Position numbers and translations under genes: made by a program
Assembly (NCBI GenBank): GCA_031291825.1
Contig: JARLIG010000009.1
Span: 136,058 to 200,057 of the forward strand
Source of the DNA: Minisyncoccota bacterium
GTDB taxonomy: Bacteria > Patescibacteriota > Minisyncoccia > Phycocordibacterales > UBA9973
Direction of reading: 5' to 3'
Length of the DNA: 64,000 bases
The notes under the pieces: generated by a model
The model's input: only the letters and a program-made list of their open reading frames with translations
What the model was told of the DNA's origin: nothing
Database searches by the model: none
Shown: positions 1 to 64,000 of the stretch, piece after piece
Position numbering within the stretch: position 1 is the stretch's first letter
How the letters are laid out: every line of letters begins with the position of its first letter

Positions 1-843
1 GAAGTGATGTTTCCAAGCAAAGATAAAATATCTTCTTGTGTATCAATCGTGAAATCATCTTTATTTGGATTGGTGATGCCATGGTCTTGCTCTAAAATAA
101 ACCCAACACGTGATTTTACAAAAGCGCTGTCGTATTGGGCATTCGCCTGGACTACGATGACATTAAAATAATTAATTCCTAAAAGTTGTGTCTGCGCGAC
201 GGTAATCGGCATCACCACTAGGTTTCCAATATCCACACCAAAGGCTCCGGTTCCTCCTTTAGCAAGAACACCGATAACTCTGAAGGAAACATTTTTCAAT
301 CGAATAACCTTATCAACTGGATTTACGTTCGGTCCAAATAATGTTTTCGCCAAATCGGGTCCGATAACTACGACGTGGTTCGCCGAGTCAACATCACTTT
401 TGGTAAAAGTCTGGCCGATAGAAACTTTTGCTAAATTACTGACCGTGAAAAAATCAGCCGTAGAACCAGTGAAGCCTTCAGTCACATCATTGTTGCCGTA
501 AACCACATCGCCCTGCCCCCGTACTTCTGGCACGGCATAATCAATTGAGGGTTCACGAGAAAGCGCATCAACATCTCTCTGTTGCAGGCTAGTGATGACG
601 ATTCCCTGCGCCGCCGCTGGCGATGAAAATTTTCCGTTAGCTGGTGCGCCTGGAATAATAATAATTAAATTCGAACCAATGCTTTCTACTTGACCCAAAA
701 TCAAGCCTTGGGCAGATTGTCCGATAGACATCAAGATAATAACCGAAGCAATGCCGATAACAATACCGAGCATTGTCAAAATAGAACGCATCTTTCCATG
801 CATCAAACTTCTTGTAGCAGTTTTAAAAGCGTCTCTAAAGAGC
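1..843 (-). CDS. ABC transporter permease, FtsX/MacB family (partial, C-terminus beyond window start)
   Basis: Minus-strand translation from 843 begins [42 protein letters not shown], a typical MacB/FtsX N-terminus. It lies directly downstream of the ABC ATPase in the same operon. Confidence 0.75.
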
Positions 844-846
844 ATA

Positions 847-1554
847 TTATTTCAAATCGCGATGGACACGGTTGGCGATTATTTTTTTATCGCTTTCGAC
901 AACTCCATCTTTTATTCTAATAATGCGATTGGCAAATTCGGCTGTTTGTGTTTCGTGTGTCACCAATACAACTGTGCGACCTTTGTCGTGCAAAGATTCA
1001 AGTATCTCCATTACTTGTAATCCTGATTGTGAATCTAGGTTACCTGTCGGTTCATCTGCAAAAATAACATTCGGGTCGGTCACCAAGGCTCGAGCAATTG
1101 CTACTCGCTGTTTCTGCCCGCCAGAAAGTTTCGCTGCTTCAGTATAAAGTTTTTCTTCTAGCCCAACTGCTCTTACGGCTTCTTCTACTAAAGTTTGTCT
1201 TCCTTTGGGTGGAATATCAGAATACAGAAGGGGTATTTCTACGTTATCATAAACGGATAATCTAGAAAGTAAATTGAAGGATTGAAAAACGAAACCCATA
1301 TCTTTGTTTCTTACTAGAGCCAGCTCTTGGTCGGTCATATCATCAATACTTTTACCCTGAAAGGTATACGTCCCGCCAGTTGGTCGGTCTAGAAAACTTA
1401 AAATGTGCAAAAGGGTAGACTTACCCGAGCCAGAAGGTCCCATAATAGAAACAAACTCCCCTTTTTCGATTGAAAAAGTAACTCCACGCAAAGCTTGAGT
1501 AACTGTTTCTCCCTCCTCTGTATATTCTTTTTTTAAATCATGTAAATCAATCAT
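847..1554 (-). CDS. ABC transporter ATP-binding protein, MacB/LolD-type
   Basis: Walker [13 protein letters not shown] signature [15 protein letters not shown], Walker [12 protein letters not shown]. Start overlaps the upstream membrane-fusion-protein gene. Confidence 0.9.
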
Positions 1555-3095
1555 TACGACTTCAGTCCAATATTGAGAACTTGCTCTCCTTCTGTTACTC
1601 CAGAAAGTACTTCAACATTTCCTGTTTCATCTTGAATACCAAGGGTAACTGGATTTTGGACAATTTTGTTGTTAACAAGTGTCTCCACAAAAGTTCCCTG
1701 GTCATTCTGCAAAATTGCATATTGTGGAAGAATTAAAACACTCGGTTTATATTTTGTTTGTATATCAATATTTGCTGTTAATCCACTCTTTATGCGAGAA
1801 TCTGATTTGTCGAATGAAATTTTGATTAAATAACTTATTACTCCGCCAGTATCTGTTTCTGCTGGGGCAATGTAGAATACCGAGCCAGAAAACGTCTCCC
1901 CTGGAAAAGCATCTAGTGTCATTGACACTGTATCGCCTAAGTTCACTTTGCCAATATCAATCTCGGAAACACCACCATCTACTTCGTATCCAGAATCAGA
2001 CATAATGGATACAAGTGGGGTGACCGTAGAAGCGAACTGCCCTATCTTTGCATCAAATTGAGTAACCGTTCCACTAATCGGAGCAATGATTTGAGCATTT
2101 TCCAATTTGGCTTCGGCGCTTTGTACACTCGCCTGTGCTTGCTCGACTTGCGCTTGCTCTGCAGCTATATCGGTTGTGGTAGAACCCGCTTTTTTAAAAT
2201 CCAACGCAGCTTGTAATTGTGAAACTGTTAATTTTTGTGAAGAAATACTTTGAGAAATGGTATTAAGATTAGTAGTAGCAATGTTTACTTCACTGAGCGC
2301 AGTAGAAACATCCATCTTATAGGTGGCAAGAGTGGCTGCGCTTAAAGAGGGAGAACTCTGAAGTGTAGTGGAAACATTGTTTAGTAATTGCCGAACGGTC
2401 GCAAGATAAGAAATTTCATCCGTTAATAATTTTTCTAAACCAGCATTGGATGTATCAGTATTTGTTAATTCCAGAGACCATTTATTTAAAGCGGTAATTG
2501 AATAAACTTCTGCTAATTGTGCATTGGTCTGAGCTTGAGAATTAGAAGTAGCATATGAAAGATTGGCAGTGGATCCAGTGTTGTTAATAAACATTTGACT
2601 CATTTGAGTATTAACAGCATCGTTACCCTTTGCGTAAGCGTCAGTAGAAGTATCAACAATGCTGGAGTACATGTTTGCTAGGTCTTGATTTGCTTTATCA
2701 AGAGCGGTTTGTGAGACAGCAATATCGTCAGGGGTTGCGCCAGCTTCCAACCCAGCTAGCTTAGCCTGCTCTGTGTCTACGTTCGCCTGAGCTTGGTGTA
2801 GTTGAGCTGTCAGGTCGCTGGTGTCCAAATCTGCCAAAACTTGTCCAGCAGAAACTTCCTTGCCCAAAGCAGAATATACATGAGAAATGATTCCACTGCT
2901 ACCAAAAGCCAAGGAGACACTCTGGCTGGGTGTGGTATTTCCCGTCAAAGAAACTGATTCGGTGATTGGACCACTAACTACCTGAATAAACTGATATTTT
3001 GTAGTGTGGTGAAAAAGAGAGTATCCACCTACGCCAAGAAAAAGCAATGTGATGATACCTATCGTAATTTTTGAACGGATAAATTTTTTAAACAT
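1554..3095 (-). CDS. HlyD/MacA-family periplasmic adaptor (membrane fusion protein) with long low-complexity coiled-coil
   Basis: N-terminal TM, lipoyl-like hairpin motifs, and a long Q/S/T/N-rich coiled coil. First gene of an MFP-ABC-permease operon. Confidence 0.7.
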   Translation of the reverse strand: MFKKFIRSKITIGIITLLFLGVGGYSLFHHTTKYQFIQVVSGPITESVSLTGNTTPSQSVSLAFGSSGIISHVYSALGKEVSAGQVLADLDTSDLTAQLHQAQANVDTEQAKLAGLEAGATPDDIAVSQTALDKANQDLANMYSSIVDTSTDAYAKGNDAVNTQMSQMFINNTGSTANLSYATSNSQAQTNAQLAEVYSITALNKWSLELTNTDTSNAGLEKLLTDEISYLATVRQLLNNVSTTLQSSPSLSAATLATYKMDVSTALSEVNIATTNLNTISQSISSQKLTVSQLQAALDFKKAGSTTTDIAAEQAQVEQAQASVQSAEAKLENAQIIAPISGTVTQFDAKIGQFASTVTPLVSIMSDSGYEVDGGVSEIDIGKVNLGDTVSMTLDAFPGETFSGSVFYIAPAETDTGGVISYLIKISFDKSDSRIKSGLTANIDIQTKYKPSVLILPQYAILQNDQGTFVETLVNNKIVQNPVTLGIQDETGNVEVLSGVTEGEQVLNIGLKS

Positions 3096-3137
3096 AAATT
3101 TTTTGATTTAAAATAGTTATTATAGTATAATTATAGC

Positions 3138-3632
3138 ATGGATACGGAAAATGTATCATCCCAAAAATTAAATTGGTCTGCTCTTGAGTACGAAGAAAAA
3201 GAAAGAAGTATGGATTGGTTTTGGGCACTCGGTATTATTGTGATAACCAGCTCCATCGCTGCAATAATTTTTAATGATTATTTTTTTGCAGTGTTATTGA
3301 TACTTTCTGGTTTATTACTCGGATTTTTTGCTGTTAAAAAACCGGATATGATTTCTTATGAAATGAATGACATGGGACTTAAGATAGGAAGTCGAATATA
3401 TCCTTATGAAAACATAAAATCTTTTTGGGTGCAAACTCCGCAACAAGACAAACCAAACACAAAATCACTACTTTTTATAAAATCAGAGCGTATATTTATG
3501 CCAATAATAACTGTTCCGATCACCGAAGAAATCACGGAAGAAATCCACTCTGCGTTATCTTCAAAAGGTATTGCTGAAGAAGAAATGAGGCAGCACCCGT
3601 CTGAAAAAATAATGGAGGTGCTTGGATTTTAG
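3138..3632 (+). CDS. hypothetical membrane protein (2 predicted TM)
   Basis: 164 aa ORF with two hydrophobic helices, followed by a strong terminator. Confidence 0.45.
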   Translation: MDTENVSSQKLNWSALEYEEKERSMDWFWALGIIVITSSIAAIIFNDYFFAVLLILSGLLLGFFAVKKPDMISYEMNDMGLKIGSRIYPYENIKSFWVQTPQQDKPNTKSLLFIKSERIFMPIITVPITEEITEEIHSALSSKGIAEEEMRQHPSEKIMEVLGF

Positions 3633-3686
3633 CAGACGTTCCACACCTACAAAGCAGGTGTGGAACGTCTGCTATTTTGCTTTTTA
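3631..3686 (+). terminator. rho-independent terminator (perfect 18-bp stem, loop acaaagc, U-tract)
   Basis: agcagacgttccacacct acaaagc aggtgtggaacgtctgct followed by attttgcttttt. Confidence 0.8.
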
Positions 3687-3718
3687 GTAAAAAACTGCTA
3701 ATCTTCAAATGTGAGTTT

Positions 3719-3793
3719 GCCCTCATAGTTCAATGGATAGAATACGAGCTTGCGGAGTTTGTGATGTAGGTTCGATTCCTACTGAGGGCACCA
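3719..3793 (+). tRNA. tRNA-Arg (anticodon GCG by manual fold), CCA encoded
   Basis: Cloverleaf: acceptor GCCCTCA/TGAGGGC, D-arm GTTC..GAAT, anticodon stem CGAGC/GTTTG with loop TTGCGGA, T-arm GTAGG TTCGATT CCTAC, discriminator A, CCA. Confidence 0.7.
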
Positions 3794-3900
3794 GCACGAA
3801 ACAAGCCAATTTATTGGCTTGTTGTAGGAATCGAAAAGCTTTTACTTATTTTTTATTTATAAAAAATGTAAAAGGTCTACTGTTCCCGTAGGGAAAGATA

Positions 3901-3915
3901 TCCTACTGAGGGCAC
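3901..3915 (+). repeat. 15-bp direct repeat of the tRNA-Arg 3' end (tcctactgagggcac)
   Basis: Identical 15-mer at 3777-3791 (inside the tRNA) and 3901-3915. Resembles a remnant att-site duplication. Confidence 0.6.
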
Positions 3916-3918
3916 TAG

Positions 3919-3946
3919 TTGACTTTTTTCTATAAAGTGCTATAAT
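3919..3946 (+). promoter_or_regulatory. sigma70-like promoter TTGACT-16 nt-TATAAT, predicts a leaderless transcript for the CDS at 3953
   Basis: ttgact (3919-3924), 16-nt spacer, tataat (3941-3946). The ATG lies 7 nt downstream of the -10. Confidence 0.55.
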
Positions 3947-3952
3947 AGTCGA

Positions 3953-4924
3953 ATGCTTAAGAAAATAATTAAATTATTTGGAATAACCCTTGCAACAGCT
4001 ATGTTTTTTATAGCTGTACCTTTTACGACACATGCTTATAACGCTTCAGTTACAACAGTTAACGCAACCAGCGTTACCCCCCTAAACGTCACTTTTAACG
4101 GTATTGTAAATACTGGTGGCTTGCCTGGAGCTGCATGGTTTGAATATGGAACCGACTTAAATTTTGCAAATTCTACTGCTAATAATGACATTGTTTTTAA
4201 CAGTGGTTATGATGGAAACTATTCCACAAACGTTTCTGGTCTTAGTTCAAGCACAACATATTATTTCCGTGCTGTTGCACAAAATAGTGAAGGAAGAGTC
4301 TATGGGAATGTTATGTCCTTCGCGACTGGCTTAGATCCTACTGGCTATAACAACCAGATGTCTCCGACGGCTATCACCACTTCTTTTTCAGTCTTGACTG
4401 ATACAGCAGCGCAATTTAATTCTTTGATTTTACCTGGTAATAGCAACAGTGCTAATACTTGGTTTGAATGGGGCACGACTACTCAACTTGGTAATCAAAC
4501 TTCTACGGTTGCTTTAAGCGGAGCTCCGGCAATCAGACACACTAGCACGATAACTGGGCTTGCTGGGGGTACTACATATTATTTCCGCGCTGTTACGCAA
4601 AACTCCTATGGAGTAAGTGATGGCACAATTTTGAGTTTCACAACCACTGGAAACCCACCAGTAAACTATACTTATGTTGGTGGAACAACAAGTACTACTC
4701 CCACAACCCCAACCACTCCGACAACAATCACCAGCACCGACACCACCACTCCAGTGACCACCAACACTTCTTCACTTTCCTCAATGTTGGGAGCAAATGT
4801 GTTTGGAGCTGGATCTTTTTTACCAGTAAACATTTTCGGTTGGCTTATCTTAATTATTTTTATTCTTCTTTTGATACTCTTGAGTAAACATGTCTACAAT
4901 CAATGGAAGGCGCCAACACACTAA
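3953..4924 (+). CDS. cell-surface protein: signal peptide, two FN3-like repeats, Thr/Pro-rich stalk, C-terminal TM anchor
   Basis: N-terminal signal peptide. Repeated segment ..TTYYFRAV(A/T)QNS.G...G..(M/L)SF.T. TTPTTPTTP linker. C-terminal hydrophobic segment followed by basic residues. Confidence 0.6.
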   Translation: MLKKIIKLFGITLATAMFFIAVPFTTHAYNASVTTVNATSVTPLNVTFNGIVNTGGLPGAAWFEYGTDLNFANSTANNDIVFNSGYDGNYSTNVSGLSSSTTYYFRAVAQNSEGRVYGNVMSFATGLDPTGYNNQMSPTAITTSFSVLTDTAAQFNSLILPGNSNSANTWFEWGTTTQLGNQTSTVALSGAPAIRHTSTITGLAGGTTYYFRAVTQNSYGVSDGTILSFTTTGNPPVNYTYVGGTTSTTPTTPTTPTTITSTDTTTPVTTNTSSLSSMLGANVFGAGSFLPVNIFGWLILIIFILLLILLSKHVYNQWKAPTH

Positions 4925-4987
4925 TTAGTTGATAGGGTTGATTTTGGTGGCATAAAAATTAAAAAAAAATTATGCTATATTTATACT

Positions 4988-5587
4988 ATGCAGAGCATAA
5001 AGAATGATGATTCTACGTCAACAGATGAAGAAATTATTATTTTATATAAAAAAAATCCGGAAGAAGCGTTAAAAATTATCGTGAACCGCTATACTTCTTC
5101 TATTTACAATTTTACCGCGCGCCTAGCAAACCGAAATGATGCGCCAGATATCGTTCAGGAGGTCTTTATAAAAATTTGGAAAAATATTACTTATTTTAAC
5201 CCCCTAAAAGCAAGTTTTAAGACTTGGATTTTTACCATTGCCAAAAACACAACCACTGATTTCTTAAGAAAAAGAAGAAGTCTTTTGTTTTCTGATATGC
5301 CCACCCACGCAGGCGGGGAAAAAGATGATGAAAATATAAATTCCTTTGCGGAAAATATTCCCACCGAAGAATTATTGCCTGATTTGGTTTTACAAAAGCT
5401 AGAAGACAGTAAATTTCTAAACGAGGTCCTAGATAAATTGCGCCTAGGTTATAAAGAGGTTTTGGTGCTTCACTATCAAGAAGAAATGACATTTGAGGAA
5501 ATAGGAAAAATCTTAAAAAAACCATTAAATACTGTTAAGAGTCAACACCGCAGAGCCATTATGGAACTTCGAAAAATACTTAACTAA
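4988..5587 (+). CDS. RNA polymerase sigma factor, ECF (sigma-70 family group 4)
   Basis: Region 2 (DIVQEVFIKIW) and region 4 helix-turn-helix (LVLHYQEEMTFEEIGKIL..NTVKSQHRRA). Confidence 0.85.
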   Translation: MQSIKNDDSTSTDEEIIILYKKNPEEALKIIVNRYTSSIYNFTARLANRNDAPDIVQEVFIKIWKNITYFNPLKASFKTWIFTIAKNTTTDFLRKRRSLLFSDMPTHAGGEKDDENINSFAENIPTEELLPDLVLQKLEDSKFLNEVLDKLRLGYKEVLVLHYQEEMTFEEIGKILKKPLNTVKSQHRRAIMELRKILN

Positions 5588-5623
5588 CTGCACCAAAATA
5601 TTTTTTAGAACGTATAATACTGT

Positions 5624-6040
5624 ATGCAAGCTAAACTAACAAAAATATTCAAAAAAGCAAAGTACCAGCCAAGCCCAGATTTGGCTTTTTCTATTTTAAA
5701 TAAAATGGTTATACATAATAAAAATATGGCAAAGTTTAAGTTATGGATTGGCACTTTCACTGGAATTGCTTCACTCATAACACTCATACCCGTATTCCAA
5801 ACGTTGTTAACTAACTTATCGCATTCAGGTTTTTACGATTATTTTTCTCTAATTTTCTCAGACAGTGGATTAATGTTTTCTTACTGGAAAGAATTTACTT
5901 TATCGCTAGCAGAATCGTTGCCAATGACGAGCATCATTTTTACCCTGTCTCTGGTTTTCATATTCTTGTTATCATTTAGATATGTAATGAAGCAAATCAG
6001 CAGAAATCAATTTATTAGTTTTGGAACATTATCAGCTTAA
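5624..6040 (+). CDS. membrane protein, possible anti-sigma factor
   Basis: Immediately downstream of the ECF sigma factor, with a soluble N-terminal region followed by several TM helices. Assignment rests on position only. Confidence 0.35.
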   Translation: MQAKLTKIFKKAKYQPSPDLAFSILNKMVIHNKNMAKFKLWIGTFTGIASLITLIPVFQTLLTNLSHSGFYDYFSLIFSDSGLMFSYWKEFTLSLAESLPMTSIIFTLSLVFIFLLSFRYVMKQISRNQFISFGTLSA

Positions 6041-6048
6041 TAAAAAAT

Positions 6049-6549
6049 ATGAAAAATATACACGACGACCTCGTAAGGGTTTTTGAATCAAAAACTGCTT
6101 TAAAAGTTTTGTGTGGAATTGGAATAATGTTAGTTGCTCTTTTGATATTTTACGCTGGAGTCAATGTGGGGTTCCATAAGGCTTCATTCGGGCGTGCTTG
6201 GGGGGAAAATTATGAACGCAATTTTGGCTTTGGTCCCGACCACCCTCTGTTGGGCACTGATAATTTTCCTAACGCGAATGGCGCAATTGGCAAAATAATA
6301 AAAATAGAACTACCAACCATCATCGTGCAAGATAAAGACAATACAGAAAAAGTAGTTCTATTAGGTAATGACACAAAAATAGAAAAAGCGATGACCTCAA
6401 TACAGCAAAGCGATCTATCTGTGAACGACTTTGTTGTTGTGATTGGCTCACCAAACGACCAAGGACAGATAGAAGCTAAATTTATAAGAGTAATGCCGCT
6501 CGGTATGCCTGTACCACCAACACAGATGCCAGCTCCAATCCAACAATAA
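6049..6549 (+). CDS. hypothetical membrane-anchored protein
   Basis: 166 aa with an N-terminal TM helix. Start codon abuts the next gene. Confidence 0.4.
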   Translation: MKNIHDDLVRVFESKTALKVLCGIGIMLVALLIFYAGVNVGFHKASFGRAWGENYERNFGFGPDHPLLGTDNFPNANGAIGKIIKIELPTIIVQDKDNTEKVVLLGNDTKIEKAMTSIQQSDLSVNDFVVVIGSPNDQGQIEAKFIRVMPLGMPVPPTQMPAPIQQ

Positions 6550-6550
6550 T

Positions 6551-8257
6551 ATGAAAAATTTTTTCAGTAAAATAAAATTATATGTGTTTACTCATAAGAT
6601 CATTAGCACCATTATCGTAGTGTTAATTGTCGGCATTGGATATTGGGGTTATGGAAAAATAACCAGCACCGGCGGAACGACTCGTTATGTATTGTCACCA
6701 GTTACTAGTGGCACGATTGTATCTTCGATCACTGACAGTGGACAAGTGTCAGCTTTAAATCAAATCAACATCACACCAACCGTTTCTGGCGCTTTAACTG
6801 AGGTAAACGTCAAACCTGGAGACCAAGTTTATGCAGGACAAACACTTTTTGTTATTGATGATACAGACGCACAAAAAACAGTCCGCGATGCGCAAATAAG
6901 TTTACAAAATGCCAACCTCGCGTTGCAAAAACTCCAACTTCAAGACTCAAACACAAACTTGAACGCTTCTCTCTCACAAGCCTATGATAATGGTTTTACT
7001 TCTGTCTCAAATGCTTTTCTAGACTTGCCTTCCATCGAGAATGGTATCAATAACATGTTTTTTGAAAGTACAAATGGAGGTACCCAACAAAATATTGATT
7101 GGTACGCTGAACAAGTTACCAGTGCGCAGACAGACCAAGCCAATCTTTACAAACAAAATTTTCTAGATGCTTACAACTTAGCCTTGACCGCTTATAACCA
7201 GAATTCTACTGATTATAAATCAATCTCCAGAACTTCCGACAATAGTACGATTGATGGTTTAATATCTGAAACTTACAGCACCACAAAACTAATTGCGGAT
7301 GAAATACAAGCTGCAAATAACTACATCGACTTTGTCGACAGTACTCTGCAACAATATAACTATAAAATTCCTACAATAATAACAACTCAATTAGCATCAC
7401 TAAATACTTATACTTCTGAAATTAATTCACACCTAAGTGACATATTAACAGCTGAAACAAATATTGCTAGTAACAAGGATGCTTTTCCAAGTAGCAACTT
7501 AGATACTCAGTCAGCACAAATTGCCATCACTCAAGCACAAAATAGCTTATCGGATGCTGAGCAGAATTTATCCTACTACCACATCAAGGCTCCTTTTGAT
7601 GGAGTCATCTCGAGTGTTCCAGTTATAGTGGGAGACAATGTCGGCTCCGGAACAACTCTGTCGACAATTATTACCTCCAAGGAATTGGCAACGGTTACAC
7701 TTAACGAAGTTGATGTTGCAAAAATAGCTCTCGGAGAAAAAGCGACTCTTACTTTTGATGCGATTCCAAACCTAACCATTGCCGGACAAGTTGTGGAGAT
7801 TGATTCTGTTGGAACCGTTTCTCAAGGAGTTGTAAATTATAATGTTCAAATAAGTTTTGATGCTACTAGTGACGATGGAGTCAAGCCTGGTATGAGTGTT
7901 AATGCAGCAATCATTACCAATGTTGCAGAAAATGTTTTGACTGTACCAAGTAGCGCGATAAAAACACAGGGCGGAGTAAGCTATGTACAGATGTTTGATA
8001 CTGCCCTACCAGCTCCACTAGCTGGAGTGCAAGGTTCTCCATCACTAGTTCCACCAAAAAACCAAACTGTAGTAACCGGTGTTTCTGATGGCACATCTAC
8101 ACAAATAGTATCTGGATTAAACTTAGGTGATGAAATTGTCACCAAAACAATCACCTCAACAACCAAAACAACTGCAACAACTACTGCCCCTAGCATTTTG
8201 AGCGGAGTAGGAGGCGGAGGAAGAGTAAGTGGAGGAGCCGTAAGAATAGGTGGATAA
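6551..8257 (+). CDS. HlyD/MacA-family periplasmic adaptor (membrane fusion protein)
   Basis: N-terminal TM, long coiled coil, beta-barrel motif HIKAPFDGVIS. Followed by an ABC ATPase and an FtsX permease. Confidence 0.7.
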   Translation: MKNFFSKIKLYVFTHKIISTIIVVLIVGIGYWGYGKITSTGGTTRYVLSPVTSGTIVSSITDSGQVSALNQINITPTVSGALTEVNVKPGDQVYAGQTLFVIDDTDAQKTVRDAQISLQNANLALQKLQLQDSNTNLNASLSQAYDNGFTSVSNAFLDLPSIENGINNMFFESTNGGTQQNIDWYAEQVTSAQTDQANLYKQNFLDAYNLALTAYNQNSTDYKSISRTSDNSTIDGLISETYSTTKLIADEIQAANNYIDFVDSTLQQYNYKIPTIITTQLASLNTYTSEINSHLSDILTAETNIASNKDAFPSSNLDTQSAQIAITQAQNSLSDAEQNLSYYHIKAPFDGVISSVPVIVGDNVGSGTTLSTIITSKELATVTLNEVDVAKIALGEKATLTFDAIPNLTIAGQVVEIDSVGTVSQGVVNYNVQISFDATSDDGVKPGMSVNAAIITNVAENVLTVPSSAIKTQGGVSYVQMFDTALPAPLAGVQGSPSLVPPKNQTVVTGVSDGTSTQIVSGLNLGDEIVTKTITSTTKTTATTTAPSILSGVGGGGRVSGGAVRIGG

Positions 8258-8966
8258 AAATATAATGATAGAAATAAAAGACATTACAAAAACATATAAA
8301 ACAGGCGACATTGAGTTCCAGGCTTTAAGGGGCATAACTTTTACCATTAAAGACGGAGAATTTGTGGCGATCATGGGACCATCCGGTTCAGGTAAATCAA
8401 CCTTGATGCATATTTTGGGAGGACTAGACAACCCAACCAGTGGAACATATTTTTTGGACGGAAAAGATGTTTCTAAATTATCTGATGATGAATTGGCAGA
8501 TATTCGAAAAGATAAAATTGGTTTCGTTTTTCAATCTTTCAACTTACTCCCCAGAACAACTGTTTTACGAAACGTGATGCTTCCACTTGTTTATGAGGGA
8601 ATAGAACCAGAAGAAAGAGAGAAGAGGGCAAAAAAAGTTCTTCTCTTGGCGGGTTTGGATGAAGGACATTTTCAAAATCTTTCCAACCAACTCTCCGGTG
8701 GACAAATCCAAAGAGTTGCCATTGCTCGTGCGCTAGTAAACGACCCATCGCTTATTTTAGCCGATGAACCGACAGGAAATCTAGATTCTAAAACTAGCGA
8801 AATTGTTCTAGGAACTTTTCAAAAATTAAATAAGGAATTGGGTCGTACAATTGTCTTAATTACTCACGAACAAGATGTTGCAGAACACGCCGACCGCATA
8901 CTCTTTATAAGAGATGGCTTGCTTAGCGAGAAAGAGCCACATATTAAAAAAATAATAAACATATGA
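8250..8966 (+). CDS. ABC transporter ATP-binding protein, MacB-type
   Basis: [35 protein letters not shown]. About 55 percent identical to the ATPase at 847-1554. Confidence 0.9.
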
Positions 8967-10186
8967 AAAACGCTGACTTATTACACGAAACATATTCCGC
9001 TCTATCTGCCAACAAAGCGCGCTCTGGTCTCACAATGCTTGGCATTATAATTGGTATAGCTTCAGTTATTGCTATGACTGCCATCGGCCAAGGAGCTCAA
9101 AATTCTGTATCTTCCAGTATCCAATCAATCGGAGCAAACTTATTAATGATAATGCCTGGAGCAACACGTACCTTCGGTGGACCTTCTGGTGCTCGTGGTG
9201 CAGCAAAGACTTTAACCTTGGCAGATGCTGATGATATAGCGTCTGAGGTTTCAAACGTAGCTGGAGTAACTCGCGAAGTTACCGCTCGAGAACAAGTCGT
9301 GGGAACAGGCACGAACACAAATACTACGATTACTGGTGTTGAACCTTCATATCTAACAGTTCGAAATGTTGCTGTTGATGAGGGAAATTTTATTTCTGAC
9401 CAAAATGTAACAGACGGCGATAAGGTAGCAGTCTTGGGTCCAACGGTTAGAGATACTTTATTTGGTGTTGGATCAACTGATGCCGTCGGACAAATTATTC
9501 GCATAAATGGCGCTGAATATACTGTTATCGGAACGACGGTCGCAAAAGGTGGTTCTGGTTTTAGTAATGCCGATGATATTATTTATGTTCCATATACAAC
9601 AGCGCAACGTTATCTAACTGGAGATAAATACTTAAGTGAAATCGATGTGCAAGCGGCTACTTCTGCAGAATCAACGCAAGTACAAAACGACATTACCACT
9701 CTTTTACTTTCTAACCACAACATTACTGACCCAACGAAAGCTGATTTCAATGTTCTGAACGAAACATCAATTCTAGCTACCGCCTCATCTGTCACTGGAA
9801 CTTTCACTACCCTGCTCGCAGCCGTCGCGGGAATATCACTGGTCGTCGGCGGAATCGGCATTATGAATATGATGCTCACGACCGTAACCGAACGCACCAG
9901 AGAAATCGGTTTACGTAAAGCAATCGGTGCAAAGAAAAGTGATATCAATAAACAATTTTTAATGGAAGCAATAATGCTCACCTTTATCGGTGGCTTCATT
10001 GGTGTAATACTCGGGTGGCTAATATCATTTGGGGTGACGTATTTCGGAATTTTACAAGCCTCGGTATCAATCTCTTCGATTATTCTCGCTTTCTGTGTTT
10101 CAGCTGGGATTGGAATTATTTTCGGTTATTACCCAGCGCGACGTGCAGCGCAATTAAATCCGATTGATGCATTAAGATATGAGTAA
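8963..10186 (+). CDS. ABC transporter permease, FtsX/MacB family
   Basis: N-terminal TM, large extracytoplasmic domain, C-terminal 3-TM FtsX fold, ends ..NPIDALRYE. Confidence 0.85.
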   Translation: MKNADLLHETYSALSANKARSGLTMLGIIIGIASVIAMTAIGQGAQNSVSSSIQSIGANLLMIMPGATRTFGGPSGARGAAKTLTLADADDIASEVSNVAGVTREVTAREQVVGTGTNTNTTITGVEPSYLTVRNVAVDEGNFISDQNVTDGDKVAVLGPTVRDTLFGVGSTDAVGQIIRINGAEYTVIGTTVAKGGSGFSNADDIIYVPYTTAQRYLTGDKYLSEIDVQAATSAESTQVQNDITTLLLSNHNITDPTKADFNVLNETSILATASSVTGTFTTLLAAVAGISLVVGGIGIMNMMLTTVTERTREIGLRKAIGAKKSDINKQFLMEAIMLTFIGGFIGVILGWLISFGVTYFGILQASVSISSIILAFCVSAGIGIIFGYYPARRAAQLNPIDALRYE

Positions 10187-10225
10187 AAATTATTAAAAGT
10201 TATTAATTAATTTAAATAAAAATAT

Positions 10226-10678
10226 ATGAGTAAAAAAATTGTTTGGGGTGTGGTAGGAATTATTGTTTTGGTTGGAGTATTTTTGGGAGGTGCAGCTTAT
10301 GGTAAGAATCAAACAGCGGCCACAAGCACGACAGGTGCTGCAGCATATGCTGGACTAAGAGGTGGCACTAGAGGCGGAAGTTTTGGTGGAGCAACTATTG
10401 GACAAATTATTTCAAAAGATGCTACTAGTATTACCGTTCAACTTATGACTCCGGCTGGTGCGATAACTTCAACGACCCCAGTAGGTTCAAAAATAGTTTT
10501 ACTAGATAGTAGTACACCAATCACAAAAGAAGTAAGTGGAAGTATGGCTGACCTTACTGTCGGAACAAATGTTTCAGTTACTGGCACATCCAACACTGAT
10601 GGCAGTGTCAGTGCTAAATCTATTCAGATTAGACCAAACATGCCAACTGCTACAACCGCACCAAGTGTGGTACAGTAG
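10226..10678 (+). CDS. secreted Gly/Thr-rich hypothetical protein
   Basis: Signal-anchor followed by low-complexity G/T/A-rich sequence. Confidence 0.4.
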   Translation: MSKKIVWGVVGIIVLVGVFLGGAAYGKNQTAATSTTGAAAYAGLRGGTRGGSFGGATIGQIISKDATSITVQLMTPAGAITSTTPVGSKIVLLDSSTPITKEVSGSMADLTVGTNVSVTGTSNTDGSVSAKSIQIRPNMPTATTAPSVVQ

Positions 10679-10682
10679 ATGA

Positions 10683-11381
10683 ATGAGAATCAATAAATAC
10701 CTAGCTGACCAAAAAATCTCCACCCGCCGAGGTGCGGATGAACTTATTAAGGAAAAGAAGGTTTTTATCAATGGGAAATTAGCAGAATTGGGCAGCCAAG
10801 TCAGCGAAGGCGACAAGGTAGAAGTCCGAGACGCCAAGCCAAAAGAATATAAATACTTTGCTTACAACAAACCGGTGGACGTCATCACTCACTCCCCTCA
10901 AGGCGAAGAGAAAGACATCAAAGAAACCATTAAAAATTCTTTAATTCCGAAAGATGTCTTCCCGATTGGCCGACTAGATAAAAATTCCCATGGGCTTATC
11001 ATCCTCACCAACGACGGACGCATTACCGACCAGCTCTTAAATCCAAAATATATTCACGAAAAAGAATATGTTGTGCGAACTTCAAACAAACTCCGCTCAA
11101 GTTTCAAACAAAAAATGGAAGCTGGGGTAAAAATTGAAGACTATGTCACTAAAAAATGCAAAGTCAAAATCGTTGATGAATTTACTTTTCGCGTAATTTT
11201 AACCGAAGGCAAGAAACACCAAATCCGCCGTATGTGTTCTGCCCTCTTTCAAGAAATCGCTGACCTGAAACGAGAGAGAGTTATGAATATAAAATTGGGA
11301 AATTTAAAACCAAACGGTTTTCGAGAAATCAAGGGAGCAGAATTAGCTACTTTTCTAAATCAAGTATTTCATCAATCCTAA
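10683..11381 (+). CDS. rRNA pseudouridine synthase, RsuA/RluB family (S4 domain plus catalytic domain)
   Basis: N-terminal S4 domain RINKYLADQKISTRRGADELI. Catalytic motif GRLDKNSHGLIILTNDG. Confidence 0.8.
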   Translation: MRINKYLADQKISTRRGADELIKEKKVFINGKLAELGSQVSEGDKVEVRDAKPKEYKYFAYNKPVDVITHSPQGEEKDIKETIKNSLIPKDVFPIGRLDKNSHGLIILTNDGRITDQLLNPKYIHEKEYVVRTSNKLRSSFKQKMEAGVKIEDYVTKKCKVKIVDEFTFRVILTEGKKHQIRRMCSALFQEIADLKRERVMNIKLGNLKPNGFREIKGAELATFLNQVFHQS

Positions 11382-12843
11382 TTTGTTTGATAAATTCTGG
11401 AACGTGAGAAACGAGAACCATCGCGCCAGCGTATTTATCTAGGGCTTCGGCAATAATCGGCAAGTGACGGAAATTAATATGGTTTGTCGGCTCATCCAAT
11501 ATTAAAAGTCCGGGCTTTTGCAAAACCAATCTAGCAAAAGCTACCAACCCCTTCTGCCCTTCCGATAAGTCGCCGATTTTTGTGCGGATAAATTCTCCAG
11601 TAATTAAAAATCCAGCGGCGACAGAACGCATATGCTCTTCATTTAATTTTTCTCCGCCCTCAATCATCGCTGAAGCTAAAGATTGATATACTGTGTCTTC
11701 AAAATTTAGTGTAGAAAAATCTTGCCGGTAATATCCAATGCGTATCCCCTCTGCCACCTTTTCTCCATCGGCCTTGCCACTCGCCAATCTCTCTAGAAGT
11801 GTTGTCTTTCCAATACCATTTGGTCCTTGTAAAAGCAAGTGGCCTTTTTTATTTAGAGAGATATGAGCTTTGTGTTTTATAATCTTTCCATTTTTCATCG
11901 TCGTAAAAGCAGAAATATTTAAAACTTCTCCAATTAAGTCCGGCTGGGAAGGAATTATAAACGGCCTAATCGCTTTATCTTCCTTGCGTACGTCCACAAT
12001 CTCTTCTTCGAGTTCTTCCGCTTTTTCACGCATACGCTTCGCCACCAGTCGCAAACGTCCGCCCTTGTAAGCAAAAACATTGGCTTGGTCTTTCTTCGCC
12101 TGAATTTCTTTTTGCAACTGCGCATTTTTCATATTCTCTTTTTCCACCCGCGCGGTAATATCTTTCACGACATTAAAATAATTTCCGACATATTGCTCAA
12201 TCTTTTTCGTATAGACATCCAAATAAAGCACGCCTTCGGTAAAGGCATTTAAAAATTCTGCATCGTGGGAAATAATTAAAACCGTTTTTTTATAATTAAC
12301 TAGAAAATTTGTCAGATGGGCAATTCCGGCTTTGTCTAAATTGTTTGTTGGCTCATCCAAGAGCAATAAATCTGGGTCTTGAATGAGTGCCGAAGCGAGT
12401 AAAAGCCGTGCTTGCTGTCCGCCGGAGAAAGTATTTATTTTTTTGTCGTGAACTTTCGTGTGCCCTTTTAGATTTACTACTTCCAGCACATCGTCAATCT
12501 TGGGGTCAATATCATAAACCTTATCCTTAAAAGATTTCTCAAAAAATTCTCGTACAGTAAAATCCATCTGCTCGCGTGGAATTACTTGCTGTGATGTCGC
12601 AATACTGACTCCTTTAACTATATTTATTATTCCAGACTCTGGCATTGACAATCCCGCAATTAAACCAAAAATAGTACTCTTCCCTGCTCCATTCTGCCCC
12701 ATCAGGGTGAGTTTCATCCCGCGTCTAATAGTAAAACTAACCTCGTCTAAAATAGGCTTATTTACACCCCATTCAAATGAGACTTTCTCAAATCGGACTA
12801 TGGTTTCTTTGGTTTTTTGATTATCGTTTGTTTCTTTCTGCAT
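11347..12843 (-). CDS. ABC-F family ATPase (two tandem nucleotide-binding domains, no TM)
   Basis: Two Walker A/signature/Walker B sets (GQNGAGKST..LSGGQQARL..LLDEPTN and GPNGIGKTT..LSEGQKGLV..ILDEPTN). Confidence 0.85.
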   Translation of the reverse strand: MQKETNDNQKTKETIVRFEKVSFEWGVNKPILDEVSFTIRRGMKLTLMGQNGAGKSTIFGLIAGLSMPESGIINIVKGVSIATSQQVIPREQMDFTVREFFEKSFKDKVYDIDPKIDDVLEVVNLKGHTKVHDKKINTFSGGQQARLLLASALIQDPDLLLLDEPTNNLDKAGIAHLTNFLVNYKKTVLIISHDAEFLNAFTEGVLYLDVYTKKIEQYVGNYFNVVKDITARVEKENMKNAQLQKEIQAKKDQANVFAYKGGRLRLVAKRMREKAEELEEEIVDVRKEDKAIRPFIIPSQPDLIGEVLNISAFTTMKNGKIIKHKAHISLNKKGHLLLQGPNGIGKTTLLERLASGKADGEKVAEGIRIGYYRQDFSTLNFEDTVYQSLASAMIEGGEKLNEEHMRSVAAGFLITGEFIRTKIGDLSEGQKGLVAFARLVLQKPGLLILDEPTNHINFRHLPIIAEALDKYAGAMVLVSHVPEFIKQIRIDEILDLEK

Positions 12844-12861
12844 TTATACAGACTAGCCTAT

Positions 12862-13842
12862 TTAAGGTAAAATAGAAAGTTTATTTTTAAGTTTATAAGT
12901 ATTTCCACGAGAAAGCATTCCTAAATAAGACTGTTGGGACTCTTCTTTAGGATTTTCCTTTAATCGTTTGAACATCCTCCTTTTCGTACTAGTTCTTAAA
13001 ACTCTATGCTTTGAAAAATTAACCCAGCCGAGAAAATCAACTCCCGAAGCAATGGTTTTAATGTAAACCTTATCAGGATGTAATTGTAACTTTAATTCTT
13101 TCTCTAAGAAATCACTGATTTTTGGCAGCAATTCTTCAAGATACTTTTTGTCATCACTCAATATCACAAAATCATCCGCATATCGTATATAATGTTTTAC
13201 TTTTAATTCTCTTTTTACATATTGGTCAAACTCATTCATGTAAATATTCACTAGCAGTTGGGAAGTGAGATTACCGAGCGGTAAACCAACTTCAACTTCT
13301 GGCTTGGTGGAAAAACTATCTATTACTTGAAAAAGTAACCATAAAATATCTGTGTCAAAGACGGTCTTTGACAGTATCTCTTTTAATATTTCATGGTCAA
13401 TATTCGCAAAGAATTTTTTGATATCGCACTTCAAGACGAAACAAGTTTCTGTATTGTTTTTGGAAGCTTTGAGAGAGAAATCACGAAACCTGTTTACGGC
13501 TTTATGAGTTCCTTTATTTATCCTACAAGAATATGAATCGTGGATGAATTTAGAATCAAAATTTGGGTATAAAATTCTGTAAATTGCATGGTGAAGCAAT
13601 CTATCCCGGACATTTGCCTTGTGAATATTTCTTGGTTTTGGGTCTGAAATATTAAAAGCAACATATCCCCCATGTTTGTATGCTTTATTTCTTAAATCTT
13701 TATGTAGAGATAAAATATTATCCATAAAATGCAATTGAAAAATCTCCACATCTTCTTTATTTCTTTTTCCATGTAGAAATTCTTTCCAAGCCAGAAGCAA
13801 ATTTTCAACAGAGGTCATTTTTTCAAAATTTATTGCATCCAT
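12862..13842 (-). CDS. diversity-generating retroelement (DGR) reverse transcriptase
   Basis: Reverse-transcriptase motifs in order: RNIHKANVRDRLLHHAI, SYSCRINKGTHKA, VLKCDIKKFFANIDH. The DGR-diagnostic motif 4 is LGNLTSQ (I/LGxxxSQ rather than QGxxxSP). Motif 5 is YIRYADDFVIL. 326 aa from ATG 13842, the same size as BPP-1 bRT. Adjacent to the TR. Confidence 0.85.
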   Translation of the reverse strand: MDAINFEKMTSVENLLLAWKEFLHGKRNKEDVEIFQLHFMDNILSLHKDLRNKAYKHGGYVAFNISDPKPRNIHKANVRDRLLHHAIYRILYPNFDSKFIHDSYSCRINKGTHKAVNRFRDFSLKASKNNTETCFVLKCDIKKFFANIDHEILKEILSKTVFDTDILWLLFQVIDSFSTKPEVEVGLPLGNLTSQLLVNIYMNEFDQYVKRELKVKHYIRYADDFVILSDDKKYLEELLPKISDFLEKELKLQLHPDKVYIKTIASGVDFLGWVNFSKHRVLRTSTKRRMFKRLKENPKEESQQSYLGMLSRGNTYKLKNKLSILP

Positions 13843-13894
13843 GTTATGATTATAGTTTATCAGTATTAAAATTAAAAAAAAATGACAAATAAGA

Positions 13895-13903
13895 CCCCCC
13901 CCC
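13895..13903. repeat. C9 homopolymeric tract in the divergent RT / Avd-like intergenic region
   Basis: ccccccccc at 13895-13903 in an otherwise AT-rich intergenic region. Confidence 0.9.
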
Positions 13904-13948
13904 ACTTGGAAAATTTTACCAGTTTTAGAAATTATTAAAGGAGTTTAC

Positions 13949-14266
13949 ATAGAGTGGCAGAAATGTTTACCAACTATTCCGAAAACTTCGCGGTATACTT
14001 TAGCCGAAACAATAGACAAATATTTTATCCAAACCATTGAAAGTATTTTGGTTGCAAGTTTTTTGGAAAAACAAGAAAAACAGCCATTTGTCCGAAAAGC
14101 TATTATTTCACTTGATACTTTGAAATTTCTTTTATATATACTCTGGGAAATTAAAGCATTGGACACTAAAAAATTTACTGCTTTATCGGAATCACTTGCG
14201 ATAACTGGAAAACAACTCGGTGGTTGGCATGGACAACTTGTAAAACAAAACTCTCCCACAAAGTAG
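13949..14266 (+). CDS. Avd-like four-helix-bundle protein (DGR accessory variability determinant family), start codon uncertain
   Basis: The open frame from 13886 reads ..EWQKCLPTIPKTSRYTLAETIDKYFIQTIESIL..FVRKAIISLDTLKFLLYI..ALSESLAITGKQLGGW. It matches the four-helix-bundle / 23S IVS protein pattern (WQK, FPK-like, LGxW C-terminus). No canonical start codon lies upstream of the TTG at 14048. An AGGAG at 13938-13942 precedes an ATA at 13949. Confidence 0.45.
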   Translation: MEWQKCLPTIPKTSRYTLAETIDKYFIQTIESILVASFLEKQEKQPFVRKAIISLDTLKFLLYILWEIKALDTKKFTALSESLAITGKQLGGWHGQLVKQNSPTK

Positions 14267-14283
14267 GAGAGAAATGAAAAAAG

Positions 14284-14394
14284 TTGCGACGGAGAGCCGG
14301 GTTGCACGCATCCCAGACGTCGTCGAGGCGGTTCCAGTTCAGAATCACCTTGTCGCCATTCTCGATGAGATACGGCACATTATCGTCCTGGACG
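14284..14394 (-). repeat. DGR template repeat (TR), 111 bp
   Basis: 95 of 111 identity to the VR. All 16 differences are at TR adenines on the minus strand. Non-coding position between the Avd-like ORF and the target gene. Confidence 0.85.
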
Positions 14395-14712
14395 AACGTA
14401 TAAAACACCATCTGTGCCACCACCCTTTAAAATTCCTTCGGAATAGTTCGGGGTTGAATATTATTTCGCATAACAATGCGTCAGTATTCTATACCAAGTA
14501 TTTTCATTTTTTATGAAGTTTCTGCGTATATCACTCTGCTTGAAACCTTAATCTCAAACACTCTCGATATACGGATACTGGTCTCGGCAGAAAGAAATCG
14601 TAATCGCTTTCAGATTCGCCTACTACCATACTTAGTATATCAAAATATAAAACAAAAAGGCCTGGCACCATCACCGAAGTGACAACACAAGGCCTCAAGA
14701 TAAAACGAATGC

Positions 14713-14755
14713 AGGACTAAGATCAAAAATTCAAGAAAACCAAAGTCTTAGTCCT
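14713..14755 (-). promoter_or_regulatory. inverted repeat (10-bp stem aggactaaga/tcttagtcct) immediately 3' of the VR, DGR hairpin-like
   Basis: A perfect 10-bp inverted repeat directly after the target stop codon. A GU-rich hairpin with U-tract (about 14650-14700) lies further downstream on the minus strand. Confidence 0.5.
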
Positions 14756-14761
14756 TAGAAC

Positions 14762-15241
14762 TTACTTGCGACGGAGAGCCGGGTAGCACGCAACCCAGAC
14801 GTCGCCGAGGCGGCGCCAGAACAGAAGCACCCCGTCGCCATACTCGACGAGAAACGGCACATGACCGTCCCGGACGCTTCGCCAACCGAATATGGCCTTT
14901 CCCGCAAAATGCTTCCGGAAAAAATCGATGCCTTTGGTTTGTATCGCTTTGAGTTCGTCAAGGTCCACGCAACCAGCGAGCAGACCAGTTTCTTGCAGGT
15001 GTGAGTAAATCACGCGACCGCGTGTCCAGCCCGTCTTCTGGTCTTCGTGCAACCAAAGTTCGGTGCGACCCTCCACGATAGCGGTAACGATATCGCCACC
15101 ACGACGCAAAGAATCACGGATTCCAACGAGACGATCGCGTCCAGCTTGACCGAGCAGAGTGAGGTCCTCTGTTGTCCAACCTGCGGCTGCAAGTGAATTA
15201 CCAGTCTGACGCAACTGTCCATCTGAAAAGGTTGAAGACAT
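14762..15241 (-). CDS. DGR target (variable) protein, 159 aa, VR in C-terminal 37 codons
   Basis: The ORF carries the VR at its 3' end and is strikingly GC-rich. SD aaggag sits 7 nt upstream of the ATG. No signal peptide is evident. Confidence 0.8.
   Translation of the reverse strand: MSSTFSDGQLRQTGNSLAAAGWTTEDLTLLGQAGRDRLVGIRDSLRRGGDIVTAIVEGRTELWLHEDQKTGWTRGRVIYSHLQETGLLAGCVDLDELKAIQTKGIDFFRKHFAGKAIFGWRSVRDGHVPFLVEYGDGVLLFWRRLGDVWVACYPALRRK
14766..14876 (-). repeat. DGR variable repeat (VR), 111 bp
   Basis: Counterpart of the TR. All 16 substitutions fall on codon positions 1 or 2 of the target reading frame. GC-rich 3' end cccggctctccgtcgcaa is shared with the TR (IMH-like). Confidence 0.85.
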
Positions 15242-15313
15242 GTCTTTCTCCTTTATGGCACATGTGCCATTGCTGTTTGTATTTGGCTTTCGCCACAGCT
15301 TTTAAGAAACACT

Positions 15314-15439
15314 TGTCAAACACCCGATGTTTGACACTTTTATTTCCTTAAAGCTATGGCGATTACGTAATTTAAAAGAACTTATTAACCCATGTATTAT
15401 ACACCTAAATTGTATTTTGTCAATTACCCCGCTTGACAA
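15314..15439. promoter_or_regulatory. two operator-like inverted repeats TTGTCAA-N(9-11)-TTGACAA between the DGR target gene and cspA
   Basis: ttgtcaaacacccgatgtttgaca (15314-15336) and ttgtcaattaccccgcttgacaa (15417-15439). Confidence 0.4.
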
Positions 15440-15542
15440 ACTTATTACCTTTATGATATACTTGTAACTACAAAGTAGGTTCGAAAAGAGTCGATTTCTA
15501 AGGGATATCTATTTGTATTTAAAAACATAAACATAAAAATCA

Positions 15543-15740
15543 ATGACTGGTACAATAAAAAGATTGACTGACAAAGGTTTCGGCTTCATTACTGGAGAAG
15601 GCTTACAGAAGGATTTATTCTTCCACAGCAACTCTCTAGTTGGCGTAACTTTTGACGAGCTCAAAGAAGGTGATACTGTTTCTTTCGAAACAGAACAATC
15701 ACCAAAAGGATTGAATGCTGTGAACGTTCAACGCGCATAA
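15543..15740 (+). CDS. cspA: cold-shock protein, CspA family
   Basis: RNP1 motif KGFGFI and RNP2 in a 65 aa protein. Long 5' leader. Confidence 0.9.
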   Translation: MTGTIKRLTDKGFGFITGEGLQKDLFFHSNSLVGVTFDELKEGDTVSFETEQSPKGLNAVNVQRA

Positions 15741-15757
15741 TATTCTCTCTATACAAA

Positions 15758-15788
15758 AAGCCCCCACTCGGGGGCTTTTTGTATTTTT
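15758..15788 (+). terminator. rho-independent terminator
   Basis: aaagcccccactcgggggctttttgtattttt. Confidence 0.8.
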
Positions 15789-15900
15789 AGTAGTTCAGAA
15801 AATATATTTTATAAAGCAATCTATCTCCGCAAGCTTGCGGAGCGAACTGCTCGGCGCGCCCGCCTGCGCAAGGCTTTCTAAAACATATTTTCTGAACTCC
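15786..15900. repeat. GC-rich palindromic intergenic element, copy 1 (core gccttgcgcagg..gcgcgccgagcag on the minus strand)
   Basis: Inverted flanks agttcagaaaatat / atattttctgaact enclose the palindromes ctccgcaagcttgcggag and ctcggcgcgcccgcctgcgcaaggc. The core recurs at 21556 and 61448 and inside pcrA. Confidence 0.65.
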
Positions 15901-17687
15901 TAACTTTGCCTTTTACCATGTAAAAGCATATCAACGGCGTGTTGCATGTCTCCAGCTAGCGTTACCTCTCCCCCGTTTACAAAGAATATTTCATCTGCGT
16001 TTTCAATCGTATTTAGGCGGTGCGCGATAATCACGCGAGTTGTATTTACCGGTAATTTTCTTAAAATTTCTTCTAGTAATTGCTCTGTCACGGTATCGAT
16101 GTTTGCTGTCGCCTCGTCTAAAATCAAAATATCAGGATTACGAAGCACTGCGCGTATGAAAGCAATGAGTTGCTTCTGTCCGAGACTGATAGCGTCACCA
16201 CCTGGATGAATTCTGGTGTCTAACCCTTCCGAAAACCTATCTAGTAATTTTGTGAGGTTAGCCTTTTCTAAAACTTCGGTTAGTTCTTCGTGGGAAAATC
16301 CCGCATGTTCCTTGTTCCCATAGATAATATTTTCGTAAACCGTTCCAGTAAACAAGAATGGTTCTTGTAAAATAAATCCGATTTTTTTTGCCCGTTCTTC
16401 TCCGCTGTATAGTCTGATATCTTTGCTTTCCAAATATATTTCACCCTGTGCTGGATCGTACAACCGCGCCATGAGTGAAGCTGTAGTGGTTTTACCACCG
16501 CCCGTCGGACCAACAAAAGCATAAGTTTTTCCTTTTTCTAATTTGAAATTTATATTTTTTAAAATTTCTTTACCCTCTCCATATCTAAAATAGACATTTT
16601 TAAATTCCAAAATTGTTGAGGTAGAAGAAGAAATTATTGGTACATTTACTTCTTCAGGTGATAATATTTTTATATTTGATTCCAAGGTCAAAATTTCAGA
16701 AATACGGTCGAGGCCAGCAAGCGCAAGCTGTAGTGATGGCCAAACTGAAGCCAGCTGTCGAAGTGGATTGTAAAAATTGTTCACATAAAGGAGAAAACTG
16801 ATTAATAAACCAACCGTAAAATGTCCGACAGAAATTAAATAAATACCATAAGCTAAAACACCTATCTGCCCCAATATCCCCGCCAAGGTGTAAAGTGGAG
16901 TGAAAACGTTGCTGGCGATACCAGCTGAAATAGATGCTTTATAATTTACTTCATTACTTTCTCTAAATTTATCACGGAAATAATCTAATCGATTAAATGC
17001 CACAATCACTTTGAAGTTATTGATACTTTCAGAAATTTCACCACTCATACTGCCTAAGGTTCGCAAGCTCTTAAGACTAGTGCGTTTAACCCAAGGTGTA
17101 AGGAACTGTGTCACAACGAGAACGATAACTGCGGGAATTAAGGCCACACCACCCAAATGTATATTAATAGCTAAAAGAAATATTCCCGTGCCAACAATTA
17201 AAACTATATTACTAATAAACTGCATGAAGGCTTGCGAAAAAAATTGATTGAGTTTGTCTGTATCATTATTTATACGCGAGATAATATCACCTTCTTTGTT
17301 TTGATTAAAAAACGCAACAGGTAGAGCTTGTAGTTTTTCAAAAATTTTATTACGTAAATTGAAAAGCAGTCTTCTGCCAACCCCACCCATGACTTTTACT
17401 TGTATATAACTGGAGATAAGTCCGACAATGTAAACAGCGGTAAGTAAGATAGAAAACATTAAAACCCCGTGAAAATTTTTACCCTGAAGATAAACATCCA
17501 CGATATGTCCAATAATAATCGGCACGACAAGAGTTGCCGCCGAAGAAACAAAAATTGCAGCTAAGGCAAAGATAACCGAATTCCCTTCTTCTTTCATTAA
17601 GGGAATGAGTCTCTTAAAAGCGGTGACTAATACACCCTTTTCTTTTTCCTTTGCTATATCAGTTTTGTTTAAAGAATAATCACTCAT
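15900..17687 (-). CDS. ABC exporter, fused permease-ATPase (type I exporter, MsbA-like) subunit B
   Basis: 6-TM domain followed by a nucleotide-binding domain with GPTGGGKTT, LSLGQKQLIAFIRAVL, ILILDEATANID. Confidence 0.9.
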   Translation of the reverse strand: MSDYSLNKTDIAKEKEKGVLVTAFKRLIPLMKEEGNSVIFALAAIFVSSAATLVVPIIIGHIVDVYLQGKNFHGVLMFSILLTAVYIVGLISSYIQVKVMGGVGRRLLFNLRNKIFEKLQALPVAFFNQNKEGDIISRINNDTDKLNQFFSQAFMQFISNIVLIVGTGIFLLAINIHLGGVALIPAVIVLVVTQFLTPWVKRTSLKSLRTLGSMSGEISESINNFKVIVAFNRLDYFRDKFRESNEVNYKASISAGIASNVFTPLYTLAGILGQIGVLAYGIYLISVGHFTVGLLISFLLYVNNFYNPLRQLASVWPSLQLALAGLDRISEILTLESNIKILSPEEVNVPIISSSTSTILEFKNVYFRYGEGKEILKNINFKLEKGKTYAFVGPTGGGKTTTASLMARLYDPAQGEIYLESKDIRLYSGEERAKKIGFILQEPFLFTGTVYENIIYGNKEHAGFSHEELTEVLEKANLTKLLDRFSEGLDTRIHPGGDAISLGQKQLIAFIRAVLRNPDILILDEATANIDTVTEQLLEEILRKLPVNTTRVIIAHRLNTIENADEIFFVNGGEVTLAGDMQHAVDMLLHGKRQS

Positions 17688-19419
17688 ATTGGTTCATACT
17701 TTTTTGTGAATCATAAATTTGCACATATTCCGGAGAAGATTTTAATAGTTCTTCGTGTGTCCCTTTAGCCAAAACTTCCCCTTCCATCAGTAAAACAATT
17801 TGGTTGTAGTGTTCAATTGATTGAATTTTTTGTGTGACCGAGATTAGTGTTAGGTCCGGATAATTTTTAGTAATATTGTCCAGAATCTTTGCTTCAGTCT
17901 GATTATCAACTCTTGATGTAAAATCATCTAGTAAAAGTATTTTTGGATTAAGCGCGAGCGCGCGAGCCAGCATAATGCGTTGCTTTTGACCACCAGAAAG
18001 ACTCGTCCCTCGCTCAGAAACAACTGTGTCTAGTTTCTCCGGAAGAGTATCAATAAAATCTTGTAATTCAGCTGTACTAATTGCCTTTTCTAGGTAAGCA
18101 TCTTTAGCCAAGTTACTGAAGGCGATATTCTCACGCAAACTTAAGTTGAACAAAATACTATCTTGAAAAACAAAACCGATTTGGCTGTGTAAACTTTCTT
18201 TGTCGTATTCATTTATATTTTTACCATCGATGATAATCTCTCCTTTAGTTGGATAAAGAAGTCCTGTTAATAAATAAAGCATTTGGGTTTTTCCAGCAGC
18301 CGTCGGACCAATAATGGCAGTTTTACTGCCAGCCAAGACTCTAAAAGAAACGTCTCGCAAAGCAGCTTTTTCTCCAAAAAGCACAGTTACGTCTTTGACT
18401 TCAATATCGCCTCTAAGCGTTGATGCTAATGTTCCATTTTTCTTTTCTTTGGATACATAGAGCACTTCCCCGATACGTCCATAAGAAGCACGCGCCGAAG
18501 CAATAACGTTGGTCATAAAACCAATTATCAAAATAGGAAAAATAAGAATTGCCAGATAGCTGTTAAAGGCAGTAAAGTTTCCGAGAGTCATAGTACCTTG
18601 GATGACAAAGTGTCCGCCCAAAACAACAATTACCAACGTCGCTAGGTTGGTAAAAAAAGTAATAACTGGAATAAGGCTGGCAAATAAAGCTAGAATATTT
18701 AAACTGATTCTTTTCGCTTCAGTACTAGCAACTAAAAATTTATTATATTCAATATCTTTTGAGTTGAGTAATCGAATAATTCCAGAACCCAAGATACTTT
18801 CACTAATGACTTTGTTTAACCAATCAATTGCTTTCTGTGATTCCAAAAAAAGTTTCCTGACTTTAGATAAAACATAAAAAAATGTTACTGCAATGATTGG
18901 TACAATAGCTAGCACGCATAGTGCCAACCTAAAATTAATTAAAAGCAACAGCACGGCTGCGCCGATAATTAAGAAAACGGAAGAAATAATAGAAGCGATA
19001 GCGGTAGACACAAAAGTCTTTATCGCATCAACATCGGAAGTCAGATTGGTTAAAAGTTTAGCAGGAGTGATTCTTTCAATGTAGGAATATTCTTGAATTG
19101 AAATCTTAGCGGTTAATTCGTTACGTAAATCTCTCGCAACTTTTTCAGAAACATAAACCTGAACAATGTTTTGTAAGTAAGTAAAAATAAAAACCAGAAC
19201 TGCAACAATAGAAAATTCTATAATTAAACGACTGACAACAAAACTACCTTTCATATAGGTATCAATAGCATTTGCGATAATTTTCGGCACAATCAAATTA
19301 AAACCATTGCCAACGATAGTAACAGCTATAAGGATAAAAAGAAGAAGTTTATATGGTTTTAGCAATCCAAAAAGACCAGGTTGATTTTGTTTTTCTTTTT
19401 TAGTATCCAAAATTTTCAA
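17680..19419 (-). CDS. ABC exporter, fused permease-ATPase subunit A (heterodimer partner)
   Basis: 6-TM domain plus nucleotide-binding domain [36 protein letters not shown]. Overlaps the downstream paralog by 8 bp. Confidence 0.9.
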   Translation of the reverse strand: MKILDTKKEKQNQPGLFGLLKPYKLLLFILIAVTIVGNGFNLIVPKIIANAIDTYMKGSFVVSRLIIEFSIVAVLVFIFTYLQNIVQVYVSEKVARDLRNELTAKISIQEYSYIERITPAKLLTNLTSDVDAIKTFVSTAIASIISSVFLIIGAAVLLLLINFRLALCVLAIVPIIAVTFFYVLSKVRKLFLESQKAIDWLNKVISESILGSGIIRLLNSKDIEYNKFLVASTEAKRISLNILALFASLIPVITFFTNLATLVIVVLGGHFVIQGTMTLGNFTAFNSYLAILIFPILIIGFMTNVIASARASYGRIGEVLYVSKEKKNGTLASTLRGDIEVKDVTVLFGEKAALRDVSFRVLAGSKTAIIGPTAAGKTQMLYLLTGLLYPTKGEIIIDGKNINEYDKESLHSQIGFVFQDSILFNLSLRENIAFSNLAKDAYLEKAISTAELQDFIDTLPEKLDTVVSERGTSLSGGQKQRIMLARALALNPKILLLDDFTSRVDNQTEAKILDNITKNYPDLTLISVTQKIQSIEHYNQIVLLMEGEVLAKGTHEELLKSSPEYVQIYDSQKSMNQYE

Positions 19420-19421
19420 AT

Positions 19422-19703
19422 TTATTCGCCTTGGCTAAACTCTTCCCCTTTAGCCCATTTTTTTAAATTATTATAGTCAGTCTCTCCACAAATCCATTTA
19501 TTAGTTTTAGTATTATAGAAAAATGGTACTCCACCACAAAATTCTTTATCGAGCTCAAGCAAACGAGCTTCATTTTCTTTGTTGTGCCAAACTTCTAAAC
19601 TTTCAATCTTTATTCCTTCCTCTTTTTCTAATTTTTCCACAAGTTCATGCATCCGCACACAGTGTGGGCATTCAGTTCCATAAAACTCTAAAAGATGGTT
19701 CAT
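19422..19703 (-). CDS. glutaredoxin/thioredoxin-fold protein (CPHC active site)
   Basis: 93 aa. EFYGTECPHCVRM near the N-terminus, and a later CGGVP motif typical of the glutaredoxin-like fold. Confidence 0.6.
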   Translation of the reverse strand: MNHLLEFYGTECPHCVRMHELVEKLEKEEGIKIESLEVWHNKENEARLLELDKEFCGGVPFFYNTKTNKWICGETDYNNLKKWAKGEEFSQGE

Positions 19704-19706
19704 TTT

Positions 19707-19958
19707 TTATTTAACTAGTTTTGATAAACGAGACTTTTTGCGGGCAGCGTTGTTTTTCTTAATAACGCCTTTTTGTGCAGATTTATCAATAGCCTGAAAA
19801 GCAGCAGAGAGCATTTTTTCGGCTCCAGCTTTATCTGTTTTTACAGTTTTCTCAATTTTTTTGATGATTTCCTTCATGACTTTCTTTCTCTGGTCATTGA
19901 AGGCCTTTTTGCGGAGTGAACCGCGAATTGCTTTTTTAGCTGATTGTGTTATTGGCAT
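19707..19958 (-). CDS. rpsT: 30S ribosomal protein S20
   Basis: Basic alpha-helical protein matching the S20 pattern SAKKAIR..RK..N...K..MKT.IKK...A. Confidence 0.8.
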   Translation of the reverse strand: MPITQSAKKAIRGSLRKKAFNDQRKKVMKEIIKKIEKTVKTDKAGAEKMLSAAFQAIDKSAQKGVIKKNNAARKKSRLSKLVK

Positions 19959-20031
19959 ACAGATAATATAGCTTAAAATAACGATAAATGCAATCCCCGC
20001 CACGGCGGGGTAAATATGCTATGATAAATAT

Positions 20032-20598
20032 ATGATTGGTAGCATTAGGGGGAAAATAATATTCAAAACGGAGAAATTTTTAACTGTGGAAACAGGCGGG
20101 GTCGGCTATAAAGTAAGTGTCTCTCCCGATACATTGTCTAAAACAAAAAAGTTAGATAGTGAGATTTTTCTTTGGATTCACACTCATGTTCGCGAAGATG
20201 CCCTGGATTTATACGGATTTTTAAGCCAAGAGGAGTTGGAATTTTTTGAAATGCTCATAAATGTCTCCGGTATTGGACCAAAGGGGGCACTCTCCATTCT
20301 AGGAATTACATCTATCGAAACACTAAGAAAAGCTATTGGTATCGGCGATACAAGTTATCTCACAAAAATTTCTGGTATTGGGCGAAAAACTGCAGAAAAA
20401 ATTGTTATTGAGTTGAGAGATAAAGTTGGTAGAGAATTAGAAGGCAGTTCTCTGCAAGTAGAGTTAGATGCACTGGAAGCATTAAAATCACTCGGCTATT
20501 CTGCCATTGAAGCTCGCGATGCACTTAAAAAAGTTTCCGTAGATGCTAATACCAACACCAAAATCCGCGAAGCCTTGAAAATTTTAGGCGGAAAATAA
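20032..20598 (+). CDS. ruvA: Holliday junction branch migration protein RuvA
   Basis: MIGSIRGKI..GVGYKV.VS...L, HhH motifs LINVSGIGPKGALSIL, C-terminal domain III. Confidence 0.9.
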   Translation: MIGSIRGKIIFKTEKFLTVETGGVGYKVSVSPDTLSKTKKLDSEIFLWIHTHVREDALDLYGFLSQEELEFFEMLINVSGIGPKGALSILGITSIETLRKAIGIGDTSYLTKISGIGRKTAEKIVIELRDKVGRELEGSSLQVELDALEALKSLGYSAIEARDALKKVSVDANTNTKIREALKILGGK

Positions 20599-20604
20599 AA
20601 ACCC

Positions 20605-21504
20605 ATGCCGGAATTACCAGAAGTTGAAAATCTTAGAATGGGTTTAGCGAAAAATATCCTAAACCAAAAAATTCTTAGCGTGGAAATAAGAAAACCAAAA
20701 CTTGTTTCTGGTAAGGGAACCTTGCGAAAAATTTCCCAAAAAAAGAAAGCCCAATTTATAAATGGTGTTGTGGGTGAAAAATTTATCGCCGTAGAAAGAA
20801 GAGCCAAGAATCTCATTTTCAAATTAACTCACGAAAAAATTATCATTGCTCATTTAAAAATGTCTGGGCAGTTTGTATATCAGAAAAAAAGTGGGCAGAA
20901 AGCTGTTATGGGCGGTCACTCCATAGAACTCTCAGAAACCAGACTGCCAAATAAACATTCACATATCATATTTAAATTAAGTAACGGGGTTTTGTACTAC
21001 AACGATACAAGAATGTTTGGGTATGTTCTCTACTACCAGAGCGCAAAAACATTTGAAGCAGAGAATCATTTTGTTATGTATGGGCTAGAACCATTGTCTC
21101 CAAAATTTACCGCTAAATATTTTTTTGAATCCCTGAAAAACAAAAAAGGAAAGATTAAAGCCGTGCTGATGGATCAGAAAATTGTCACTGGTCTCGGAAA
21201 TATCTATGCAGACGAGAGTTTGTTTGAGGCAAAAATACGTCCAGACAGACAAGCTTTCAGCATCTCAAAAAAGGAAGCCGAGGAACTACACAAAGCAATA
21301 ATTCGTATTATAAAGCGAGCTATCAAAGTTGGAGGTTCATCTGTGGCTACTTATCGTCTTTTAGATAATACTCGAGGTAATTACGCCAGAGAACACAAAG
21401 TATATGGAAAAAATGGAGAAATGTGTCCAAATTGCAAAAAACCGCTCACAAAAATAATAGTTGCCGGAAGAACAACGATTTTCTGCAAAACTTGTCAGAA
21501 GTAA
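20605..21504 (+). CDS. mutM: formamidopyrimidine-DNA glycosylase (Fpg/MutM)
   Basis: N-terminal MPELPEV catalytic motif, H2TH domain, C-terminal zinc finger CPNC..C..C. Confidence 0.9.
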   Translation: MPELPEVENLRMGLAKNILNQKILSVEIRKPKLVSGKGTLRKISQKKKAQFINGVVGEKFIAVERRAKNLIFKLTHEKIIIAHLKMSGQFVYQKKSGQKAVMGGHSIELSETRLPNKHSHIIFKLSNGVLYYNDTRMFGYVLYYQSAKTFEAENHFVMYGLEPLSPKFTAKYFFESLKNKKGKIKAVLMDQKIVTGLGNIYADESLFEAKIRPDRQAFSISKKEAEELHKAIIRIIKRAIKVGGSSVATYRLLDNTRGNYAREHKVYGKNGEMCPNCKKPLTKIIVAGRTTIFCKTCQK

Positions 21505-21540
21505 AAAAACAAAATAAAATTTTTCTGAAAGTGTGTAGAA

Positions 21541-21615
21541 TTCTTGGTTTTTAAGGGCTTGCGCAGGCTGACGAGCCGAGCAGGAATAAAAATTCAGTAG
21601 AATTTTATATGTACC
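21541..21615. repeat. GC-rich intergenic element, copy 2 (ggcttgcgcaggctgacgagccgagcag)
   Basis: A 28-nt GC-rich core shared with 15849-15876 (reverse complement) and 61448-61475, followed by an AT-rich tail with cag.a.aatat-like motif. Confidence 0.6.
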
Positions 21616-22095
21616 TTAAAAATTAAGAATTCGGAACAAAGCAATTCCAGTTGCCACAGAAACATTCAACGATTCTTTTTTGCCTCGCATTGGAATTTCA
21701 GCAACAATATCGCATTTTTCCAAAACGTTTTTAGGTATACCCGTCACTTCTGTGCCAACAATGAAAACATTTTTGTTTTGCAATTTAATTTTTTTGTAAT
21801 CAATGGATTTTTCATCTTGCTCAATAGCAATAATCTGAAAATTGTCCTTCTTTAGTTTTGCAAGTAATGGTAAAACACTTTTTTTCTGTTCCCAAGCAAC
21901 AAACTCTTCTGCCCCCAGCGCAGACTTTGCTAAATCTCTCCTCTTTCGCCCAAATCTATCTAAGGGTGTCGGCGTATAGCCCGTCAAATAAATTTTATTG
22001 ATTCCTGCAGCATCTGCCGTACGAAACATCGCCCCAACGTTTTCCACACTTCGGATATTATGCAAAATTAAAATGTTTTCCTGTTGTTTTTTCAT
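21616..22095 (-). CDS. SpoU/TrmH-family RNA 2'-O-methyltransferase (TrmL-like size)
   Basis: 159 aa SPOUT fold: ILILHNIRSVENVGAMFRTADAAG and C-terminal SLNVSVATGIALF. Confidence 0.8.
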   Translation of the reverse strand: MKKQQENILILHNIRSVENVGAMFRTADAAGINKIYLTGYTPTPLDRFGRKRRDLAKSALGAEEFVAWEQKKSVLPLLAKLKKDNFQIIAIEQDEKSIDYKKIKLQNKNVFIVGTEVTGIPKNVLEKCDIVAEIPMRGKKESLNVSVATGIALFRILNF

Positions 22096-22098
22096 ACT

Positions 22099-23319
22099 TT
22101 ATTTTAAAAAATTTTTATTTCTCATTTTTTTATGATAAGTAATTGCAAAACGGTGCGCTTCGCTGTTAGCCAACAAAATCTCTCTCTTGTATTTTAACCC
22201 AAATTTTTCATCTCCCATAATGGCCCTTGCTTTATGGTGTTCATCTTTTACTACTGAGACAATTGGAATTTTTAATCCAATATTCCTTAATATCTTCTGT
22301 GTAGCATTTATCTGCGCGATACTTCCATCGACAACAACCAAGCTCGGATAAGACCATTCAGTGTGCCCGAACCTCCTCTCCAAGACTTCGGCAAGCGCTC
22401 CAGTATCATTAGCATCAGCCTGTGTTCGGATTTTAAATTTTCGATATTCATTTTTATTTACTTCTCCGTCTTCTACTACGACCATTACGCCGACCATATT
22501 TTTACCGCCCATGTGGGCAATATCATAAGCCTCAATGCGTGTACTGATTGCAGGTGTCAGGCTTCTGCCTTGCAGAATACCGACATCTGCAACCACATCC
22601 GAGTTTTTTATAAGCGCTACATCATTGATGTGTTGCAGAGCAAAAAGTTGTCTTTTTATTTCTCCAGCTTTTTCAAATTCTCGCACCTTAGAATATTCGT
22701 GCATTTCTTTTTTGAGATTTCTGAAAATTTGTTGTTTTTTGCCAGAGAAAAATAAAATTATATTTTTTATATTTTGTTTGTAGAGTTTTGTATCATTTAA
22801 ATCTGGAACTAAATTTATTTGTCTATAAAATTCTATATAATTTTTACTTTTATCATCTAAGAATGGGAAAATTTTGCGAATAATTTTTAAAGCTTCTTTT
22901 AATTGACTGCCGTTTGGATAGGGCCCAAAAACTTTATAAAAAACTTCTTGTTTTAAATTTTTTCCCCTTACTAAAACAACTCTAGGCAATTTTTCTTTAG
23001 TAATACAAACATAATTAAAACTTTTATCTGATTTTTCTTTAGTATTGTATTTGGGCTGATATTTTTTAATTAAATTAGCTTCTAGAATTAAAGCTTCAAG
23101 AACACTATCGGTTGTCTGCCAATCTATCTTATCTGCCTTAAAAACCATATCCAAAATTATTGGCCCCCTGGTTTCAATTAAGTCCTTTCCAAAATAACTT
23201 TTCACTCTGTCTTTTAAGGAAGTGGCTTTACCAATATATAAAATTTCCTTACCCTTCAGGAAGAAATAAACCCCTGGTTTATCTGGAAGCTTTATTTTTT
23301 TAAAAGTTTCTTTTTTCAT
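22099..23319 (-). CDS. uvrC: excinuclease ABC subunit C, short form (GIY-YIG plus RNase H-like endonuclease domain; HhH region absent)
   Basis: GIY-YIG motif GVYFFLKGKEILYIGKA. C-terminal IEAYDIAHMGGKNMVGVMVVV..YRKF UvrC endonuclease domain. Only 406 aa. Confidence 0.8.
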   Translation of the reverse strand: MKKETFKKIKLPDKPGVYFFLKGKEILYIGKATSLKDRVKSYFGKDLIETRGPIILDMVFKADKIDWQTTDSVLEALILEANLIKKYQPKYNTKEKSDKSFNYVCITKEKLPRVVLVRGKNLKQEVFYKVFGPYPNGSQLKEALKIIRKIFPFLDDKSKNYIEFYRQINLVPDLNDTKLYKQNIKNIILFFSGKKQQIFRNLKKEMHEYSKVREFEKAGEIKRQLFALQHINDVALIKNSDVVADVGILQGRSLTPAISTRIEAYDIAHMGGKNMVGVMVVVEDGEVNKNEYRKFKIRTQADANDTGALAEVLERRFGHTEWSYPSLVVVDGSIAQINATQKILRNIGLKIPIVSVVKDEHHKARAIMGDEKFGLKYKREILLANSEAHRFAITYHKKMRNKNFLK

Positions 23320-23320
23320 C

Positions 23321-25981
23321 CTATTTTCTTAATACTTTTTTAAGATATTTTCCTGTGTAACTTTTTATATTGTTTGCCACATCTTCTGGTGTTCCCTTTG
23401 CTACAATATTACCACCATTTACTCCACCTTCTGGTCCGATATCTATTATATAATCAGAACTTTTCACAATATCAAGATTGTGTTCAATCAAAACCACAGT
23501 ATTACCGTGTGAAACCAATTTATTTAAAACTTCTAAAAGTTTATGCACGTCATCGTAATGCAACCCAACGGTTGGTTCATCTAAAAGATAAATTGTTTTT
23601 TCTAGGTGTGGACGATAAAGCTCACTACTAATTTTTACACGTTGCGCTTCGCCACCAGAAAGAGTCGTAGCAGATTGCCCTAATTCTAAATATCCCAACC
23701 CTACGTCCAGCAATGTTTGCAGTCTATCAGAAATAGCTGGGATATCTTTAAAGAAAACCAATCCTTCTTCCACTGTCATATGTAAAACTTCATAAATACT
23801 TTTTTTCTTATATTTTACAGTCAGTGTCTCTTTATCAAAACGAGCTCCATTACAAACGTCACACGTGACATAAACAGTCGGTAAAAAATGCATCTCTACG
23901 GCAATTTCTCCATTTCCTTCACAAGCTTCACAACGCCCACCTTTTACGTTGAAAGAAAAACGGTTAGATTTCCAGCCACGCAATCGCGCTTCTTCTGTAG
24001 TAGCGAACAAATCACGAATGTGTGTAAAAGCTCCAGTGTAAGTCGCCAAGTTTGAACGTGGCGTTCTACCAATTGGAGATTGGTCAATCAAAATTGCTCG
24101 AGATAAATATTCAGTACCAGAAAAAGAAGTACAGTTGAAAATTTTGGCTGTACGGTATTTTCGTTCGTAGCGCGCTTGAAGATTTTTATAAAGAATCTCA
24201 TACATAAAAGAACTTTTACCAGAACCAGAGACTCCTGTAATAGAAGTCATCACTCCAAGGGGAACTTCAATGTTTAAATTTTTTATATTAAAAATTTTTC
24301 CACCAGCAATACGAAGTGCACCTTTGGCCTCTCGACGTTTTTTAGGAATTTCTATTTTCGTTTCACCGCGTAGATAACTTAGAGTGCGAGAATTATTGGT
24401 ATTCTTTTTAGCAGTCAATAAATCTTCCAAAAAACCAGCAACGATCACCTGTCCTCCATGTACTCCAGCCTTCGGCCCAATATCAACAATATAATCTGAG
24501 GCATAAATAGTGTCCTCGTCGTGCTCTACAATTATAATTGTATTTCCTAAATCACGTAGATTTTGCAAGGTTTTTATAAGTCTGTCGTTGTCTCGCTGAT
24601 GTAAGCCAATCGTTGGTTCATCAAGCACATAAAGCGCTCCAACCAACCTCGAGCCAAGTTGAGAAGCCAAGCGAATACGTTGCGCTTCGCCACCAGAAAG
24701 AGTATTGGCTTTTCTGGAAAGTTGTAAATAATCTAGTCCGACATCCAACATAAATTGGAGTCTAGCTTCTATTTCTCGAACCACTGGTACAGAGATTTCT
24801 TTTTCTTGTTCAGAAAGTTTCAAATTTTTGAAAAAATCATGCGCATCTTTAATCGAGAGTGAAGATAATTCTAAAATATTTATTTTTTTGTTTTTATCTT
24901 CCAAAAATACATTCAATGCCTCTGGGCGCAGACGCGCTCCGTGACAAGCATCACATGGTTCATCACCCATAAAATATTTTGAACCAAGACCGTTACAGGC
25001 AGGGCAAGCTCCATAAGGAGAATTAAAAGAAAATAATCTCGGTTCAACTTCTGGAAAAGAAAACCCATCGTTCTTACAAGCAAACTTGGCAGACATGATG
25101 AATTCCTCTTCACCAATCTTGATTGTGACTAAGCTGTCAGATTCAAGCAATGCTCGTTCTAGAGCTTCCGATAAACGCATCCTGCTTCCATCCTTATCAT
25201 CAGTAAATTCATGCACAGCAAAATGGTCCACTAGAATATCAATATTATGCGCTTTGTTCTTGGAAAGAATAATTTGCTCACGAAGTTTTTTCATTGCTCC
25301 ATCTAAGCGAATTTCGGTAAAACCTTTATTAAGCAAATCATAGAGTAATTGATAATATTCTCCTTTTCGTCCGCGGACAACTGGAGAAAAAATACTGATT
25401 TCAGTTTCATCCCATTCCACTCCCATCACCTTTCTTTTTTTGCTTTTAGGGACTTGGGGGGAAGAATTCTGAACGGGGAAGGTTCCAGCCGAAGGCTGGA
25501 GTAATCCAGAGGAATTCTTTCCCCCGAGTCCTTTCACCTTTTCCAAAATAAAATTTAAAATTTGTTCGTTGGAAAGTTTTTTAATTTCTTCTCCACATTG
25601 CGGACAATGTGGATGCCCGATGCGTGCATACATCACACGCAGATAATCATAAATTTCGGTAATCGTCGCCACGGTGGAGCGCGGATTATTTGAACGAGAT
25701 TTTTGGTCAATAGAAATTGCTGGAGAAAGTCCAGTGATTTCATCTACGTCTGGCTTTGGCATTTGATTTAAAAATTGGCGCGCATAAGAAGACAGGGACT
25801 CTACATATCTTCTCTGCCCTTCTGCAAAAATTGTATCAAAGGCTAATGATGATTTGCCAGAGCCAGAAACACCGGTAATTACCACCATTTTGTTGCGAGG
25901 CATTTCCACACTTATATTCTTCAGGTTATGGGTCTTTGCTCCTTTAACTATTATTTTATCTATATTTTGCTGTATTTTCAT
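23321..25981 (-). CDS. uvrA: excinuclease ABC subunit A
   Basis: Two ABC modules, zinc fingers ([13 protein letters not shown]), signature LSGGEAQR twice. Start taken at [10 protein letters not shown]. Confidence 0.95.
25450..25531. repeat. GC-rich palindromic element inserted in-frame in uvrA
   Basis: ggacttggggggaagaattc ... gaattctttcccccgagtcc, a 20-bp inverted repeat flanking a GC-rich core. It encodes the low-complexity stretch ..[27 protein letters not shown].., which is absent from the corresponding region of canonical UvrA. Confidence 0.7.
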
Positions 25982-26102
25982 TTGAATTTCATAAAATTTA
26001 AGCCCTAGAACACAAGAGACCTCACTAAGTAGATAGGGGGTCAAGATGACTCAAGCTCAATATTAAACTGGTTTTAGTATAGCAGAAAAAATAAAAAAGT
26101 CT

Positions 26103-28307
26103 TTATCTTTTTTCTTGACCAATCCGCTGTCTCAAAACTCCAATTTCATCTCGTAAAATCGCGGCAGTTTCAAAATCTAATTCTTTAACAGCTTTATTCA
26201 TTTCTTTCTCTTTGATTTTTATTATTTTTTCGTAAACCAAGTTACTTCGTTCTTCGTCTGACATGTGTAATTTTACTTCGGTTAATCCATCTTTTTTAGT
26301 TACCTTACTTTTATCACTCTTTAATTCTTTGGCATAAGCGCGTTTGAAAACTTCTAAATCAAGATTTAACTCTGCGTTGACTGTTTTTCCGTGTTCACTT
26401 TCTAATTCTTCAGTAATGTCTTTGATCTTTTTCATAATCGTCTTCGGAGTAATACCATGTTTTTTGTTGTAAGCCAATTGAATATTTCTTCTGCGGGCGG
26501 TTTCACCTAGGGCATACTCCATAGCAGGAGTTATAACATCAGCGTAGAGAATTACTCTTCCTTCACTATTTCTAGCCGCACGTCCAATTGTTTGTACCAA
26601 GGATGTTTCCGAACGTAAGAATCCAGACTTATCAGCGTCTAAAATGCCAATCAAGGCGACTTCTGGTAAATCAAGTCCTTCGCGAAGCAAATTCACTCCA
26701 ACTAAAACATCAAACTCTCCTTTTCTAAATTGGGTTAAAATTTTTATTCTATCAATTGTCTTAATATCGCTATGTAAATATTCTGCTTTAATTTTTTTAT
26801 CTTTTAAATAGACAGAAAGGTCTTCTGCCATTTTTTTAGTGAGCGTTGTCGCTAAAACACGAAAACCTCTTTTAATTGTTTTTTCCGTTTCGTTTATAAA
26901 ATCTTGAATTTGGCCAGGAAAGTGAGTGTTCTCGTAGGAATCTTCGCTGTGGCCAGAAAGACCTTGCCCTCCCAAGACAGAGTGCGAATGACGAAGAGAA
27001 TACTCGCTTCCCTGGCCCTCTGAGATTGGTCTAATTATTGTTTCGGGGTCAACTAGTCCTGTTGGACGAATAATTTGCTCTACTATTTGTTCGCTCTGAG
27101 TTCTCTCTTGTTCACTTGGTGTAGCACTAGTATAAATAACCGAACCAATTCTTTTTTGAAATTCTTCATATTTTAAAGGTCTATTATCTTTGGCCGAAGG
27201 CAGACGAAAGCCATATTCCACAAGGGTATTTTTACGTGAAGCATCTCCCGCATACATGCCTTGCAGTTGCGGCAAAGTCACGTGGGATTCATCAATGATA
27301 GTGAGAAAACCTGTTTTTGGAAAATAAGAAAGTAATGTTTCTGGCGGTTCACCTGCAGCTTTGCCTGACAAATGTCTAGAATAATTTTCGATGCCGTTGC
27401 AATAACCAACTTCGCGAATCATCGCCAAATCATAGTTGGTTCTTCTTTTTATACGCTCAGCTTCAAGTAATTTTCCTTCTTTTTCGAATTTTTTTAACTG
27501 TCCATTTAATTCTTTTTTTATTTCAACTAATGCTCTTTTCTTTTTTACATCTTCGGTAATAAAATGTTTCGCTGGAAAAATAAAAATATTTTTTTCTTCA
27601 GAAATTATTGTAGAAGAAACTGGGTCAATTTTAGTCATTTTTTCTAGGACCAAACCTTTAAATTCTATTTGGTACATGTTGGTCTCCGACACAGGCATAA
27701 ATTCAACTCTCGTACCAATAGAGCGAAATTGTCCTGGACTTAAGTCAGCATTGGTGCGTTCAAAGTGAATTTCGATTAACTTTCTCATTAAAGTCATGCG
27801 ATCAAGCTTCATACCAAGCTCAAGTTTAAGATTCACTTTTTCATATTCTTCTGGAGAGCCTAATCCATATATACAAGAAACCGAAGCAACAATTATCACA
27901 TCCTTTCTGGTGAGTAATGCCTGGGTTGAAGCATGACGCAGTCTGTCTATTTCTTTATTTATCTGCGCATCTTTTTCAATGTAAGTATCAGAGGCTGGCA
28001 TGTAAGCTTCTGGCTGATAGTAGTCATAGTAAGAAACAAAATAATGCACCGCTGAGTCGGGGAAAAATTGTCTGAATTCTTGCGCAAGTTGCGCAGCTAG
28101 GGTTTTATTGTGCGCAATTACAAGTGTTGGCTTATTGTACTCTGCAATAACATTAGCCATCGTAAAAGTCTTCCCAGTGCCAGTGGCCCCCAGAAGAGTT
28201 TGTTTATTCATTCCTTTGTTTAAACCATCCATCAACTTTGAAATAGCTACTGGCTGATCCCCCGCGGGCTGAAAAGGATTATGCAGTTTGAAAATATTTT
28301 TTTGCAT
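26103..28307 (-). CDS. uvrB: excinuclease ABC subunit B
   Basis: Helicase motifs GATGTGKTFT, DESH, beta-hairpin region, C-terminal UvrB/UvrC interaction helix. Confidence 0.95.
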   Translation of the reverse strand: MQKNIFKLHNPFQPAGDQPVAISKLMDGLNKGMNKQTLLGATGTGKTFTMANVIAEYNKPTLVIAHNKTLAAQLAQEFRQFFPDSAVHYFVSYYDYYQPEAYMPASDTYIEKDAQINKEIDRLRHASTQALLTRKDVIIVASVSCIYGLGSPEEYEKVNLKLELGMKLDRMTLMRKLIEIHFERTNADLSPGQFRSIGTRVEFMPVSETNMYQIEFKGLVLEKMTKIDPVSSTIISEEKNIFIFPAKHFITEDVKKKRALVEIKKELNGQLKKFEKEGKLLEAERIKRRTNYDLAMIREVGYCNGIENYSRHLSGKAAGEPPETLLSYFPKTGFLTIIDESHVTLPQLQGMYAGDASRKNTLVEYGFRLPSAKDNRPLKYEEFQKRIGSVIYTSATPSEQERTQSEQIVEQIIRPTGLVDPETIIRPISEGQGSEYSLRHSHSVLGGQGLSGHSEDSYENTHFPGQIQDFINETEKTIKRGFRVLATTLTKKMAEDLSVYLKDKKIKAEYLHSDIKTIDRIKILTQFRKGEFDVLVGVNLLREGLDLPEVALIGILDADKSGFLRSETSLVQTIGRAARNSEGRVILYADVITPAMEYALGETARRRNIQLAYNKKHGITPKTIMKKIKDITEELESEHGKTVNAELNLDLEVFKRAYAKELKSDKSKVTKKDGLTEVKLHMSDEERSNLVYEKIIKIKEKEMNKAVKELDFETAAILRDEIGVLRQRIGQEKR
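26911..27018. repeat. GC-rich palindromic element inserted in-frame in uvrB (108 bp)
   Basis: Imperfect 23-bp inverted repeat tggccaggaaagtgagtgttctc / gagaatactcgcttccctggccc. Encodes ..GQGSEYSLRHSHSVLGGQGLSGHSEDSYENTHFPGQ.. Confidence 0.6.
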
Positions 28308-28497
28308 AAAATTAAATCAATTATAAAATTTACCTAAAAAATAATCCTCCTATATTAATAGCTAGTGTAAGCATTATCATACGCTTTAACAACAATTTTA
28401 TATGTAAGCAATGAGCCAATTATCGTTATGATAAGAAAATATAAAAATACTTTATTGAATTTAAACATAAAAACATTATAGCATTTACTTTATCTTG

Positions 28498-28570
28498 TGC
28501 GCCCAGTTGGAATCGAACCAACGACCTTATCCTTAAAAGGGATCTGCTCTACCAGCTGAGCTATGGGCGC
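28498..28570 (-). tRNA. tRNA-Lys (anticodon TTT), CCA not encoded
   Basis: GCGCCCA TA GCTC AGCTGGTA GAGC A GATCC CTTTTAA GGATA AGGTC GTTGG TTCGATT CCAAC TGGGCGC A. Confidence 0.85.
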
Positions 28571-28603
28571 AAAATTACCAACAGGTTTGATAATACCACA
28601 ATT

Positions 28604-29251
28604 CTAAAAAGCTTCAAGTAAAAATTTTTCAAGGGCTGCTTCGGCGTCCTGTCCATTTTTTCTAGCTTCTGGTAAAAGATAGCTTAATCTTGAAATTAAA
28701 GTTTTTAATTGCTCTTCTTTGAATTTACTAAAGTTCTTTTTTAAAATCATATCTTTAACTTTCCAAAAAATGATGCCGTTAATTTCTTCCAAACTAGCGC
28801 CAAGGTCTATTGCTTGCCTAAAGTAAATCCAAGTATTTAATTTGTCCTTGTTGGCAAAGGCATTTGCTACCAAAAAATTATCAAATTTTTCTTTTTTTTC
28901 TTTGGGCAATTCAAAATAATTCAACTCCGCTCTGGCTTTTTTAAAAATATCTATAACAGGTTTGTTTAATTTGCCTTCTAAGAAGGCAAATACATTATTA
29001 GCGTCTCCCATAAGATTTAGTCTATCTAAAAGAAAATTTCTAGTTTCTTCGTTTTCTAAAATACCTGAAAAAACAATAGTAGATTTACCATAAAATAAAC
29101 CGGAACCAGAATACAAACTTTCAATTTGCATTGGATTAAAATTGTTTCTACTAATAAAAAGGGTTTCTGTATTTTGGGGTGTGGCTTTTATAAATTTTTC
29201 GTATACAGAAAATTTTTTTTCTGTATCATCACCATAAAAAAGATATATCAT
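28604..29251 (-). CDS. DNA polymerase III delta subunit (HolA)-like, short
   Basis: N-terminus MIYLFYGDD... and overall helical pattern resemble HolA. At 215 aa it is shorter than usual. Confidence 0.4.
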   Translation of the reverse strand: MIYLFYGDDTEKKFSVYEKFIKATPQNTETLFISRNNFNPMQIESLYSGSGLFYGKSTIVFSGILENEETRNFLLDRLNLMGDANNVFAFLEGKLNKPVIDIFKKARAELNYFELPKEKKEKFDNFLVANAFANKDKLNTWIYFRQAIDLGASLEEINGIIFWKVKDMILKKNFSKFKEEQLKTLISRLSYLLPEARKNGQDAEAALEKFLLEAF

Positions 29252-29254
29252 ATA

Positions 29255-29719
29255 TTAAAATAAAACTGATTTTTTGTATGCTAAATAAGGAGCACCATAT
29301 TTTTCCGCTAGAATTTTTTCCTCCTCTTCTAGAAAAATAAATTTAGCTATCAAAAAAGCAAAAAAGGAAAGGAAAATTACAAAAAAAGCATTGGCAATCA
29401 TTCCACAACCCAACATTAAAAAGAAAAGTCCAAAATTGGTTGGAGTTCTAGTAAAAGCATAAGGTCCATGAGAAAAAAATTCTTTATCGGGAGTGCCTTT
29501 TTGTAAACTTCGGGATGTTTTTTGTGCCCAAAAGACTAAAATTGTGCCGAGGATTAAAAGAACAATGCCAGTTGTTGCAACCGAACGACTAAAAACCTGC
29601 AAATTAAAAATTAAATCAAGGCAGATTGCGATCACAAACAAGAGAAAGTACGCAAAGTACGAATGGAATAAAACTTTATGCACTTTGTTTTTATGAAGTT
29701 GTGCTTTTTTGCCTTCCAT
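29255..29719 (-). CDS. isoprenylcysteine carboxyl methyltransferase (ICMT)/PEMT-family membrane methyltransferase
   Basis: Multi-TM protein with SHGPYAFTRTPTNFGLFFLMLG resembling the G.Y...RHP.Y.G motif. Confidence 0.5.
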   Translation of the reverse strand: MEGKKAQLHKNKVHKVLFHSYFAYFLLFVIAICLDLIFNLQVFSRSVATTGIVLLILGTILVFWAQKTSRSLQKGTPDKEFFSHGPYAFTRTPTNFGLFFLMLGCGMIANAFFVIFLSFFAFLIAKFIFLEEEEKILAEKYGAPYLAYKKSVLF

Positions 29720-29741
29720 TACCTTATTATATCACAATTTA

Positions 29742-32243
29742 CTATTTAACTTCACCAAAATTATCACCAAAACCAGAGTGAACTAAGAGTGGAATTTCTG
29801 TTTTATACTGTAAATATGACCTTTCTAGCACATGCTCCATAGCATTTTTTATAACCGCATCGGCTTGATCTAAAACTTTTTCATCTATTTCATAGACCAG
29901 TTCGTCGTGTATCTGAAGCACTAAGTGGGCTCTGTCTATCAACCCAGCTAAGGTCAAATCCTCTTCTGCATATCTAATTGCCAACTTTATAATATCTGCC
30001 GTGGCTGTGCCTTGAATTGGCGCATTGGTGGCAGTTCGTTCAGCCATATTTTTTAAAAAAGGAATTCTCGAATTTATATTTGGAAAATAACGTCTACGAC
30101 CAAACAATGTTTCAGTATAGGAATGTTTCATTGTAAATTCTTTTACGCTTTCCAAATAATCTCGCACACCAGAAAATTGATTAAAATAATCATCGTAAAA
30201 TTTTTGAGCTTCCGGACGCGTTCCCCCAAGATTTTTACGCAGAGCAGAAACCCCCATACCATAAATAATTCCGAAGTTTATAACTTTCGCCTTGCGACGC
30301 ATTTCAGCATCAACCTTATCTATCGGAACACCGAAAACAAATGAGGCGACTCCGGCATGAATATCTTTTCTCGCGCGGAATATCTGAGTCATGTTTTTAT
30401 CACCAGAAAGTATTGCGGCGACGCGTAATTCAATTTGACTGTAATCAAAAGCACAAAGCTTAAATCCACTGGGAGCAATAAATCCAGTGCGGATTCTCCT
30501 ACCAAGCTCTGTCTTAATCGGCAGATTTTGCAAATTTGGATCCTGTGAAGAAAACCTGCCAGTCGTCGTGCTGTTTTGTAAAAATTTTGCATGCAATCGT
30601 CCATCAACGCTAACCATTTGAGGAATTACATCGATATAAGTTGAGAGTAGTTTTTGTAATTCCCGATAAGCTAAAATTTCTTTAACGATTGGGTTGTCTT
30701 CCTCTAGTTCTTCTAAGACTGAAACTTTTGTAGAAAAAGAACCACTAGAATTTTTTTTCTTTGTTGTTTTAATACCCATCTTAACAAAAAGCACTTCGGC
30801 TAATTGCTTCGGTGAATTAATATTAAATTCCATTCCAGCTATGGAATAAATTTTTTTAGTAAGTGAATTTAGTTTTGTGTGATACTCTGTAGATAATTTT
30901 TCAAAATATTTTTTATCTATTAATATTCCATAATCTTCCATCTTTTTTACAATACTAATAATCGGTTTTTCTATTTCTTCGTAAATTTTTTCTAAGCTTG
31001 CCCCGCCTTGGCGTGGGGTTTTTTCTTTCAGTTGTTGAAAAATATATTCATAAGCTTTATCAAAAGAATCCGTTTTTGCGAAAAAAAGTATGTCTTCCAA
31101 GCTCGGAGTGGAAATATCTGAATTAATTAGCCAAAGAGCTATGCTGGCTTCTTGGAATTTTTTTGGGTCCACCAGAAGAGAGTGTTGCTCAGAGGAGTCT
31201 TCGCCCTCAGAAGACGAACCTAGAGAATTTTTGAGTGGTCTGGCCAGGGTTTGGGGCCCCGGAGAACCGAGGACCCGAGAAAATTCTACTGGGTTCGTCT
31301 TCTGGTCTTGGTTTCCAAAAAAACTTTTTAAACGTCCCAGCAAGCTCCTAAATTCAAAATCAGCAAAAACTTGTTCTATTTTTTTAGAATCAGCGTTTTC
31401 CCAAAAAGTTTTTTCGGGTAACACAAAATTTATCGGTGCATCTGTTCTAATCGTGGCTAATGTTTTAGAAAATAACGCTTCTTCTTCGTTATTTTTAAGC
31501 AAATCAATCATTCTGTCTGACACGCCCGCTTTTTTAAAACGTAATTCGTAATCTGTCATTCGCAATTGCTTATATATTTCTTCAATCGTGCCAAAATTTA
31601 TAATCAAGTTTTCAGCAGTTTTTTCACCGACACCTTTTATACCAATAATGTTGTCCGACGGGTCTCCACGCAGACCTTTGTAGTCTGGTAAAAGTTTTGG
31701 CTTAAAATTAAATCTTGCAACAACGGCCCCCTCATCATATAAAATGGTTTCATTTATGCCTTTTTTTAAGGTATAAACCTGCACTTTTTTACCATCCACT
31801 AGTTGCATGGTATCCATATCACCAGAAGCAATAATAATATTTATTTTTTTATCTTTTTTATATTTTTCAACAATTGTTCCCAAAATATCATCCGCCTCAA
31901 AACCTGACGCATCATAAATTGGTATATTAAAAGCTTCAAAAATTTGACGAGATTTTTTTAATTGTACAATGAGAGCTTCGTCTGTCTTTGCTCGTCCTGC
32001 TTTATATGCATCATAAGCTTCGTGCCTGAAAGTTTTTTGCGGTAAATCATAACAGGCAACAATATAATCTGGCTTTAACTCAGTAATAATTTTCATCAAC
32101 ATACTAGAGAGTCCATAAAGCGCACCTGTTGGTTCGCCCTTTATAGACAAAAACTCCGGCAGTGCATGATAGGCGCGATGTATTATTGCGTGAGCATCCA
32201 AGAGAACTAGTGTTCTACTGTTTTGTTCTTTTACTTTGGACAT
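29742..32243 (-). CDS. polA: DNA polymerase I (5'-3' exonuclease plus polymerase domains)
   Basis: N-terminal 5' nuclease (LLDAHAIIHRAYHAL, GIKGVGEKTA). C-terminal pol A motifs (DYSQIELR, RRKAKVINFGIIYG, HDELVYE). Confidence 0.9.
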   Translation of the reverse strand: MSKVKEQNSRTLVLLDAHAIIHRAYHALPEFLSIKGEPTGALYGLSSMLMKIITELKPDYIVACYDLPQKTFRHEAYDAYKAGRAKTDEALIVQLKKSRQIFEAFNIPIYDASGFEADDILGTIVEKYKKDKKINIIIASGDMDTMQLVDGKKVQVYTLKKGINETILYDEGAVVARFNFKPKLLPDYKGLRGDPSDNIIGIKGVGEKTAENLIINFGTIEEIYKQLRMTDYELRFKKAGVSDRMIDLLKNNEEEALFSKTLATIRTDAPINFVLPEKTFWENADSKKIEQVFADFEFRSLLGRLKSFFGNQDQKTNPVEFSRVLGSPGPQTLARPLKNSLGSSSEGEDSSEQHSLLVDPKKFQEASIALWLINSDISTPSLEDILFFAKTDSFDKAYEYIFQQLKEKTPRQGGASLEKIYEEIEKPIISIVKKMEDYGILIDKKYFEKLSTEYHTKLNSLTKKIYSIAGMEFNINSPKQLAEVLFVKMGIKTTKKKNSSGSFSTKVSVLEELEEDNPIVKEILAYRELQKLLSTYIDVIPQMVSVDGRLHAKFLQNSTTTGRFSSQDPNLQNLPIKTELGRRIRTGFIAPSGFKLCAFDYSQIELRVAAILSGDKNMTQIFRARKDIHAGVASFVFGVPIDKVDAEMRRKAKVINFGIIYGMGVSALRKNLGGTRPEAQKFYDDYFNQFSGVRDYLESVKEFTMKHSYTETLFGRRRYFPNINSRIPFLKNMAERTATNAPIQGTATADIIKLAIRYAEEDLTLAGLIDRAHLVLQIHDELVYEIDEKVLDQADAVIKNAMEHVLERSYLQYKTEIPLLVHSGFGDNFGEVK
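31208..31304. repeat. GC-rich palindromic element inserted in-frame in the polA interdomain linker
   Basis: Inverted arms cagaagacgaacctagagaatttt / aaaattctactgggttcgtcttctg. The core tggtctggccagggtttggggccccggagaaccgaggacc is about 80 percent identical at DNA level to the ksgA element but read partly in a different frame. Confidence 0.75.
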
Positions 32244-32261
32244 TACCTTAATTATACCATT

Positions 32262-32741
32262 TTAAACTAGCCTAGCCTTAAAAACTTTTTTAAACTCAAA
32301 AAATTTTTGTCCATTTTCATCTTCAGAGATATGAACAAATTTTGTGTTTGGTGGCATAACTTTTAAAACATTCTGTGGCCATTCAATAAAGATTATATTT
32401 TTCTCATCGTCTAATATCTCCTCCCAACCCAAAAGCAACAACTCTTCCTCGTTCTTAAGTCTATATGCATCTAAGTGAAACAAAAAATTATATTGCTTGT
32501 TTTTAATAGGGTACTTTTTCATAATCACAAAAGTTGGGCTGCTTACTCTGCCTTTTACTCCTAGATGTTTAGCTACTGTTTGAAAAAAGGCTGTCTTGCC
32601 AGCACCCAAATCTCCCACAAGCCCTACTACTAATGCACCCTGGTTTGGATTTTCTATGTTTAAAATTTCTTCAAGAAAAATAGCGGCTATTTCACTAGTT
32701 TCTTTTATGCTTTTTGAAGTTTTTGTGACCAACTTACGCAT
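32262..32741 (-). CDS. tsaE: tRNA threonylcarbamoyladenosine biosynthesis protein TsaE
   Basis: P-loop LVGDLGAGKTAF, SPTF, HLDAYRL motifs in a 159 aa protein. Confidence 0.8.
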   Translation of the reverse strand: MRKLVTKTSKSIKETSEIAAIFLEEILNIENPNQGALVVGLVGDLGAGKTAFFQTVAKHLGVKGRVSSPTFVIMKKYPIKNKQYNFLFHLDAYRLKNEEELLLLGWEEILDDEKNIIFIEWPQNVLKVMPPNTKFVHISEDENGQKFFEFKKVFKARLV

Positions 32742-32814
32742 GTTTTTATATTAACATAATTTAATATTTATAATATTATCTTTTACTATTAAAATAAGCT
32801 ATAATTTAGCATAA

Positions 32815-34512
32815 ATGGCTTTATTTGACGAAGAAAAACAAAACAAGCAACTAGACGAATTACACAAACAAGAAGAGGAAGAACTGGTTGCAACTTTGGC
32901 CGAATCAAAGTATGGTCTTCCTTATATTGATTTATATCGTTTAGGTATAGACAACGAAGCGCTTCGCGTAATTTCGGAAAAAGATTCTAGAGAAATGAAC
33001 GTAGCGCCATTTAAACTTTTTGGGAAAAATATTTTTATTGCCTTGCGTGTACCCAGTGAAGACCTTATAAAAAGACTCAAGGATGACATGGAACGAAAAA
33101 GTTTAGTTCCAACTTTTTATATGGCTTCCGCGGCCAGCATCAGTAAAGTCTGGGACAGATACAAAGAACTTTCGATGGCAGAAAGTTCCCAGGTTGGAGG
33201 AATAGATATTTCTGGAGACGTCTTAAGAGAAACAGTAAAAAAGATAGAAAAAATACAAGATATACAAAAAATGGTGACAGAGGCATTGGAAGGAAATAAA
33301 ATTCACAAAATTTCCCGCTTACTAGAAATTATTTTAGCTGGTGCAATTGCAATCAAAGCTTCAGATATTCACATTGAACCAGAAAAAGAAAAAGGTAGAT
33401 TGCGTTTACGTCTAGATGGTGTCTTACAAATAACTAATTATTTTGGCTTAGATGTTTACCGCCTACTTAACTCGCGAATCAAACTTCTCTCAGGCATGAA
33501 GCTAACTTCAAAAATAGCTCAAGATGGACGTTTTAATATCGAAGAAGGGGTGGAAGAAATAAGTATCCGTACTTCTTTAATTCCTGGAGCCTATGGTGAA
33601 TCAATCGTTATGCGTATTTTGGATCCGAAATCTATTCAGGTTAATCTAGAAGAGATAGGAATAGAACCACACCTTTTTTCTGTGATTCAAGAAGAAATTA
33701 CCAAACCAAACGGTTTAATTTTAGTCACTGGTCCAACCGGTTCCGGAAAAACAACCACTCTTTACGCATTCCTAAGAAAAATCTATTCGCCAGAAATAAA
33801 AATAATCACCATTGAAGACCCAATCGAATACCATTTACCTGGAATAACTCAAACTCAAACCAATGAAGAAAAAGGTTACACTTTTGCGGAGGGTTTACGC
33901 TCAGCTCTTCGCCAAGACCCCGACGTAGTGATGGTTGGAGAAATCCGCGACAACGAAACAGCCGAGACAGCTGTACAATCAGCCCTGACTGGTCATATTG
34001 TTTTCTCAACTCTACACACCAACAATGCTGCTGGTGTTATTCCTCGTCTAATTGACCTTGGAGTAAATCCGAAAATTTTAGTTTCTGCATTAACACTTTC
34101 AATCGCTCAAAGATTGGTGCGTAAACTATGCCAGTTTTGTAAAAAAGAAAAAGAAACTACGGGAGAAGAAATAAAAACATTAAAATCAATTATTGAAGGA
34201 ATGACAGCAGAAGGTAAAAAAATATCAGATTATGGCATAAATGCCGAAGCACCAATTAAACTTTTTGCTGCTGTCGGTTGTGATAAGTGCAATATGACTG
34301 GTTATAAGGGACGAATCGGAATCTTCGAAGCGATTCAAACAACTGAAGCAATCGAAAAAATAATGCCAGAAAATCCAAGCGAGCGCGAAATTAAAAAAGT
34401 CGCCAGCACGCAAGGCATACTTTCAATGCGTCAAGACGGACTAGTAAAAATGTTGAGTGGAATCACTTCGATAGAAGAAGTGCAAAGCGTGGTGGACTTA
34501 AATGAAGCTTAG
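32815..34512 (+). CDS. pilB: type II secretion/type IV pilus assembly ATPase (GspE/PilB family)
   Basis: N1/N2 domains, Walker A GPTGSGKTT, Asp box, His box, tetracysteine CQFC..CDKC motif. Confidence 0.85.
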   Translation: MALFDEEKQNKQLDELHKQEEEELVATLAESKYGLPYIDLYRLGIDNEALRVISEKDSREMNVAPFKLFGKNIFIALRVPSEDLIKRLKDDMERKSLVPTFYMASAASISKVWDRYKELSMAESSQVGGIDISGDVLRETVKKIEKIQDIQKMVTEALEGNKIHKISRLLEIILAGAIAIKASDIHIEPEKEKGRLRLRLDGVLQITNYFGLDVYRLLNSRIKLLSGMKLTSKIAQDGRFNIEEGVEEISIRTSLIPGAYGESIVMRILDPKSIQVNLEEIGIEPHLFSVIQEEITKPNGLILVTGPTGSGKTTTLYAFLRKIYSPEIKIITIEDPIEYHLPGITQTQTNEEKGYTFAEGLRSALRQDPDVVMVGEIRDNETAETAVQSALTGHIVFSTLHTNNAAGVIPRLIDLGVNPKILVSALTLSIAQRLVRKLCQFCKKEKETTGEEIKTLKSIIEGMTAEGKKISDYGINAEAPIKLFAAVGCDKCNMTGYKGRIGIFEAIQTTEAIEKIMPENPSEREIKKVASTQGILSMRQDGLVKMLSGITSIEEVQSVVDLNEA

Positions 34513-34809
34513 AAAATAAAAAAAGCATTAATCTCCAAACAATCCTTTTAAGGCTGGGCCTCAAAAGTAACAAAGAATTATAGGATAGTTCCAGTGAACT
34601 AATAAAAGTACCAAAACGTCCTATGCAAATTCGTATAACCGGTGGCTGATTGCTTAGAGATTAATGCCTTCTTGGCAAAACTCTCCCAAAACTATTTAAT
34701 TGGCTACAAAAAGATTATACTATATGCTATCTAAAGCAAATGATATAATGTTGATAGGGCTGTTAATACCCTGTTGATAAACATACTAACATCACCAATA
34801 TAGCATACT

Positions 34810-35862
34810 ATGAAACCAATGTCAAGTAAAAACACCGAAGAAAAAATAAAACTCGATTTAGACAAAACATCCAATGCAGATGAATCTTTTCTAGACCAAA
34901 CCCTCCGCCCAACTCATTGGGATGAATATATTGGCCAAAAGCATATAAAAGACAACGTTAAAATACTTTTACGGGCTGCGGAAGAGCGTGGGCATATTCC
35001 AGAACATATTCTTTTTTATGGACCACCAGGGTTGGGCAAAACTACTCTGGCACACTTGATTGCTAAGGAAACTGGCAAGCAGATGAAAATTACTTCTGGG
35101 CCAGCGATTGAAAAAGTTGGAGACTTAGCATCAATCTTGACCAACTTAGCGGCTGGCGACATACTTTTCATCGACGAAATTCACCGACTCAATAAAATGG
35201 TTGAAGAAATACTTTATCCAGCAATGGAGTCGGGTGTTTTAGATATTATTATCGGCAAAGGTCCTTCGGCGCGCACAATTCAGCTTGACCTTCCACCTTT
35301 TACCTTAATTGCAGCGACGACTCGCGTAGCCTTAGTTTCCTCTCCCCTTCGTTCACGTTTTTCTGGTGGAGTATTTAGGTTGGAATTTTATTCAAATGAA
35401 GAAATCGCTAAAATTATCGAGCGTTCAAGTAAACTTTTAAAAACCGAGCTAGACGAAGAAGCTTTAAAAGAAATTGCCAAGCGCAGTCGCTTTACTCCTC
35501 GCACCGCAAATTATTTTTTGAAACGCTGTCGAGATTTTGCACAAGTACATAAAAAAAGTTTAGACCAAAAAACTGTTAGAGAGGCATTGAACATGCTCGC
35601 AATTGATGAGATTGGTTTGAATTCATCCGACAGAAAATTTTTAGAAATATTAATTGAAAAATTCAACGGCGGACCAGTTGGATTAAAAACTATTGGCGCG
35701 GCAATGTCTGAAGAAGAAGCAACTGTGGAAGAAGTTATTGAACCATATCTGATTCAGCTTGGATTACTTGAACGCACAGCACGTGGCAGAGTTGCTACCC
35801 AAAAAGCATATGAACATTTAGGATTTGACGTTCCGGAAAGTTTACAAAAGAAATTATTATAA
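34810..35862 (+). CDS. ruvB: Holliday junction DNA helicase RuvB
   Basis: LRP..WDEYIGQ, GPPGLGKTTLA, DEIHRL, winged helix C-terminus. Confidence 0.95.
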   Translation: MKPMSSKNTEEKIKLDLDKTSNADESFLDQTLRPTHWDEYIGQKHIKDNVKILLRAAEERGHIPEHILFYGPPGLGKTTLAHLIAKETGKQMKITSGPAIEKVGDLASILTNLAAGDILFIDEIHRLNKMVEEILYPAMESGVLDIIIGKGPSARTIQLDLPPFTLIAATTRVALVSSPLRSRFSGGVFRLEFYSNEEIAKIIERSSKLLKTELDEEALKEIAKRSRFTPRTANYFLKRCRDFAQVHKKSLDQKTVREALNMLAIDEIGLNSSDRKFLEILIEKFNGGPVGLKTIGAAMSEEEATVEEVIEPYLIQLGLLERTARGRVATQKAYEHLGFDVPESLQKKLL

Positions 35863-35876
35863 AAAAAACAAACAAC

Positions 35877-36413
35877 ATGTCAGGACATAATAAATGGGCG
35901 CAAATAAAACACAAAAAAGCTATTACTGATTCCAAGAAAAGTAAAATTTTCTCTAAGCTTGTACGTTTCATTTCCGTAGAAGCTAAACTTTCAGGAGGAA
36001 AAGACTCCCCTGGTTTACGCGCAGCCATTGAAAAAGCAAAAAAGGTAAACATGCCTGCAGAAAACATTGAAAGGGCAATAAAGAAAGCGAGTGAGCCCGG
36101 AGCCCATATGGATGCAATTACTTATGAAACATATGGCCCGGGTGGGGTTGGAATAATTATTGAAACCTTAACTGACAGTAAAAACAGAACCGCGCAAGAC
36201 ATAAAACATATTCTGACCAAGAATGGATTTTTGTTGGGAGCAATTGGTTCCGTCACTTGGGGTTTTAAAAAAGAAAAAAGCCCTGAAGGACTTGTGTGGA
36301 CACCAAATATGTTTGTTCCTGTTTCTGACCAAGACTTAGAATTGCTAGATAAACTAGTAGAAGAGTTGGAAGAAAATGATGACGTGCAGGATGTTTATAC
36401 TAACGCAGAATAA
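35877..36413 (+). CDS. YebC/PmpR-family transcriptional regulator
   Basis: MSGHNKWAQIKHKKA start typical of the YebC family. Located between ruvB and ruvC. Confidence 0.8.
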   Translation: MSGHNKWAQIKHKKAITDSKKSKIFSKLVRFISVEAKLSGGKDSPGLRAAIEKAKKVNMPAENIERAIKKASEPGAHMDAITYETYGPGGVGIIIETLTDSKNRTAQDIKHILTKNGFLLGAIGSVTWGFKKEKSPEGLVWTPNMFVPVSDQDLELLDKLVEELEENDDVQDVYTNAE

Positions 36414-36587
36414 AAAAATCAGAGTAGAAGCAATAAAAGTCGTAGACTTTCATTTTAAATAATGAGGGAAGTCAAACGACTTTTAGATGGGTGGTGCTTT
36501 TGAGGGCACCGATATAAATAAACCCTATAAAACAGGAACTAATCTACTTCTATATTTTAGTCTTATATATAAATAAGGGCAAGAAAG

Positions 36588-36596
36588 TTATCCACA
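36588..36596 (+). promoter_or_regulatory. consensus DnaA box TTATCCACA upstream of ruvC
   Basis: Exact 9-mer. The 11-mer gttatccacag is identical to the site at 37103-37113. Confidence 0.5.
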
Positions 36597-36623
36597 GCCT
36601 TAAAAAATGTTAAACTTACTATT

Positions 36624-37100
36624 ATGAAAATTTTAGGTATTGACCCAGGCTTTGAAAGGCTCGGTGTGGCGGTTTTGGAGAAAAACAAAGGCGACAAGAA
36701 GGAAAAGGTGCTTTTTTCAGAGTGTTTTAAAACATCAGCTAAATTAGACTTTAATGAAAGATTGCTTTTAATTGGTGAAGAAGTCGATAGGGTTATAAAG
36801 AAATTTAAACCAGAAGTTCTTTCTATTGAAACTTTGTTTTTAACAACCAACCAAAAGACAGTTATGCACGTCGCTGAGGCTCGTGGGGTGGTTGTTTACG
36901 AAACTACTCGTGCTGGCCTCAAAATATTTGAAGCCTCTCCCCCGCAAATAAAGACAGCCACCACTGGTTACGGTAAGGCCAGCAAAGAACAGATAATAAA
37001 AATGGTGAAAATCTTGGTTGATATCGATAATTCTAAAAAATCTGATGATGAATTGGATGCGATAGCTATTGCTTTAACCGCCTTTGCTTGTTTGCGATAA
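36624..37100 (+). CDS. ruvC: crossover junction endodeoxyribonuclease RuvC
   Basis: MKILGIDPGFERLGVAVLE, catalytic Asp/Glu pattern, 158 aa. Confidence 0.9.
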   Translation: MKILGIDPGFERLGVAVLEKNKGDKKEKVLFSECFKTSAKLDFNERLLLIGEEVDRVIKKFKPEVLSIETLFLTTNQKTVMHVAEARGVVVYETTRAGLKIFEASPPQIKTATTGYGKASKEQIIKMVKILVDIDNSKKSDDELDAIAIALTAFACLR

Positions 37101-37103
37101 TAG

Positions 37104-37112
37104 TTATCCACA
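37104..37112 (+). promoter_or_regulatory. consensus DnaA box TTATCCACA immediately downstream of ruvC
   Basis: Exact 9-mer in the same orientation as the box at 36588. Confidence 0.5.
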
Positions 37113-37207
37113 GATTCTATTGCCAAGATTTTTAAATTTTGATACAAAGGAAGAAATTAATAGATTTTGTGAGTTGGTCGCTTAAAAATTAATAAAAAAT
37201 AAAAAAC

Positions 37208-37330
37208 ATGTACGACGAAGAGCCAGAAGAAAAAGATGAATTAAATTTAGATGATGATGGTGAGATGACTGACCTAGAACTTGAGGGAATCAACGACTAC
37301 GAAGAAGAAGATCCCGACAAAGACAGTTAA
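37208..37330 (+). CDS. small highly acidic protein (40 aa), hypothetical
   Basis: ATG..TAA ORF MYDEEPEEKDELNLDDDGEMTDLELEGINDYEEEDPDKDS directly followed by a strong terminator. No obvious SD. Confidence 0.25.
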   Translation: MYDEEPEEKDELNLDDDGEMTDLELEGINDYEEEDPDKDS

Positions 37331-37339
37331 CTTAAAAAT

Positions 37340-37368
37340 AAAAACACCCACTCGGGTGTTTTTATTTT
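37340..37368. terminator. bidirectional rho-independent terminator (acaccc actc gggtgt plus T-tract)
   Basis: Hairpin with U-tracts on both strands, between the small acidic ORF (+) and the tyrS 3' end (-). Confidence 0.7.
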
Positions 37369-38540
37369 ATTAAAACCTTTATAAATCTTTTTTTGCCTAT
37401 TTTAAGTGTTAGATTTTCTGAAATTTTTAAATTTTGGTCTGTTATGTTTTTACTTTTATCGAGATTGTGTATGGCATTTCCTAAAATAAGTCTACGCCAT
37501 TCCCCTTTTGAAGATAAAATCTTATTTTTTACTAAAGCCTCACTTAATAACTCTCCATTAAGAACATTTATTTCTTCCATTTCTTCTGGGATTTCTTTTT
37601 TTTGAAAAGTATTAATGAAAGATTCTTGTGCTTCTCCTGCTTTCTTTTCTCCGTGATAAATTTTCACAATTTCAAAAGCCAATTTCATTTTAGCATCACG
37701 TGGATTTTGATTTATTTCGTTGATTTTAGGAATGGGGACACGAGTACAAATTTCAAAAGCTAATGGTATTAAACTGTCAGGCCAACTCATTATTTTTCCA
37801 AACATATTTTCTTCACTATCTTCCAAGGTAACCATATTACCTTCACTTTTTCCCATTTTTTTACCAGTTGGATCTACCAGAAGTTTTGTAGTTAAAATAT
37901 ATTTTTCCTTGCCACGATTTTTCATCATCGTACGCCCAATAAGCATATTAAAGGTTTGGTCATTTCCACCTATTTCCATATCTATATTCATCGCAACAGA
38001 ATCATATCCTTGCATAAGAGGATAAAAAAATTCATGCAGATGAATGGGTTGCCCTTCTTTTATTCTTTTTTCAAACATATCCCTTTCAATCATTTGCTGA
38101 AGAGTAAACTCTGAAGCAATCTCCATGCCTTCCTCAAAAGAAAGTTTTGATAACCATTTACTATTAAATTTAACTTGGGTTTTTTTCATATCCAAAATCT
38201 TACCAGCCTGTTTTGTGTAAGATTTAAGATTTTCTTTTATCTCTTTTATAGAAAGTTGTTTTCTGGTTGCTGTTTTATCGGTTGGATCACCTATCCTACC
38301 AGTAAAGTCACCAATGAGTAAAATTATTTTATGCCCCAAATCTTGCAATTCTCGTAGTTTAAGAAGGGTTGAACCGTGTCCGATGTGTAAAGTTGGTCCA
38401 GTAGGATCAATACCGTTATAAATAGATAATATTTTTCCAGACAAAAAAACTTTTTTTACCTCTTCTTTGGAAGGGTAAATATTTTCGACCCCCCTACTTA
38501 ATACTTCATCTATTTTTTTCTCGTCAGTTATCACTTTCAT
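37362..38540 (-). CDS. tyrS: tyrosine--tRNA ligase
   Basis: Class I HIGH motif (TLHIGHG), KMSKS-like KMGKS, TyrRS-like overall pattern and size. Confidence 0.7.
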   Translation of the reverse strand: MKVITDEKKIDEVLSRGVENIYPSKEEVKKVFLSGKILSIYNGIDPTGPTLHIGHGSTLLKLRELQDLGHKIILLIGDFTGRIGDPTDKTATRKQLSIKEIKENLKSYTKQAGKILDMKKTQVKFNSKWLSKLSFEEGMEIASEFTLQQMIERDMFEKRIKEGQPIHLHEFFYPLMQGYDSVAMNIDMEIGGNDQTFNMLIGRTMMKNRGKEKYILTTKLLVDPTGKKMGKSEGNMVTLEDSEENMFGKIMSWPDSLIPLAFEICTRVPIPKINEINQNPRDAKMKLAFEIVKIYHGEKKAGEAQESFINTFQKKEIPEEMEEINVLNGELLSEALVKNKILSSKGEWRRLILGNAIHNLDKSKNITDQNLKISENLTLKIGKKRFIKVLIK

Positions 38541-38567
38541 AACTCGAATTATAACATATTTTCTGTT

Positions 38568-41117
38568 ATGATTAAGGGGATGAAAAGGTTCTGGAGAAGA
38601 TTAAGAAAAATTTTTAAAAATAAGAAGTTATTGAAAAATCTGGCACTATTTTTTGCCAGTCTTGTTATTTTAATGTCTGGGGCACTAATTGTTCTAATTT
38701 TTTCTCTAAAAATTCCAGACTTTCATTCTCTTCAAGACCGCAAGGTGGTAAATTCCACCCAGATATATGACCGTACAGGGAAAATTTTACTTTATGATAT
38801 ACATCAAGATGTAAAAAGGACGGATGTTCCACTCGACGAGATGAGCCCAAATATTAAAAGTGCCACAATCGCAATTGAAGATTCTAATTTTTACAACGAA
38901 GGAGGCGTAAGGATAAGTTCTACCTTGCGAGCTCTTTTTTCGGATATTTTTCATATTGGCATAGGGGGTGGTGGTTCTACCATAACTCAACAGTTAGTAA
39001 AAAATACCCTTCTGACATCTGATAGAAGTTATATTAGAAAAATAAAAGAGTGGGTTTTGGCAATTAAAATTGATCAATCAATGTCTAAAGACGCAATATT
39101 AGAAGCATATTTAAATGAAATTCCTTATGGTGGAAATGTTTATGGTATCGAAGCAGCTAGTAAAAACTATTTCAATGAAGACGCATCACAACTAACACTT
39201 GCTCAAGCTGCGTATCTTGCATCAATTCCACAATCACCAACCACACTTTCTCCATACGGACCAAATAGAGATAAACTTGATGAAAGAAAAAATTTAGTAT
39301 TATCTAGAATGTTAGACTTAAAAATTATTACAGAAGCACAATATGGTGAAGCGAAAAATGAAGTTGTAACTTTTGTTCCACAAGCAACAATGGGAATCCG
39401 AGCACCGCACTTCGTTTTTTGGATTAAAAATTATCTGGAACAAAAGTATGGAAGCGATGTAGTAGATAATGGTGGCCTAAAAGTTATTACAACACTGGAT
39501 GCAAACCTACAATCACAAGCAGAACAAATTGTGGAGGCAGGCGCTTTACAAAACGAAAAAACTTGGAATGCCTCAAATGCTGCCTTAGTGGCGATAGATC
39601 CAAAAACTGGGCAAGTTCTGGCAATGGTAGGTTCTAGAAACTATTTTGACACAACAATTGATGGAAATTTCAATGTCGCCACAGCGACCAGACAACCAGG
39701 GTCTTCTTTTAAGCCTTTTATTTACGCCACAGCCTTCAATGACGGGTTTACTCCAGACACAGTGCTCTTTGACCTACCTACAGAATTTCAAACAACCTGT
39801 GACGCTTATGGTAAGGCCCTACCAGGCCACAACCAAAGCGATTGCTATATGCCGCAAGATTTTGATGGAAAATATCGAGGACCCATGACCCTACGAAATG
39901 CACTTGCTCAATCTATAAACATTCCAGCGGTAAAACTTTTTTACTTAACTGGGGAACAAAATTCTCTACAAACAGCAGAAAATATGGGTATTAGTACACT
40001 TGGAGATGCTGGACAATATGGACTGACGTTGGTTATCGGAGGTGGTGAGGTGTCACTCTTAGACATGACATCAGCTTATGGGGTATTTGCCGATGATGGT
40101 GTTAGAAATCCATATACTGGAATTCTGGAAGTTCAAGATTTAAATGGAAATGTTTTGGAACAATATCAATCCAACCCACAAACAGTTCTACCGAAAAACA
40201 CAGCTCTAACTATTTCAAATATTCTTTCCGATGAAACAGCCCGTGAACCAACCTTCGGAGTACATTCAGCTTTATATATTCCAGGTAAGGATGTGGCCGT
40301 AAAAACAGGAACAACCAATAATGATAAGGATGCTTGGACAATTGGCTATACTCCTTCTTTGGTTGTGGGAGTTTGGGCAGGAAACAATGACGATACTCCA
40401 ATGAAAAGTGGTGGCTCAGCCGTAGCTGGACCGATTTGGAATAAATTTATATCGACTGCCTTGGCAAACACCACAACTGAAACTTTTGAAAAACCAGATT
40501 TGGACGTAGACCCTACTTTAGTAAAACCAGTCTTGCGTGGTCTATGGGAAGGAAACGATAACTTTTTTATAGATAAAATTTCAGGACTTCTGGCTACTCC
40601 AAACACGCCCAAGGAAACAACCGAAGAAAAGGTGGTGACCGATGTTCATTCTATTTTATATTGGGTGGATAAAAATAATATTTTAGGACCTCCTCCAGCA
40701 AATCCAGAAAATGACCCGCAGTTTGAACACTGGGAGATACCTGTTCAAAATTGGTGGGCGCAAAATAAAGGAAATTATCCGACAACAACAGAAGCAGATA
40801 AGCCAACAGCGACTGACAACATACACACAGAGCAGAATAAACCCGTAGTTTCCATTATCTCTCCAGACGACACAACTACTTACCAACCAAACCAAAAAAT
40901 AAATCTACAAATAACCAGCTCTGGAAATTATTCTTTACAAAAGATGGATGTTTTTATAAATGATGTTTATATGGAAACCCTCCAGCCACCTTTTACTTAC
41001 TCTTTTAGACCAGAGGATTTAGAAAACTTACAAACTACTAATGATTTAAAAATAATTTCTTATGACACTGTCTATAATAGTAGTGAGTCTGATGTTGTTT
41101 TTAAAGTAGCACAATAA
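38568..41117 (+). CDS. penicillin-binding protein 1A (bifunctional glycosyltransferase/transpeptidase) with C-terminal extension
   Basis: GT51 motifs (EDSNFY, GGSTITQQ). Transpeptidase SSFKP (SxxK), SxN and KTGT motifs. N-terminal TM. Confidence 0.9.
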   Translation: MIKGMKRFWRRLRKIFKNKKLLKNLALFFASLVILMSGALIVLIFSLKIPDFHSLQDRKVVNSTQIYDRTGKILLYDIHQDVKRTDVPLDEMSPNIKSATIAIEDSNFYNEGGVRISSTLRALFSDIFHIGIGGGGSTITQQLVKNTLLTSDRSYIRKIKEWVLAIKIDQSMSKDAILEAYLNEIPYGGNVYGIEAASKNYFNEDASQLTLAQAAYLASIPQSPTTLSPYGPNRDKLDERKNLVLSRMLDLKIITEAQYGEAKNEVVTFVPQATMGIRAPHFVFWIKNYLEQKYGSDVVDNGGLKVITTLDANLQSQAEQIVEAGALQNEKTWNASNAALVAIDPKTGQVLAMVGSRNYFDTTIDGNFNVATATRQPGSSFKPFIYATAFNDGFTPDTVLFDLPTEFQTTCDAYGKALPGHNQSDCYMPQDFDGKYRGPMTLRNALAQSINIPAVKLFYLTGEQNSLQTAENMGISTLGDAGQYGLTLVIGGGEVSLLDMTSAYGVFADDGVRNPYTGILEVQDLNGNVLEQYQSNPQTVLPKNTALTISNILSDETAREPTFGVHSALYIPGKDVAVKTGTTNNDKDAWTIGYTPSLVVGVWAGNNDDTPMKSGGSAVAGPIWNKFISTALANTTTETFEKPDLDVDPTLVKPVLRGLWEGNDNFFIDKISGLLATPNTPKETTEEKVVTDVHSILYWVDKNNILGPPPANPENDPQFEHWEIPVQNWWAQNKGNYPTTTEADKPTATDNIHTEQNKPVVSIISPDDTTTYQPNQKINLQITSSGNYSLQKMDVFINDVYMETLQPPFTYSFRPEDLENLQTTNDLKIISYDTVYNSSESDVVFKVAQ

Positions 41118-41375
41118 TTATCTAATGTCTTTGGGTATTTTTTCACCCAAAGATTCTTTTAGGGCTAGAAAAATTTTTTCTTGTTTCAAGAAAATTTCAT
41201 TCTTGTAAATAGGTCTAATATTTAAATAGATTGTATTGTTTTTTATTTTTATATCTTCAGATTTTATATCTATTCCAATTGTTTTTTGTAAAACATCTCG
41301 AATGGCTCCTTTTTTAACTTCTCCAGAGACTAGAAGTTTACTAAACTTACCCAATAAATCTTTTATTTCAATCAT
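41118..41375 (-). CDS. small protein downstream of dnaN, possibly DUF721/DciA-like
   Basis: 85 aa ORF immediately following dnaN on the same strand. Assignment by position and weak pattern only. Confidence 0.3.
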   Translation of the reverse strand: MIEIKDLLGKFSKLLVSGEVKKGAIRDVLQKTIGIDIKSEDIKIKNNTIYLNIRPIYKNEIFLKQEKIFLALKESLGEKIPKDIR

Positions 41376-41376
41376 C

Positions 41377-42474
41377 TTACTTATTCATTGGCATAATAAG
41401 ATATGTAAACAGTGAATCAGAAACAGGGGAAACAACTATTGGCTTTCCGTTTCCAGCCATTTTTATAGAAACACTATCGGTAGTAATTGACTGGAAGCAA
41501 TCCAAAAAATATTTATAATTAAACCCTAGCTCAATATTTTCTCCATTAATAACAGCATCCAAATAGGTTTTGTTTTCTCCAATATCGTTGTTTATAGAGG
41601 AAAGTTCGAAGATTTTTTCCTTGGGTAAAATTTTAAGATTAACTTGATTAAATTTATCAGAAAAAATATTTGAGATTCTAAGCGCATTTAATAAATCTTG
41701 TTTTAAAACAACAATTTCGGTGGTGGAATCTTTGGGAATAATCTGACGATAGTCTGGGAAAATTCCATCAATCACCCTAGAGGTTAAGTAAATATTATCG
41801 GAAGAAAAAGAGATTTGGTTTTTATTGAAACACACCTTTATGGAGTCTTGAATTTCTCCAAAAATTTTTAATATTTCAGAAATGTTTTTATAAGGAATAA
41901 GTATTCCCGATATTTCTGGAACTCCTTTTGTTTTTATTTTTTTCTCAGCCAACCTAAAAGAGTCAGTTGCAACAAAAACTAAATTTTCGTTGTTGGTGTA
42001 CATAAAAACACTTGAGATTTCTGGTTTTATATCTGAGACAGAAGAACTGTAGTAAACTGATTTTATCCCATCAACTAATTTTTTTGATTCTATCTCAAAA
42101 CTTGTTCCATCAACTATTGGTATTGTTGGAAAGTCTTCGTGTGGTTGGCTTTTTAGTTTTATTTGAGTTTTCTTTGTTTTAATTAACAGGTTGTCATCCT
42201 TATTTTCAAGTTGAACATTTTCATTTTGAGAAACATTAGAAAAGATTGCATTTAAAACAGAACCAGAAATAGCTAAGGTTCCTTCTTTTTCTATTTTCGC
42301 CGGAATTTCAATTTCAATACCAAGACTTAAATTGGTTGACCTTAATTTCAAAGATTTTTGAGAAGCAATTAATAAAATAGAACTCAATATTGGCAGGGTT
42401 AAATTTTTACCAGTTATTTTTTCAACTTGAGCAACTGCATTTTTTATTTTTTCAATTGAACATTCTAATTTCAT
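41377..42474 (-). CDS. dnaN: DNA polymerase III beta subunit (sliding clamp)
   Basis: Three-domain beta-clamp pattern, immediately downstream of dnaA. Confidence 0.9.
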   Translation of the reverse strand: MKLECSIEKIKNAVAQVEKITGKNLTLPILSSILLIASQKSLKLRSTNLSLGIEIEIPAKIEKEGTLAISGSVLNAIFSNVSQNENVQLENKDDNLLIKTKKTQIKLKSQPHEDFPTIPIVDGTSFEIESKKLVDGIKSVYYSSSVSDIKPEISSVFMYTNNENLVFVATDSFRLAEKKIKTKGVPEISGILIPYKNISEILKIFGEIQDSIKVCFNKNQISFSSDNIYLTSRVIDGIFPDYRQIIPKDSTTEIVVLKQDLLNALRISNIFSDKFNQVNLKILPKEKIFELSSINNDIGENKTYLDAVINGENIELGFNYKYFLDCFQSITTDSVSIKMAGNGKPIVVSPVSDSLFTYLIMPMNK

Positions 42475-42690
42475 ATATGTTTATATCTTTATATAATTAA
42501 ATTATTAATAATATTAGTTGTGTTGATAAGTGGATTAAGTAATCATAGCTATGTTTATATAATTATATTTGTTTTTTTAATTTTTAATCTAAGTCTAACA
42601 ACTCCCGTCTGTTTTTCTTAAATTGTTTCTTTTTAATTAAAATTAATACTTATTATTTTTTAATACCATCTTTTAAACACATTATTAAGT
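42475..42690. other. extremely AT-rich dnaA-dnaN intergenic region with degenerate DnaA boxes (candidate DNA unwinding element / oriC part)
   Basis: 216 bp, almost entirely A/T, containing tgttgataagtggattaag. Confidence 0.45.
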
Positions 42691-44031
42691 TTATTTAAAC
42701 ATAATTCTTATCTGTTCTAACTCTTGTAATAGTTGGGGGTCATTTTTTAAGTCGGTTTTAATTTTTAAACAGGAATGAATAACCGTGGTGTGGTCCTTAC
42801 CGCCCAGTTTTTGTCCAATTAAAGGATAAGAGACATTAAAATCTTCACGCAATAAATACATAACAATCTGTCTAGCCTTAACTATCTCTTTTTTTCTGGT
42901 TTTTTCATAAACAGAAGCCTCTTCAAGTTTATAGTATTCACTAACAATTTTTACAACATCTTTAATTGCCATATTTTTCTTAGGACGCATGTTGTTTTTT
43001 AGCAAACTCTTAACCTCCATAAGGGTTAAAGGCTTATTTTTCAAGCGATATTGGCAAACAATAAGATTTAGACTTCCCTCCAACTCACGAATATTTCCTT
43101 GTACAGAGCTGGCAACATACTCAACTAGTTCTTGTTCTAAATCAACATTAAGTTCACGAAGTTTTACTTTTAGAATAGCTAAACGCGATTCATATTCTGG
43201 TTCAGAAATATCGACAATCATTCCAGCAGCAAACCTTGATTTTAAACGGTCGGCTAACTCTGGAATATAGTTGGGGTGTTTGTCAGAAGAAAAAATAATT
43301 TGTTTATTGTTTTCATAAAAAGTGTTAAAGGTGTGAAAAAGCTCTTCTTGAATTTTTTCCATTTTTCCAATAAATTGAATATCATCTATGATTAAAAGGT
43401 CATATTTACGATATTTTTCCTTAAAAGAATTTGCCTTATTGCTTTGGAGAGAGTTAATAAAATCTGTCGCAAACTTTTCTAAAGTCATATAATGAACTTT
43501 TTTGTTTGGATACTTATCTTTAATGGAGTTTCCAACAGCCTGAATAAGGTGTGTCTTTCCAAGTCCAGTACCTCCATAAATGAAAAACGGATTATATTTA
43601 GTTCCAGGAGACTCTATGATCGCCTGAGCGGCCGCGTAGGCTAATTCGTTGAAGGTTCCAACAATAAAAGAGTTAAAATGATAGCGTGGATTTAGGTTGT
43701 CATCCGGGTTTATATATAAATCTCTTAAAGGCAATTCTTTTTCAATTGTTTCTTTGGTTGTTACCACCTCTTGTGTGGTATTTTCTACCTTAGTGATGAT
43801 ATATTCAACCGCACGCATATTTTCATACTCATCCGCAATTGTTTTGGTGATAAGTTTGTGATATTTATTCATAAGCCAATCACGAACAAACTCATTTGGA
43901 ACTCCAATATAGATGATGCCAGTATCTTCTTTGGCAATAGACGTATTTTTAAACCAAGTACTGAAATTCGCTTTTGAAATACCAGTTTCAATTTCAGCTA
44001 GACAGTTTTTCCAAAGCTGTTTTGTATTCAT
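42691..44031 (-). CDS. dnaA: chromosomal replication initiator DnaA
   Basis: AAA+ Walker A GGTGLGKTHL, box VII, C-terminal DNA-binding domain (..VSYPLIGQKLGGKDHTTVIH). Confidence 0.95.
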   Translation of the reverse strand: MNTKQLWKNCLAEIETGISKANFSTWFKNTSIAKEDTGIIYIGVPNEFVRDWLMNKYHKLITKTIADEYENMRAVEYIITKVENTTQEVVTTKETIEKELPLRDLYINPDDNLNPRYHFNSFIVGTFNELAYAAAQAIIESPGTKYNPFFIYGGTGLGKTHLIQAVGNSIKDKYPNKKVHYMTLEKFATDFINSLQSNKANSFKEKYRKYDLLIIDDIQFIGKMEKIQEELFHTFNTFYENNKQIIFSSDKHPNYIPELADRLKSRFAAGMIVDISEPEYESRLAILKVKLRELNVDLEQELVEYVASSVQGNIRELEGSLNLIVCQYRLKNKPLTLMEVKSLLKNNMRPKKNMAIKDVVKIVSEYYKLEEASVYEKTRKKEIVKARQIVMYLLREDFNVSYPLIGQKLGGKDHTTVIHSCLKIKTDLKNDPQLLQELEQIRIMFK

Positions 44032-44208
44032 AGTTTCATATTATACTATTTCTATTTTAGATGACATCTTTTAAAACTTACTAACTCTGTTGATAAGCTG
44101 TGGATAAAAATCGTCGGTTCATGCACGTATAGACAGCAAGGTGTTTTTGTTTATTGATTTATTCTTAATTATATTATAGACTCTATTATATGTCACAAAC
44201 ATATCAAC
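44032..44208. other. candidate oriC segment upstream of dnaA: perfect DnaA box TGTGGATAA (44099-44107) plus a 1-mismatch box tgttgataa (44088-44096)
   Basis: Divergent dnaA/rpmH intergenic region. Two adjacent DnaA boxes. AT-rich. Confidence 0.5.
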
Positions 44209-44343
44209 CAAAAAAGCGAAAAAGAGCAAAATCTCATGGATTTCTAGTAAGATCTAGGACTAAAACTGGAAAGCGTGTTTTAAAGAGGAGACGTCAAAAA
44301 GGCAGAGCCAAACTTTCAGTTTAAGCTATTAAGTTCATAAAGT
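44209..44343 (+). CDS. rpmH: 50S ribosomal protein L34
   Basis: [44 protein letters not shown], 44 aa, canonical L34. It is not in the supplied ORF track (below 60 aa). Confidence 0.9.
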
Positions 44344-44401
44344 TGAAAGTTTTTAAAGCAGTTTAATCTTTACGAACTTTATAACTTTTTACTTTATAAC
44401 T
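44332..44401. repeat. AT-rich MITE-like element, copy A (termini agttcataaagtt ... actttttactttataact)
   Basis: The same terminal motifs recur at 52501-52616. The termini are imperfect inverted repeats of each other. Confidence 0.5.
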
Positions 44402-44407
44402 ATTTTT

Positions 44408-44734
44408 ATGCTTCCTAAAAAAAATAGAGCCGATAGAAAGGCAATAGAAAAAATCTTTAAAGAAGGTAAGTTTTTAAATTCTTCTAATCTTACTTTCAAA
44501 TTCCTTCTAAACAAAAATTCTCTAGCTCCACAAATTTCTTTTATTGCTCCAAAAGGTGTGGCAAAACTTGCGGTTAAAAGAAATTTACTAAGACGGCATG
44601 GATATACTGCTTTAAGTAGGTACATTAACCAATTCCCTCTTGGTATAGTGGGCGCTTTTCTTTACAAGAAAGCCCAAAGCGATGTTTTGATAATTGAAAA
44701 TGAAATTAAAAACATACTTTCTAAAATTAATTGA
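44408..44734 (+). CDS. rnpA: ribonuclease P protein component
   Basis: Basic 108 aa protein with the RnpA pattern (RLLRRHGYTAL) downstream of rpmH. Confidence 0.85.
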   Translation: MLPKKNRADRKAIEKIFKEGKFLNSSNLTFKFLLNKNSLAPQISFIAPKGVAKLAVKRNLLRRHGYTALSRYINQFPLGIVGAFLYKKAQSDVLIIENEIKNILSKIN

Positions 44735-44915
44735 TTTTTATCAAAAATATATTTCAGTATATTTAAAGCCGAGCTGTGTTTTTTATCCTACTTGTTCAGA
44801 ATACACAAAGCAGGCAATAGAAAAATATGGAGTGCTGAAGGGCAGTTACCTTGGGTTTTTACGAATCCTCCGTTGTCATCCTTGGCAGAAAAAACACATG
44901 GACCCACTGAAATAA
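44694..44915 (+). CDS. yidD: membrane protein insertion efficiency factor YidD
   Basis: YQKYIS..L...C.FYPTCSEY...AI.KYG, conserved YidD cysteines. Confidence 0.8.
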   Translation: MKMKLKTYFLKLIDFYQKYISVYLKPSCVFYPTCSEYTKQAIEKYGVLKGSYLGFLRILRCHPWQKKHMDPLK

Positions 44916-45006
44916 ATTAAGAATTTCGATTTACGAATTAAGAATTAAATTCGTAATTACTCATTCGTAATTTGTAATTGAATCAGTTTTCATATAGAAT
45001 GGGGAG

Positions 45007-45795
45007 ATGATTAGTCAGATCTGGAATCTAGTTTTATATCAGCCACTATTAAACGCATTGGCTTTTTTAGTCTCAATTATCCCTGGTGGAGATGTGGGTA
45101 TTGCCGTTATAGTTCTTACTATTCTGGTAAAAGTTATACTATTCCCTCTTTCTAGAAAATCTATTGAAAGTCAGGCTCAAATGAATATGCTTGCTCCAGA
45201 GTTGCAGAAAATAAAGGAAAGTGGTGCAAGTAAAGAGGAGCAAGCGACACGTACTTTTGAGCTTTATAAACAACACAAAACTAATCCATTTTCCGGATGT
45301 CTTTTGATGTTAATTCAGATTCCAATTATTTTCGCTTTGTACTATGTTTTCTTAAAGGGAATACATTTCCAGAACGGAGTGCTTTATTCCTTCGTTCATA
45401 TCCCAGCACACATGAATATGATTTTCCTAGGGATAGTTGATATTGGTAAAAAAAGTTTATTACTAGCGATTCTTGCCGGAGTTTCTCAGTCCCTTCAGGC
45501 ACACTTTATGCCAATGCCGGCTCTTTCAGGAGGCGCCAATCCATCATTCCAAGATAGTTTTGGAAAAAGTATGAATATGCAGATGAAATATGTTTTCCCT
45601 TTTATTGTCGCCTTCATCGCCTATAATATTTCTGGAGCAGTTGCTTTATATTGGATTACCAGTAATTTATTTATGGTTGGTCAACAAATTTATATTAAAA
45701 AGAAAGTATTTACCCCGAATATGATAAAAGTAGAGTCAAAAGTTATTTTAGAAGAAATGAAACAACTTGATAAAGAAAAAAAGTTAACCAAATAA
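45007..45795 (+). CDS. yidC: membrane protein insertase YidC (short, Gram-positive/Oxa1-like form)
   Basis: 5-TM core with conserved hydrophilic groove residues. Located after rnpA-yidD. Confidence 0.85.
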   Translation: MISQIWNLVLYQPLLNALAFLVSIIPGGDVGIAVIVLTILVKVILFPLSRKSIESQAQMNMLAPELQKIKESGASKEEQATRTFELYKQHKTNPFSGCLLMLIQIPIIFALYYVFLKGIHFQNGVLYSFVHIPAHMNMIFLGIVDIGKKSLLLAILAGVSQSLQAHFMPMPALSGGANPSFQDSFGKSMNMQMKYVFPFIVAFIAYNISGAVALYWITSNLFMVGQQIYIKKKVFTPNMIKVESKVILEEMKQLDKEKKLTK

Positions 45796-45796
45796 T

Positions 45797-46297
45797 ATGG
45801 ACAAAGATGAAATACAAAATTTAATAAAAGAGTTAATTGAAAAAACTACAATAAAACTGAACAGTATTTCTGTGACTGAGGAAGGCTCTAAAAATATTTG
45901 GGTTTCTCTCGACGTTGGTGAGCCAATGTTCTTTACTTCGCGTGAGGGCGAAGGACTGCAAGCCTTAAATCATCTTGTACATAGAATTATTGAAACAAAA
46001 ATGTTGCCAAAAAGAAACGCGGGCACAATGGAATCCAATATAGAAAATACTCTAGGTAATATTCTTATCGACATAAACGGTTTTCAAAAAAAACACATCG
46101 AGGGTATTCGAGCAGTAGCACACATGATGTCTGAACGAGCACGATATTTTAAATCAAATATAGAAGTTGACCCCATGTCTGCTTTTGAACGTAGAATTGT
46201 TCATGAATTTTTATCGGAAGCAACTGACTTAAAAACCGAGTCAGTTGGTTTTGGCCCTTCTCGTAGAGTGGTTATAAAATATGTTGGAGCGATTTAA
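45797..46297 (+). CDS. jag: Jag/KhpB-like RNA-binding protein (KH plus R3H domains)
   Basis: C-terminal R3H motif ..ERRIVHEFL.. and conserved synteny after yidC. Confidence 0.75.
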   Translation: MDKDEIQNLIKELIEKTTIKLNSISVTEEGSKNIWVSLDVGEPMFFTSREGEGLQALNHLVHRIIETKMLPKRNAGTMESNIENTLGNILIDINGFQKKHIEGIRAVAHMMSERARYFKSNIEVDPMSAFERRIVHEFLSEATDLKTESVGFGPSRRVVIKYVGAI

Positions 46298-46298
46298 T

Positions 46299-47720
46299 TT
46301 AATTTAAATTAAATTCCCAAAGGAAAGAGTCCTTTTTGTTTACAAAAAATAAGTAATTTCCACTACTATCTAATTGAAGTTTGATACCATCAATAGCTTC
46401 TCCCCCGCTAACTGTAAGTGGGTCTACAAGCATCGTCGTGTTGCCTGTTGTTGTATCTATTTTCCAAATTTCGTCTGAGAAAGATACTTCTCCTTGATAC
46501 CACCCATCAGGATATTGAGTATTGGGAATAAGTCTGGGTACCGCACAATAAACAACCGTACTCGTGTTCCCCCAAACGCATTTTTCTGGGAGAGTTTTAA
46601 CGCCTAAAATAGTTGAAGTATTTGTGGCTGTGTTATAAACACTTAAGTTTAAACTATCATCTCCATAAAGAAGAAGTTTTCCATCAGGACTAGTCAGTGT
46701 AGTAAGACCATTTATATTGCCTAAAATTTGATTAAAATTATTACCACTTTGATTCATCTCATATACATACCCAGGGATGCCGTTAGCGGGCTTGGTCGTC
46801 AAAGTAATATCCTGATTATTTGGCCACCAGGATGTCCACTCAGTGAAAGGTGAACTAAAAATTTGTACTTTTTTATTAGTTAAAAAATTTAAGGTTGTAC
46901 CAATCATATTAGTACCATTATTAAATAAATAAAAGATACTTGAACTGTCTGGTGAAACACTTATGGATTTAATATTGTTTGGCAACAAAGAACCCGTAAG
47001 GGCATTGTTTACAATTGTATCTGCTCCTAAATATTCTTTTGGGAGAGTGCCCATAAAAGTCTCAATTGTTTTTCCATCTGATTGCAAATATCTCATGACT
47101 ACAGAATTTCCACTATTTCCAAAATAGGCATCATAAACTTGGGGAATAACGGTTGTTGTATATTGTCCTTCTGCTATAACATCGGCAAAAGTCTCGTAAA
47201 TATTACCCGTAGCTCTCGCGACATATCTCAAAGCTGGGGCAAATTCTGTCAAAGGAGCAGTAGGTTTGGTAGTAGTTTTTTTTGTACTACTAGTAGTTTT
47301 TGAAGTACTTGTTGTTGGTGTTGCTTGCGGTGAGCTTGTCGAAACTGTTGCGTTTGTGGTGGAAGTCGTTGTGGCGGGAGTTGAATTAGTTGATGGTATT
47401 GCTGGTGTTGGCGTTACAGGAACTATTAATCTTTGTTTACTAAAAACAGTGTAACCAGCGATCGGCATACTAGAAACCTTTTTTAATTTCACATTAGCTG
47501 CAGGAGTTACAACAGGAGGAGTGACTGTGGTTGGTGGTGTGGTCGTGGTTGGTGGCGTTGTTTTACTTGCAAAAGGATTAAACTGCGCGAAAAAATTTGT
47601 GCCAGGGGTATTACTCCCCGTTGTATTTGTTGCTGGTTTACTAAAATAAAAAAATCCAAAAACTGCAATGATTGCGATGATTAGAACTATCATTAAAAGT
47701 ATAAAATTTCTTTTTGACAT
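46299..47720 (-). CDS. membrane-anchored secreted protein with Thr/Pro-rich stalk and TolB-like beta-propeller repeats
   Basis: N-terminal signal-anchor, TTPPTTTTPPTTVTPP linker, repeated SPDG..L.Y motifs typical of PD40/WD40-like propellers. Confidence 0.5.
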   Translation of the reverse strand: MSKRNFILLMIVLIIAIIAVFGFFYFSKPATNTTGSNTPGTNFFAQFNPFASKTTPPTTTTPPTTVTPPVVTPAANVKLKKVSSMPIAGYTVFSKQRLIVPVTPTPAIPSTNSTPATTTSTTNATVSTSSPQATPTTSTSKTTSSTKKTTTKPTAPLTEFAPALRYVARATGNIYETFADVIAEGQYTTTVIPQVYDAYFGNSGNSVVMRYLQSDGKTIETFMGTLPKEYLGADTIVNNALTGSLLPNNIKSISVSPDSSSIFYLFNNGTNMIGTTLNFLTNKKVQIFSSPFTEWTSWWPNNQDITLTTKPANGIPGYVYEMNQSGNNFNQILGNINGLTTLTSPDGKLLLYGDDSLNLSVYNTATNTSTILGVKTLPEKCVWGNTSTVVYCAVPRLIPNTQYPDGWYQGEVSFSDEIWKIDTTTGNTTMLVDPLTVSGGEAIDGIKLQLDSSGNYLFFVNKKDSFLWEFNLN

Positions 47721-47724
47721 AAAA

Positions 47725-48918
47725 TTATTGTATAACCACTGTTGTTCCTTGCTGCATACAAGGAGCCAAAAGAGCCAAATCATCATTCGTCATTCTAACG
47801 CATCCGTTGGTTGTTCCAAGGGTGTCACCTGCATTTCCGTGAAAACCTATCCCCCTGTTAACTCCATTGGAATCTGTTACACCAATATTAACAAATGCTG
47901 CTCCGAAATTATAGCCATTAGAAATAACAGCACTTCCATTGCTTCCCACGGTTTTACTACCCAATTTATAAGTTCCTACCGGGGTTTTTGCATCGCCGTC
48001 TGTTGCTGTTCCTGGTTGTGCTACACCTTTATAGCCAATATTTATAGGCACAGTAACACAAGTGAGACCCGCGCAAAAAGCTGCTGTCTGATTGGTTGTA
48101 TCTACTCCAATAGAGCTTAGTGATGAACAATTGTTTTGTGCAAAGGCAGCAACTCCAGCATCGGGGGCATTGGTTTTATATCCAGTTCCAACAGAAGATG
48201 TGGTCTGTTCACTGTTTGCCAAGGTTGCCTGGTCAGCAGCGTCCATTGTCGTAATATTCGCATTCGGTATTGATGGATCGGAATTAAGTATGTCTGGATT
48301 AATAGTATGTAAAATTGTCCAAGCGCCGAGAGCAAGGATGAGTCCAAACAAAGCATTTCGAATTCTTTCCTTTCCTGCCTCTTTACTGGAAACTAATTCA
48401 CTAGTCATGTATTCAATACCACCCATCAAAATCATTATGACTGCCAAAACTCCACAAATACCAATGAATACAGTTATCATTGGATTTAAATACCTACCCA
48501 AGCTGTTTGGCTGGGCTGTATTGGTGTTGGCATCAAAAAGAGGACCTACTTGAGGTAGTGGAGCTAGAAGATTGTAGTAACCTGTAAAACTGCCATTATT
48601 TCCAGGAGTTTGTAGGCTTTGGTCACAAGATGCTCTTGTTGTGCACTGTTGTGTTGCGCCATTAATTGTACAATCTCCATACGTATCAGGCGTGAATGAT
48701 TTTGCATCTCCCGTAGCAAGCTGCGGAGCACAATCACTTTCTGTTGTATTTTCTATGTAATCTTGACCATTAGCTCCAGGGCCATAATCACACTGACCTG
48801 TTGGGTCAGATTGAGTAGCTTGAGGACAGAATGACGACTGCGCATCTATTCTCACTGTCGAACCAAGGAGTCCAACCAAAGCAATCAGTATTAAAATATA
48901 AAATTTGAATTTTTTCAT
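47725..48918 (-). CDS. secreted Cys-rich protein with internal pilin-like hydrophobic hairpin and C-terminal L,D-transpeptidase (YkuD) domain
   Basis: Signal peptide, 8-Cys region, two hydrophobic helices (ITVFIGICGVLAVIMILMGG..ALFGLILALGAWTIL), and a C-terminal catalytic motif GFHGNAGDTLGTTNGCVRM (H..G...S/T.GC.R). Confidence 0.6.
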   Translation of the reverse strand: MKKFKFYILILIALVGLLGSTVRIDAQSSFCPQATQSDPTGQCDYGPGANGQDYIENTTESDCAPQLATGDAKSFTPDTYGDCTINGATQQCTTRASCDQSLQTPGNNGSFTGYYNLLAPLPQVGPLFDANTNTAQPNSLGRYLNPMITVFIGICGVLAVIMILMGGIEYMTSELVSSKEAGKERIRNALFGLILALGAWTILHTINPDILNSDPSIPNANITTMDAADQATLANSEQTTSSVGTGYKTNAPDAGVAAFAQNNCSSLSSIGVDTTNQTAAFCAGLTCVTVPINIGYKGVAQPGTATDGDAKTPVGTYKLGSKTVGSNGSAVISNGYNFGAAFVNIGVTDSNGVNRGIGFHGNAGDTLGTTNGCVRMTNDDLALLAPCMQQGTTVVIQ

Positions 48919-48922
48919 TTGT

Positions 48923-49909
48923 TTAAAAATTTACTACTATTTCTTTTGTGGCCGTATTCACGAGACTGTGAATGTTATCAACCTCGAGGCCTATCTGCGA
49001 TATTCCTGATTTCCCCGATTGTACTTGTAAAGGTAACATATTTTTGGTGTTATCGGGAACAGAAATTGACTGACCGTTGATAGACCAAGCAAAGGTTAAA
49101 AATGGAATTCTAATATCTGCGGGTGATATGAAATATGGTGCTGCGAGAACATTTTCGTCATTTGTTATTGTGGAGCCGTCAGAAAGTGCTTGCTCCCAGA
49201 TTGTTCCAAGATTTGGGTCGTTTTTATAAAATTCTATTTTTGGAGTTACTGTAGCTATGTTTAAACTGGCGGTTGCTGAATTTTGTTGGTCTATTGATGA
49301 TGCCGTGACGCTAACATTGTTTGAATTGTCTAAATAATCACTTGTGTAGGTATAATAATTTTTACCATAACCAGAATTGGATTGGTCGTTGGTATCGTCC
49401 AAACTCCAAGAATAAAGCATATTGTTTGGGTCAATAAAACTAGAACCACTTTTTATTTCTGGTATAGCTACCACTTTTACTTCGCTTTCAGGTGAGGGCA
49501 TGGATTTTCCCTCATAAAATGGTGGCACATAAGAACCGTCTGCCTCCCAAAGCAGTGTCATTATGGCGGGTTTTACTACAATTGTTTCATTTACATCACC
49601 ATCAGACAAGGCCAGAGTGGCAACCACAGTAGTTTGCTGACCCAAAGCTGGGGCTGTTAAAGAAAAAGATTTTTGACCAATTCCCGATAAAGAACTTTTA
49701 CCGTTGATAGACCAAGATATTAAAACACCATTTAAATCATCAACATAACTACTTAAAGTAATTGTTACATTACTGTTGGGAGTTGGATTTTCTGGAGATG
49801 TGGTTACCGATATGTCTGACGGGGAAGAAGCTTTTGCTTTATATGGTAAAATAACTCCCGCTACTGTAACTACTGCTATTAAAGATAATAATATAAACCT
49901 AAATTTCAT
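48923..49909 (-). CDS. secreted beta-rich hypothetical protein (two internal repeats)
   Basis: Signal peptide. Repeated segments centred on SWSINGKS / AWSINGQS. Confidence 0.4.
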   Translation of the reverse strand: MKFRFILLSLIAVVTVAGVILPYKAKASSPSDISVTTSPENPTPNSNVTITLSSYVDDLNGVLISWSINGKSSLSGIGQKSFSLTAPALGQQTTVVATLALSDGDVNETIVVKPAIMTLLWEADGSYVPPFYEGKSMPSPESEVKVVAIPEIKSGSSFIDPNNMLYSWSLDDTNDQSNSGYGKNYYTYTSDYLDNSNNVSVTASSIDQQNSATASLNIATVTPKIEFYKNDPNLGTIWEQALSDGSTITNDENVLAAPYFISPADIRIPFLTFAWSINGQSISVPDNTKNMLPLQVQSGKSGISQIGLEVDNIHSLVNTATKEIVVNF

Positions 49910-49961
49910 ACTCTAATTATATCATTTGCTAATGCCCAATGCCTAGAGCCCAAGGCCTGTA

Positions 49962-51860
49962 TTATTGTTTTTCCGCTACCTGCCCTGTCGCACCAGCGGT
50001 TTCGGCCGCTTCTTGCTCCTGCTTGGCTTTTTTGTTGGATAATATTTGTGAAGGGTCAGAAGTAATGATTTGGTCTTCCGTATAGGAAGAAATTATTTTT
50101 ATGGCGACATGTTTTAATCCAGCGAAAAAGATTCCTTCTCCCACGTTTGACTCCAAAAGCAAATATTTTTCTTCGTCTGTCAGGTTGAAAGTTTTCTGTA
50201 GAAGGTCAATCGTGGTTGGTGATTGTTTTAATAAAAGTTGAATGGAAGAGTTGGTGATAATAGGCACTCCATATGGAGATTTCATAAAGTCGGCTGCATC
50301 TTGGGTGATTGTAGAAAGACCTAAATAATATTTTCTACCTCTTTTGGCGATGGAATATAAAAAAGATGCGGTGTCTTCGGATTTCATCATCCACCAAGCC
50401 TCATCCACTACAAGCAAACGTTTTTTTAGATTTTTGCGTACCTCAGTCCAAATATAATGCATGATGATATACATTGCGACTGGCTTCAATTCATCTTCCA
50501 TGTCGCGCACGGAAAAGACTACGAATTTTTTATTAATATCAACATTAGATGGTCTATTTAAAAATGTCGCCCAAGAACCCCGGGTGTATTTTACCAACCT
50601 CTGTACCACAGAATCACTTCCATCCATTCCAGAGAGAACCATTTCAAAATCCGAAAGTAGTGGAGGTTCGATATTGGAAAAATCCGAATCAGGCGTGATA
50701 TCTTTCATCGCATAGGTTTCTGAAATCGCTCGGTCCACCATGGAGTCTTCTTCTGGAGTCAGCCCTCCCAACATCAATCGTAAAAGTCCGACCAAATTTA
50801 TGATGTTAGAACGCAAAACATCTTCGGCTGTCTCATCTTCGCGTGGTGCTGGCAAATCAAAAGGATTGATATGGTGGTCAGAAGAAAGAGAAATATTGAA
50901 ATATCTTCCGCCAACGGCTTCTGCTAAAAATTCATATTCTCTCTCTGGGTCGATGACGATGACGTCGGTATCAAACATCAGAGACCTTAGTATTTCCAAT
51001 TTTGTCGCGTAAGATTTTCCCGAACCAGACTTAGCAAAAGTTACAGAGTTATAATTTTCTAATGAGAATCTATCAAAAATAACCATACTAGAATTGTGTC
51101 TATTTATCCCATAAAGTATTCCTTTGTCTGAAGTTAAGTCTGAAGAAATAAATGGGAAAATACTAGAAAGTGGCTCCGAATTTAATTTTTGATGAATTCC
51201 GAGCAGGTCTGTTTCAATTGGGATAACGCTTTTAAAACCTTCTTCTTGTTGAAAAAGCGCTGGTTTTATATAGATAAGTCTGGATTCAAGAATTGATTTT
51301 ATTTCGTTTTCAATTTTAAAAAGTTCCATATCATTGTCTGCGTAGATGGTGATATAGACACCCACATCAAACATCTTTTCTTGTGCTTGTATTAAGTTAT
51401 CACGCAACCCTTCCAAGTCTTGATAAGCAGTATCCAGCATTGGGTCACGTACCATGCCTTTTGTTTCACGTACATTTATCTGACTCTGTACTTCCGCTAC
51501 CTTTTTTTGGAACTGGCGTAACATCAAGGATGTATCTATTGGATGAACAAAAATTGCAATATCAAAAACCTTATCTAGGTTAATGATTGGAGAGAACCAA
51601 TTGTCTGTCAAAAATCTTGGATAAGATATTATGAAAAATGTGCGGGCAATTTTTTCACCCAAATTTATGGATTTCGATTCAATTTTTAAAGCTGACGGCG
51701 CAATGACGTCTTGAAGTTCCAAGTTTGCGGACTCATAAATTTCTTCGGGCATTACTGCCATAGTCGAAGCCCTCGCTTCTCCCCCAGCTGTTTTCTTTTG
51801 CGGTTTAAATAATTTTTTAAAAAATTCCATCATAAAAATTAATTCGTAATTGTTATTCAA
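49962..51860 (-). CDS. VirB4/TraC-like type IV secretion ATPase, C-terminal (ATPase) portion
   Basis: Walker A AKSGSGKSYATK, Walker B LLVVDEAWWMM, VirB4-like arrangement. The TTG at 51860 overlaps the upstream ORF. The first ATG is at 51833. Confidence 0.6.
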   Translation of the reverse strand: MNNNYELIFMMEFFKKLFKPQKKTAGGEARASTMAVMPEEIYESANLELQDVIAPSALKIESKSINLGEKIARTFFIISYPRFLTDNWFSPIINLDKVFDIAIFVHPIDTSLMLRQFQKKVAEVQSQINVRETKGMVRDPMLDTAYQDLEGLRDNLIQAQEKMFDVGVYITIYADNDMELFKIENEIKSILESRLIYIKPALFQQEEGFKSVIPIETDLLGIHQKLNSEPLSSIFPFISSDLTSDKGILYGINRHNSSMVIFDRFSLENYNSVTFAKSGSGKSYATKLEILRSLMFDTDVIVIDPEREYEFLAEAVGGRYFNISLSSDHHINPFDLPAPREDETAEDVLRSNIINLVGLLRLMLGGLTPEEDSMVDRAISETYAMKDITPDSDFSNIEPPLLSDFEMVLSGMDGSDSVVQRLVKYTRGSWATFLNRPSNVDINKKFVVFSVRDMEDELKPVAMYIIMHYIWTEVRKNLKKRLLVVDEAWWMMKSEDTASFLYSIAKRGRKYYLGLSTITQDAADFMKSPYGVPIITNSSIQLLLKQSPTTIDLLQKTFNLTDEEKYLLLESNVGEGIFFAGLKHVAIKIISSYTEDQIITSDPSQILSNKKAKQEQEAAETAGATGQVAEKQ

Positions 51861-52494
51861 CCTTAATTTTCCCCTCCAACTCCCCTGGGTTGAAAACTTT
51901 ATAGAAAACTTCTACCACTTCTTCTGTTCCCAATTGAGCCGAATTAATTCCACAGCGTCCGAGACCTTGCTGAATCACAGACACTCTTTCTTCTAGCTGT
52001 GACCTTTTTTCTTCAAAATCAACTTGTTGCAAGGCTCGGGCTTCTTCTTTATTTTTTTTCTTGGAAAATATTTTATCAAAAAATCCAGCATCTGATTTTA
52101 AAACAGTGTGGGTGTAAGGTACCACTACAAAAAAACTTTTAGTCATGATACTGACTGTGTCGGTAAAATTTTTAATAAACTCTATGTATTCCTTGGTTTG
52201 CAATTTAAGCAATGGCTCTGTCTGTACTTTTAATCTATTTTCCAAGAGCAGTAAATAGGGTCTGATGTCTAATCTCCTTGATTGGATAGATATTTGGATT
52301 GGAAAATCCAGAGTGTTTAGAAAATTTTGAAATTGCAAAATAGTTGCTCTCTGCTCGTCCGTTGATTTCAGAGAAAGGTTGATTGAATTAGCCAGCACAA
52401 TCGCTCGAAGTTCCTCGTTTTTTAGAACGATGATTCCATCGCGTACTTCTTTGATTGGTATAAATTCTTGTGTTGCTTTTGCGTTTAAGGCCAT
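51853..52494 (-). CDS. VirB4-like N-terminal domain encoded as a separate ORF (split or frameshifted VirB4)
   Basis: The pattern ..IPIKEVRDGIIVLKNEELRAIVLANSINLSL.STDEQ.A resembles the N-terminus of VirB4/TrbE. It ends 8 bp into the next ORF, in a different frame. 213 + 632 aa is roughly a full VirB4. Confidence 0.5.
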   Translation of the reverse strand: MALNAKATQEFIPIKEVRDGIIVLKNEELRAIVLANSINLSLKSTDEQRATILQFQNFLNTLDFPIQISIQSRRLDIRPYLLLLENRLKVQTEPLLKLQTKEYIEFIKNFTDTVSIMTKSFFVVVPYTHTVLKSDAGFFDKIFSKKKNKEEARALQQVDFEEKRSQLEERVSVIQQGLGRCGINSAQLGTEEVVEVFYKVFNPGELEGKIKVE

Positions 52495-52500
52495 AGTGCT

Positions 52501-52616
52501 AGTTCATAAAGTTATAAAGTTCGTAAAGTATAAAGTAATTAGGTTTATAAAGTTGAATTAATTTAATTTGCATTGTATTTTCTTGATGTACTTGAAAAAC
52601 TTTTTACTTTATAACT
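52501..52616. repeat. AT-rich MITE-like element, copy B (agttcataaagtt ... actttttactttataact), inside the T4SS-like operon
   Basis: 13-mer and 18-mer termini identical to copy A at 44332-44401. Internal TAAAGT tandem motifs. Confidence 0.5.
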
Positions 52617-53076
52617 GACGTTTTTGATCTTTACTAAGATCTAAAACGTCTAAACTCCAAGCCAAGTCTCTTAATTTGCTCCCACTCAACCTTGCCTCAC
52701 CTTGAGACATCATTTTTATTTTATCTCCTTCGTTTTCCACAGACTGTCCAGCAGTCTTTTTCTTTACGACACTTTTTTTCCAAATATAAAGTCGGTCTTT
52801 TGCAAAAAACTTAAAACCCGATTCTAGAGTAAAAATTAAAGGTTTACCATTTGGACGATAAAAAGTAAGCGCAGCTGAAATTCCAGCCATTATCAATATT
52901 GGTATAGCTCCAACCAATAACCCGAGCCATTTAAATAAAACAAAACATATTCCAGCTCCGCCAGCCAAATAAGCAAACTCCTTAAATGTAAAGGGTCCGA
53001 AAATCTTATCTTCTATGTCTAAAAATTGTGGAACTTTGAATTGCATAAGAGAGGCCTCAGAACTATGAAAAGCCAA
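52609..53076 (-). CDS. small membrane protein with TM hairpin, VirB3-like (by topology and position upstream of VirB4)
   Basis: 155 aa. Hydrophobic hairpin FAYLAGGAGICFVLFKWLGLLVGAIPILIMAGISAALTFY. Immediately upstream of the VirB4 ORFs. Confidence 0.4.
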   Translation of the reverse strand: MAFHSSEASLMQFKVPQFLDIEDKIFGPFTFKEFAYLAGGAGICFVLFKWLGLLVGAIPILIMAGISAALTFYRPNGKPLIFTLESGFKFFAKDRLYIWKKSVVKKKTAGQSVENEGDKIKMMSQGEARLSGSKLRDLAWSLDVLDLSKDQKRQL

Positions 53077-53126
53077 TTTAATTATAACCTTAAAGCTTTA
53101 TTTTTCATAACCGCCAAGCACCTTTT

Positions 53127-53867
53127 CTATTCTATCGGTAAACGATAAGGGTCTCGGTTTTTTGCATAAGTTGCTGGCGTAGTTGCCCCGCCTGCTTCAG
53201 AAGCAGGGCGAGTTGGTTTTGTGATATTTTCCAAAGAGTGCTCGGTTTTCACTGTAGTCGTTTGTACTGGGACAGACAATTTTTGTGCCAAGATTGATGG
53301 AGCTGGAGGCTGTACCTTGCCGGTGATTTCCAGTTTCTCTAAGGTAGGTAAAACTTCCTCCTTGTTGATTTGAATCGGAGATATAGGTTTAGCACTTCCA
53401 TCCAGAATTTCAATACCGGCGGTGTTTAATATTTGCGCGTTATCTTTTTTTTCCTCTTCACTTTCGTTTGACAGTGGTGTTATAGAAACATTTTGACTAG
53501 AAGGTATTGTTTGTTCTTGTTTCGCAAGACTACTTTTTCTGTCTGTAGCTTTAATCATTTCTTCTTTTATCTTTGCAAAAACCTGCTCATTCATTTCCTT
53601 AACCAAATCATTGGACTGAGTTCTTGAAATCCTCATTCGCTTTTCAAGTTCTTTTGGATAGTCTTCCGGTCTTAATAACCCACAGAGTAATAATTCTGTT
53701 TCAGTTTCCAGGTCGCCGAGTTGTTCAAAACTATATCCCATTTTATCTCGCAACTTCAAAATGGTGCCTTTCCAGTCAACCGCATTAATTGCATTAAGCG
53801 TGTCTTCTGACAATTGAGATTTTGCCTTTTCTATTTTTATTTGCAAGAAATCTATATTTTCATCCAT
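53127..53867 (-). CDS. hypothetical protein, paralog A of a duplicated N-terminal domain
   Basis: Shares ..DW...L..K......L..ETE.LLL.GL..ED.. with the adjacent 159 aa ORF. Acidic, with no TM helices. Confidence 0.4.
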   Translation of the reverse strand: MDENIDFLQIKIEKAKSQLSEDTLNAINAVDWKGTILKLRDKMGYSFEQLGDLETETELLLCGLLRPEDYPKELEKRMRISRTQSNDLVKEMNEQVFAKIKEEMIKATDRKSSLAKQEQTIPSSQNVSITPLSNESEEEKKDNAQILNTAGIEILDGSAKPISPIQINKEEVLPTLEKLEITGKVQPPAPSILAQKLSVPVQTTTVKTEHSLENITKPTRPASEAGGATTPATYAKNRDPYRLPIE

Positions 53868-53881
53868 ACTTTTATTAAAGA

Positions 53882-54361
53882 TTACTTCTTAAAATTTTCT
53901 TCTTTCAGAGAAAAGACCGGGACCACTGGTTCTTCCTCTTCAACTGTTTCTTCTCTTGGTTCCAGAAAAGCGGAATAATCTCCGCCGGAGAGAACAAAAT
54001 TAATATTTTCCTCGGGTTTTGAATTTTTTATCTTGTCGCTTTGTTTAACTTTGTCTATCAGCAGGTCATTTATTGGTATAAATATTTTTTGAGTAATTTC
54101 TCCAGAGATTTTTTCCGCTTCATTCTTACTGGTGCCAACTTCAGACTCAATGTTGTCTATATATGAATCAATGTCTTCAATACCAGTTAAAATCAGAAGT
54201 GTTTCTACTTGAAGATTATTTATGTCATCTTTAGATAGTAAATATTTTTTACCGATTTCTTCCGTAAGTTTTACCCAGTCAAAAGAAGTCAAAACATCTT
54301 GTGTTTCCTTTGGTAGTTTTTCAATCTCTTTTTTAATTGTTGTTTTTAATTCATCTGTCAT
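53882..54361 (-). CDS. hypothetical protein, paralog B
   Basis: N-terminal domain similar to paralog A (FDWVKLTEEIGKK..LQVETLLILTGIEDID). Confidence 0.4.
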   Translation of the reverse strand: MTDELKTTIKKEIEKLPKETQDVLTSFDWVKLTEEIGKKYLLSKDDINNLQVETLLILTGIEDIDSYIDNIESEVGTSKNEAEKISGEITQKIFIPINDLLIDKVKQSDKIKNSKPEENINFVLSGGDYSAFLEPREETVEEEEPVVPVFSLKEENFKK

Positions 54362-54366
54362 AAATT

Positions 54367-56778
54367 TTAATGTCCCCCTCCATGTCCTCCTGCATCATGT
54401 CCACCTCCTCCACCATGGTCATCTTTTGCCGGTGCGGCGTGGGCATCTGGAGTTGGAGCATGTGCTACCGGCGCATGACTAGCAGCTTGACTAGCAGCTG
54501 CTGGTTTGGGTGCGGGGGTGTGTCCTCCTCCACTACCTCCTCCACCATGACCACTGTCTCCACCTCCGTGTCCTCCACCATGTTCTATTTTGGCATCGGT
54601 TCTAATCTTAAAGGCAGCTTCCCTGGCACCTCTGAAGCTGTGCTGTCCCATACTAAAGATAAAGTCTTTTGTTTGCGTTAATCCGCTTTCTACTGTGTGA
54701 GCATAAACGTGCTTTCTTCTTATATTTTCCATTTTTATTGCTCGAGCCGCATCTCTTTTCTGTTCTTCTAAGCCCTCAATACTTATACCAGTTCCTTTCT
54801 GTATTGCTGTGTTTCCAACACTGTCTGTAACCATGTAATCTGCACCCGATCTGAATTCTTTTTTACTTCGCTTCGCAAAATCATAATCACGGTTTGCTTG
54901 TGCTAGTTCTTCTCTTGCTGCTCCTTCTCCATCAGTACCCTTGGCGGCATTTAGTTTGTTGTTTGCAACACTCACTTCTTCTTTTTTCTTTTCAATTGCC
55001 TTATCAAGTTTTTCCATTACTTCTGAATTTTCACTTAGCAAGTCGTGCAAATCCGTTTCTGTTTTGTTTAAGTTCTGCTTTAATGTTTCGTCTTCTCCAA
55101 CCTCTATGCTCTTTGCTCTCTCTTGTCTCTTTGCTATTTGTTCTTTTCTTCTCTCTGTAAAGCCACCTTTTTGTGCTGTGCCCAAATTCAAACCAGTTGC
55201 GGATGCCAAAGTCTTTCCACCAATCTTTGCTGCACGTACATCAAAGCTTGCAGAACCGGCAGCCCCAGTTATTTTTCTAAATGCCTCACCTCCCCATCCT
55301 TTAGCTTCCCATTTCTTCGCAAAACCAGATTCAGAGATAGCTGCACCAGCTCGTCCGACAGTCGCTCGGCTTACAGCGGCCGCTCCACCCAAAGCTACTG
55401 TTGATGCTCCGCTTGTTGCAGCACCTAACGCAAGTCCACCCACAGCCTTGGCTGCCCCAATTGCCATTTCGCCAAGCTTGCCTGAACCATCGAGGGCAAA
55501 CTTTGTCGCTTTGAGAAGTAAAATCACAACAATCAATTCTGGAATTAAAATGGAAAGTAAGGTCACCATTATGCTTGAAGGATTTGGCGTGAGCAGGCTG
55601 CCAAACATATTTGAATGGACCAAGAGGAATATGAAATACATAAAGAACATAAAAATCGGCGCCATGAATGATGTCTTGAGCAAGCGCTTAAGCCACGCAT
55701 CCCAGCCGATATATTCAATATGTTCCAATACGGGCGTAGTGAAAGACATAAATGCAAAAGGCGAAAAGATGATCAAAATAAAGAGTTCAATCATACGGCT
55801 GATTAAACTAAACCCAGCCACAAAAAATGCATAGCAGGCAATCTCCATCAGCGTTCCAGCCAATATCATTATCCCAATTACTGTTCCAGCAGATGGCGGC
55901 TGCGGTTGTGGGGCTGGTTGCCCCACCACACCGATTGCTCCAGCATCACCAAAGAATGTCGGACTCAAAAGTGTCATTGGGTTAAAAGCATTAACTAACC
56001 CTCCAGCGATATCTCTTTCTCCGGCAACGCTTTCATAAGGTCTTGGGCTGCCATCTGCGTTCAAAGTAGTCACACTCATTTTATTATAAAAAATCAAAGC
56101 TAAAATATTTGAAGAATCAATCACCACTTCCGTGAAAAACATCGAGAAATTTATCAACAAGGCAATGATGATAACCTTTCCTATCATCTGCTTTGTGTCG
56201 TGTCCGCCAATACCTAAAATTAATCTGACAGCTATATAAAGCAAAATCAGAATGAAAAAGATATTAGAAAGGTCACGAACGACTGCCCAAGCTGTTGGCA
56301 AAAAAGTAGAGCCAGAATATATATTGCTGTAGAGAGTGATTGATGCTACGAAGTTGAAAAAGTAAGCGATGCAGAAAAGCAATAAACCTGGAAATGTAAT
56401 GAAAAGCCAATTACCAATTGCCAAACCGCAACCTGGCCAAATGGTAGCCTTGCTATTATCCGTAGTAATGCCCAATATGCCTATTCCACAACTGTTATTT
56501 GCAAGAAAATCGTTAAGGTCTTTACCTGGATTTGTTAAATTTGTTGATTGTTGCTGTAGCGTTGCATACGCGTTTGCCATAGTTTGTGTCGTAAACCATT
56601 GTCCGTGAATGGTGTTGCAATCCGTAAATGTATCAGCGCTTACTGTGTTTGTTGGAGAAACACACCATCCATTTTGTGTTTGCGCCTTAGCTTGTCTTGT
56701 CGGTATCAAGCCAAAAACTCCGACTAAAAAAATCAGTGCTAGGAGGTACGGGGTTATTTTTTTAATTTTTAAATTCAT
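54367..56778 (-). CDS. large polytopic membrane protein, VirB6/TrbL-like, with coiled-coil region and His/Gly-rich C-terminal tail
   Basis: Signal peptide, at least 8 TM helices in the first 460 aa, then a charged coiled coil. The C-terminus is GGGHGGGDSGHGGGGSGGGH...HGGGGGHDAGGHGGGH. Confidence 0.5.
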   Translation of the reverse strand: MNLKIKKITPYLLALIFLVGVFGLIPTRQAKAQTQNGWCVSPTNTVSADTFTDCNTIHGQWFTTQTMANAYATLQQQSTNLTNPGKDLNDFLANNSCGIGILGITTDNSKATIWPGCGLAIGNWLFITFPGLLLFCIAYFFNFVASITLYSNIYSGSTFLPTAWAVVRDLSNIFFILILLYIAVRLILGIGGHDTKQMIGKVIIIALLINFSMFFTEVVIDSSNILALIFYNKMSVTTLNADGSPRPYESVAGERDIAGGLVNAFNPMTLLSPTFFGDAGAIGVVGQPAPQPQPPSAGTVIGIMILAGTLMEIACYAFFVAGFSLISRMIELFILIIFSPFAFMSFTTPVLEHIEYIGWDAWLKRLLKTSFMAPIFMFFMYFIFLLVHSNMFGSLLTPNPSSIMVTLLSILIPELIVVILLLKATKFALDGSGKLGEMAIGAAKAVGGLALGAATSGASTVALGGAAAVSRATVGRAGAAISESGFAKKWEAKGWGGEAFRKITGAAGSASFDVRAAKIGGKTLASATGLNLGTAQKGGFTERRKEQIAKRQERAKSIEVGEDETLKQNLNKTETDLHDLLSENSEVMEKLDKAIEKKKEEVSVANNKLNAAKGTDGEGAAREELAQANRDYDFAKRSKKEFRSGADYMVTDSVGNTAIQKGTGISIEGLEEQKRDAARAIKMENIRRKHVYAHTVESGLTQTKDFIFSMGQHSFRGAREAAFKIRTDAKIEHGGGHGGGDSGHGGGGSGGGHTPAPKPAAASQAASHAPVAHAPTPDAHAAPAKDDHGGGGGHDAGGHGGGH

Positions 56779-56810
56779 TATTTTTCTTTCGCGAAAACCT
56801 TACTGTATTT

Positions 56811-59552
56811 TTAATTTGCCGTCCAGATCGTGCCAGTTCCTTCACAAGAAGATTGTGGTACATTGTCTCTAACAACAACGCAGGCTCCATTTGTCCAATT
56901 TCCATTAATAGTAGAACAAGCACTTTCTGGCACTCCGTTTATGGTCATCGAACAGGTTCCTAGCTGGCTAGAGGTTGAAGATACGGTAATAGTTGATGTG
57001 ACAGTTTGATGAACCGGTGTCGATGAATCCTGAACTGTAAAAGGAGTAGAACCTTGTGAGTTTCCAGTGATTGTAATATTCGAGCCAGAAAGCGCGACAC
57101 TTGCGACTGTTCCATTTGGCCATGTGGATATGCTATATGGCACTGTGCCACCAGTGATGGTTATTGTCTGGGAATTATTAATTGACTCAGAAATATTTTG
57201 GGGAATAGTTAGAGAATTTGATGTCGGATTACTGGGAGTAGTGCCATTTCCTGTCACAGTTATGTTGAGTGAGTCAGTATCGTTAGATTGATCTTGCACT
57301 ATCATTGATGTGGTTCCCGATGCCACTCCTGTGAGAGAAAGAGTATTTCCGTAAATTTGAGCAATCGCGACCGCAGAACTCGGTTCTGTTTTTATACTAT
57401 ATAGTGCCGCTGAACTTGTGTTGCTTGTATTTACTTTTCCATTAACAAGGGTCAGGTTGGTTGTTCCGCTTGCAGTTAAAGACACATTCTGGGTTTGTGG
57501 GTTGCTGAAATCAATTATTGAAGACTTGGTCGCACCGACTGTGATTGGAACATTAATAGTTTGCTCCGGAGAGAATGAATCCTGAATAGTCACTGATGTT
57601 GTTCCAGCTGTGGATCCGATAACAGTAAGAGTGTTGCCAGAAACCAACGCTGATGCTATGGATGAATTTGATGGTGTTATTATGGCGAAAGGAGGTGTGC
57701 CACCAGAAATAGTTACATTTGTTGTACTTCCTATATTCGCAGAAACAGCTGGAACAGAAAGTGAAGACTCACTACCAATTACAATTTGCAAAGTAATAGT
57801 ATTAGCTGGAGTTGAAGAATCTTGAAGAATAATTGAAGTATTTCCAGGCGCGACACCGATAATTGTAAGAACATTATCGGAAATAAGTCCCAACGCAATA
57901 GTTGAATCTGGTTCGGATTGTATACTATAAGGAGCCGTACCATTTGATATAGTTATGTTTGTTGAGCTTCCGACGCCGGCAGAAATTTTTTGTAAGGCGG
58001 TTGGGTTATTGAAATCAACAATTAAACTGGTTGTCACTTGCACCGTAGCTGTTTGGGCTGGAGTTCCGGAATCTGTAACTACGAATGATGTTTGACCTCC
58101 GGCAACACCCGTGACAGATAGATTGGTTCCAGAAATATTAGCTGTTGCTACGGATGAACCAGGTGGTGTTTGTATTGTATAAGGTGCTGTGCCCCCAGAA
58201 ATGATTGTTGAAGTTGTGTTGCCAGGTTTGACTAGGACACTTGTCGGGACGACTAATGGATTTGTTGTACCACCACCACCTGCGCCGTTTAAAGTTTGTC
58301 CTGCATAACTCCAACTATCTGGTGAAGGGATAGACTGGACTGTTTGTGAAAGTGCGCTTAAACCTTGTTGCAAGAAATGATTTATGAAAGCATTTAAAAT
58401 AGCAGAAATACTGTTTCCAAGGGCTGCATCTAGTTGGGCTGAGCCAGTTTTTAAATTTAGAGCACTCGTTATTTGATTTGCCACAACTGCGCCCGGAGTG
58501 GTTGTAACTAAACCACTTGTGCCGTTAGGTTTTATACATTGATTTGTTTCAGCCCATGTGTCTTGGGCTTCACTATACAAAATGTCATAATCTTTTTGTG
58601 TTTGTGCTTCACAGGTTGCGTTAATGCCGGTAGGGCAATCTGCTGCTTCGGTTTGGTTCCAGATGCTACCGTCAGTATCAAAAGTAAAAGTTGGTTTATG
58701 CCACTCGTCGGCACTATTGTTGTAGCTTGGGTTTACGCTTGCGGGGCAAACTTGTGGAGACAAAAATCCCATTCCTTGCTGAAGCGTCGAAGTCACTTTT
58801 TGTGCATCATTCTGCGTGGTTCCTGCAAGTTGTGAAGCCAAGTTTTGACTTGCAAGCATGCTGTATCCTGGATAATTATTTTGTGGATACTGAGTATTTA
58901 AAAAGAAAGCATTCCATCCGCCAGCGTTAAAATTATTTTGATAACTTTGCACTAAAGCTGGGTCATTAGTTATCTGACTGTAACTGGATTGCATGTCAGC
59001 ATTGCCTGCTTGTTTATACATATTTATTACCTGCAAATCCCAAGCCTTACCGAAAGGAAACTGAACCGAATTATATCCAGTCTGATTTATTATATTTTTT
59101 ATTTCAAATTGACCGATGTCTCCAAAGAATTGGCTTGGATTTTGTACGAAAAGTGGAGAGCCAGAAAAACCAGAATTAATCCAATTGACTGTACTTTGGG
59201 TTATAGAATCTAGCAATTTATGCTCAATAACAATAATAGCTTGTCTTAAAACCTCTTTAGCTGCAGCCTCTATTTTCATTGCAAGACTTATGTGTGTGTC
59301 TACTGCTGTAGACGCGGTTGCGGGTGCTACAACACCTGCAGTTGTCCCCGATGTGACAGTATTTTCGCCAAGATCTGCTGAGTTTTCGCCAAGATCTGCA
59401 TAATTAAATCCTTCATCTAAAAATTCAGGAAAGTCGCCATTGTAGTCATTAGCCTTTGCTTTTTTAGGGACAGAAAGTAAAACAACTGGCGTTATTATTA
59501 GAATAATAACAATAGAAGAAATTAATTTTACTATATATTTTTTTCCTATCAT
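56811..59552 (-). CDS. large secreted surface protein with about six tandem Ig-like (Big-type) repeats and a Cys-rich C-terminus
   Basis: Signal peptide, about 430 aa N-terminal domain, then repeats of about 85 aa (GGTAPY.IQT.P.SS.A.A.ISGN.L.V.G...G.TS..VQDS..P....T). The C-terminus contains 6 Cys. Confidence 0.6.
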   Translation of the reverse strand: MIGKKYIVKLISSIVIILIITPVVLLSVPKKAKANDYNGDFPEFLDEGFNYADLGENSADLGENTVTSGTTAGVVAPATASTAVDTHISLAMKIEAAAKEVLRQAIIVIEHKLLDSITQSTVNWINSGFSGSPLFVQNPSQFFGDIGQFEIKNIINQTGYNSVQFPFGKAWDLQVINMYKQAGNADMQSSYSQITNDPALVQSYQNNFNAGGWNAFFLNTQYPQNNYPGYSMLASQNLASQLAGTTQNDAQKVTSTLQQGMGFLSPQVCPASVNPSYNNSADEWHKPTFTFDTDGSIWNQTEAADCPTGINATCEAQTQKDYDILYSEAQDTWAETNQCIKPNGTSGLVTTTPGAVVANQITSALNLKTGSAQLDAALGNSISAILNAFINHFLQQGLSALSQTVQSIPSPDSWSYAGQTLNGAGGGGTTNPLVVPTSVLVKPGNTTSTIISGGTAPYTIQTPPGSSVATANISGTNLSVTGVAGGQTSFVVTDSGTPAQTATVQVTTSLIVDFNNPTALQKISAGVGSSTNITISNGTAPYSIQSEPDSTIALGLISDNVLTIIGVAPGNTSIILQDSSTPANTITLQIVIGSESSLSVPAVSANIGSTTNVTISGGTPPFAIITPSNSSIASALVSGNTLTVIGSTAGTTSVTIQDSFSPEQTINVPITVGATKSSIIDFSNPQTQNVSLTASGTTNLTLVNGKVNTSNTSSAALYSIKTEPSSAVAIAQIYGNTLSLTGVASGTTSMIVQDQSNDTDSLNITVTGNGTTPSNPTSNSLTIPQNISESINNSQTITITGGTVPYSISTWPNGTVASVALSGSNITITGNSQGSTPFTVQDSSTPVHQTVTSTITVSSTSSQLGTCSMTINGVPESACSTINGNWTNGACVVVRDNVPQSSCEGTGTIWTAN
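57000..58300 (-). repeat. tandem DNA repeats of about 250 bp encoding the Ig-like repeats
   Basis: Recurrent units visible at DNA level (for example ggtgtgccaccagaaat / ggtgctgtgcccccagaaat and ccatttgatatagttatgtttgttgagcttcc-like segments). Confidence 0.5.
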
Positions 59553-59589
59553 TTTAATATTTTTACTTGCTTATTATACGATTTTATAC

Positions 59590-60516
59590 TTAATCTTTCA
59601 ATCCCACGTCTATTGCATTTGCTAACGTATTAATAGAAGTTCCCAGAACTACGGTGTTTGTTTCATACTTACTTATCCCGCTGAACGAAACCAGTGGGTC
59701 ATTGTTGTATTGTTGTATGTCGTTTAGATTTTCAATCACCTCTTCTAGTGAGTTTATAACACTCAAATGGGCAACTGCTAAAGATTGTGGAACTTCTGTT
59801 TTTAGCATTCCGTTCAGCATAGTACTTAATACTTTGATAGTTGGGCTAAGTTCTGGTAATACAGTTGGGTCTACGTTGTTCCCTGTGTCGTCTGGGGCAA
59901 ATTGTTGCAATACGTCCATTACGGAAGGTTTTACATATGTTTTTGGAAAAAAGACATCTAACGCATCACTATATTTTTTTATTGATTTTGTACCATTGTC
60001 ATTGCTAATTTTTAAGTCGGACAACGAATATATTTTTTTTTGTGGAGAATTCTGTACATTATTTTCCAATGTGTTGGTTATTTGATCTGCTGTAGCTTGG
60101 TCCATATTACCATTAGCATCTATCGCGCCAGTTTGTGTTAGTGTTGTAAGTGTCGCAAGAAACTCTCTGGAAAATTGGTCAGTTTGTGTCAAACTAGAAC
60201 TGGAGCCTTCGACGTTTGCCTGACCGCCTGCCTCTTGTTCTTGCTCTTGTTCCAACTTTGCGATTGTCACACTGTCTGGAACTCCAGGAACATTTTCTGT
60301 CTTTGTGGGGTCGAGTCCAAATAGAATCTTTTTCCAATCAGGTATACCATCTCCTGTGGTGCTTTTGTTGACCAAGTCCGCCACCGTTTCGTTGCCGTAG
60401 GTTAATCCAGATTGTTGATTTCCACTAATGTAACTGATTGTATTTTTGAATAGATTTTTATTTTTTACACAAAAAATTACAACGACAAAAAGAATTGCAG
60501 AAGCAACCCAAATCAC
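59590..60516 (-). CDS. bitopic membrane protein (N-terminal TM, extracytoplasmic domain), first gene of the T4SS-like operon
   Basis: N-terminal hydrophobic anchor followed by a Q/E-rich linker (EQEQEQE) and an alpha/beta domain. VirB8-like topology only. Confidence 0.35.
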   Translation of the reverse strand: MIWVASAILFVVVIFCVKNKNLFKNTISYISGNQQSGLTYGNETVADLVNKSTTGDGIPDWKKILFGLDPTKTENVPGVPDSVTIAKLEQEQEQEAGGQANVEGSSSSLTQTDQFSREFLATLTTLTQTGAIDANGNMDQATADQITNTLENNVQNSPQKKIYSLSDLKISNDNGTKSIKKYSDALDVFFPKTYVKPSVMDVLQQFAPDDTGNNVDPTVLPELSPTIKVLSTMLNGMLKTEVPQSLAVAHLSVINSLEEVIENLNDIQQYNNDPLVSFSGISKYETNTVVLGTSINTLANAIDVGLKD

Positions 60517-60569
60517 TCTTTTTTGTTTTGACCAATTTAATTTAGTTATGCAGTGATTATATCATTTTC

Positions 60570-61406
60570 CTATTGTTTGGCTAGTGAAATCCAGTCTTCT
60601 AATGCTAAGTCTTCCGCTCTTTTATTGCCCAAACTTTCTATTAAAATGCTATTTTTATAATTTTTAAGAGATTTTAGATTACTGGAGAGTTTTTTTCTCT
60701 TATGTGCGAAACCAGCCTTCACTGTTTCCCAAAATTTTTCTTCGTTTACTTCATTTTTTTCAAAAACTTGTCGAGAAATATTTTTTATGACAATAATTGC
60801 CGAGTCAACCTTCGGAGCGGGTGAAAAATATCGTGCTCCAACCTTCATTACCATTTTCGGTTCCCCGTAAGCCTTCACTGAAACCGAAAGGATGCTTTCT
60901 TTCTTATCCGAAGCTACAATTCTTTTAGCAACTTCGTGCTGTACCATCAAAACCATTCGTTCTGGCTGATTTTTTTCTGTTAAAAATTTTTTCAAAATGG
61001 CACCAGTAATGTTGTAGGGAATATTGGCGATAATCTTGTAAGAAAACAGTTTTGAGTTTTTTAAATGGTCTGGCTGGGATAGGGACCCAGAGGACCGAGG
61101 ACCTTTAAAAAATTCCAAAACTGTTTTCTTAGGATCAAATTCTAAAATGTCATCATTTATTAAAATTAATTTTTTTTCTGTAATTTCTTTTACAAATTTT
61201 TCTTTCAAAAATTCAAAAAGCTCACGGTCTTTTTCTACCGCAACCACAACTCCAGCTTTCTCCAAAAGTTTTTCGGTCAACGCGCCCTTGCCTGGACCAA
61301 TCTCTAGGATTATGTCGTCGGTTTTTATTTCTCCAGCTTCAATAATTTTATTTAGAGCTAATTCTGACTTTAAAAAATTTTGCCCTAATGATTTTTTTGC
61401 TTTCAT
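60570..61406 (-). CDS. rsmA: 16S rRNA (adenine1518/1519-N6)-dimethyltransferase RsmA/KsgA
   Basis: LGQNFL, EIGPGKGALT SAM-binding motifs, ANIPYNIT motif. Confidence 0.9.
   Translation of the reverse strand: MKAKKSLGQNFLKSELALNKIIEAGEIKTDDIILEIGPGKGALTEKLLEKAGVVVAVEKDRELFEFLKEKFVKEITEKKLILINDDILEFDPKKTVLEFFKGPRSSGSLSQPDHLKNSKLFSYKIIANIPYNITGAILKKFLTEKNQPERMVLMVQHEVAKRIVASDKKESILSVSVKAYGEPKMVMKVGARYFSPAPKVDSAIIVIKNISRQVFEKNEVNEEKFWETVKAGFAHKRKKLSSNLKSLKNYKNSILIESLGNKRAEDLALEDWISLAKQ
61043..61129. repeat. GC-rich palindromic element inserted in-frame in ksgA
   Basis: Arms gaaaacagttttgagttttttaaa / tttaaaaaattccaaaactgttttc around the core tggtctggctgggatagggacccagaggaccgaggacc. Homologous to the polA element. 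Confidence 0.75.
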
Positions 61407-61440
61407 ATTTTTTAAATAAAATTCGTTGCAGGTATACTTT

Positions 61441-61500
61441 TTGTAGAGCCTTGCGCAGGGCGACGGCCCGAGCAGAGCAATTTTTCATCAGAAAAATATG
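61441..61500. repeat. GC-rich intergenic element, copy 3 (gccttgcgcagggcgacggcccgagcag)
   Basis: The same 28-nt core as copies 1 and 2, followed by cagaaaaatat. Confidence 0.6.
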
Positions 61501-61542
61501 TGTGCTCTACCAAAAAGTTGTACCAAAAAAGAATTTTATTAA

Positions 61543-63636
61543 TCATAAATAAATTGTTTTTATGCCGCTAGCCTCACCTTCCTTTTCTAATAAATCTGCT
61601 GGGATGTCGCTGATAAATTCTGATGGCGCGTTGATGTTGCGAGAGCCGAAAATTGTGCGGAAATTTGCAAACGACAAAAACAATTTTTCCTTCGCGCGAG
61701 TGATGGCCACATAAAAAAGCCTTCGCTCCTCTTCTTTGTCTTCCCCTTCTCCGCTGTTGTTTTGTCTTTGGTGTGGGAAAAGTCCATCTTCCAGTCCAGT
61801 GACAAAAACATATTTAAATTCAAGGCCTTTTGAGGCATGCACTGTCATCAATTTTATTCCGTTAGAGGCAGAGAGTCGCTGCGAGCCCTCGCGGCCTCTA
61901 ACGGGATTCTCTGAATTTATCATTAAACTATCTTGGTCGGAAGCGAGCGAAGCGTCTTCCAAAAGTTTTTCTACCCCTCTATAATTTCCTTCTGCATTTT
62001 CTAAATTATCGTATTTAAGTGCTAGTGTCGCCAGCTCTTTAATATTTTCGAGTCTTTCCAAGTCTTCTTCTCCGCCAGCTTGTAATTCTTGCTCAATGCC
62101 AGACTTCTTGACCACAAATTTTATCACTTCACTTACTTTTAAGGTTTTCCCTCCAGAGGAGGATCCAGATATTTTTTCTTTTATTTCTTCCAGAGTTTCA
62201 TAAAAATTATTAATTTTTAGACGCATTTTTATTGGTAGATTTTCTGTTTCATTGGCAAATATTTTTAGCAAAGTTACTTTTCCGATGCCTCGCGCTGGAA
62301 AATTTATTATTCTTTTAATGTCTGACAAGCTGTCTTTGTTTAAGGCTGCGCGCAAGTATGCCAAAGTATCTTTGATTTCTTTTCTTTCAAAAAATTTCAC
62401 ACCCAAGACTTGATATGGAATATTATAACGCAGCATCGCTTCTTCCAGCGCGCGGGATTGGAAATTTGCACGATAAAGTACGGCGATTTCAAACAACCCA
62501 GAAAATCTTTCCTTCTCGGGGTCGCTGTCTGTGCGTGCTCGCACAGCGCTCCCTCTCGGCGCGTCCGCCTGCGAGAGACCCCGTGAAGAAAAATTTTTCG
62601 GGTTGTCTATGATCTCCAAAATTTTTGTCGCGACAAACTCCGCTTCATCCGTCTCATCCATCGCTTCATAGAGTCCTATTTTCTCTCCTACCACATTGTC
62701 GGTAAATAAATTTTTGTCTGGTCGGTAGACATTTTTTTTAATTATTTCGTTGGCCGCCTCCAAAATATTTTTGGTAGAACGATAATTTTGTTCCAATAAA
62801 ATTATTTTTGCATTCGGATAATCTTTTTCAAAATTTAAAATATTTTTCAAATTTGCCCCACGCCAAGAATATATGTTTTGGTCTGCATCGCCGACCACGC
62901 AAATATTTCTATTTTTTTCTGAAAGCAATTTTGACATCAGATACTGCACTTCATTGGTGTCTTGATACTCATCGATATGAATATATTCCCACTTATCTTG
63001 ATAAAATTCTCTAACTTCTTTGTTTTCTTTCAGCAATTTTGTCGCTTTTAAAAGTAAGTCGTCAAAATCCAACGAATTTTCTTTCATTTTTTGTTTTTCG
63101 TATAAATTCCAAACCTGAGAAACTATTTTACTTAAAGTGTTGTTTTGTCCTTCGGCGTATTCTGTTAAGTGAATAAATTTTCCCTTCTCGCGCGAGATAA
63201 TATTTTTTATCTTCTTCGGGTCGTATTGTTTTGGATCTATCCCCAGACTTTTCATTATTTCTTTTATCATTCCGGTCGCATCCGATTCGTCCAGAATGGT
63301 AAAATATCTAGTTAGTCCGAGCAACCTAGCATTTTCTTTAATAATGTAAACTCCCAAAGAGTGAAAAGTGCTGACAAAAGGAATTGTATTTTGCCCTTTG
63401 GCGTTTTTTTGAATTTCCGCAATTATTCTTTCTCGCATTTCTTTGGCGGCTTTATTTGTAAACGTGACTGCTAATATTTTTTCTGGGGCAATCCCGTGCT
63501 TTATCAAGTTTACAATTCGATGCGTGATTGTTTTAGTCTTTCCCGCTCCCGCTCCCGCGACAATAAGAAGCGGACCCGTCATATGCAGAGCCGCTTCTTT
63601 TTGTTCACTATTTAATCCGTTTAGATGGTCTTCCAT
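61543..63636 (-). CDS. pcrA: ATP-dependent DNA helicase, UvrD/PcrA/Rep family
   Basis: Motif I AGAGAGKT, Ia, II DEYQDT, III, IV YRANFQSR, V/VI. 697 aa. Confidence 0.9.
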   Translation of the reverse strand: MEDHLNGLNSEQKEAALHMTGPLLIVAGAGAGKTKTITHRIVNLIKHGIAPEKILAVTFTNKAAKEMRERIIAEIQKNAKGQNTIPFVSTFHSLGVYIIKENARLLGLTRYFTILDESDATGMIKEIMKSLGIDPKQYDPKKIKNIISREKGKFIHLTEYAEGQNNTLSKIVSQVWNLYEKQKMKENSLDFDDLLLKATKLLKENKEVREFYQDKWEYIHIDEYQDTNEVQYLMSKLLSEKNRNICVVGDADQNIYSWRGANLKNILNFEKDYPNAKIILLEQNYRSTKNILEAANEIIKKNVYRPDKNLFTDNVVGEKIGLYEAMDETDEAEFVATKILEIIDNPKNFSSRGLSQADAPRGSAVRARTDSDPEKERFSGLFEIAVLYRANFQSRALEEAMLRYNIPYQVLGVKFFERKEIKDTLAYLRAALNKDSLSDIKRIINFPARGIGKVTLLKIFANETENLPIKMRLKINNFYETLEEIKEKISGSSSGGKTLKVSEVIKFVVKKSGIEQELQAGGEEDLERLENIKELATLALKYDNLENAEGNYRGVEKLLEDASLASDQDSLMINSENPVRGREGSQRLSASNGIKLMTVHASKGLEFKYVFVTGLEDGLFPHQRQNNSGEGEDKEEERRLFYVAITRAKEKLFLSFANFRTIFGSRNINAPSEFISDIPADLLEKEGEASGIKTIYL
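62512..62588. repeat. GC-rich palindromic element inserted in-frame in pcrA (before helicase motif IV)
   Basis: Arms cttctcggggtc / gaccccgtgaag with nested palindromes ctgtgcgtgctcgcacag. ctcggcgcgtccgcctgcg matches the intergenic core at 15855. It encodes the extra stretch ..NFSSRGLSQADAPRGSAVRARTDSDPEKERF.. Confidence 0.7.
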
Positions 63637-63663
63637 GTTTTACCATCTTAACATATAAAGAAT

Positions 63664-64000
63664 TTATTTTTGTAGGCTTTCTTCAAATTTATCCAGTCTT
63701 CCTTCTGCCATTATTTTTTCTAGAGCGCGCCCCATATAGTGTTTTGCGTTTTCACCCCCTATTCCAAAAATTCCTTTTTCTGGTTTTAAGCCTGAAGCAG
63801 CTCTTAGTTGGTCAAAATATTTTATCAAGTGGTCGGTTCCTTTTGCATGGTCTAGTATTGCACTGGCTTTCATGCCCCCTAGAGAGTCGGACATGATTCC
63901 TGAATCAGTTCCAAAAAGTATTTCCATATTTTTGTAACTTACTTCACAAATTTTTTTCAAATTTTCATATCCCAAATGATATATATCTTTTTTACCGATG
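63664..64000 (-). CDS. amidohydrolase-family protein, C-terminal fragment (gene continues beyond window end)
   Basis: The C-terminal segment contains ..FGTDSG.. typical of metal-dependent amidohydrolases. The ORF is open to the window edge. Confidence 0.3.
   Translation of the reverse strand, partial: IGKKDIYHLGYENLKKICEVSYKNMEILFGTDSGIMSDSLGGMKASAILDHAKGTDHLIKYFDQLRAASGLKPEKGIFGIGGENAKHYMGRALEKIMAEGRLDKFEESLQK

Follow-up and report, generated by a model that had tools for sequence, protein, structure and literature searches.

How does a bacterium with a tiny genome come to carry GC-rich palindromes inside its housekeeping genes? We addressed this question in a 64,000-nucleotide stretch of DNA (the window) from a metagenome-assembled genome of Candidatus Paceibacteria, a CPR lineage with tiny genomes. 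The first-pass annotation had read five islands, in uvrA, uvrB, polA, ksgA, and pcrA, as one family of translated, selfish palindromic repeats bounded by inverted repeats of 12 to 25 bp and resembling Rickettsia palindromic elements (RPEs).

Hairpin islands inside open reading frames

Inverted repeats were detected in the window both within genes and between them (Table 1). RNA folds computed for the mRNA strand had z-scores of -3.95 to -7.5 (-4.4 for uvrA, -6.3 for pcrA 62500-62601, and -7.5 for ksgA), and none of 200 shuffled sequences folded as well. In 1.42 Mb of related loci, we counted 337 long hairpins, defined by a stem of at least 14 bp with at least 88% of positions paired, versus 36 after local shuffling. 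Hairpin islands thus exceed chance expectation, and their density is high, at about one long hairpin per 4 to 6 kb.

Table 1. Hairpin elements of the window and their positions
Element	Position	Strand	Stem	Location	Remarks
uvrA hairpin element	25450..25531	-	20-nt arms, 90% complementary (20 bp, 18 paired)	Within uvrA 23321-26044	In frame, predicted to be translated; GC-rich 42-nt core, inner hairpin tipped cUUCGg
uvrB family F1 element	26911..27018	-	22 bp, 3 mismatches	Within uvrB 26103-28307; "site A," a hot spot flanked by RPISE and FPGQIQDF	Core of ~60 nt; inner repeat type ..TATTCTC/GAGAACA..; outer stem reaches F-P-G codons
polA family F2 element	31208..31304	-	25-nt arms, 80% complementary	Within polA 29742-32243; linker 3' of 5'-3' exonuclease domain	Encoded peptide ..EFSRVLGSPGPQTLARPLKNS..
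ksgA/rsmA family F2 element	61039..61131	-	32-nt arms, 84% complementary	Within ksgA/rsmA 60570-61406	Core as in polA copy, other frame; peptide ..KGPRSSGSLSQPDH..
pcrA hairpin element	62500..62601	-		Within pcrA 61543-63636; ahead of helicase motif IV	Long inverted repeat intrinsic to the family
Second, smaller pcrA hairpin insert	61856..61907	-		pcrA	Peptide NPVRGREGSQRLSASNG; in place of K/E-rich native stretch; missed in first pass
Mini-hairpin, 21 nt	62149-62169				Missed in first pass
Intergenic modular-family member	15787..15903	.	31-nt arms, 90% complementary; own AT-rich outer stem, 31 bp	Adjoins stop codon of ABC-transporter gene 15900-17687	TTGCGCAGG-GC hairpin-CGAGCAG plus second small hairpin
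Intergenic member of same modular family	21538..21632	.	Outer stem 19 bp	Intergenic	Missed in first pass
Intergenic member of same modular family	61416..61541	.		Spans pcrA-ksgA spacer	Missed in first pass

Pfam agreed with the identities of the host genes, and all reading frames with elements stay open. The five islands first described are indeed in frame and lie where they had been placed, although the one in pcrA is slightly larger than had been reported, with a net insert at 62500-62601. Compared with solved structures, the inserts of UvrA (aa 173-211), UvrB (aa 430-463), PcrA (aa 346-382), and KsgA (~aa 100-120) are clean insertions, and that of PolA (aa 314-346) lies in an unaligned linker; the initial claim that orthologues of UvrA and PcrA lack these segments holds. 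The proposed placement of the inserts in loops agrees with the AlphaFold model of KsgA, in which residues 102-119 have a pLDDT below 50 and the rest is confident, so that the insert is predicted to form a disordered loop.

The same respect for the reading frame was found among relatives. At UvrB site A, each of the 40 inserts has a length divisible by 3 and contains no stop codon, every intragenic copy seen is likewise in frame without stops, and no disrupted or split host gene was found among the related loci and the metagenome copies. The few family members outside ORFs are positioned just past stop codons. From their sequences, we infer that the intragenic elements are translated as extra protein loops.

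Families, spread, and presence or absence among relatives

Across 80 related genomes and also in metagenomes, GC-rich cores of 40 to 80 nt recur in other genes, at other sites, and in other orientations and reading frames. For every core of the window, related genomes contain homologues with 82 to 100% identity at different genes and positions, which bears out the expectation of further copies. The five elements are not one family, however; they belong to at least four, namely, F1 (uvrB), F2 (polA and ksgA), and one each for uvrA and pcrA. Clustering of the related loci yielded 33 copies of F1 and 26 of F2, all in ORFs, and 22 copies of the modular family of 15787-15903, all intergenic. A metagenome scan added 33 F1 copies plus 3 intergenic ones, and F1 then comprised 63 unique copies; judged by reading their translations, the metagenome hosts were PolA, UvrB, UvrA, UvrC, KsgA, an aminoacyl-tRNA-synthetase-like protein, and a CCA-adding-enzyme-like protein. 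Overall, at least 90% of F1 and F2 copies are intragenic.

The distribution of the cores points to mobility and dispersal. The uvrA core was found at the same uvrA site in three other loci (L073, L008, and L044) and elsewhere at L044:15629 and L016:3585, and the smaller pcrA insert is 98% identical to L029:3970-4018. The larger pcrA element is in the opposite orientation to its copies at uvrB site A of other genomes, and it has in common with the copy at 15855 the sequence CTCGGCGCG(T/C)CCGCCTGCG, as noted previously. Core similarity is 0.84 within a genome versus 0.77 between genomes, 10 of 25 copies have their closest counterpart within the same locus, and one locus (L025) holds two copies that are 98.7% identical in different genes. 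The same loop sites host up to ~8 unrelated families.

Conservation at the DNA level, inferred in the first pass from polA and ksgA, was confirmed: their homologous cores are translated in different frames, to SRVLGSPGP and KGPRSSGSL, the F2 core occurs in two frames and in both orientations, which are equally represented (13:13 among 26 copies), and intergenic copies of the elements exist as well. F1 almost exclusively uses its hydrophilic frame, and this preference points to selection on the encoded peptide.

The predicted presence/absence polymorphism was also found. UvrB site A is filled in 40 of 80 loci and empty in the other 40, and PcrA and KsgA show the same kind of variation; on a single-gene, poorly resolved neighbor-joining tree of UvrB, the inserts are patchily distributed, a pattern compatible both with single ancient insertions passed on vertically and with repeated insertion at hot spots. 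Empty-site DNA was recovered for three of the window's own elements. With respect to the empty allele, the net insert is 69 nt in ksgA (L113), 87 nt in uvrB (L114), and 102 nt in pcrA (L115), the whole pcrA hairpin being new.

Stems composed largely of local sequence

The inverted repeats noted initially are present, but most are not terminal repeats of the elements; they are site-specific extensions of local sequence. Each element has a core bearing a short intrinsic inverted repeat, and the family-specific part of the stem is the inner 7 to 12 bp only. The outer stem, a further ~10 to 25 bp, differs from site to site, yet is complementary and has a host-like base composition (stem GC of 0.38, equal to the genome value, versus 0.51 for the loop). 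In the 63 F1 copies, stem positions 13 to 22 are near random between copies (1.8 to 1.9 bits) and 73 to 92% Watson-Crick paired within a copy versus ~30% with the arm of another copy. F1 pairing collapses at positions 23 to 25, and the stems are tightly bounded at 20 to 24 bp. The outer 10 nt have an inverted identity of 0.89 versus a direct identity of 0.26; no direct target-site duplication was found, flanking direct repeats being no commoner than at control positions.

In the best-resolved cases, the outer stem consists of preexisting codons on one side and their inverted copy on the other. Thus, the left arm of the ksgA element, TAAGAAAACAGTTTTG, is coding sequence already present in the empty allele, and CAAAACTGTTTTCTTA, the right arm, was newly added as an inverted copy. 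Relative to L017, with which it shares 90% nucleotide identity, L055 carries at site A an F2 core together with 25 nt of the left flank copied in inverted orientation, and at site B an 82-nt F1 element preceded by ~11 nt copied likewise from the right flank. The "empty" L017 may, however, have lost these inserts by deletion and so need not represent the ancestral state. Because neither arm matches the empty allele in several copies (uvrB site A of L006, L007, and L030, and the uvrB and pcrA elements of the window), a simple scheme with one native arm does not cover all cases. Many events also replaced a few native codons and are not pure insertions.

Stems reach conserved V-S-E, Y-P-G-Q, and P-D-F codons, and the arms covary with synonymous sites: changes on both sides were seen in 9 of 22 pairs versus at most 2 in slid controls, and none of 500 shuffles reached the covariation observed. 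Core divergence, a crude proxy for age, did not correlate with stem mismatches (rho of 0.05), which fits active maintenance of the stems. Short perfect palindromes with arms of at least 10 nt are enriched in ORFs (68 versus ~15) and are possible footprints of lost cores. One such case is site B of L013, which has an F1-type outer stem without a core.

Origin of the elements and relation to known systems

We consider it likely that several families of small, nonautonomous, selfish hairpin elements have spread through Paceibacteria and that their stems arise by fold-back copying coupled to insertion. Copies inside essential genes would survive only where they are in frame, free of stops, and in tolerant surface loops, and they would be transcribed and translated as disordered peptides. 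Insertion would be coupled to, or soon followed by, fold-back (template-switch) DNA synthesis, in which the nascent strand folds back by way of the inverted repeat within the element and the neighboring flank is copied in reverse. The same synthesis may afterwards keep the arms matched and, when the core is lost, may leave short perfect palindromes. Template switching is documented to homogenize and expand inverted repeats (PMC8794818, PMC8604942, PMC13100816). The sharp limit of F1 stems at 22 to 24 bp is not predicted by unregulated fold-back synthesis. Cores could be mobilized by a dedicated enzyme or by replication copy-choice; no transposase or other mobilizing gene was identified in the 64 kb of host genome and the ~20-kb pieces of others.

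A possible, if doubtful, alternative is that the elements are ordinary MITEs or REPs mobilized by a transposase encoded elsewhere (e.g., RAYT or an IS200/IS605-type Y1 enzyme), with stems produced later by template-switch homogenization. In its favor, a short inner inverted repeat is conserved in each family, the near identity of some copies within one genome implies that they moved recently, and intragenic REPs of other phyla likewise favor UvrABCD and PolA genes (PMC3733652). The absence of direct target duplications argues against it, as does the lack, by inspection, of a conserved GTAG tag, the F1 motif ..TCG[TC]AGCGAA.. being variable (GTAG, GCAG, GGAG, ACAG). No transposase was seen either, in available sequence that falls far short of a whole genome, and for that reason this explanation overlaps with fold-back copying of selfish elements rather than being excluded by it. 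It is improbable that the hairpins are nucleic acid structures selected by the host for mRNA stability or RNase III cleavage, pauses for domain folding, or replication and recombination signals, with spread being secondary. Compensatory changes keep the pairing even at the cost of an amino acid change (Q/P/L/R tracking the third base of a Pro codon), F1 stems are held to 20 to 24 bp, about two duplex turns, intergenic relatives directly follow stop codons as terminators do, and inserts often lie at domain boundaries. Yet close relatives lack the inserts altogether, unrelated cores occupy the same site in different genomes, cores are scattered over unrelated genes in two orientations, and conversion explains maintained pairing without function, as argued for Nematomorpha (PMC6649704).

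Removal or skipping of the inserts before a protein is made, whether by intron-like excision, RNase III cleavage and religation, or translational bypassing as in Magnusiomyces mitochondria, is very unlikely. Stable stem-loops would bring the flanks together, and GC-rich palindromes in the genes of an AT-rich genome resemble the bypass elements of yeast mitochondria mentioned in PMC6649704. Removal would, however, relax the frame and stop constraint so strictly kept at site A; 59 of 59 F1 and F2 copies of the related loci are contained in ORFs, and the near-exclusive use of the hydrophilic F1 frame points to selection on the peptide. Moreover, the conserved VSE, YPGQ, and PDF residues would be lost upon excision at the base of the hairpin, and no Rfam intron matches were found. 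Even less credible are lineage-specific functional loops conserved as protein. Many UvrB and PolA proteins do share the F1 peptide ..LRRSHSILEGQ..SGRSEYSSE.., but nucleotide conservation extends to third codon positions, flanking codons vary synonymously, and the KsgA insert is modeled as disordered. We rejected this reading, contradicted as it is by third-position conservation, the two frames and both orientations of F2, the intergenic copies, and the absence of loops from close relatives.

The first-pass reading of translated selfish palindromes in genes is thus supported, and the likeness to RPEs is a functional one. RPE-1 to RPE-10 (Ogata et al. 2000, 2002; per PMC10969869, PMC3184786) are short, dispersed palindromic repeats in a reduced genome that is likewise small and AT-rich; many interrupt unrelated housekeeping genes in frame and add translated peptides that the protein fold tolerates, more than one family is present, and, as here, a mobilizing mechanism is not described. 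Our elements come from another phylum (Patescibacteria/CPR), are presumably unrelated in sequence, and measure ~50 to 110 nt versus 105 to 150 nt for RPEs. They occur at high density, and their stems are largely site-specific and include host codons; RPE arms are reported to decay over time (discussion of PMC6649704), whereas arms here are ~89% matched and covary with host codons.

Coding palindromes of Nematomorpha mitochondrial genes (Mikhailov et al. 2019, PMC6649704) are also inverted repeats in translated genes whose arms are real protein sequence, with actively maintained arm identity, gains and losses among relatives, and template switching or conversion as the proposed cause. They are local, perfect, up to 284 bp long, and without a shared mobile core, whereas the elements described here have a GC-rich core, specific to the family, at the hairpin tip and recruit only ~10 to 25 bp of host sequence. 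Intragenic REPs, which are GTAG/CGTC-tagged palindromic repeats (Di Nocera et al. 2013, PMC3733652), are small stem-loops inside the same spectrum of host genes, and uvrB of R. conorii has two such inserts. REPs are 20 to 40 bp long and mostly extragenic, with a conserved terminal tetranucleotide, the GTAG type being linked to RAYT transposases (PMC3733652). F1 and F2 differ in their mainly intragenic location and in the lack, by inspection, of a conserved GTAG tag. Bacterial MITEs (Correia/NEMIS, RUP, ERIC, Nezha) are similarly small, nonautonomous, and hairpin forming. MITEs derive from IS elements, share terminal inverted repeats throughout a family, and show direct target-site duplications, in contrast to the short family-specific inner stem and missing duplications found here. 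Some bacterial MITEs are fused in frame to ORFs (PMC10969869).

Altogether, dispersal, presence/absence, DNA-level conservation, and loop position support the reading as RPE-like, selfish palindromic DNA that is translated. The literature searched holds no earlier report of translated palindromic inserts of this kind for CPR bacteria, and the new point is that the outer ~10 bp of their stems are mostly site-specific, made of or copied from local sequence.

Hairpin inserts in nucleic-acid enzymes of the window

We checked the identities of uvrA, uvrB, polA, ksgA, and pcrA with Pfam, which bore out the five gene names of the first-pass annotation. The inverted repeats that it had located within these genes were likewise recovered, the net insert in pcrA being slightly larger than it had stated. 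The window has a GC content of 37%. Folding of the elements as the mRNA strand yielded z-scores between −3.95 and −7.5, with 0 of 200 shuffles equally stable. An extra insert within pcrA, TCTGGATCCTCCTCTGGAGGG, encodes the peptide SGSSSGG and forms a mini-hairpin with a CCTCC/GGAGG stem. It is missing in L115, a related genomic locus with 83% identity, and similar GC-rich mini-palindromes of ∼22 nt (e.g., CCTCCCCCT..AGGGGGAGG) are numerous in the open reading frames (ORFs) of related loci. An assembly artefact was rejected because the same elements recur across many independent metagenome-assembled genomes (MAGs) and metagenomes.

Host genes, hairpin elements, and additional family members in the window
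Feature	Coordinates	Strand	Remark
uvrA gene	23321-26044	minus	Pfam
uvrB gene	26103-28307	minus	Pfam
polA gene	29742-32243	minus	Pfam
ksgA gene	60570-61406	minus	Pfam
pcrA gene	61543-63636	minus	Pfam
uvrA inverted repeat	25450-25531		
uvrB inverted repeat	26911-27018		
polA inverted repeat	31208-31304		
ksgA inverted repeat	61039-61131		
pcrA element	62500-62601		net insert
Second pcrA hairpin	61856-61907		additional member
Mini-hairpin inside pcrA	62149-62169	minus	additional member, 21 nt
Intergenic copy	21538-21632		additional member
Intergenic copy	61416-61541		additional member
Intergenic copy	15787-15903		type of two purely intergenic families

Six of six inserts in the window lie in nucleic-acid enzymes. 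No hairpin inserts were found in the PilB-type secretion ATPase (32815-34512), the TraG/VirB4-like P-loop ATPase (49962-51860), the large pilus-related protein (56811-59552), or the other large ORFs that were scanned (membrane, secretion, transporter, and one lacking a Pfam match). Between the pilB-like gene and the ORF at 34810-35862, we observed a conserved structured intergenic element of ∼145 nt (34519-34673, plus strand), which is found at the syntenic position in 38 of 80 related loci. Its RNAalifold consensus contains 33 pairs, with compensatory changes in 6, and no Rfam family matches it; we regard it as a probable unannotated noncoding RNA or leader and not as a mobile hairpin. Elsewhere in the window, two paralogous GC-rich stretches (∼0.6; 14276-14357 and 14756-14918, TTGCGACGGAGAGCCGGGT.GCACGCA.CCCAGACGTCG..) lie at the 5' ends of two neighboring ORFs on the minus strand (13945-14307 and 14762-15241), which are a duplicated small gene of atypical composition.

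All intragenic copies examined are in frame and free of stops, with inserts of 8 to 40 amino acids (aa), and the family of the uvrB element (F1) is used almost exclusively in its hydrophilic frame. The stems reach into conserved codons (V-S-E, Y-P-G-Q, and P-D-F), and no genes split by the elements were found. This sequence evidence supports translation of the inserts, and the window UvrB insert would encode junction-spanning peptides such as ISEGQGSEYSLR and SHSVLGGQGLSGHSEDSYENTHFPGQ. Removal before or during translation would allow stops and frameshifts to be tolerated; the same frame, codon, and split-gene evidence speaks against both RNA-level removal and translational bypass. Inteins carry splicing motifs and exceed 130 aa, and introns have group I/II structure. 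Both readings were rejected in view of the in-frame, stop-free copies and the conserved codons in the stems, together with the short inserts and the lack of an Rfam intron match; an Rfam gathering scan of the window returned only two tRNAs.

The ksgA gene of L115 (6637-7416) is called as two ORFs (..IINxKIIANIPY, where x is a stop) and was rejected as an element-disrupted gene, as a TAA replaces a conserved Tyr codon at a place with no element. This TAA may reflect a nonsense point mutation, recoding, or an error in sequencing. As a separate observation, the uvrB homologues at L019:352-3176 and L078:394-3104 are ∼500 to 600 nt above normal length, and a PcrA homologue (P0220, 1032 aa) matches the intein domain PF14890; in some relatives, the same repair genes may thus harbor inteins or other large insertions.

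Patchy occurrence among orthologues and dispersal of the cores

The structural comparison proposed in the first-pass annotation placed the inserts between aligned blocks of solved structures, as clean insertions at aa 173 to 211 of UvrA, 430 to 463 of UvrB, 346 to 382 of PcrA, and ∼100 to 120 of KsgA. The PolA insert (aa 314 to 346) lies in an unaligned linker, C-terminal of the 5'-3' exonuclease domain. KsgA, the sole protein modeled, gave an AlphaFold model with a pTM of 0.81, in which insert residues 102 to 119 have a pLDDT below 50. The insert positions are thus compatible with the fold, in surface loops or linkers.

The annotation had also called for orthologues with and without the inserts, and these were found. 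An exact-match lookup of the window UvrB returned no entry, so relatives were compared instead. Of 120 UvrB homologues, the site filled in the window (site A) holds an insert in 58 and a second site (site B) in 28. In 80 genomic loci, site A is empty in 40, with 42 nt between the anchors, and filled in 40; all 40 filled alleles are multiples of three and stop-free, and they encode at least seven unrelated peptide families. The uvrA site, uvrB site B, the ksgA site, and both pcrA sites show the same presence/absence pattern, and a site in uvrC is empty in the window and holds about eight families in relatives. Empty and filled alleles occur in close pairs (L017 versus L055, 90% nucleotide identity; L022 versus L042, 85%), and empty alleles were recovered for the window's own ksgA, uvrB, and pcrA elements. 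A neighbor-joining tree of UvrB was star-like, so that it displays the patchy presence of the inserts and does not separate an ancient single insertion from repeated ones. Automated gap placement, which we used to estimate the native share of the hairpins, worked for uvrA and uvrB with an accuracy of about ±9 nt but failed for polA because the linker is too divergent (50 to 65% identity).

Long hairpins are enriched ∼10-fold in 1.42 Mb of related loci (337 versus 36 after shuffling), and every window core matches other genes and other sites, in either orientation, in other genomes. Clustering of the hairpin loops yielded 33 F1 copies and 26 copies of the polA/ksgA family (F2), all in ORFs, the latter with orientations of 13:13. 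Several smaller intragenic families include the uvrA and pcrA elements, and clusters 3 and 5 are two purely intergenic families, the only extragenic ones. The search for additional copies advised in the first-pass annotation therefore returned multicopy families, and a single locus can hold paralogous copies in different genes. Its more specific claims held as well: the polA and ksgA cores are homologous but read in different frames (SRVLGSPGP versus KGPRSSGSL), and the intergenic copy at ∼15855 and the pcrA element have a 19-mer in common that differs by one mismatch. Scanning metagenomes for the exact pattern contributed a further 33 F1 copies, 29 of them in ORFs. Judged from the translations, their hosts are PolA, UvrB, UvrA, UvrC, KsgA, and proteins resembling aminoacyl-tRNA synthetases and CCA-adding enzyme; one copy is antisense in uvrB, three are intergenic directly past stop codons, and no gene disruption was found among the 33.

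Cores are more similar within a locus (0.84) than between loci (0.77), and two copies in L025, in uvrB and uvrC, are 98.7% identical, which indicates that cores have recently moved or been converted within genomes. The uvrC copy of L025 is very recent, and its comparison with the empty alleles of L022 and L042 is ambiguous because the flanks are only ∼80% identical. At uvrB site B of L035 (∼11000-11130), an F2 core is nested in a truncated F1, of which the 3' half (..SERSEDSYEH..) is kept; one element can therefore insert into another or take its place. Viral contigs yielded no copies: the F1 pattern had 0 matches, and of the 99 matches to a loose F2 pattern, the 80 examined were dismissed as chance matches in contigs of ∼64% GC, a flanking stem being present at 2 of 80 viral matches versus 23 of 24 in loci of the candidate phyla radiation (CPR).

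Stems that follow the insertion site

We derived F1 stem statistics from 63 unique copies with loops of 58 to 60 nt. Stem positions 3 to 12 are partly conserved (..ATGCTC/GAGCAT..). Positions 13 to 22 are near-random between copies (1.8 to 1.9 bits), and their Watson-Crick pairing is 73 to 92% within a copy versus ∼30% with the arm of another copy; pairing drops off at positions 23 to 25, and F1 stems thus end at ∼22 to 24 bp. The outer 10 nt have an inverted identity of 0.89 and a direct identity of 0.26. Flanking direct duplications were not in excess, with a best repeat of 2.76 nt on average versus 2.60 nt at control positions. The GC content of the stems (0.38) equals that of the genome, and that of the loops is 0.51.

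The left arm of the window ksgA element, TAAGAAAACAGTTTTG, has its counterpart in AAACAAAACATTTTG (K-Q-N-I-L) of the empty allele in L113, and the right arm is a new inverted copy of the left. In L055, the site A insert combines an F2 core with 25 nt of the left flank in inverted copy, and the site B insert consists of an inverted copy of ∼11 nt of the right flank plus an 82-nt F1 element. In these best-resolved comparisons, one arm corresponds to preexisting coding sequence. In some copies neither arm resembles the empty allele, and several insertion events substitute a few native codons rather than being pure insertions. Members of the pcrA family contain their own long inverted repeat, and therefore the whole pcrA hairpin is new.

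Pairing between the arms is also maintained. At uvrB site B, the left arm follows synonymous Pro, Asp, and Phe codon changes of the right arm, which alters the amino acid encoded by the left arm itself (Q/P/L/R). Both-side changes occurred in 9 of 22 pairs, and slid controls gave at most 2 such pairs; none of 500 shuffles attained the covariation observed. Core divergence, as a measure of age, did not correlate with stem mismatch, as a measure of decay.

ORFs also contain an excess of short perfect palindromes separated by tiny spacers (68 versus ∼15 for arms of at least 10 nt). At uvrB site B, L013:1069-1095 is a coreless F1-type outer stem, AAGAAAATCTGGT|ACCAGATTTTCTT, at the position that F1 occupies in other genomes, and the uvrC hot spot of L074, L013, and L002 contains coreless perfect palindromes, including GTTAAACAC-CGA-GTGTTTAAC. 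Such coreless palindromes are either footprints of core loss or excision or targets preceding insertion.

Relation to known elements and possible mode of spread

Miniature inverted-repeat transposable elements are bordered by direct target-site duplications and have terminal inverted repeats that are conserved throughout the family and recognized by the transposase of a cognate insertion sequence. The elements studied here show no duplication beyond the control level. In F1 copies, partial conservation is limited to stem positions 3 to 12, and no parent insertion sequence was identified in the window and related loci. Repetitive extragenic palindromes (REPs) are imperfect palindromes of 20 to 40 bp with a GTAG or CGTC tag at one end and are mobilized by RAYT proteins. 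In the alignments that we inspected, most F1 cores start with ..CCGTC.. and some with CCAGA, the GTAG-like position is variable, and the elements span 50 to 110 nt. REPs and BIMEs are mostly extragenic, unlike F1 and F2, for which 59 of 59 copies of related loci are in ORFs. The intragenic REPs of other phyla have the same host-gene bias as our elements, favoring UvrABC, UvrD/Rep, Pol I, and tRNA synthetases, and uvrB of Rickettsia conorii carries two inserts (PMC3733652).

The first-pass annotation had interpreted the inserts as the phenomenon of Rickettsia palindromic elements (RPEs), and our data support this: palindromic DNA families are repeated and dispersed within the genome, and they insert in frame into unrelated genes, at fold-compatible positions, with the ORF kept. 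The likeness to the RPE phenomenon (PMC10969869, PMC3184786) is one of function. The UvrB, PcrA, and KsgA proteins of the window are 100% identical to those of an NCBI MAG labeled Candidatus Pacebacteria/Paceibacterota (211-kb contig), its relatives are Nomurabacteria/Paceibacterota MAGs, and membership by descent is unlikely because the host belongs to Candidatus Paceibacteria/Nomurabacteria; we thus describe the elements as working like an RPE rather than as an RPE. They differ from RPEs and intragenic REPs in host phylum, element size, and density and, above all, in their target-derived stems. For the coding palindromes of Nematomorpha mitochondria, template switching has been proposed (PMC6649704). 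Those palindromes consist of local sequence only, with no shared core, whereas our cores are common to unrelated sites; the outer stems behave alike, as if grafted onto a mobile core. In a full-text literature search of incomplete coverage, no account of elements of this kind from CPR/Patescibacteria turned up.

The cores are dispersed, the complementary stems are site specific and partly made of host codons, direct duplication is absent, and pairing is maintained. Insertion may go together with fold-back or template-switch synthesis in which the flank is copied in reverse, and such synthesis could later homogenize the arms as well. That inverted repeats can arise, become perfect, and grow longer through template switching is documented (PMC8794818, PMC8604942, PMC13100816). 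A bolder reading, which we consider rather doubtful, is that the elements form a distinct class of mobile DNA whose cores spread by replication copy-choice without a classical transposase. The nascent strand would jump to a different core copy and then be snapped back by the inverted repeat within the core, and 10 to 25 nt of fresh flank would be copied in reverse before the return to the template, leaving an inverted target-site duplication. If so, loop-length variation in CPR proteins would stem in large part from repeated rounds of insertion, stem conversion, and core loss, and these rounds could also be the general route by which RPE- and REP-like coding palindromes spread.

In-frame palindromic selfish DNA has reportedly been described as a peculiarity of Rickettsia, and to our knowledge how such elements move has never been resolved. 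The finding made here is real: the palindromic elements resemble RPEs and REPs, are presumably translated, and extend the phenomenon to a new phylum, and their distinctive stem architecture is informative on mechanism. The copying of part of the stem from the insertion site, with no direct duplication, provides a concrete mechanistic footprint. The phenomenon occurs independently, and much more densely, in the ultrasmall genomes of CPR/Patescibacteria, where its preference for UvrABC, PolA, and PcrA-type genes is that of intragenic REPs elsewhere. In housekeeping proteins of CPR, many of the differences in length and "low-complexity inserts" are parasitic DNA and not adaptations, and, if left unmasked, they will distort alignments, phylogenies, and structure predictions.

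Follow-up and report, generated by a model that had tools for sequence, protein, structure and literature searches.

The 64-kb window (the whole stretch of DNA analyzed) holds a run of tightly packed genes that raises the question of which envelope machine is encoded here and what such a machine would transport, and in which direction. The original prediction described a ten-gene minus-strand cluster specifying a minimal, nonconjugative, monoderm-type apparatus resembling a type IV secretion system (T4SS). All ten open reading frames (ORFs) were found where it had placed them, and the reading is supported by the presence of VirB3-, VirB4-, VirB6-, and pilin-like components and by the lack of a relaxase and VirD4. 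The locus is an intact copy of the chromosomal T4SS-like machine of the ultrasmall Patescibacteria (CPR bacteria), located next to the replication origin. This machine is already known, having been described in 2023 to 2025, and the finding is therefore correct but not new. The gene set had also been called nonstandard, which does not hold for this phylum, where the published arrangement is the standard one (PMC12102498, PMC10633639). Very probably, the cluster encodes the core of a monoderm T4SS, derived from the MPF-FATA class and stripped of its conjugation functions.

The genes of the cluster are separated by 4 to 114 nt, and a promoter and terminator scan found no minus-strand terminator-like sites in the intergenic gaps inside the cluster; promoter-like sites occurred at chance level, with scan counts equal to those of shuffled sequence and thus uninformative. 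The GC content of the cluster is the same as that of its flanks. The conserved unit is a block of 11 minus-strand genes, made up of the ten cluster genes and the downstream gene g495, and it lies between rsmA/pcrA and dnaA/dnaN, 54 nt from rsmA/ksgA and 2.3 kb from dnaA. The whole order, pcrA-rsmA-g308-g913-g803-g159/g246-PrgI-TrsD-VirB4-g328-pilin-g495-(jag, yidC)-dnaA-dnaN, is collinear in about 80 species-level Paceibacteria/Nomurabacteria genomes.

Core components of the secretion machine

The ATPase gene (49962 to 51833) encodes an MPF-FATA-like VirB4 of the CD1110 family, as curated profiles agree: the protein matched NF045971 with 363 bits (cutoff, 325; model positions 181 to 733 aligned) and PF19044 with 91 bits. 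The enzyme is a VirB4 and not a member of HerA/FtsK, the other ATPase family named beforehand. Among the curated VirB4 models the order of the scores favors MPF-FATA types, with 363 bits for CD1110, 262 for Mbov_0397, 173 for TraC-F, and 104 for VirB4_CagE, the best-scoring models being those of Gram-positive and Mycoplasma integrative and conjugative element (ICE) types; the nearest database proteins all belong to Paceibacteria or Nomurabacteria. The Walker A (AKSGSGKSY) and Walker B (LLVVDEAW) motifs are present in 80/80 orthologues. Median identity across loci is 86% for VirB4 versus 80% for DnaA, with VirB4 being the more conserved of the two in 54 of 57 loci, and this extreme conservation suggests a core physiological role.

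Upstream of the ATPase gene lies trsD (51853 to 52494), which encodes a homologue of the N-terminal domain of VirB4 as a protein of its own. Its product matched the N-terminal part of NF045975 (E value, 1.3e-10) and aligned to positions 1 to 165 of the CD1110 VirB4 model and 102 to 279 of the Mbov_0397 VirB4 model (E value, 1.3e-10); the match to the TrsD model itself, NF041427, had an E value of 1.1e-3 and 18.8 bits, under the curated cutoff of 200. The two genes had been predicted to be a VirB4 split into an N-domain ORF and an ATPase ORF. The N-domain homology stands, but the pair is not a split gene: TrsD (median identity, 73%) and VirB4 are adjacent, separate genes in 79/79 loci and are fused in none. 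The longest ORF for VirB4 begins at TTG 51860, and homologues begin with MMEFFKK; judged from these N termini, translation likely begins at ATG 51833 instead, some 19 nt past the TrsD stop codon. The 8-nt overlap between the two ORFs is an artifact, since it comes from the use of a longest-ORF rule. A programmed frameshift or a split VirB4 pseudogene was rejected because the genes are separate in all 79 loci and the overlap vanishes with the correct start.

The remaining membrane components also agree with the predicted T4SS parts. The VirB3-like transmembrane (TM) hairpin protein (52609 to 53076) belongs to the PrgI family, matching PF12666 with 31.7 bits (cutoff, 27), and was found in 76 of 80 loci at 39 to 68% identity. 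The polytopic protein g803 (54367 to 56778), predicted to be VirB6/TrbL-like, is an extended VirB6-like protein, confirmed as such at the level of the fold and consistent with the published T_virB6 call for its orthologue in RAAC4_OD1_1 (PMC12102498). It starts with a signal sequence or first TM helix and a small ectodomain that contains Cys, followed by some six long TM helices and a hydrophilic tail of ~320 amino acids (aa) that is coiled coil and Gly/His rich. A two-Cys motif, C..N.V....C.TI.G.W, seen at the N terminus of g803 and the C terminus of g913, was rejected as a common module, as it was matched by 1 of 42 g913 orthologues and 0 of 64 g803 orthologues.

Between g803 and PrgI are the genes for two small proteins, the cytoplasmic g159 (53882 to 54361) and its paralogue g246 (53127 to 53867), which has a longer, low-complexity C-terminal part. 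The predicted paralogy of these soluble proteins is borne out as similarity, but it is weak (20% identity; pairwise E value, 6e-5) and limited to an N-terminal helical domain of ~100 to 110 aa. Searches with g159 matched neither a family nor a PDB entry. In 40 of 80 loci the position is filled by one or two copies, and both proteins match one longer ORF in several loci.

Pilin-enzyme fusion and surface proteins

The secreted protein predicted to fuse a pilin-like part to an L,D-transpeptidase (47725 to 48918) carries both domains above cutoff in the same protein, a VirB2-like T4SS pilin hairpin (PF18895, 36.6 bits; cutoff, 26.6) and a C-terminal YkuD L,D-transpeptidase domain (PF03734, 46.4 bits; cutoff, 23.4). 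A signal peptide and a Cys-rich N-terminal region precede the hairpin (aa ~141 to 205), and the YkuD domain contains His360 and Cys376; the fusion protein includes the motif HGNAGDTLGTTNGCVR. PF18895 was matched by 62 of 71 pilin orthologues. The YkuD fusion is not a conserved trait, being found in 6 of 71 aligned proteins with the window protein counted. The C-terminal modules identified among the 71 orthologues were NlpC/P60 (12 proteins), VanY (8), YkuD (6), Amidase_5 (5), M15_4 (3), and SLT_2 (2), with SLT, Amidase_2, and 3D each found once. In the sampled orthologues the enzyme module lies C-terminal to the hairpin, and the C-terminal tails fall into 24 unrelated clusters. This swapping of cell wall enzymes (NlpC/P60, VanY/M15, YkuD, amidases, and SLT) on a pilin hairpin among related species has apparently not been reported. 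No VirB1-type hydrolase with a gene of its own, whether lytic transglycosylase or CHAP protein, was found in the cluster; the enzyme modules ride on the pilin.

Every accessory protein has a Sec-type N terminus, and the block includes four surface or membrane proteins of this type. The bitopic protein g308 (59590 to 60516) has an N-terminal TM helix, an extracytoplasmic domain modeled as a four-helix bundle, and a thrombospondin-type-3-like Ca-binding loop. VirB8 had been among the comparisons raised by the original prediction. The model makes g308 a four-helix bundle and not VirB8-like, and a bitopic protein with the NTF2-like domain of VirB8 (PrgL/TraM/TcpC type) was not found, g308 being the only bitopic candidate modeled; VirB8 is reported to be mostly undetectable in Patescibacteria (PMC12102498). 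The signal-anchored surface protein g913 (56811 to 59552) comprises an N-terminal domain of ~330 aa, Ig-like repeats of ~80 aa (aa 437 to 858; PF13629, 50 bits), and a Cys-rich C terminus. About six repeats had been counted from the sequence, and profile searches give five clear ones. Among orthologues the N-terminal domain is the conserved part, with PF13629 repeats in just 5 of 41, and g913 is a probable adhesin or wall-spanning protein.

The third protein, g328 (48923 to 49909), is signal anchored or secreted and directly follows VirB4 in 73 of 80 loci. It is apparently built of Ig-like beta-sandwich domains, as suggested by weak matches (BiPBP_C, Ig_3, and PKD_3) in a few orthologues, with no match for the window protein itself. 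Profiles of g328, g308, g913, and g159/g246 had no significant matches to PDB sequences. The fourth, g495 (46299 to 47720), is a surface protein held by a signal anchor that combines a linker rich in Thr and Pro with a probable TolB-like beta propeller; its start was corrected to the ATG at 47720 from the orthologue consensus MSKR..., and it is collinear in 70 of 80 loci. The original prediction of a TolB-like propeller protein following the cluster receives weak profile support, the sole matches to PDB sequences being to TolB (E values, 0.011 and 0.95), and this gene, which had been left outside the cluster, is part of the conserved block.

Mobility, mechanism, and direction of transport

The closest curated VirB4 models are ATPases of ICE and plasmid conjugation systems (CD1110, Mbov_0397, and TraC), which would be consistent with a locus that serves the transfer of an integrated conjugative element or is left over from the decay of such a transfer apparatus. 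This origin is extremely improbable and is effectively refuted by the setting of the locus. The same rsmA-dnaA position is occupied, collinear gene by gene, in about 80 species; the GC content does not differ from that of the flanks; every gene is intact, with a VirB4 more conserved than DnaA; no repeat boundaries were found within the 64 kb; and relaxases were reported in only 103 of 3,035 genomes (PMC12102498). As had been predicted, relaxase, type IV coupling protein (T4CP), and integrase were absent from the cluster and from 30 scanned ORFs outside it, including every ORF of at least ~290 aa, in the window. VirD4 and VirB11 are both absent from the cluster gene set. A related genome contains T4CP-like genes far from virB4, and the absence from the window is therefore no proof of a machine that works without a T4CP.

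In the mechanism proposed here, hexamers of VirB4 would bind to a cytoplasmic membrane platform formed by PrgI, TrsD, and VirB6 and energize a channel and/or a short pilus made of the pilin hairpin. The pilin-tethered enzyme could open or remodel peptidoglycan at the site of the machine, and the Ig-repeat and propeller proteins may span the wall and touch the host cell. Such a machine would transport macromolecules across the epibiont-host interface and would be required for host-dependent growth, comparable to the Tn-seq result in Southlakia.

Precedents for import exist in Helicobacter pylori ComB and archaeal Ced, two VirB4-based import machines whose clusters encode neither a relaxase nor a coupling protein. 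ComB keeps VirB2-, VirB3-, VirB4-, and VirB6-like parts but has a diderm VirB7-10 core, and the membrane subunits of the Ced system are unrelated. The ComB gene set parallels that of the window cluster (VirB2/3/4/6-like, with neither VirD4 nor VirB11), a resemblance known here from genes alone, and ComB has been cited as a precedent for uptake (PMC11665869). A 2026 preprint describes a cultivated Minisyncoccota parasite that feeds on host RNA and forms tubular structures, possibly T4SS pili. Because of this parallel and the RNA-feeding parasite, import of nucleic acid or other macromolecules from the host is tentatively favored over export and over a purely adhesive pilus.

Export is a possible but somewhat unlikely function, in which effectors and/or pilin-tethered wall enzymes would be delivered to the host bacterium, breaching its wall and manipulating it; its parallels would be the Xanthomonas-type T4SS, which kills bacteria, or the two-step Ptl system, whose T4SS expels substrates that Sec has already exported. 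The interchangeable peptidoglycan-active modules of the pilin orthologues, in the style of polymorphic effectors, and the Sec-type N termini of all accessory proteins are consistent with export, an LD-transpeptidase fold serves as the antibacterial T6SS effector Tlde1 (PMC9638812), and Wang et al. raise protein export as an alternative for the Southlakia T4SS (PMC10633639). However, the cluster has neither a T4CP nor a recognizable effector recruitment module, an immunity-like gene is absent beside the enzyme gene (g495 begins after a 4-nt gap), and the enzyme could just act as a VirB1 does, on the wall of the cell that makes it. That the VirB2-like hairpin protein is a polymorphic T4SS-associated wall effector, with a constant hairpin for membrane or pilus anchoring and swapped peptidoglycan-active modules aimed at the wall of the host and not at that of the epibiont, is an unlikely proposal; if it were true, module specificity would track the peptidoglycan chemotype of the host and help to set host range. 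It is improbable that the locus encodes only a pilus or adhesion organelle, with VirB4 assembling a VirB2-like pilus, the Ig-repeat and propeller proteins attaching the epibiont, and nothing passing through a channel. The VirB2-like pilin, unusual in monoderm T4SSs, is conserved (62/71 orthologues), the block conserves three large surface proteins, and the tubular structures of the cultivated relative occur at the interface, all of which would suit adhesion. Against this, the globular extensions of the pilin (~110 aa N-terminal and ~190 aa C-terminal) would pack poorly into a VirB2-type filament, the extreme conservation of VirB4 points to a more central function, and these genomes already carry genes for adhesive type IV pili; a PilB-type T2SSE ATPase gene lies at 32815 to 34512, 15 kb from the cluster.

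Relation to known type IV secretion systems

Few open problems in secretion biology are currently as interesting as the Patescibacteria T4SS, the sole T4SS known to be essential for the growth of its owner and one that is nearly universal in a phylum that may account for a quarter of bacterial diversity. Essentiality was found by Tn-seq in Southlakia epibionticum (Wang et al. 2023, PMC10633639) and is known for this one Saccharibacterium only; the status of the field is summarized in PMC12857230 and PMC11665869. The window locus is a clean, complete Paceibacteria example that leaves the general picture unchanged, since its components, the missing relaxase, and the site near the origin have all been published. 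What it adds is the assignment of an extended VirB6 at the fold level, a bitopic protein that is modeled as not VirB8-like, and the delimitation of an 11-gene block with four unannotated surface proteins, and the swappable wall enzyme modules provide a testable handle on host wall attack.

Like Gram-positive systems, the window system has a CD1110-family VirB4, PrgI, a polytopic protein of the VirB6/PrgH type, and a putative cell wall hydrolase function; its TrsD-like gene is separate and lies upstream of VirB4, the arrangement seen in pGO1. The outer membrane core of VirB7, VirB9, and VirB10 is absent from both. In contrast to the Gram-positive systems, no relaxase, T4CP (PcfC/TrsK type), VirB8-like PrgL/TraM, or LPXTG adhesin (PrgB) was detected in the window, and a VirB2-like pilin, absent from those systems, is present. 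The window system is chromosomal, vertically inherited, and located by the origin, whereas its Gram-positive counterparts are carried on mobile elements. In Patescibacteria, competence based on ComEC is separate and is dispensable in Southlakia, where the T4SS is not.

The closest match is the Patescibacteria T4SS itself, which consists of VirB4, TrsD, PrgI, VirB6, and a VirB2-like pilin without a relaxase and lies near dnaA/dnaN/ksgA in Paceibacteria (PMC12102498). The published systems (PMC12102498; Southlakia SEML1_0006-0019, PMC10633639) have the same component set as the window cluster, likewise lack a relaxase and a T4CP near virB4, and sit beside dnaA/dnaN/ksgA. The direct orthologue of the window cluster is formed by genes 531 to 537 of RAAC4_OD1_1 (L060), with the same gene order and a VirB4 that is 77% identical, and it is itemized component by component in Table S3 of Quinonero-Coronel et al. 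2025 (PMC12102498). Saccharibacteria have an array of six small pilins and separate peptidase and lysozyme genes, whereas the type seen in the window joins its only pilin hairpin to one cell wall enzyme module and adds the lineage-specific surface proteins g308, g913, g328, and g495, which are unannotated in those papers (PMC12102498, PMC10633639).

Core components of the secretion-like cluster

The ten co-oriented minus-strand genes at 47725 to 60516 have exactly the coordinates of the original prediction, are separated by intergenic gaps of 4 to 114 nt, and have a GC content of 0.36 to 0.42, indistinct from that of the remainder of the window. No terminator-like hairpins were found in the intergenic spacers of the cluster on the minus strand, and promoter-like matches are uninformative because their number did not exceed that in shuffled sequence.

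Core identities were assigned by searches with curated profiles (Pfam and NCBIfam). The VirB4 ATPase (49962 to 51860, minus strand) matched the NCBIfam CD1110 family at 363 bits (cutoff, 325) over model positions 181 to 733 and the Pfam TraG P-loop at 91 bits. The gene for the VirB4 N-terminal part, or TrsD (51853 to 52494, minus strand), matched CD1110 positions 1 to 165, Mbov_0397 positions 102 to 279 (E, 1.3e-10), and the TrsD model (E, 1.1e-3). The description of a split VirB4 holds as homology, since both pieces are collinear with full-length VirB4; the 8-nt overlap between them is an ORF-calling artefact. Database homologues of the ATPase start at MMEFFKK, placing its true start at the ATG at 51833. 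TrsD and VirB4 are encoded separately in 79/79 related loci, and the Walker A and B motifs of VirB4 are intact in 80/80. The predicted VirB3-like protein (52609 to 53076, minus strand) matched the PrgI profile (31.7 bits; cutoff, 27). Together with a pilin profile match and a published orthologous cluster (PMC12102498), these matches support the reading of a T4SS-like apparatus.

The 803-aa polytopic protein g803 (54367 to 56778) had no match in Pfam or NCBIfam. Its 56 orthologues yielded no matches to TrbL/VirB6, even at an E value of 0.05, and its profile found just coiled-coil noise among PDB sequences, within the hydrophilic tail. Its designation as VirB6-like is backed by the orthologue in RAAC4_OD1_1, tabulated as VirB6 via the T_virB6 profile (Table S3, PMC12102498). 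With a hydrophilic C-terminal extension of ~320 aa, g803 fits the "extended VirB6" type of PMC12857230.

Conservation and genomic neighborhood

Database homologues of VirB4 (88 to 96% identity) come from Nomurabacteria/Paceibacteria MAGs, and hypothetical proteins with 100% identity to g803 and to the membrane protein g308 (59590 to 60516) are encoded in a "Candidatus Pacebacteria" MAG. A scan of relatives, with one genome per GTDB species, gave 80 loci (L001 to L080). Median identity to the window was 86% for VirB4, 80% for DnaA, 73% for TrsD, 57% for PrgI, and 29 to 44% for the surface and membrane accessory proteins. VirB4 (49962 to 51833) exceeded DnaA (42691 to 44031) in identity in 54 of 57 loci; such conservation, above that of the replication initiator, is uncommon in a secretion ATPase and agrees with an essential role. 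In-frame stops occurred within the best tblastn matches of orthologues of g328 (L006), g495 (L013, L014, L016, L019, L024, and L032), TrsD (L003 and L032), PrgI (L041), and g803 (L071). These matches, which may represent pseudogenes, assembly errors, or HSPs crossing a gene boundary, were excluded from the alignments.

The conserved block is flanked by rsmA/ksgA and pcrA on one side and by jag, yidC, dnaA, and dnaN on the other. Outside the cluster, 30 ORFs were scanned, including every window ORF with a length of about 290 aa or more, and nearly all were housekeeping genes (UvrABC, PolA, RuvAB, Fpg, ABC systems, and a sigma factor), the others encoding a PilB-type ATPase and a reverse transcriptase. 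As predicted, no relaxase, coupling protein, or integrase was found among them. The PilB-type T2SSE ATPase (32815 to 34512, plus strand; PF00437; E, 7e-114) presumably belongs to a type IV pilus system; it is encoded 15 kb away from the T4SS block and does not represent a VirB11 of the cluster. The reverse transcriptase (12862 to 13905) is part of a complete diversity-generating retroelement (12862 to 15241), all on the minus strand, with a 111-nt template repeat (14284 to 14394) and a variable repeat (14766 to 14876) within an ORF of 159 aa (14762 to 15241), at its 3' end. The repeats differ by 15 mismatches, and at every one of these the template has A and the variable copy has G, T, or C.

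Surface proteins and a swappable pilin-enzyme fusion

The accessory proteins have Sec-type N termini. In g913 (56811 to 59552), the N-terminal domain is conserved and the Ig-like repeats vary among orthologues; five repeats of ~80 aa were found rather than six. Only weak Ig-like matches occurred, in a few orthologues of g328 (48923 to 49909). The soluble proteins g159 (53882 to 54361) and g246 (53127 to 53867) matched nothing known; they share an N-terminal domain, as expected of the proposed paralogs, but their similarity is weak. For the downstream gene g495 (46299 to 47720; start corrected), described as TolB-like, TolB was indeed the sole PDB sequence match, albeit a weak one. One short motif with two cysteines, C..N.V....C.TI.G.W, is seen once in the g803 N-terminal ectodomain (56664 to 56596; aa 39 to 61) and twice at the g913 C terminus (56952 to 56823; aa 867 to 910). 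Because it was found in 1/42 g913 and 0/64 g803 orthologues, it may reflect recent within-genome exchange or chance.

The predicted pilin-like/L,D-transpeptidase fusion (47725 to 48918, minus strand) carries a T4SS_pilin hairpin (aa 141 to 204; 36.6 bits; cutoff, 26.6) and a YkuD domain (aa 272 to 396; 46.4 bits; cutoff, 23.4) with the catalytic His and Cys present (motif HGNAGDTLGTTNGCVR). When the window protein was aligned with 70 orthologues (n = 71), the hairpin was kept in 62 and the C-terminal module varied: NlpC/P60 (12 proteins), VanY (8), YkuD (6), Amidase_5 (5), Peptidase_M15_4 (3), SLT_2 (2), and SLT, Amidase_2, and 3D (1 each). Among sampled orthologues, a cell-wall enzyme domain was detected in 7/10, C-terminal to the hairpin in 7/7. 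The tails form 24 unrelated sequence clusters scattered relative to VirB4 relatedness, and the N-terminal extensions vary even more (23 to 478 aa). In five loci, two pilin-enzyme genes stand in tandem. Judging from these alignments, the enzyme module on a constant hairpin is exchanged among related species. This detail is apparently unreported: the main text of PMC12102498 makes no mention of YkuD or pilin-enzyme fusions, and the RAAC4 orthologue is listed simply as VirB2. The modules may serve as VirB1 for the cell's own wall or, the more interesting option, may be aimed at the host wall, for which Tlde1, an antibacterial effector with an LD-transpeptidase fold, is a precedent (PMC9638812). 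The swappable fusion is the sole lead worth pursuit from this locus.

Possible function and relation to known systems

VirB4 would dock via PrgI, TrsD, and the VirB6-like protein; the pilin hairpin would form or anchor an extracellular structure and position the cell-wall enzyme at the site; and the Ig-repeat and propeller proteins would cross the wall and touch the host, so that the machine would move macromolecules across the epibiont-host interface. These organisms are unable to make nucleotides, and the gene set parallels that of the ComB uptake system, which is without a coupling protein; for both reasons import is tentatively favored as the transport direction. Export of effectors or enzymes is a somewhat less probable alternative, and a purely adhesive pilus is improbable. 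A conjugative element is effectively excluded, conjugation genes being absent from the window. Synteny is conserved, with gene order collinear from pcrA to dnaN across the 80 loci wherever the contig was long enough, and the cluster is a vertically inherited core trait rather than a mobile element.

Reviews call the role of the Patescibacteria T4SS "completely unknown," with effector delivery or nucleic acid uptake as candidates (PMC12857230, PMC11665869), and tubular structures in a cultivated Minisyncoccota parasite, which feeds on host RNA, "may be T4SS pili" according to a 2026 preprint. The finding is correct, but the system is already known, since Quinonero-Coronel et al. (2025) describe precisely this type (PMC12102498). 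In that study, VirB4 was present in 2,417/3,035 Patescibacteria genomes, as a clade nested in MPF-FATA, with TrsD, PrgI/VirB3, VirB6, and VirB2-like pilins as partners; relaxases were nearly absent, T4CP-like genes were seldom close to virB4, the Paceibacteria T4SS lay close to dnaA, dnaN, and ksgA, and the orthologous cluster of RAAC4_OD1_1 (L060) was tabulated gene by gene (Table S3, PMC12102498). Tn-seq showed the Saccharibacterial T4SS, which has pilins and neither a relaxase nor a coupling protein, to be essential for growth as an epibiont (Wang et al. 2023, PMC10633639).

Follow-up and report, generated by a model that had tools for sequence, protein, structure and literature searches.

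What is the function of a protein that joins a pilin-like hydrophobic hairpin to a peptidoglycan enzyme, and why is it encoded in a T4SS operon? We examined a stretch of 64,000 nucleotides (the window) from the genome of an ultra-small, probably host-dependent bacterium (Nomurabacteria/Paceibacteria, Patescibacteria), in which the gene for this protein (hereafter, the chimera) is the second gene after virB4 in an oriC-proximal T4SS operon. NCBI holds an identical protein, labeled [quoted passage not shown]. The chimera consists of four parts, namely, a signal peptide, a Cys-rich N-terminal ectodomain, a two-helix T4SS_pilin module, and a C-terminal YkuD domain (Table 1).

Table 1. Coordinates (window numbering) of the chimera gene, its parts, and the neighboring genes.
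Feature	Positions	Strand	Basis or remarks
Whole chimera gene (pilin-core/YkuD chimera), 397 aa + stop	47725..48918	(-)	ORF list, coordinates checked by translation
Predicted Sec signal peptide, aa 1-26 (MKKFKF...RIDA/QS)	48841..48918	(-)	Sequence reading
Variable N-terminal ectodomain, aa 27-111, 6 Cys	48586..48840	(-)	Cys positions, low pLDDT
Conserved VirB2-like pilin core, aa 112-212	48283..48585	(-)	PF18895, AF2 helices
Pilin core helix 1	48403-48504	(-)	Within core, after Y-x-LLAPLP motif
Pilin core helix 2	48301-48393	(-)	After basic loop, before INPDIL junction
Exchangeable head cassette, aa 213-397 (linker + YkuD)	47728..48282	(-)	DNA similarity breakpoints, conserved flanking arms
YkuD (L,D-transpeptidase-fold) catalytic domain, aa 272-396	47731..48105	(-)	PF03734, pLDDT >90, Foldseek
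Predicted catalytic His360 codon	47839..47841	(-)	Invariant in 34 homologues, coordinate verified
Predicted catalytic Cys373 codon	47800..47802	(-)	Invariant in 34 homologues, coordinate verified
Arg375 codon	47794-47796	(-)	Nearly invariant in 34 homologues
Downstream conserved gene, 473 aa (TM, Thr/Pro-rich linker, globular domain)	46299..47720	(-)	No Pfam match
Upstream conserved gene, 328 aa, N-terminal TM or signal	48923..49909	(-)	No Pfam match
VirB4-like ATPase, 632 aa	49962..51860	(-)	PF19044 TraG P-loop E=7e-26; 89-94% identical in related loci L001-L006
TraC-like/TrsD-like protein, 213 aa	51853..52494	(-)	Orthologues in L001-L006 with precomputed PF26593 TraC-like match; 83-87% identical
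PrgI/VirB3-like protein, 155 aa, 2 TM	52609..53076	(-)	PF12666 E=2.2e-7
Polytopic membrane protein, 803 aa, ~8 TM, VirB6-like	54367..56778	(-)	Hydropathy; no Pfam match

The signal peptide, MKKFKFYILILIALVGLLGSTVRIDA followed by QS, is predicted from its basic n-region, a core at the hydropathy peak, and small residues at -3/-1, and the homologues have equivalent N-termini. The preliminary description of this DNA placed a signal peptide ahead of an eight-cysteine region; the former stands as a reading of the sequence, but we counted six cysteines in the N-terminal region (31, 43, 63, 83, 92, and 98), and 12 in the whole protein. A conserved Cys-rich N-domain was considered and rejected because this region is hypervariable, in both length and sequence, among homologues; in the AF2 model, its pLDDT is low. 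The only relatives of the ectodomain of the window protein are found in proteins with non-YkuD heads, such that the window protein is itself a mosaic.

The pilin module matches Pfam T4SS_pilin (PF18895) at aa 141-204 (E=4.8e-9, 36.6 bits versus a cutoff of 26.6), with a sub-threshold match to TrbC (PF04956; 16.7 versus 27.9 bits); of 120 homologues, 116 match PF18895 and 15 also reach PF04956 at E<=1e-3. Two hydrophobic helices are indicated by both hydropathy and the AF2 model (139-172 and 176-206, pLDDT about 80-87), with a short basic loop, SSKEAGKERIR, read from the sequence between them, as expected from the VirB2/TrbC-like topology originally proposed for residues around 150-200. The core of the window protein is 59-76% identical to the cores in loci with unrelated heads, and many core residues are invariant among the 120 proteins. 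Judged by this conservation, which extends to the cytoplasmic loop, the hairpin is too constrained for the mere tether it had been taken for; conservation so far beyond the needs of an anchor suggests genuine pilin behavior, i.e., extraction and polymerization. It should be noted that the pilin-core profile searched against PDB sequences retrieved generic TM proteins (ArcB, MacB) and no pilins, and that neither profile nor fold searches yielded a specific connection between the core and conjugative pilins of solved structure. Furthermore, the mature chimera (~371 aa), with additions of ~85 aa at the N-terminal side and 185 aa at the C-terminal side, is far above the 70-120 aa of a hairpin-only pilin. 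The 64-kb window contains a single pilin-module gene, that of the chimera, and each related locus of 17 kb likewise contains one. A weak HMM match to a second pilin at 8948-10183 was a false positive, a MacB/FtsX permease.

The C-terminal domain matches YkuD (PF03734) at aa 272-396 (E=7.9e-12, 46.4 bits versus a cutoff of 23.4, model positions 6-146 of 146), and both Pfam assignments of the chimera therefore exceed their cutoffs. The motif in which a YkuD active site had been recognized, RGIGFHGNAGDTLGTTNGCVRM, is located at aa 355-376; His360 and Cys373 do not vary among 34 homologues, and Arg375 is conserved in at least 90% of them. Family members repeatedly show the H-x12-C spacing with T-N-G-C-[IV]-R-M; the His...Gly-Cys-x-Arg motif is present in nearly all of 150 representatives, and the GC[IV]RM sequence is also that of B. 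subtilis YkuD. The AF2 model has pLDDT >90 across aa 230-397, and the Foldseek search with this model retrieved YkuD (1y7m, E=1.3e-6), Pgp2 (6xj6, E=8.8e-5), and Csd6 (4xzz, E=3.4e-4), i.e., the solved structures nearest after B. subtilis YkuD are two L,D-carboxypeptidases. Sequence and fold are nonetheless compatible with 3-3 cross-linking as well as with carboxypeptidase or exchange activity, both types being represented among the nearest solved relatives. With the whole protein, phmmer against PDB sequences found Pgp2 only (E=0.08). The YkuD domain is the one catalytic domain of the chimera, which contains no lytic transglycosylase, CHAP, or NlpC/P60 domain. Taken together, motif and predicted fold identify the head as a YkuD-fold cysteine enzyme with an intact predicted His360/Cys373/Arg375 site.

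The surrounding cluster comprises VirB4, TrsD/TraC-like, PrgI/VirB3, VirB6-like, and VirB2-like genes near dnaA/dnaN/rnpA/ksgA, in agreement with a published description (PMC12102498). The VirB4-like, PrgI/VirB3-like, and polytopic VirB6-like genes are upstream of the chimera gene on the same strand, in support of the earlier placement of the chimera inside a T4SS-like cluster. The VirB6-like assignment of the 803-aa protein is inferred from topology and position, and a syntenic gene of ~800 aa in related loci encodes a protein 43-44% identical to it; the 213-aa TraC-like/TrsD-like window protein had no match in a direct Pfam scan. The gene upstream of the chimera lies 4 nt away and is found at the same position in every locus examined (51-58% identity), whereas the downstream gene starts (MSKRNFILL...) 4 nt past the chimera stop codon, with DNA conserved in 9/9 loci compared and 59-69% protein identity. 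The 4-nt spacing is indicative of co-translation within an operon. The extracellular proteins of the cluster are 43-69% identical between loci, versus ~92% for VirB4, and such fast evolution beside a steady VirB4 is typical of host-interaction surfaces. Head HMMs detected no other head-type enzyme domain in the 64-kb window or in the related loci, and the scanned cluster proteins contained no other peptidoglycan-enzyme domain. Genes for PBP1 and other envelope proteins are located near the chimera gene.

The fusion is not a singular case, and YkuD is one of at least nine interchangeable classes of heads. When the YkuD head was searched against 1.84 billion cluster representatives, 154 matched at E<=1e-3, nearly all of these being pilin fusions; among the best 150 representatives (50%-identity clusters), at least 126 carry the pilin core, and most others are fragments. 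By these sequence matches, the YkuD subfamily is a divergent one, found almost only as pilin fusions. Conversely, the pilin core carries many other heads: among homologues, Pfam recognized YkuD in 34, VanY in 15, NlpC/P60 in 12, M15_4 in 6, SLT_2 in 6, Amidase_5 in 2, and Amidase_2 in 1, all of which are peptidoglycan enzymes. In hhalign comparisons, the head classes are mutually unrelated, except for M15_4-VanY and unkB-unkC. At least three classes are unrecognized. The commonest of them, unkA, has no Pfam match at E<=1 and no PDB match by profile; its invariant H-x7-D...H-x-H pattern is the sole basis for reading it as an LAS peptidase. For unkB and unkC, an SLT-like reading rests on E-S...G-x-x-Q-I motifs and their mutual hhalign match (E=1e-3), with a weak match to lysozyme C (E=0.078) for one and none for the other. 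These conserved families, at least three in number and lacking Pfam or PDB matches, are candidate new cell-wall enzymes.

The slot two genes after virB4 is fixed in 10/10 other loci, where it holds NlpC/P60, M15_4, SLT_2, VanY, YkuD, or unrecognized heads; related loci with this slot have DnaA 88-95% and VirB4 89-94% identical. The exchange of heads is most apparent in two pairs of near-identical contigs. In one pair (L007 and L008), the flanks are 98.3% and 97.6% identical at the DNA level, and the sole difference is a 555-nt head-coding segment without similarity, YkuD versus NlpC/P60, with the break starting where helix 2 ends and extending to the stop codon. The other pair (L089 and L090) likewise shows strain-level exchange, and the N-terminal ectodomain is swapped as well; hence, on sequence comparison, this region can be exchangeable too. 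In the window, DNA similarity to non-YkuD loci ends near 48246-48277 and returns at about 47731. The cassette is flanked by conserved arms, with a sharp junction at the motif INPD[IL]L on one side and, on the other, the first ~35 nt of the downstream gene; the 3' breakpoint is the stop codon, and the next gene begins 4-20 nt on and is conserved irrespective of the head. In a nearest-neighbor test, the nearest pilin core carried the same head class in 34/114 cases versus 17% expected by chance. No immunity gene was co-swapped with the head in either pair or among the nine loci compared, and no orphan or silent head cassettes were found, the head HMMs matching only the expressed gene in the window and in L001-L006. 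Because different wall enzymes occupy the same site in near-identical strains, the head behaves as an exchangeable cassette. This strain-level exchange is a more remarkable feature than the YkuD fusion itself.

How, then, is the chimera likely to function? Most likely, it is a pilin-like subunit of the T4SS that processes peptidoglycan, its YkuD head acting on tetrapeptide stems. As to the wall concerned, our tentative preference is for the cell's own, with the chimera as a counterpart of VirB1/PrgK that remodels this wall for assembly of the apparatus. The chimera would be exported by Sec and inserted through its hairpin such that both ends face outward and the basic loop, SSKEAGKERIR, is cytoplasmic, and the pilin core would dock it onto the VirB3/VirB4/VirB6-like machine, where the head, on a linker of ~25 residues, would work in the peptidoglycan layer. 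Cys373 would attack a tetrapeptide stem at the bond joining the L-center (position 3) to D-Ala4, giving an acyl-enzyme whose acceptor could be water (L,D-carboxypeptidase), a D-amino acid (exchange), or a neighboring stem (3-3 cross-link). If the task can be performed by any enzyme capable of opening or editing peptidoglycan, the head segment would be replaceable, presumably by homologous recombination between the conserved flanking arms. This role is consistent with the domains and the predicted active site, the operon position with its 4-nt spacing, the identical synteny in 10 other loci, the exclusively peptidoglycan-directed nature of the Pfam-recognized heads, and the status of the chimera as the sole pilin-module gene with the sole head-type enzyme domain of the window and related loci. 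In monoderm T4SSs, a membrane-anchored peptidoglycan hydrolase is a standard component and an essential one, e.g., PrgK and TraG of pIP501 (PMC12102498), which is a favorable precedent. The lack of a co-swapped immunity gene fits a non-toxic, self-directed enzyme, and, as long as the hairpin remains in the membrane, the short linker would keep the head no more than a few nanometers away from it. Since the slot holds classical peptidoglycan hydrolases in close relatives, YkuD as an alternative to VirB1 for local wall remodeling, proposed in the preliminary description, is reasonable, but its target need not be the cell's own wall and might be that of a host. Against the self-directed role, a housekeeping enzyme for the cell's own wall is unlikely to be swapped for non-homologous cutters of different bonds between strains 98% identical in the flanks, and would not be expected beside a hypervariable ectodomain; the hairpin is conserved beyond the needs of an anchor, suggestive of extraction and polymerization, and the divergence of the extracellular cluster proteins is host-interaction-like. 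Besides, a transpeptidase fold is not that of a lytic enzyme, and the reaction of the head is a putative one. A sub-variant of this self-directed role is phage escape or antigenic variation, in which phages or host defenses recognizing the exposed domains would drive the replacement of heads and ectodomains, with peptidoglycan enzymes redundant enough in function to allow it. It would explain the missing immunity genes as well as the cassette turnover, and has a precedent in the hypervariable VirB2-like pilin arrays of other Patescibacteria, read as variation for host/immune interactions (PMC12102498). However, the present data do not distinguish it from the two main models; we regard this sub-variant as unlikely and count its probability inside that of the self-directed role.

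The other main model, which we consider possible albeit doubtful, directs the enzyme at the host: a true pilin, extracted and polymerized by VirB4 or cut at its conserved LAPLP/INPDLL borders so as to free the ectodomains, would present the head to the wall of the bacterium that the epibiont lives on, in the manner of virion-associated peptidoglycan hydrolases of phage tails and peptidoglycan-targeting T6SS/T4SS effectors. Heads and ectodomains would be swapped to fit the peptidoglycan chemistry or surface receptors of the host, and a YkuD head, by analogy with Tlde1, would weaken the target wall through L,D-carboxypeptidase activity and D-amino-acid exchange. The strain-level cassette replacement with exact borders, the modest agreement between head class and nearest core, the mosaic window protein, the fast extracellular proteins next to ~90% identical VirB4 and DnaA, the highly conserved hairpin and cytoplasmic loop, and the absence of another VirB2-like gene from the cluster all speak for it, as does the proximity of the head to Pgp2 and Csd6. 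Tlde1/Tlde1a of Salmonella, YkuD-like antibacterial T6SS effectors, show that the fold can perform L,D-carboxypeptidase and exchange reactions, not cross-linking, and provide a precedent (PMC9638812); Saccharibacteria cannot grow as epibionts without the T4SS and its pilins (PMC10633639). Conversely, no immunity gene co-varies with the heads even though the cell's own wall is exposed to them, there are no orphan cassettes, a pilin with globular additions of ~85 and 185 aa may be unable to polymerize, the core is not specifically tied to solved conjugative pilins by profile or fold searches, and archaea, which have no peptidoglycan, may be the partners of some Paceibacteria. In its full form, a "wall-drilling pilus", i.e., a T4SS-built or T4SS-shed pilin with a receptor-binding-like ectodomain and a swappable wall enzyme that breaches the host wall, is a conceivable but rather doubtful picture. 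If true, it would represent a polymorphic-effector system without immunity genes, with heads matched to host peptidoglycan, and a new coupling of effector to T4SS, by pilin fusion rather than by channel translocation. Far less probable is that the YkuD head, like E. coli ErfK/YbiS/YcfS, forms cross-links between peptidoglycan stems and either a component of the T4SS or the chimera, thereby fixing the apparatus in the wall. The fold and the intact catalytic dyad would allow it, and JGI labels several homologues "lipoprotein-anchoring transpeptidase ErfK/SrfK", although this label is generic; the match to NCBIfam LdtE, at 12 bits versus a cutoff of 480, is negligible, and no candidate substrate protein co-varies with the head. 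Anchoring cannot be the conserved role of the slot because in close relatives it holds hydrolases (NlpC/P60, SLT, M15, amidase), which are incapable of it, and the initial suggestion of covalent anchoring of the apparatus is thus left without specific support. The least probable reading, largely refuted, is that of an ordinary housekeeping L,D-transpeptidase, anchored by two TM segments, whose position next to T4SS genes is accidental. The plain NCBI family label and the nearby PBP1 and envelope genes would suit it, but the anchor scores above the T4SS_pilin threshold, the slot is fixed in all 10 loci, the subfamily is nearly confined to pilin fusions (at least 126 of the best 150 representatives), and the 4-nt spacing points to co-translation.

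In a large lineage of Paceibacteria, a peptidoglycan enzyme is part of the same polypeptide as the sole VirB2-like component. Among T4SSs, that of Patescibacteria alone is known to be essential for the growth of its owner (Saccharibacteria Tn-seq, PMC10633639). That a wall enzyme is fused to it, with head and ectodomain replaced between ~98% identical strains, suggests that the cell wall is the substrate of the machine and that diversifying pressure falls on the exposed ends of the pilin. As most Patescibacteria with VirB2 have no VirB1, pilus biogenesis has been inferred to proceed without a wall enzyme (PMC12102498); this may need revisiting because both functions are in one polypeptide in the present lineage. 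The chimera is also a precedent for a YkuD-fold enzyme as the wall enzyme of a secretion system.

The chimera can be compared with several known systems, and in the open-access literature searched we found no description of pilin-enzyme chimeras, which is not proof of absence, and no report of YkuD-fold chemistry (transpeptidase/carboxypeptidase) for T4SS wall enzymes. Polymorphic toxins (CdiA-CT, Rhs-CT, MafB) and modular phage lysins or tail hydrolases similarly combine a conserved N-terminal delivery or anchor part with non-homologous C-terminal enzymes that are exchanged among close relatives at a sharp junction; however, the chimera has neither a downstream immunity gene nor orphan cassettes, and whereas the toxins use nucleases, deaminases, or similar enzymes, its recognized heads are all cell-wall enzymes. 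With Tlde1, it would share, by analogy, a YkuD-fold enzyme tied to a secretion machine and aimed at peptidoglycan. Tlde1, however, is a soluble T6SS cargo with an immunity protein (Tldi1) and a capping subdomain, whereas the chimera is membrane-anchored and T4SS-linked and has no adjacent immunity gene; PDB searches gave no sequence match between the two. The fold and the His...Gly-Cys-[IV]-Arg motif are common to the head and YkuD (1y7m), Ldt/ErfK, Csd6 (4xzz), and Pgp2 (6xj6), from which the head differs in its short H-x12-C spacing and in having no LysM or PG_binding domain.

VirB2-like pilins have been reported in Patescibacteria (Quinonero-Coronel et al. 2025, PMC12102498; Wang et al. 2023, PMC10633639), and the 2025 survey scores genes at the position of the chimera simply as "VirB2" (PMC12102498). 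With VirB2/TrbC pilins (PF04956, PF18895), the chimera shares the signal peptide, the two helices with a basic loop, and the virB3/virB4 neighbors, but these pilins are ~70-120 aa when mature, compared to ~370 aa for the chimera with its 85-aa ectodomain and 185-aa enzyme. Saccharimonadia and Microgenomatia have arrays of 2-11 small pilins, as opposed to the single gene found here. Like VirB1 (SLT, diderm), PrgK (pCF10), TraG (pIP501), and the CD419-type NlpC/P60 enzymes (monoderm MPF-FATA), the chimera is encoded in a T4SS operon, and, as for these hydrolases, it is predicted to be exported, membrane-anchored, and peptidoglycan-acting, its sister proteins in the slot having SLT or NlpC/P60 domains. 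The distinction is in the anchor, which is a single TM helix in the known T4SS peptidoglycan hydrolases and a VirB2-like hairpin in the chimera, where the head is exchanged between strains.

The chimera, a 397-aa protein with a signal peptide, a variable Cys-rich N-ectodomain, a VirB2-like pilin core and a C-terminal enzyme segment (the head), was compared with Pfam profiles and modeled with AlphaFold2, as proposed in the preliminary description, and both approaches support the two modules named there, i.e., a pilin-like hydrophobic hairpin and a YkuD-type C-terminal active site. T4SS_pilin (PF18895, aa 141-204, E=4.8e-9) and YkuD (PF03734, aa 272-396, E=7.9e-12) are above the Pfam threshold; TrbC/VirB2 (PF04956) is below threshold in the chimera and significant in 15/120 homologues, and in NCBIfam the Mbov_0395 family ("pilin-like conjugal transfer protein") also matches below threshold. 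The AlphaFold2 model (input of 34 homologues) contains two long helices, 139-172 and 176-206 (pLDDT about 80-87); its C-terminal domain (aa 230-397) is modeled with very high confidence (pLDDT >90) and its N-domain is ill-defined. Foldseek comparison of the model to the PDB recovered B. subtilis YkuD (1y7m, E=1.3e-6) and the L,D-carboxypeptidases of YkuD fold Pgp2 (6xj6, E=8.8e-5) and Csd6 (4xzz, E=3.4e-4); the single PDB match at the sequence level is Pgp2 (E=0.08). The active site is intact: across the 34 aligned YkuD-type homologues, with the motif RGIGFHG-x9-TNGC[IV]RM, neither His360 nor Cys373 varies and Arg375 is almost invariant. Judged from the sequence and its hydropathy, the N-terminus (MKKFKF-hydrophobic-RIDA, then QS) looks like a Sec signal peptide. 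The N-terminal region has six cysteines (31, 43, 63, 83, 92, 98), not eight as counted previously, and the whole chimera has twelve. The identical protein in NCBI is named [quoted passage not shown].

The location within a T4SS-like cluster was also described correctly: VirB4-like, PrgI/VirB3-like and TraC/TrsD-like genes share the co-directional, tightly packed operon of the chimera, which is separated by 4 nt from each neighbor. This cluster lies between jag/yidC/rnpA/dnaA/dnaN/PBP1 and ksgA/uvrD and is the MPF-FATA-like T4SS that Quinonero-Coronel et al. 2025 (PMC12102498) described near oriC in Patescibacteria. Each locus, like the 64-kb window, has a single pilin-module gene; a weak match to a second pilin in the window was rejected as a MacB/FtsX permease.

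Genes of the chimera operon (window positions) and protein identity between the window and L001-L006, contigs of related genomes
Product	Position	Strand	Identity	Remarks
308-aa protein	59590-60516	-		first in operon order
913-aa exported protein	56811-59552	-		T2SS-T3SS_pil_N PF13629, aa 731-767, significant (E=2.5e-13)
803-aa polytopic protein	54367-56778	-	43-44%	about 8 TM; VirB6-like by topology
Small soluble protein	53882-54361	-
Small soluble protein	53127-53867	-
PrgI/VirB3-like	52609-53076	-
TraC/TrsD-like	51853-52494	-	83-87%
VirB4-like ATPase	49962-51860	-	89-94%
328-aa exported protein	48923-49909	-	51-58%	directly upstream of chimera
Chimera	47725-48918	-	core 59-76%; heads non-homologous except at the YkuD locus	in ORF list; real
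473-aa protein	46299-47720	-	59-69%	directly downstream of chimera; N-terminal TM, Thr/Pro-rich linker, globular domain
DnaA			88-95%

Six long contigs with differing heads have the gene order of the window: a ~800-aa polytopic protein, small proteins, PrgI, TraC-like, VirB4, a ~328-aa protein, the pilin-head gene, a ~455-aa protein, jag, yidC, rnpA, dnaA, dnaN and PBP1. Across the operon (46299-60516), comparison to L001-L006 indicates that the outside of the machine evolves far faster than the inside, the exported/polytopic neighbors being 43-69% identical. The T2SS-T3SS_pil_N domain of the 913-aa protein, which normally goes with secretin or pilus-formation proteins, is unexpected for a monoderm-type T4SS cluster. 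A mechanical 495-aa ORF (46299-47786, minus strand) shares 62 nt with the chimera gene; the downstream gene almost certainly starts in truth with the ATG at 47720 (MSKRNFILL...), 4 nt past the chimera stop, and the DNA of this start is conserved in 9/9 loci compared. The globular domain of the downstream protein has no Pfam match; a longer homologue (519 aa, L089 4539-6098) has a faint PG_binding_1 match, which hints that this conserved protein may also touch peptidoglycan. Small selfish or accessory genes (23S_rRNA_IVP, a BrnT/CopG toxin-antitoxin pair, GIY-YIG) are found at one point, between the small soluble proteins and prgI, in L003 (3437-3784), L006 (3380-3962) and L005 (2941-3207), and this point looks like a local insertion hotspot. 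It should be noted that gene calls are split in L005 3946-7959, in the closest relative of the window (PrgI 77 + 72 aa, TraC-like 118 aa, 328-aa gene 190 + 118 aa), reflecting either indel errors in the assembly (long-read, to judge by the contig name) or cluster decay.

The finding is real and of more interest than the single-protein reading suggested. A whole-chimera homology search yielded 302 proteins; among the best 120, in which domains were typed, 116 have the pilin module and the C-terminal domains vary: YkuD (34), VanY (15), NlpC/P60 (12), Peptidase_M15_4 (6), SLT_2 (6) and Amidase_5 (2). The layout is common to all of these (variable N-region 0-255 aa, core about 100 aa, head about 150-230 aa). 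Clustering of heads produced eight classes, mutually unrelated in profile-profile comparison except M15_4/VanY and unkB/unkC; three classes, unkA (24 members), unkB (9) and unkC (9), match nothing in Pfam even at E<=1. The heads of unkB (L005 8001-9188, P0018) and unkC (P0064 group) are Cys-rich, with E-S ... G-x-x-Q-I(N) motifs like those of lysozyme/SLT/VirB1 domains; the two classes are weakly related (hhalign E=1e-3), and unkB has a weak lysozyme C match (E=0.078). The closest relative of the window (DnaA 95% identical) has an unkB head. Among 80 species-representative genomes, the heads were NlpC/P60 (12), unkC (11), VanY (11), unkA (9), SLT_2, YkuD and M15_4 (5 each), unkB (1), outside all eight classes (15, including one Amidase_2), or <60 aa, truncated or at a contig end (6). 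All nameable heads are peptidoglycan enzymes, jointly covering the glycan strand, the MurNAc-L-Ala amide and several stem-peptide bonds. GTDB species genomes with chimera relatives are mostly labeled Candidatus Nomurabacteria, Paceibacterota or Minisyncoccia.

When the YkuD head (aa 230-397) was compared exhaustively by phmmer to 1.84 billion cluster representatives, just 154 proteins matched at E<=1e-3, and 126 of the best 150 have the pilin core upstream and YkuD at the extreme C-terminus, the recurrence in relatives that the preliminary description had proposed to look for; the remainder are mostly short fragments. N-extensions of these fusions reach up to about 720 aa. The small number of matches and the prevalence of fusions among them mark the head as a divergent and dedicated YkuD lineage, with H-x12-C spacing, found almost solely in pilin fusions. 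Recent capture of a housekeeping Ldt was rejected because this subfamily is almost always pilin-fused.

Heads are exchanged between closely related loci. The nearest neighbor by pilin-core identity has the same head class in only 34/114 cases (17% expected by chance), and certain pairs have different heads on cores that are 94-100% identical. For example, L007 (YkuD) and L008 (NlpC/P60), loci from different samples, are 98.3% identical in DNA over 3978 nt and 97.6% over the next flank of 1549 nt, and the 555 nt between the flanks have no similarity; this segment begins exactly where helix 2 ends (INPDILNTD) and runs to the stop codon. Between L089 (YkuD) and L090 (NlpC/P60), with flanks 95-97% and core 90% identical, the head and the N-ectodomain are both replaced, the latter being about 55 aa (L089 3517-3677) vs about 205 aa (L090 1563-2184) without similarity; the downstream gene also has an indel, in its linker region (L089 4853-5132). 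The head cassette is flanked by two DNA stretches conserved in 9/9 loci compared, the INPD[IL]LNTD codons (5') and the stop codon with the initial ~35 nt of the gene that follows, ATGTCAAAAAGAAATTTTATACTTTTAATAAT (3'), which could plausibly be arms for homologous recombination. Similarity of the window to non-YkuD loci stops at about 48246-48277 and restarts at about 47731. Judging from its relatives, the window chimera is itself a mosaic: the sole relatives of its N-domain have non-YkuD heads (P0018, 47%; P0019, 44%), the core is closest to P0019 (unkA head, 84%) and the head to P0002 (65%). No gene co-swapped with the head was found, the downstream gene being conserved under every head compared, and no silent cassettes were found in the window or L001-L006.

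The chimera would be exported by Sec, with the hairpin N-out/C-out and its basic loop inside; the core would associate with the VirB3/4/6-like machine, and the YkuD head would act on stem peptides, Cys373 acylating at the L-center-D-Ala4 bond of tetrapeptides and the acyl-enzyme being resolved by water, a D-amino acid or a neighboring stem. Trimming or exchange appears no less likely than 3-3 cross-linking, because the closest solved structures after YkuD itself are L,D-carboxypeptidases, the alternative heads are all hydrolases, and the T6SS effector Tlde1a is a YkuD fold working as a carboxypeptidase/exchange enzyme (PMC9638812).

We tentatively favor the producer's own wall as the target, with the head as a VirB1/PrgK analogue, given parsimony, the short linker and the absent immunity gene. 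Covalent anchoring of the apparatus, an idea of the preliminary interpretation, is highly improbable because the same slot holds hydrolase heads. Somewhat less probable than own-wall action, at about one chance in three, is targeting of the host's wall by a pilus-borne or released head, to which cassette turnover, the hypervariable N-domain, the fast-evolving extracellular neighbors and the conservation of the hairpin beyond the needs of an anchor all point; if true of a pilus-borne head, it would make the finding of greater interest. Incidental adjacency of the chimera to T4SS genes is essentially excluded.

The Patescibacteria T4SS cluster, its near-oriC position and VirB2-like pilins have been published (PMC12102498; PMC10633639; review PMC12857230). 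The text of PMC12102498 does not mention YkuD, transpeptidase or pilin-enzyme fusion, and its Table S3 labels each gene of the chimera kind just "VirB2"; the YkuD and pilin Pfam domain pair is visible in public annotations. We found no description of pilin-enzyme chimeras or head exchange in the open-access literature, and an earlier description elsewhere is possible. In the same survey (PMC12102498), VirB1 is absent from most VirB2-bearing genomes, and tight linkage of VirB1 (CD419, NlpC/P60-type) to virB4 is confined to Paceibacteria; the chimeras would account for both statements. The polymorphic-cassette behavior resembles that of polymorphic toxins, but the chimera system lacks their immunity gene. 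The kinds combined in the chimera are each known: T4SS pilin, T4SS wall enzyme and YkuD enzyme.
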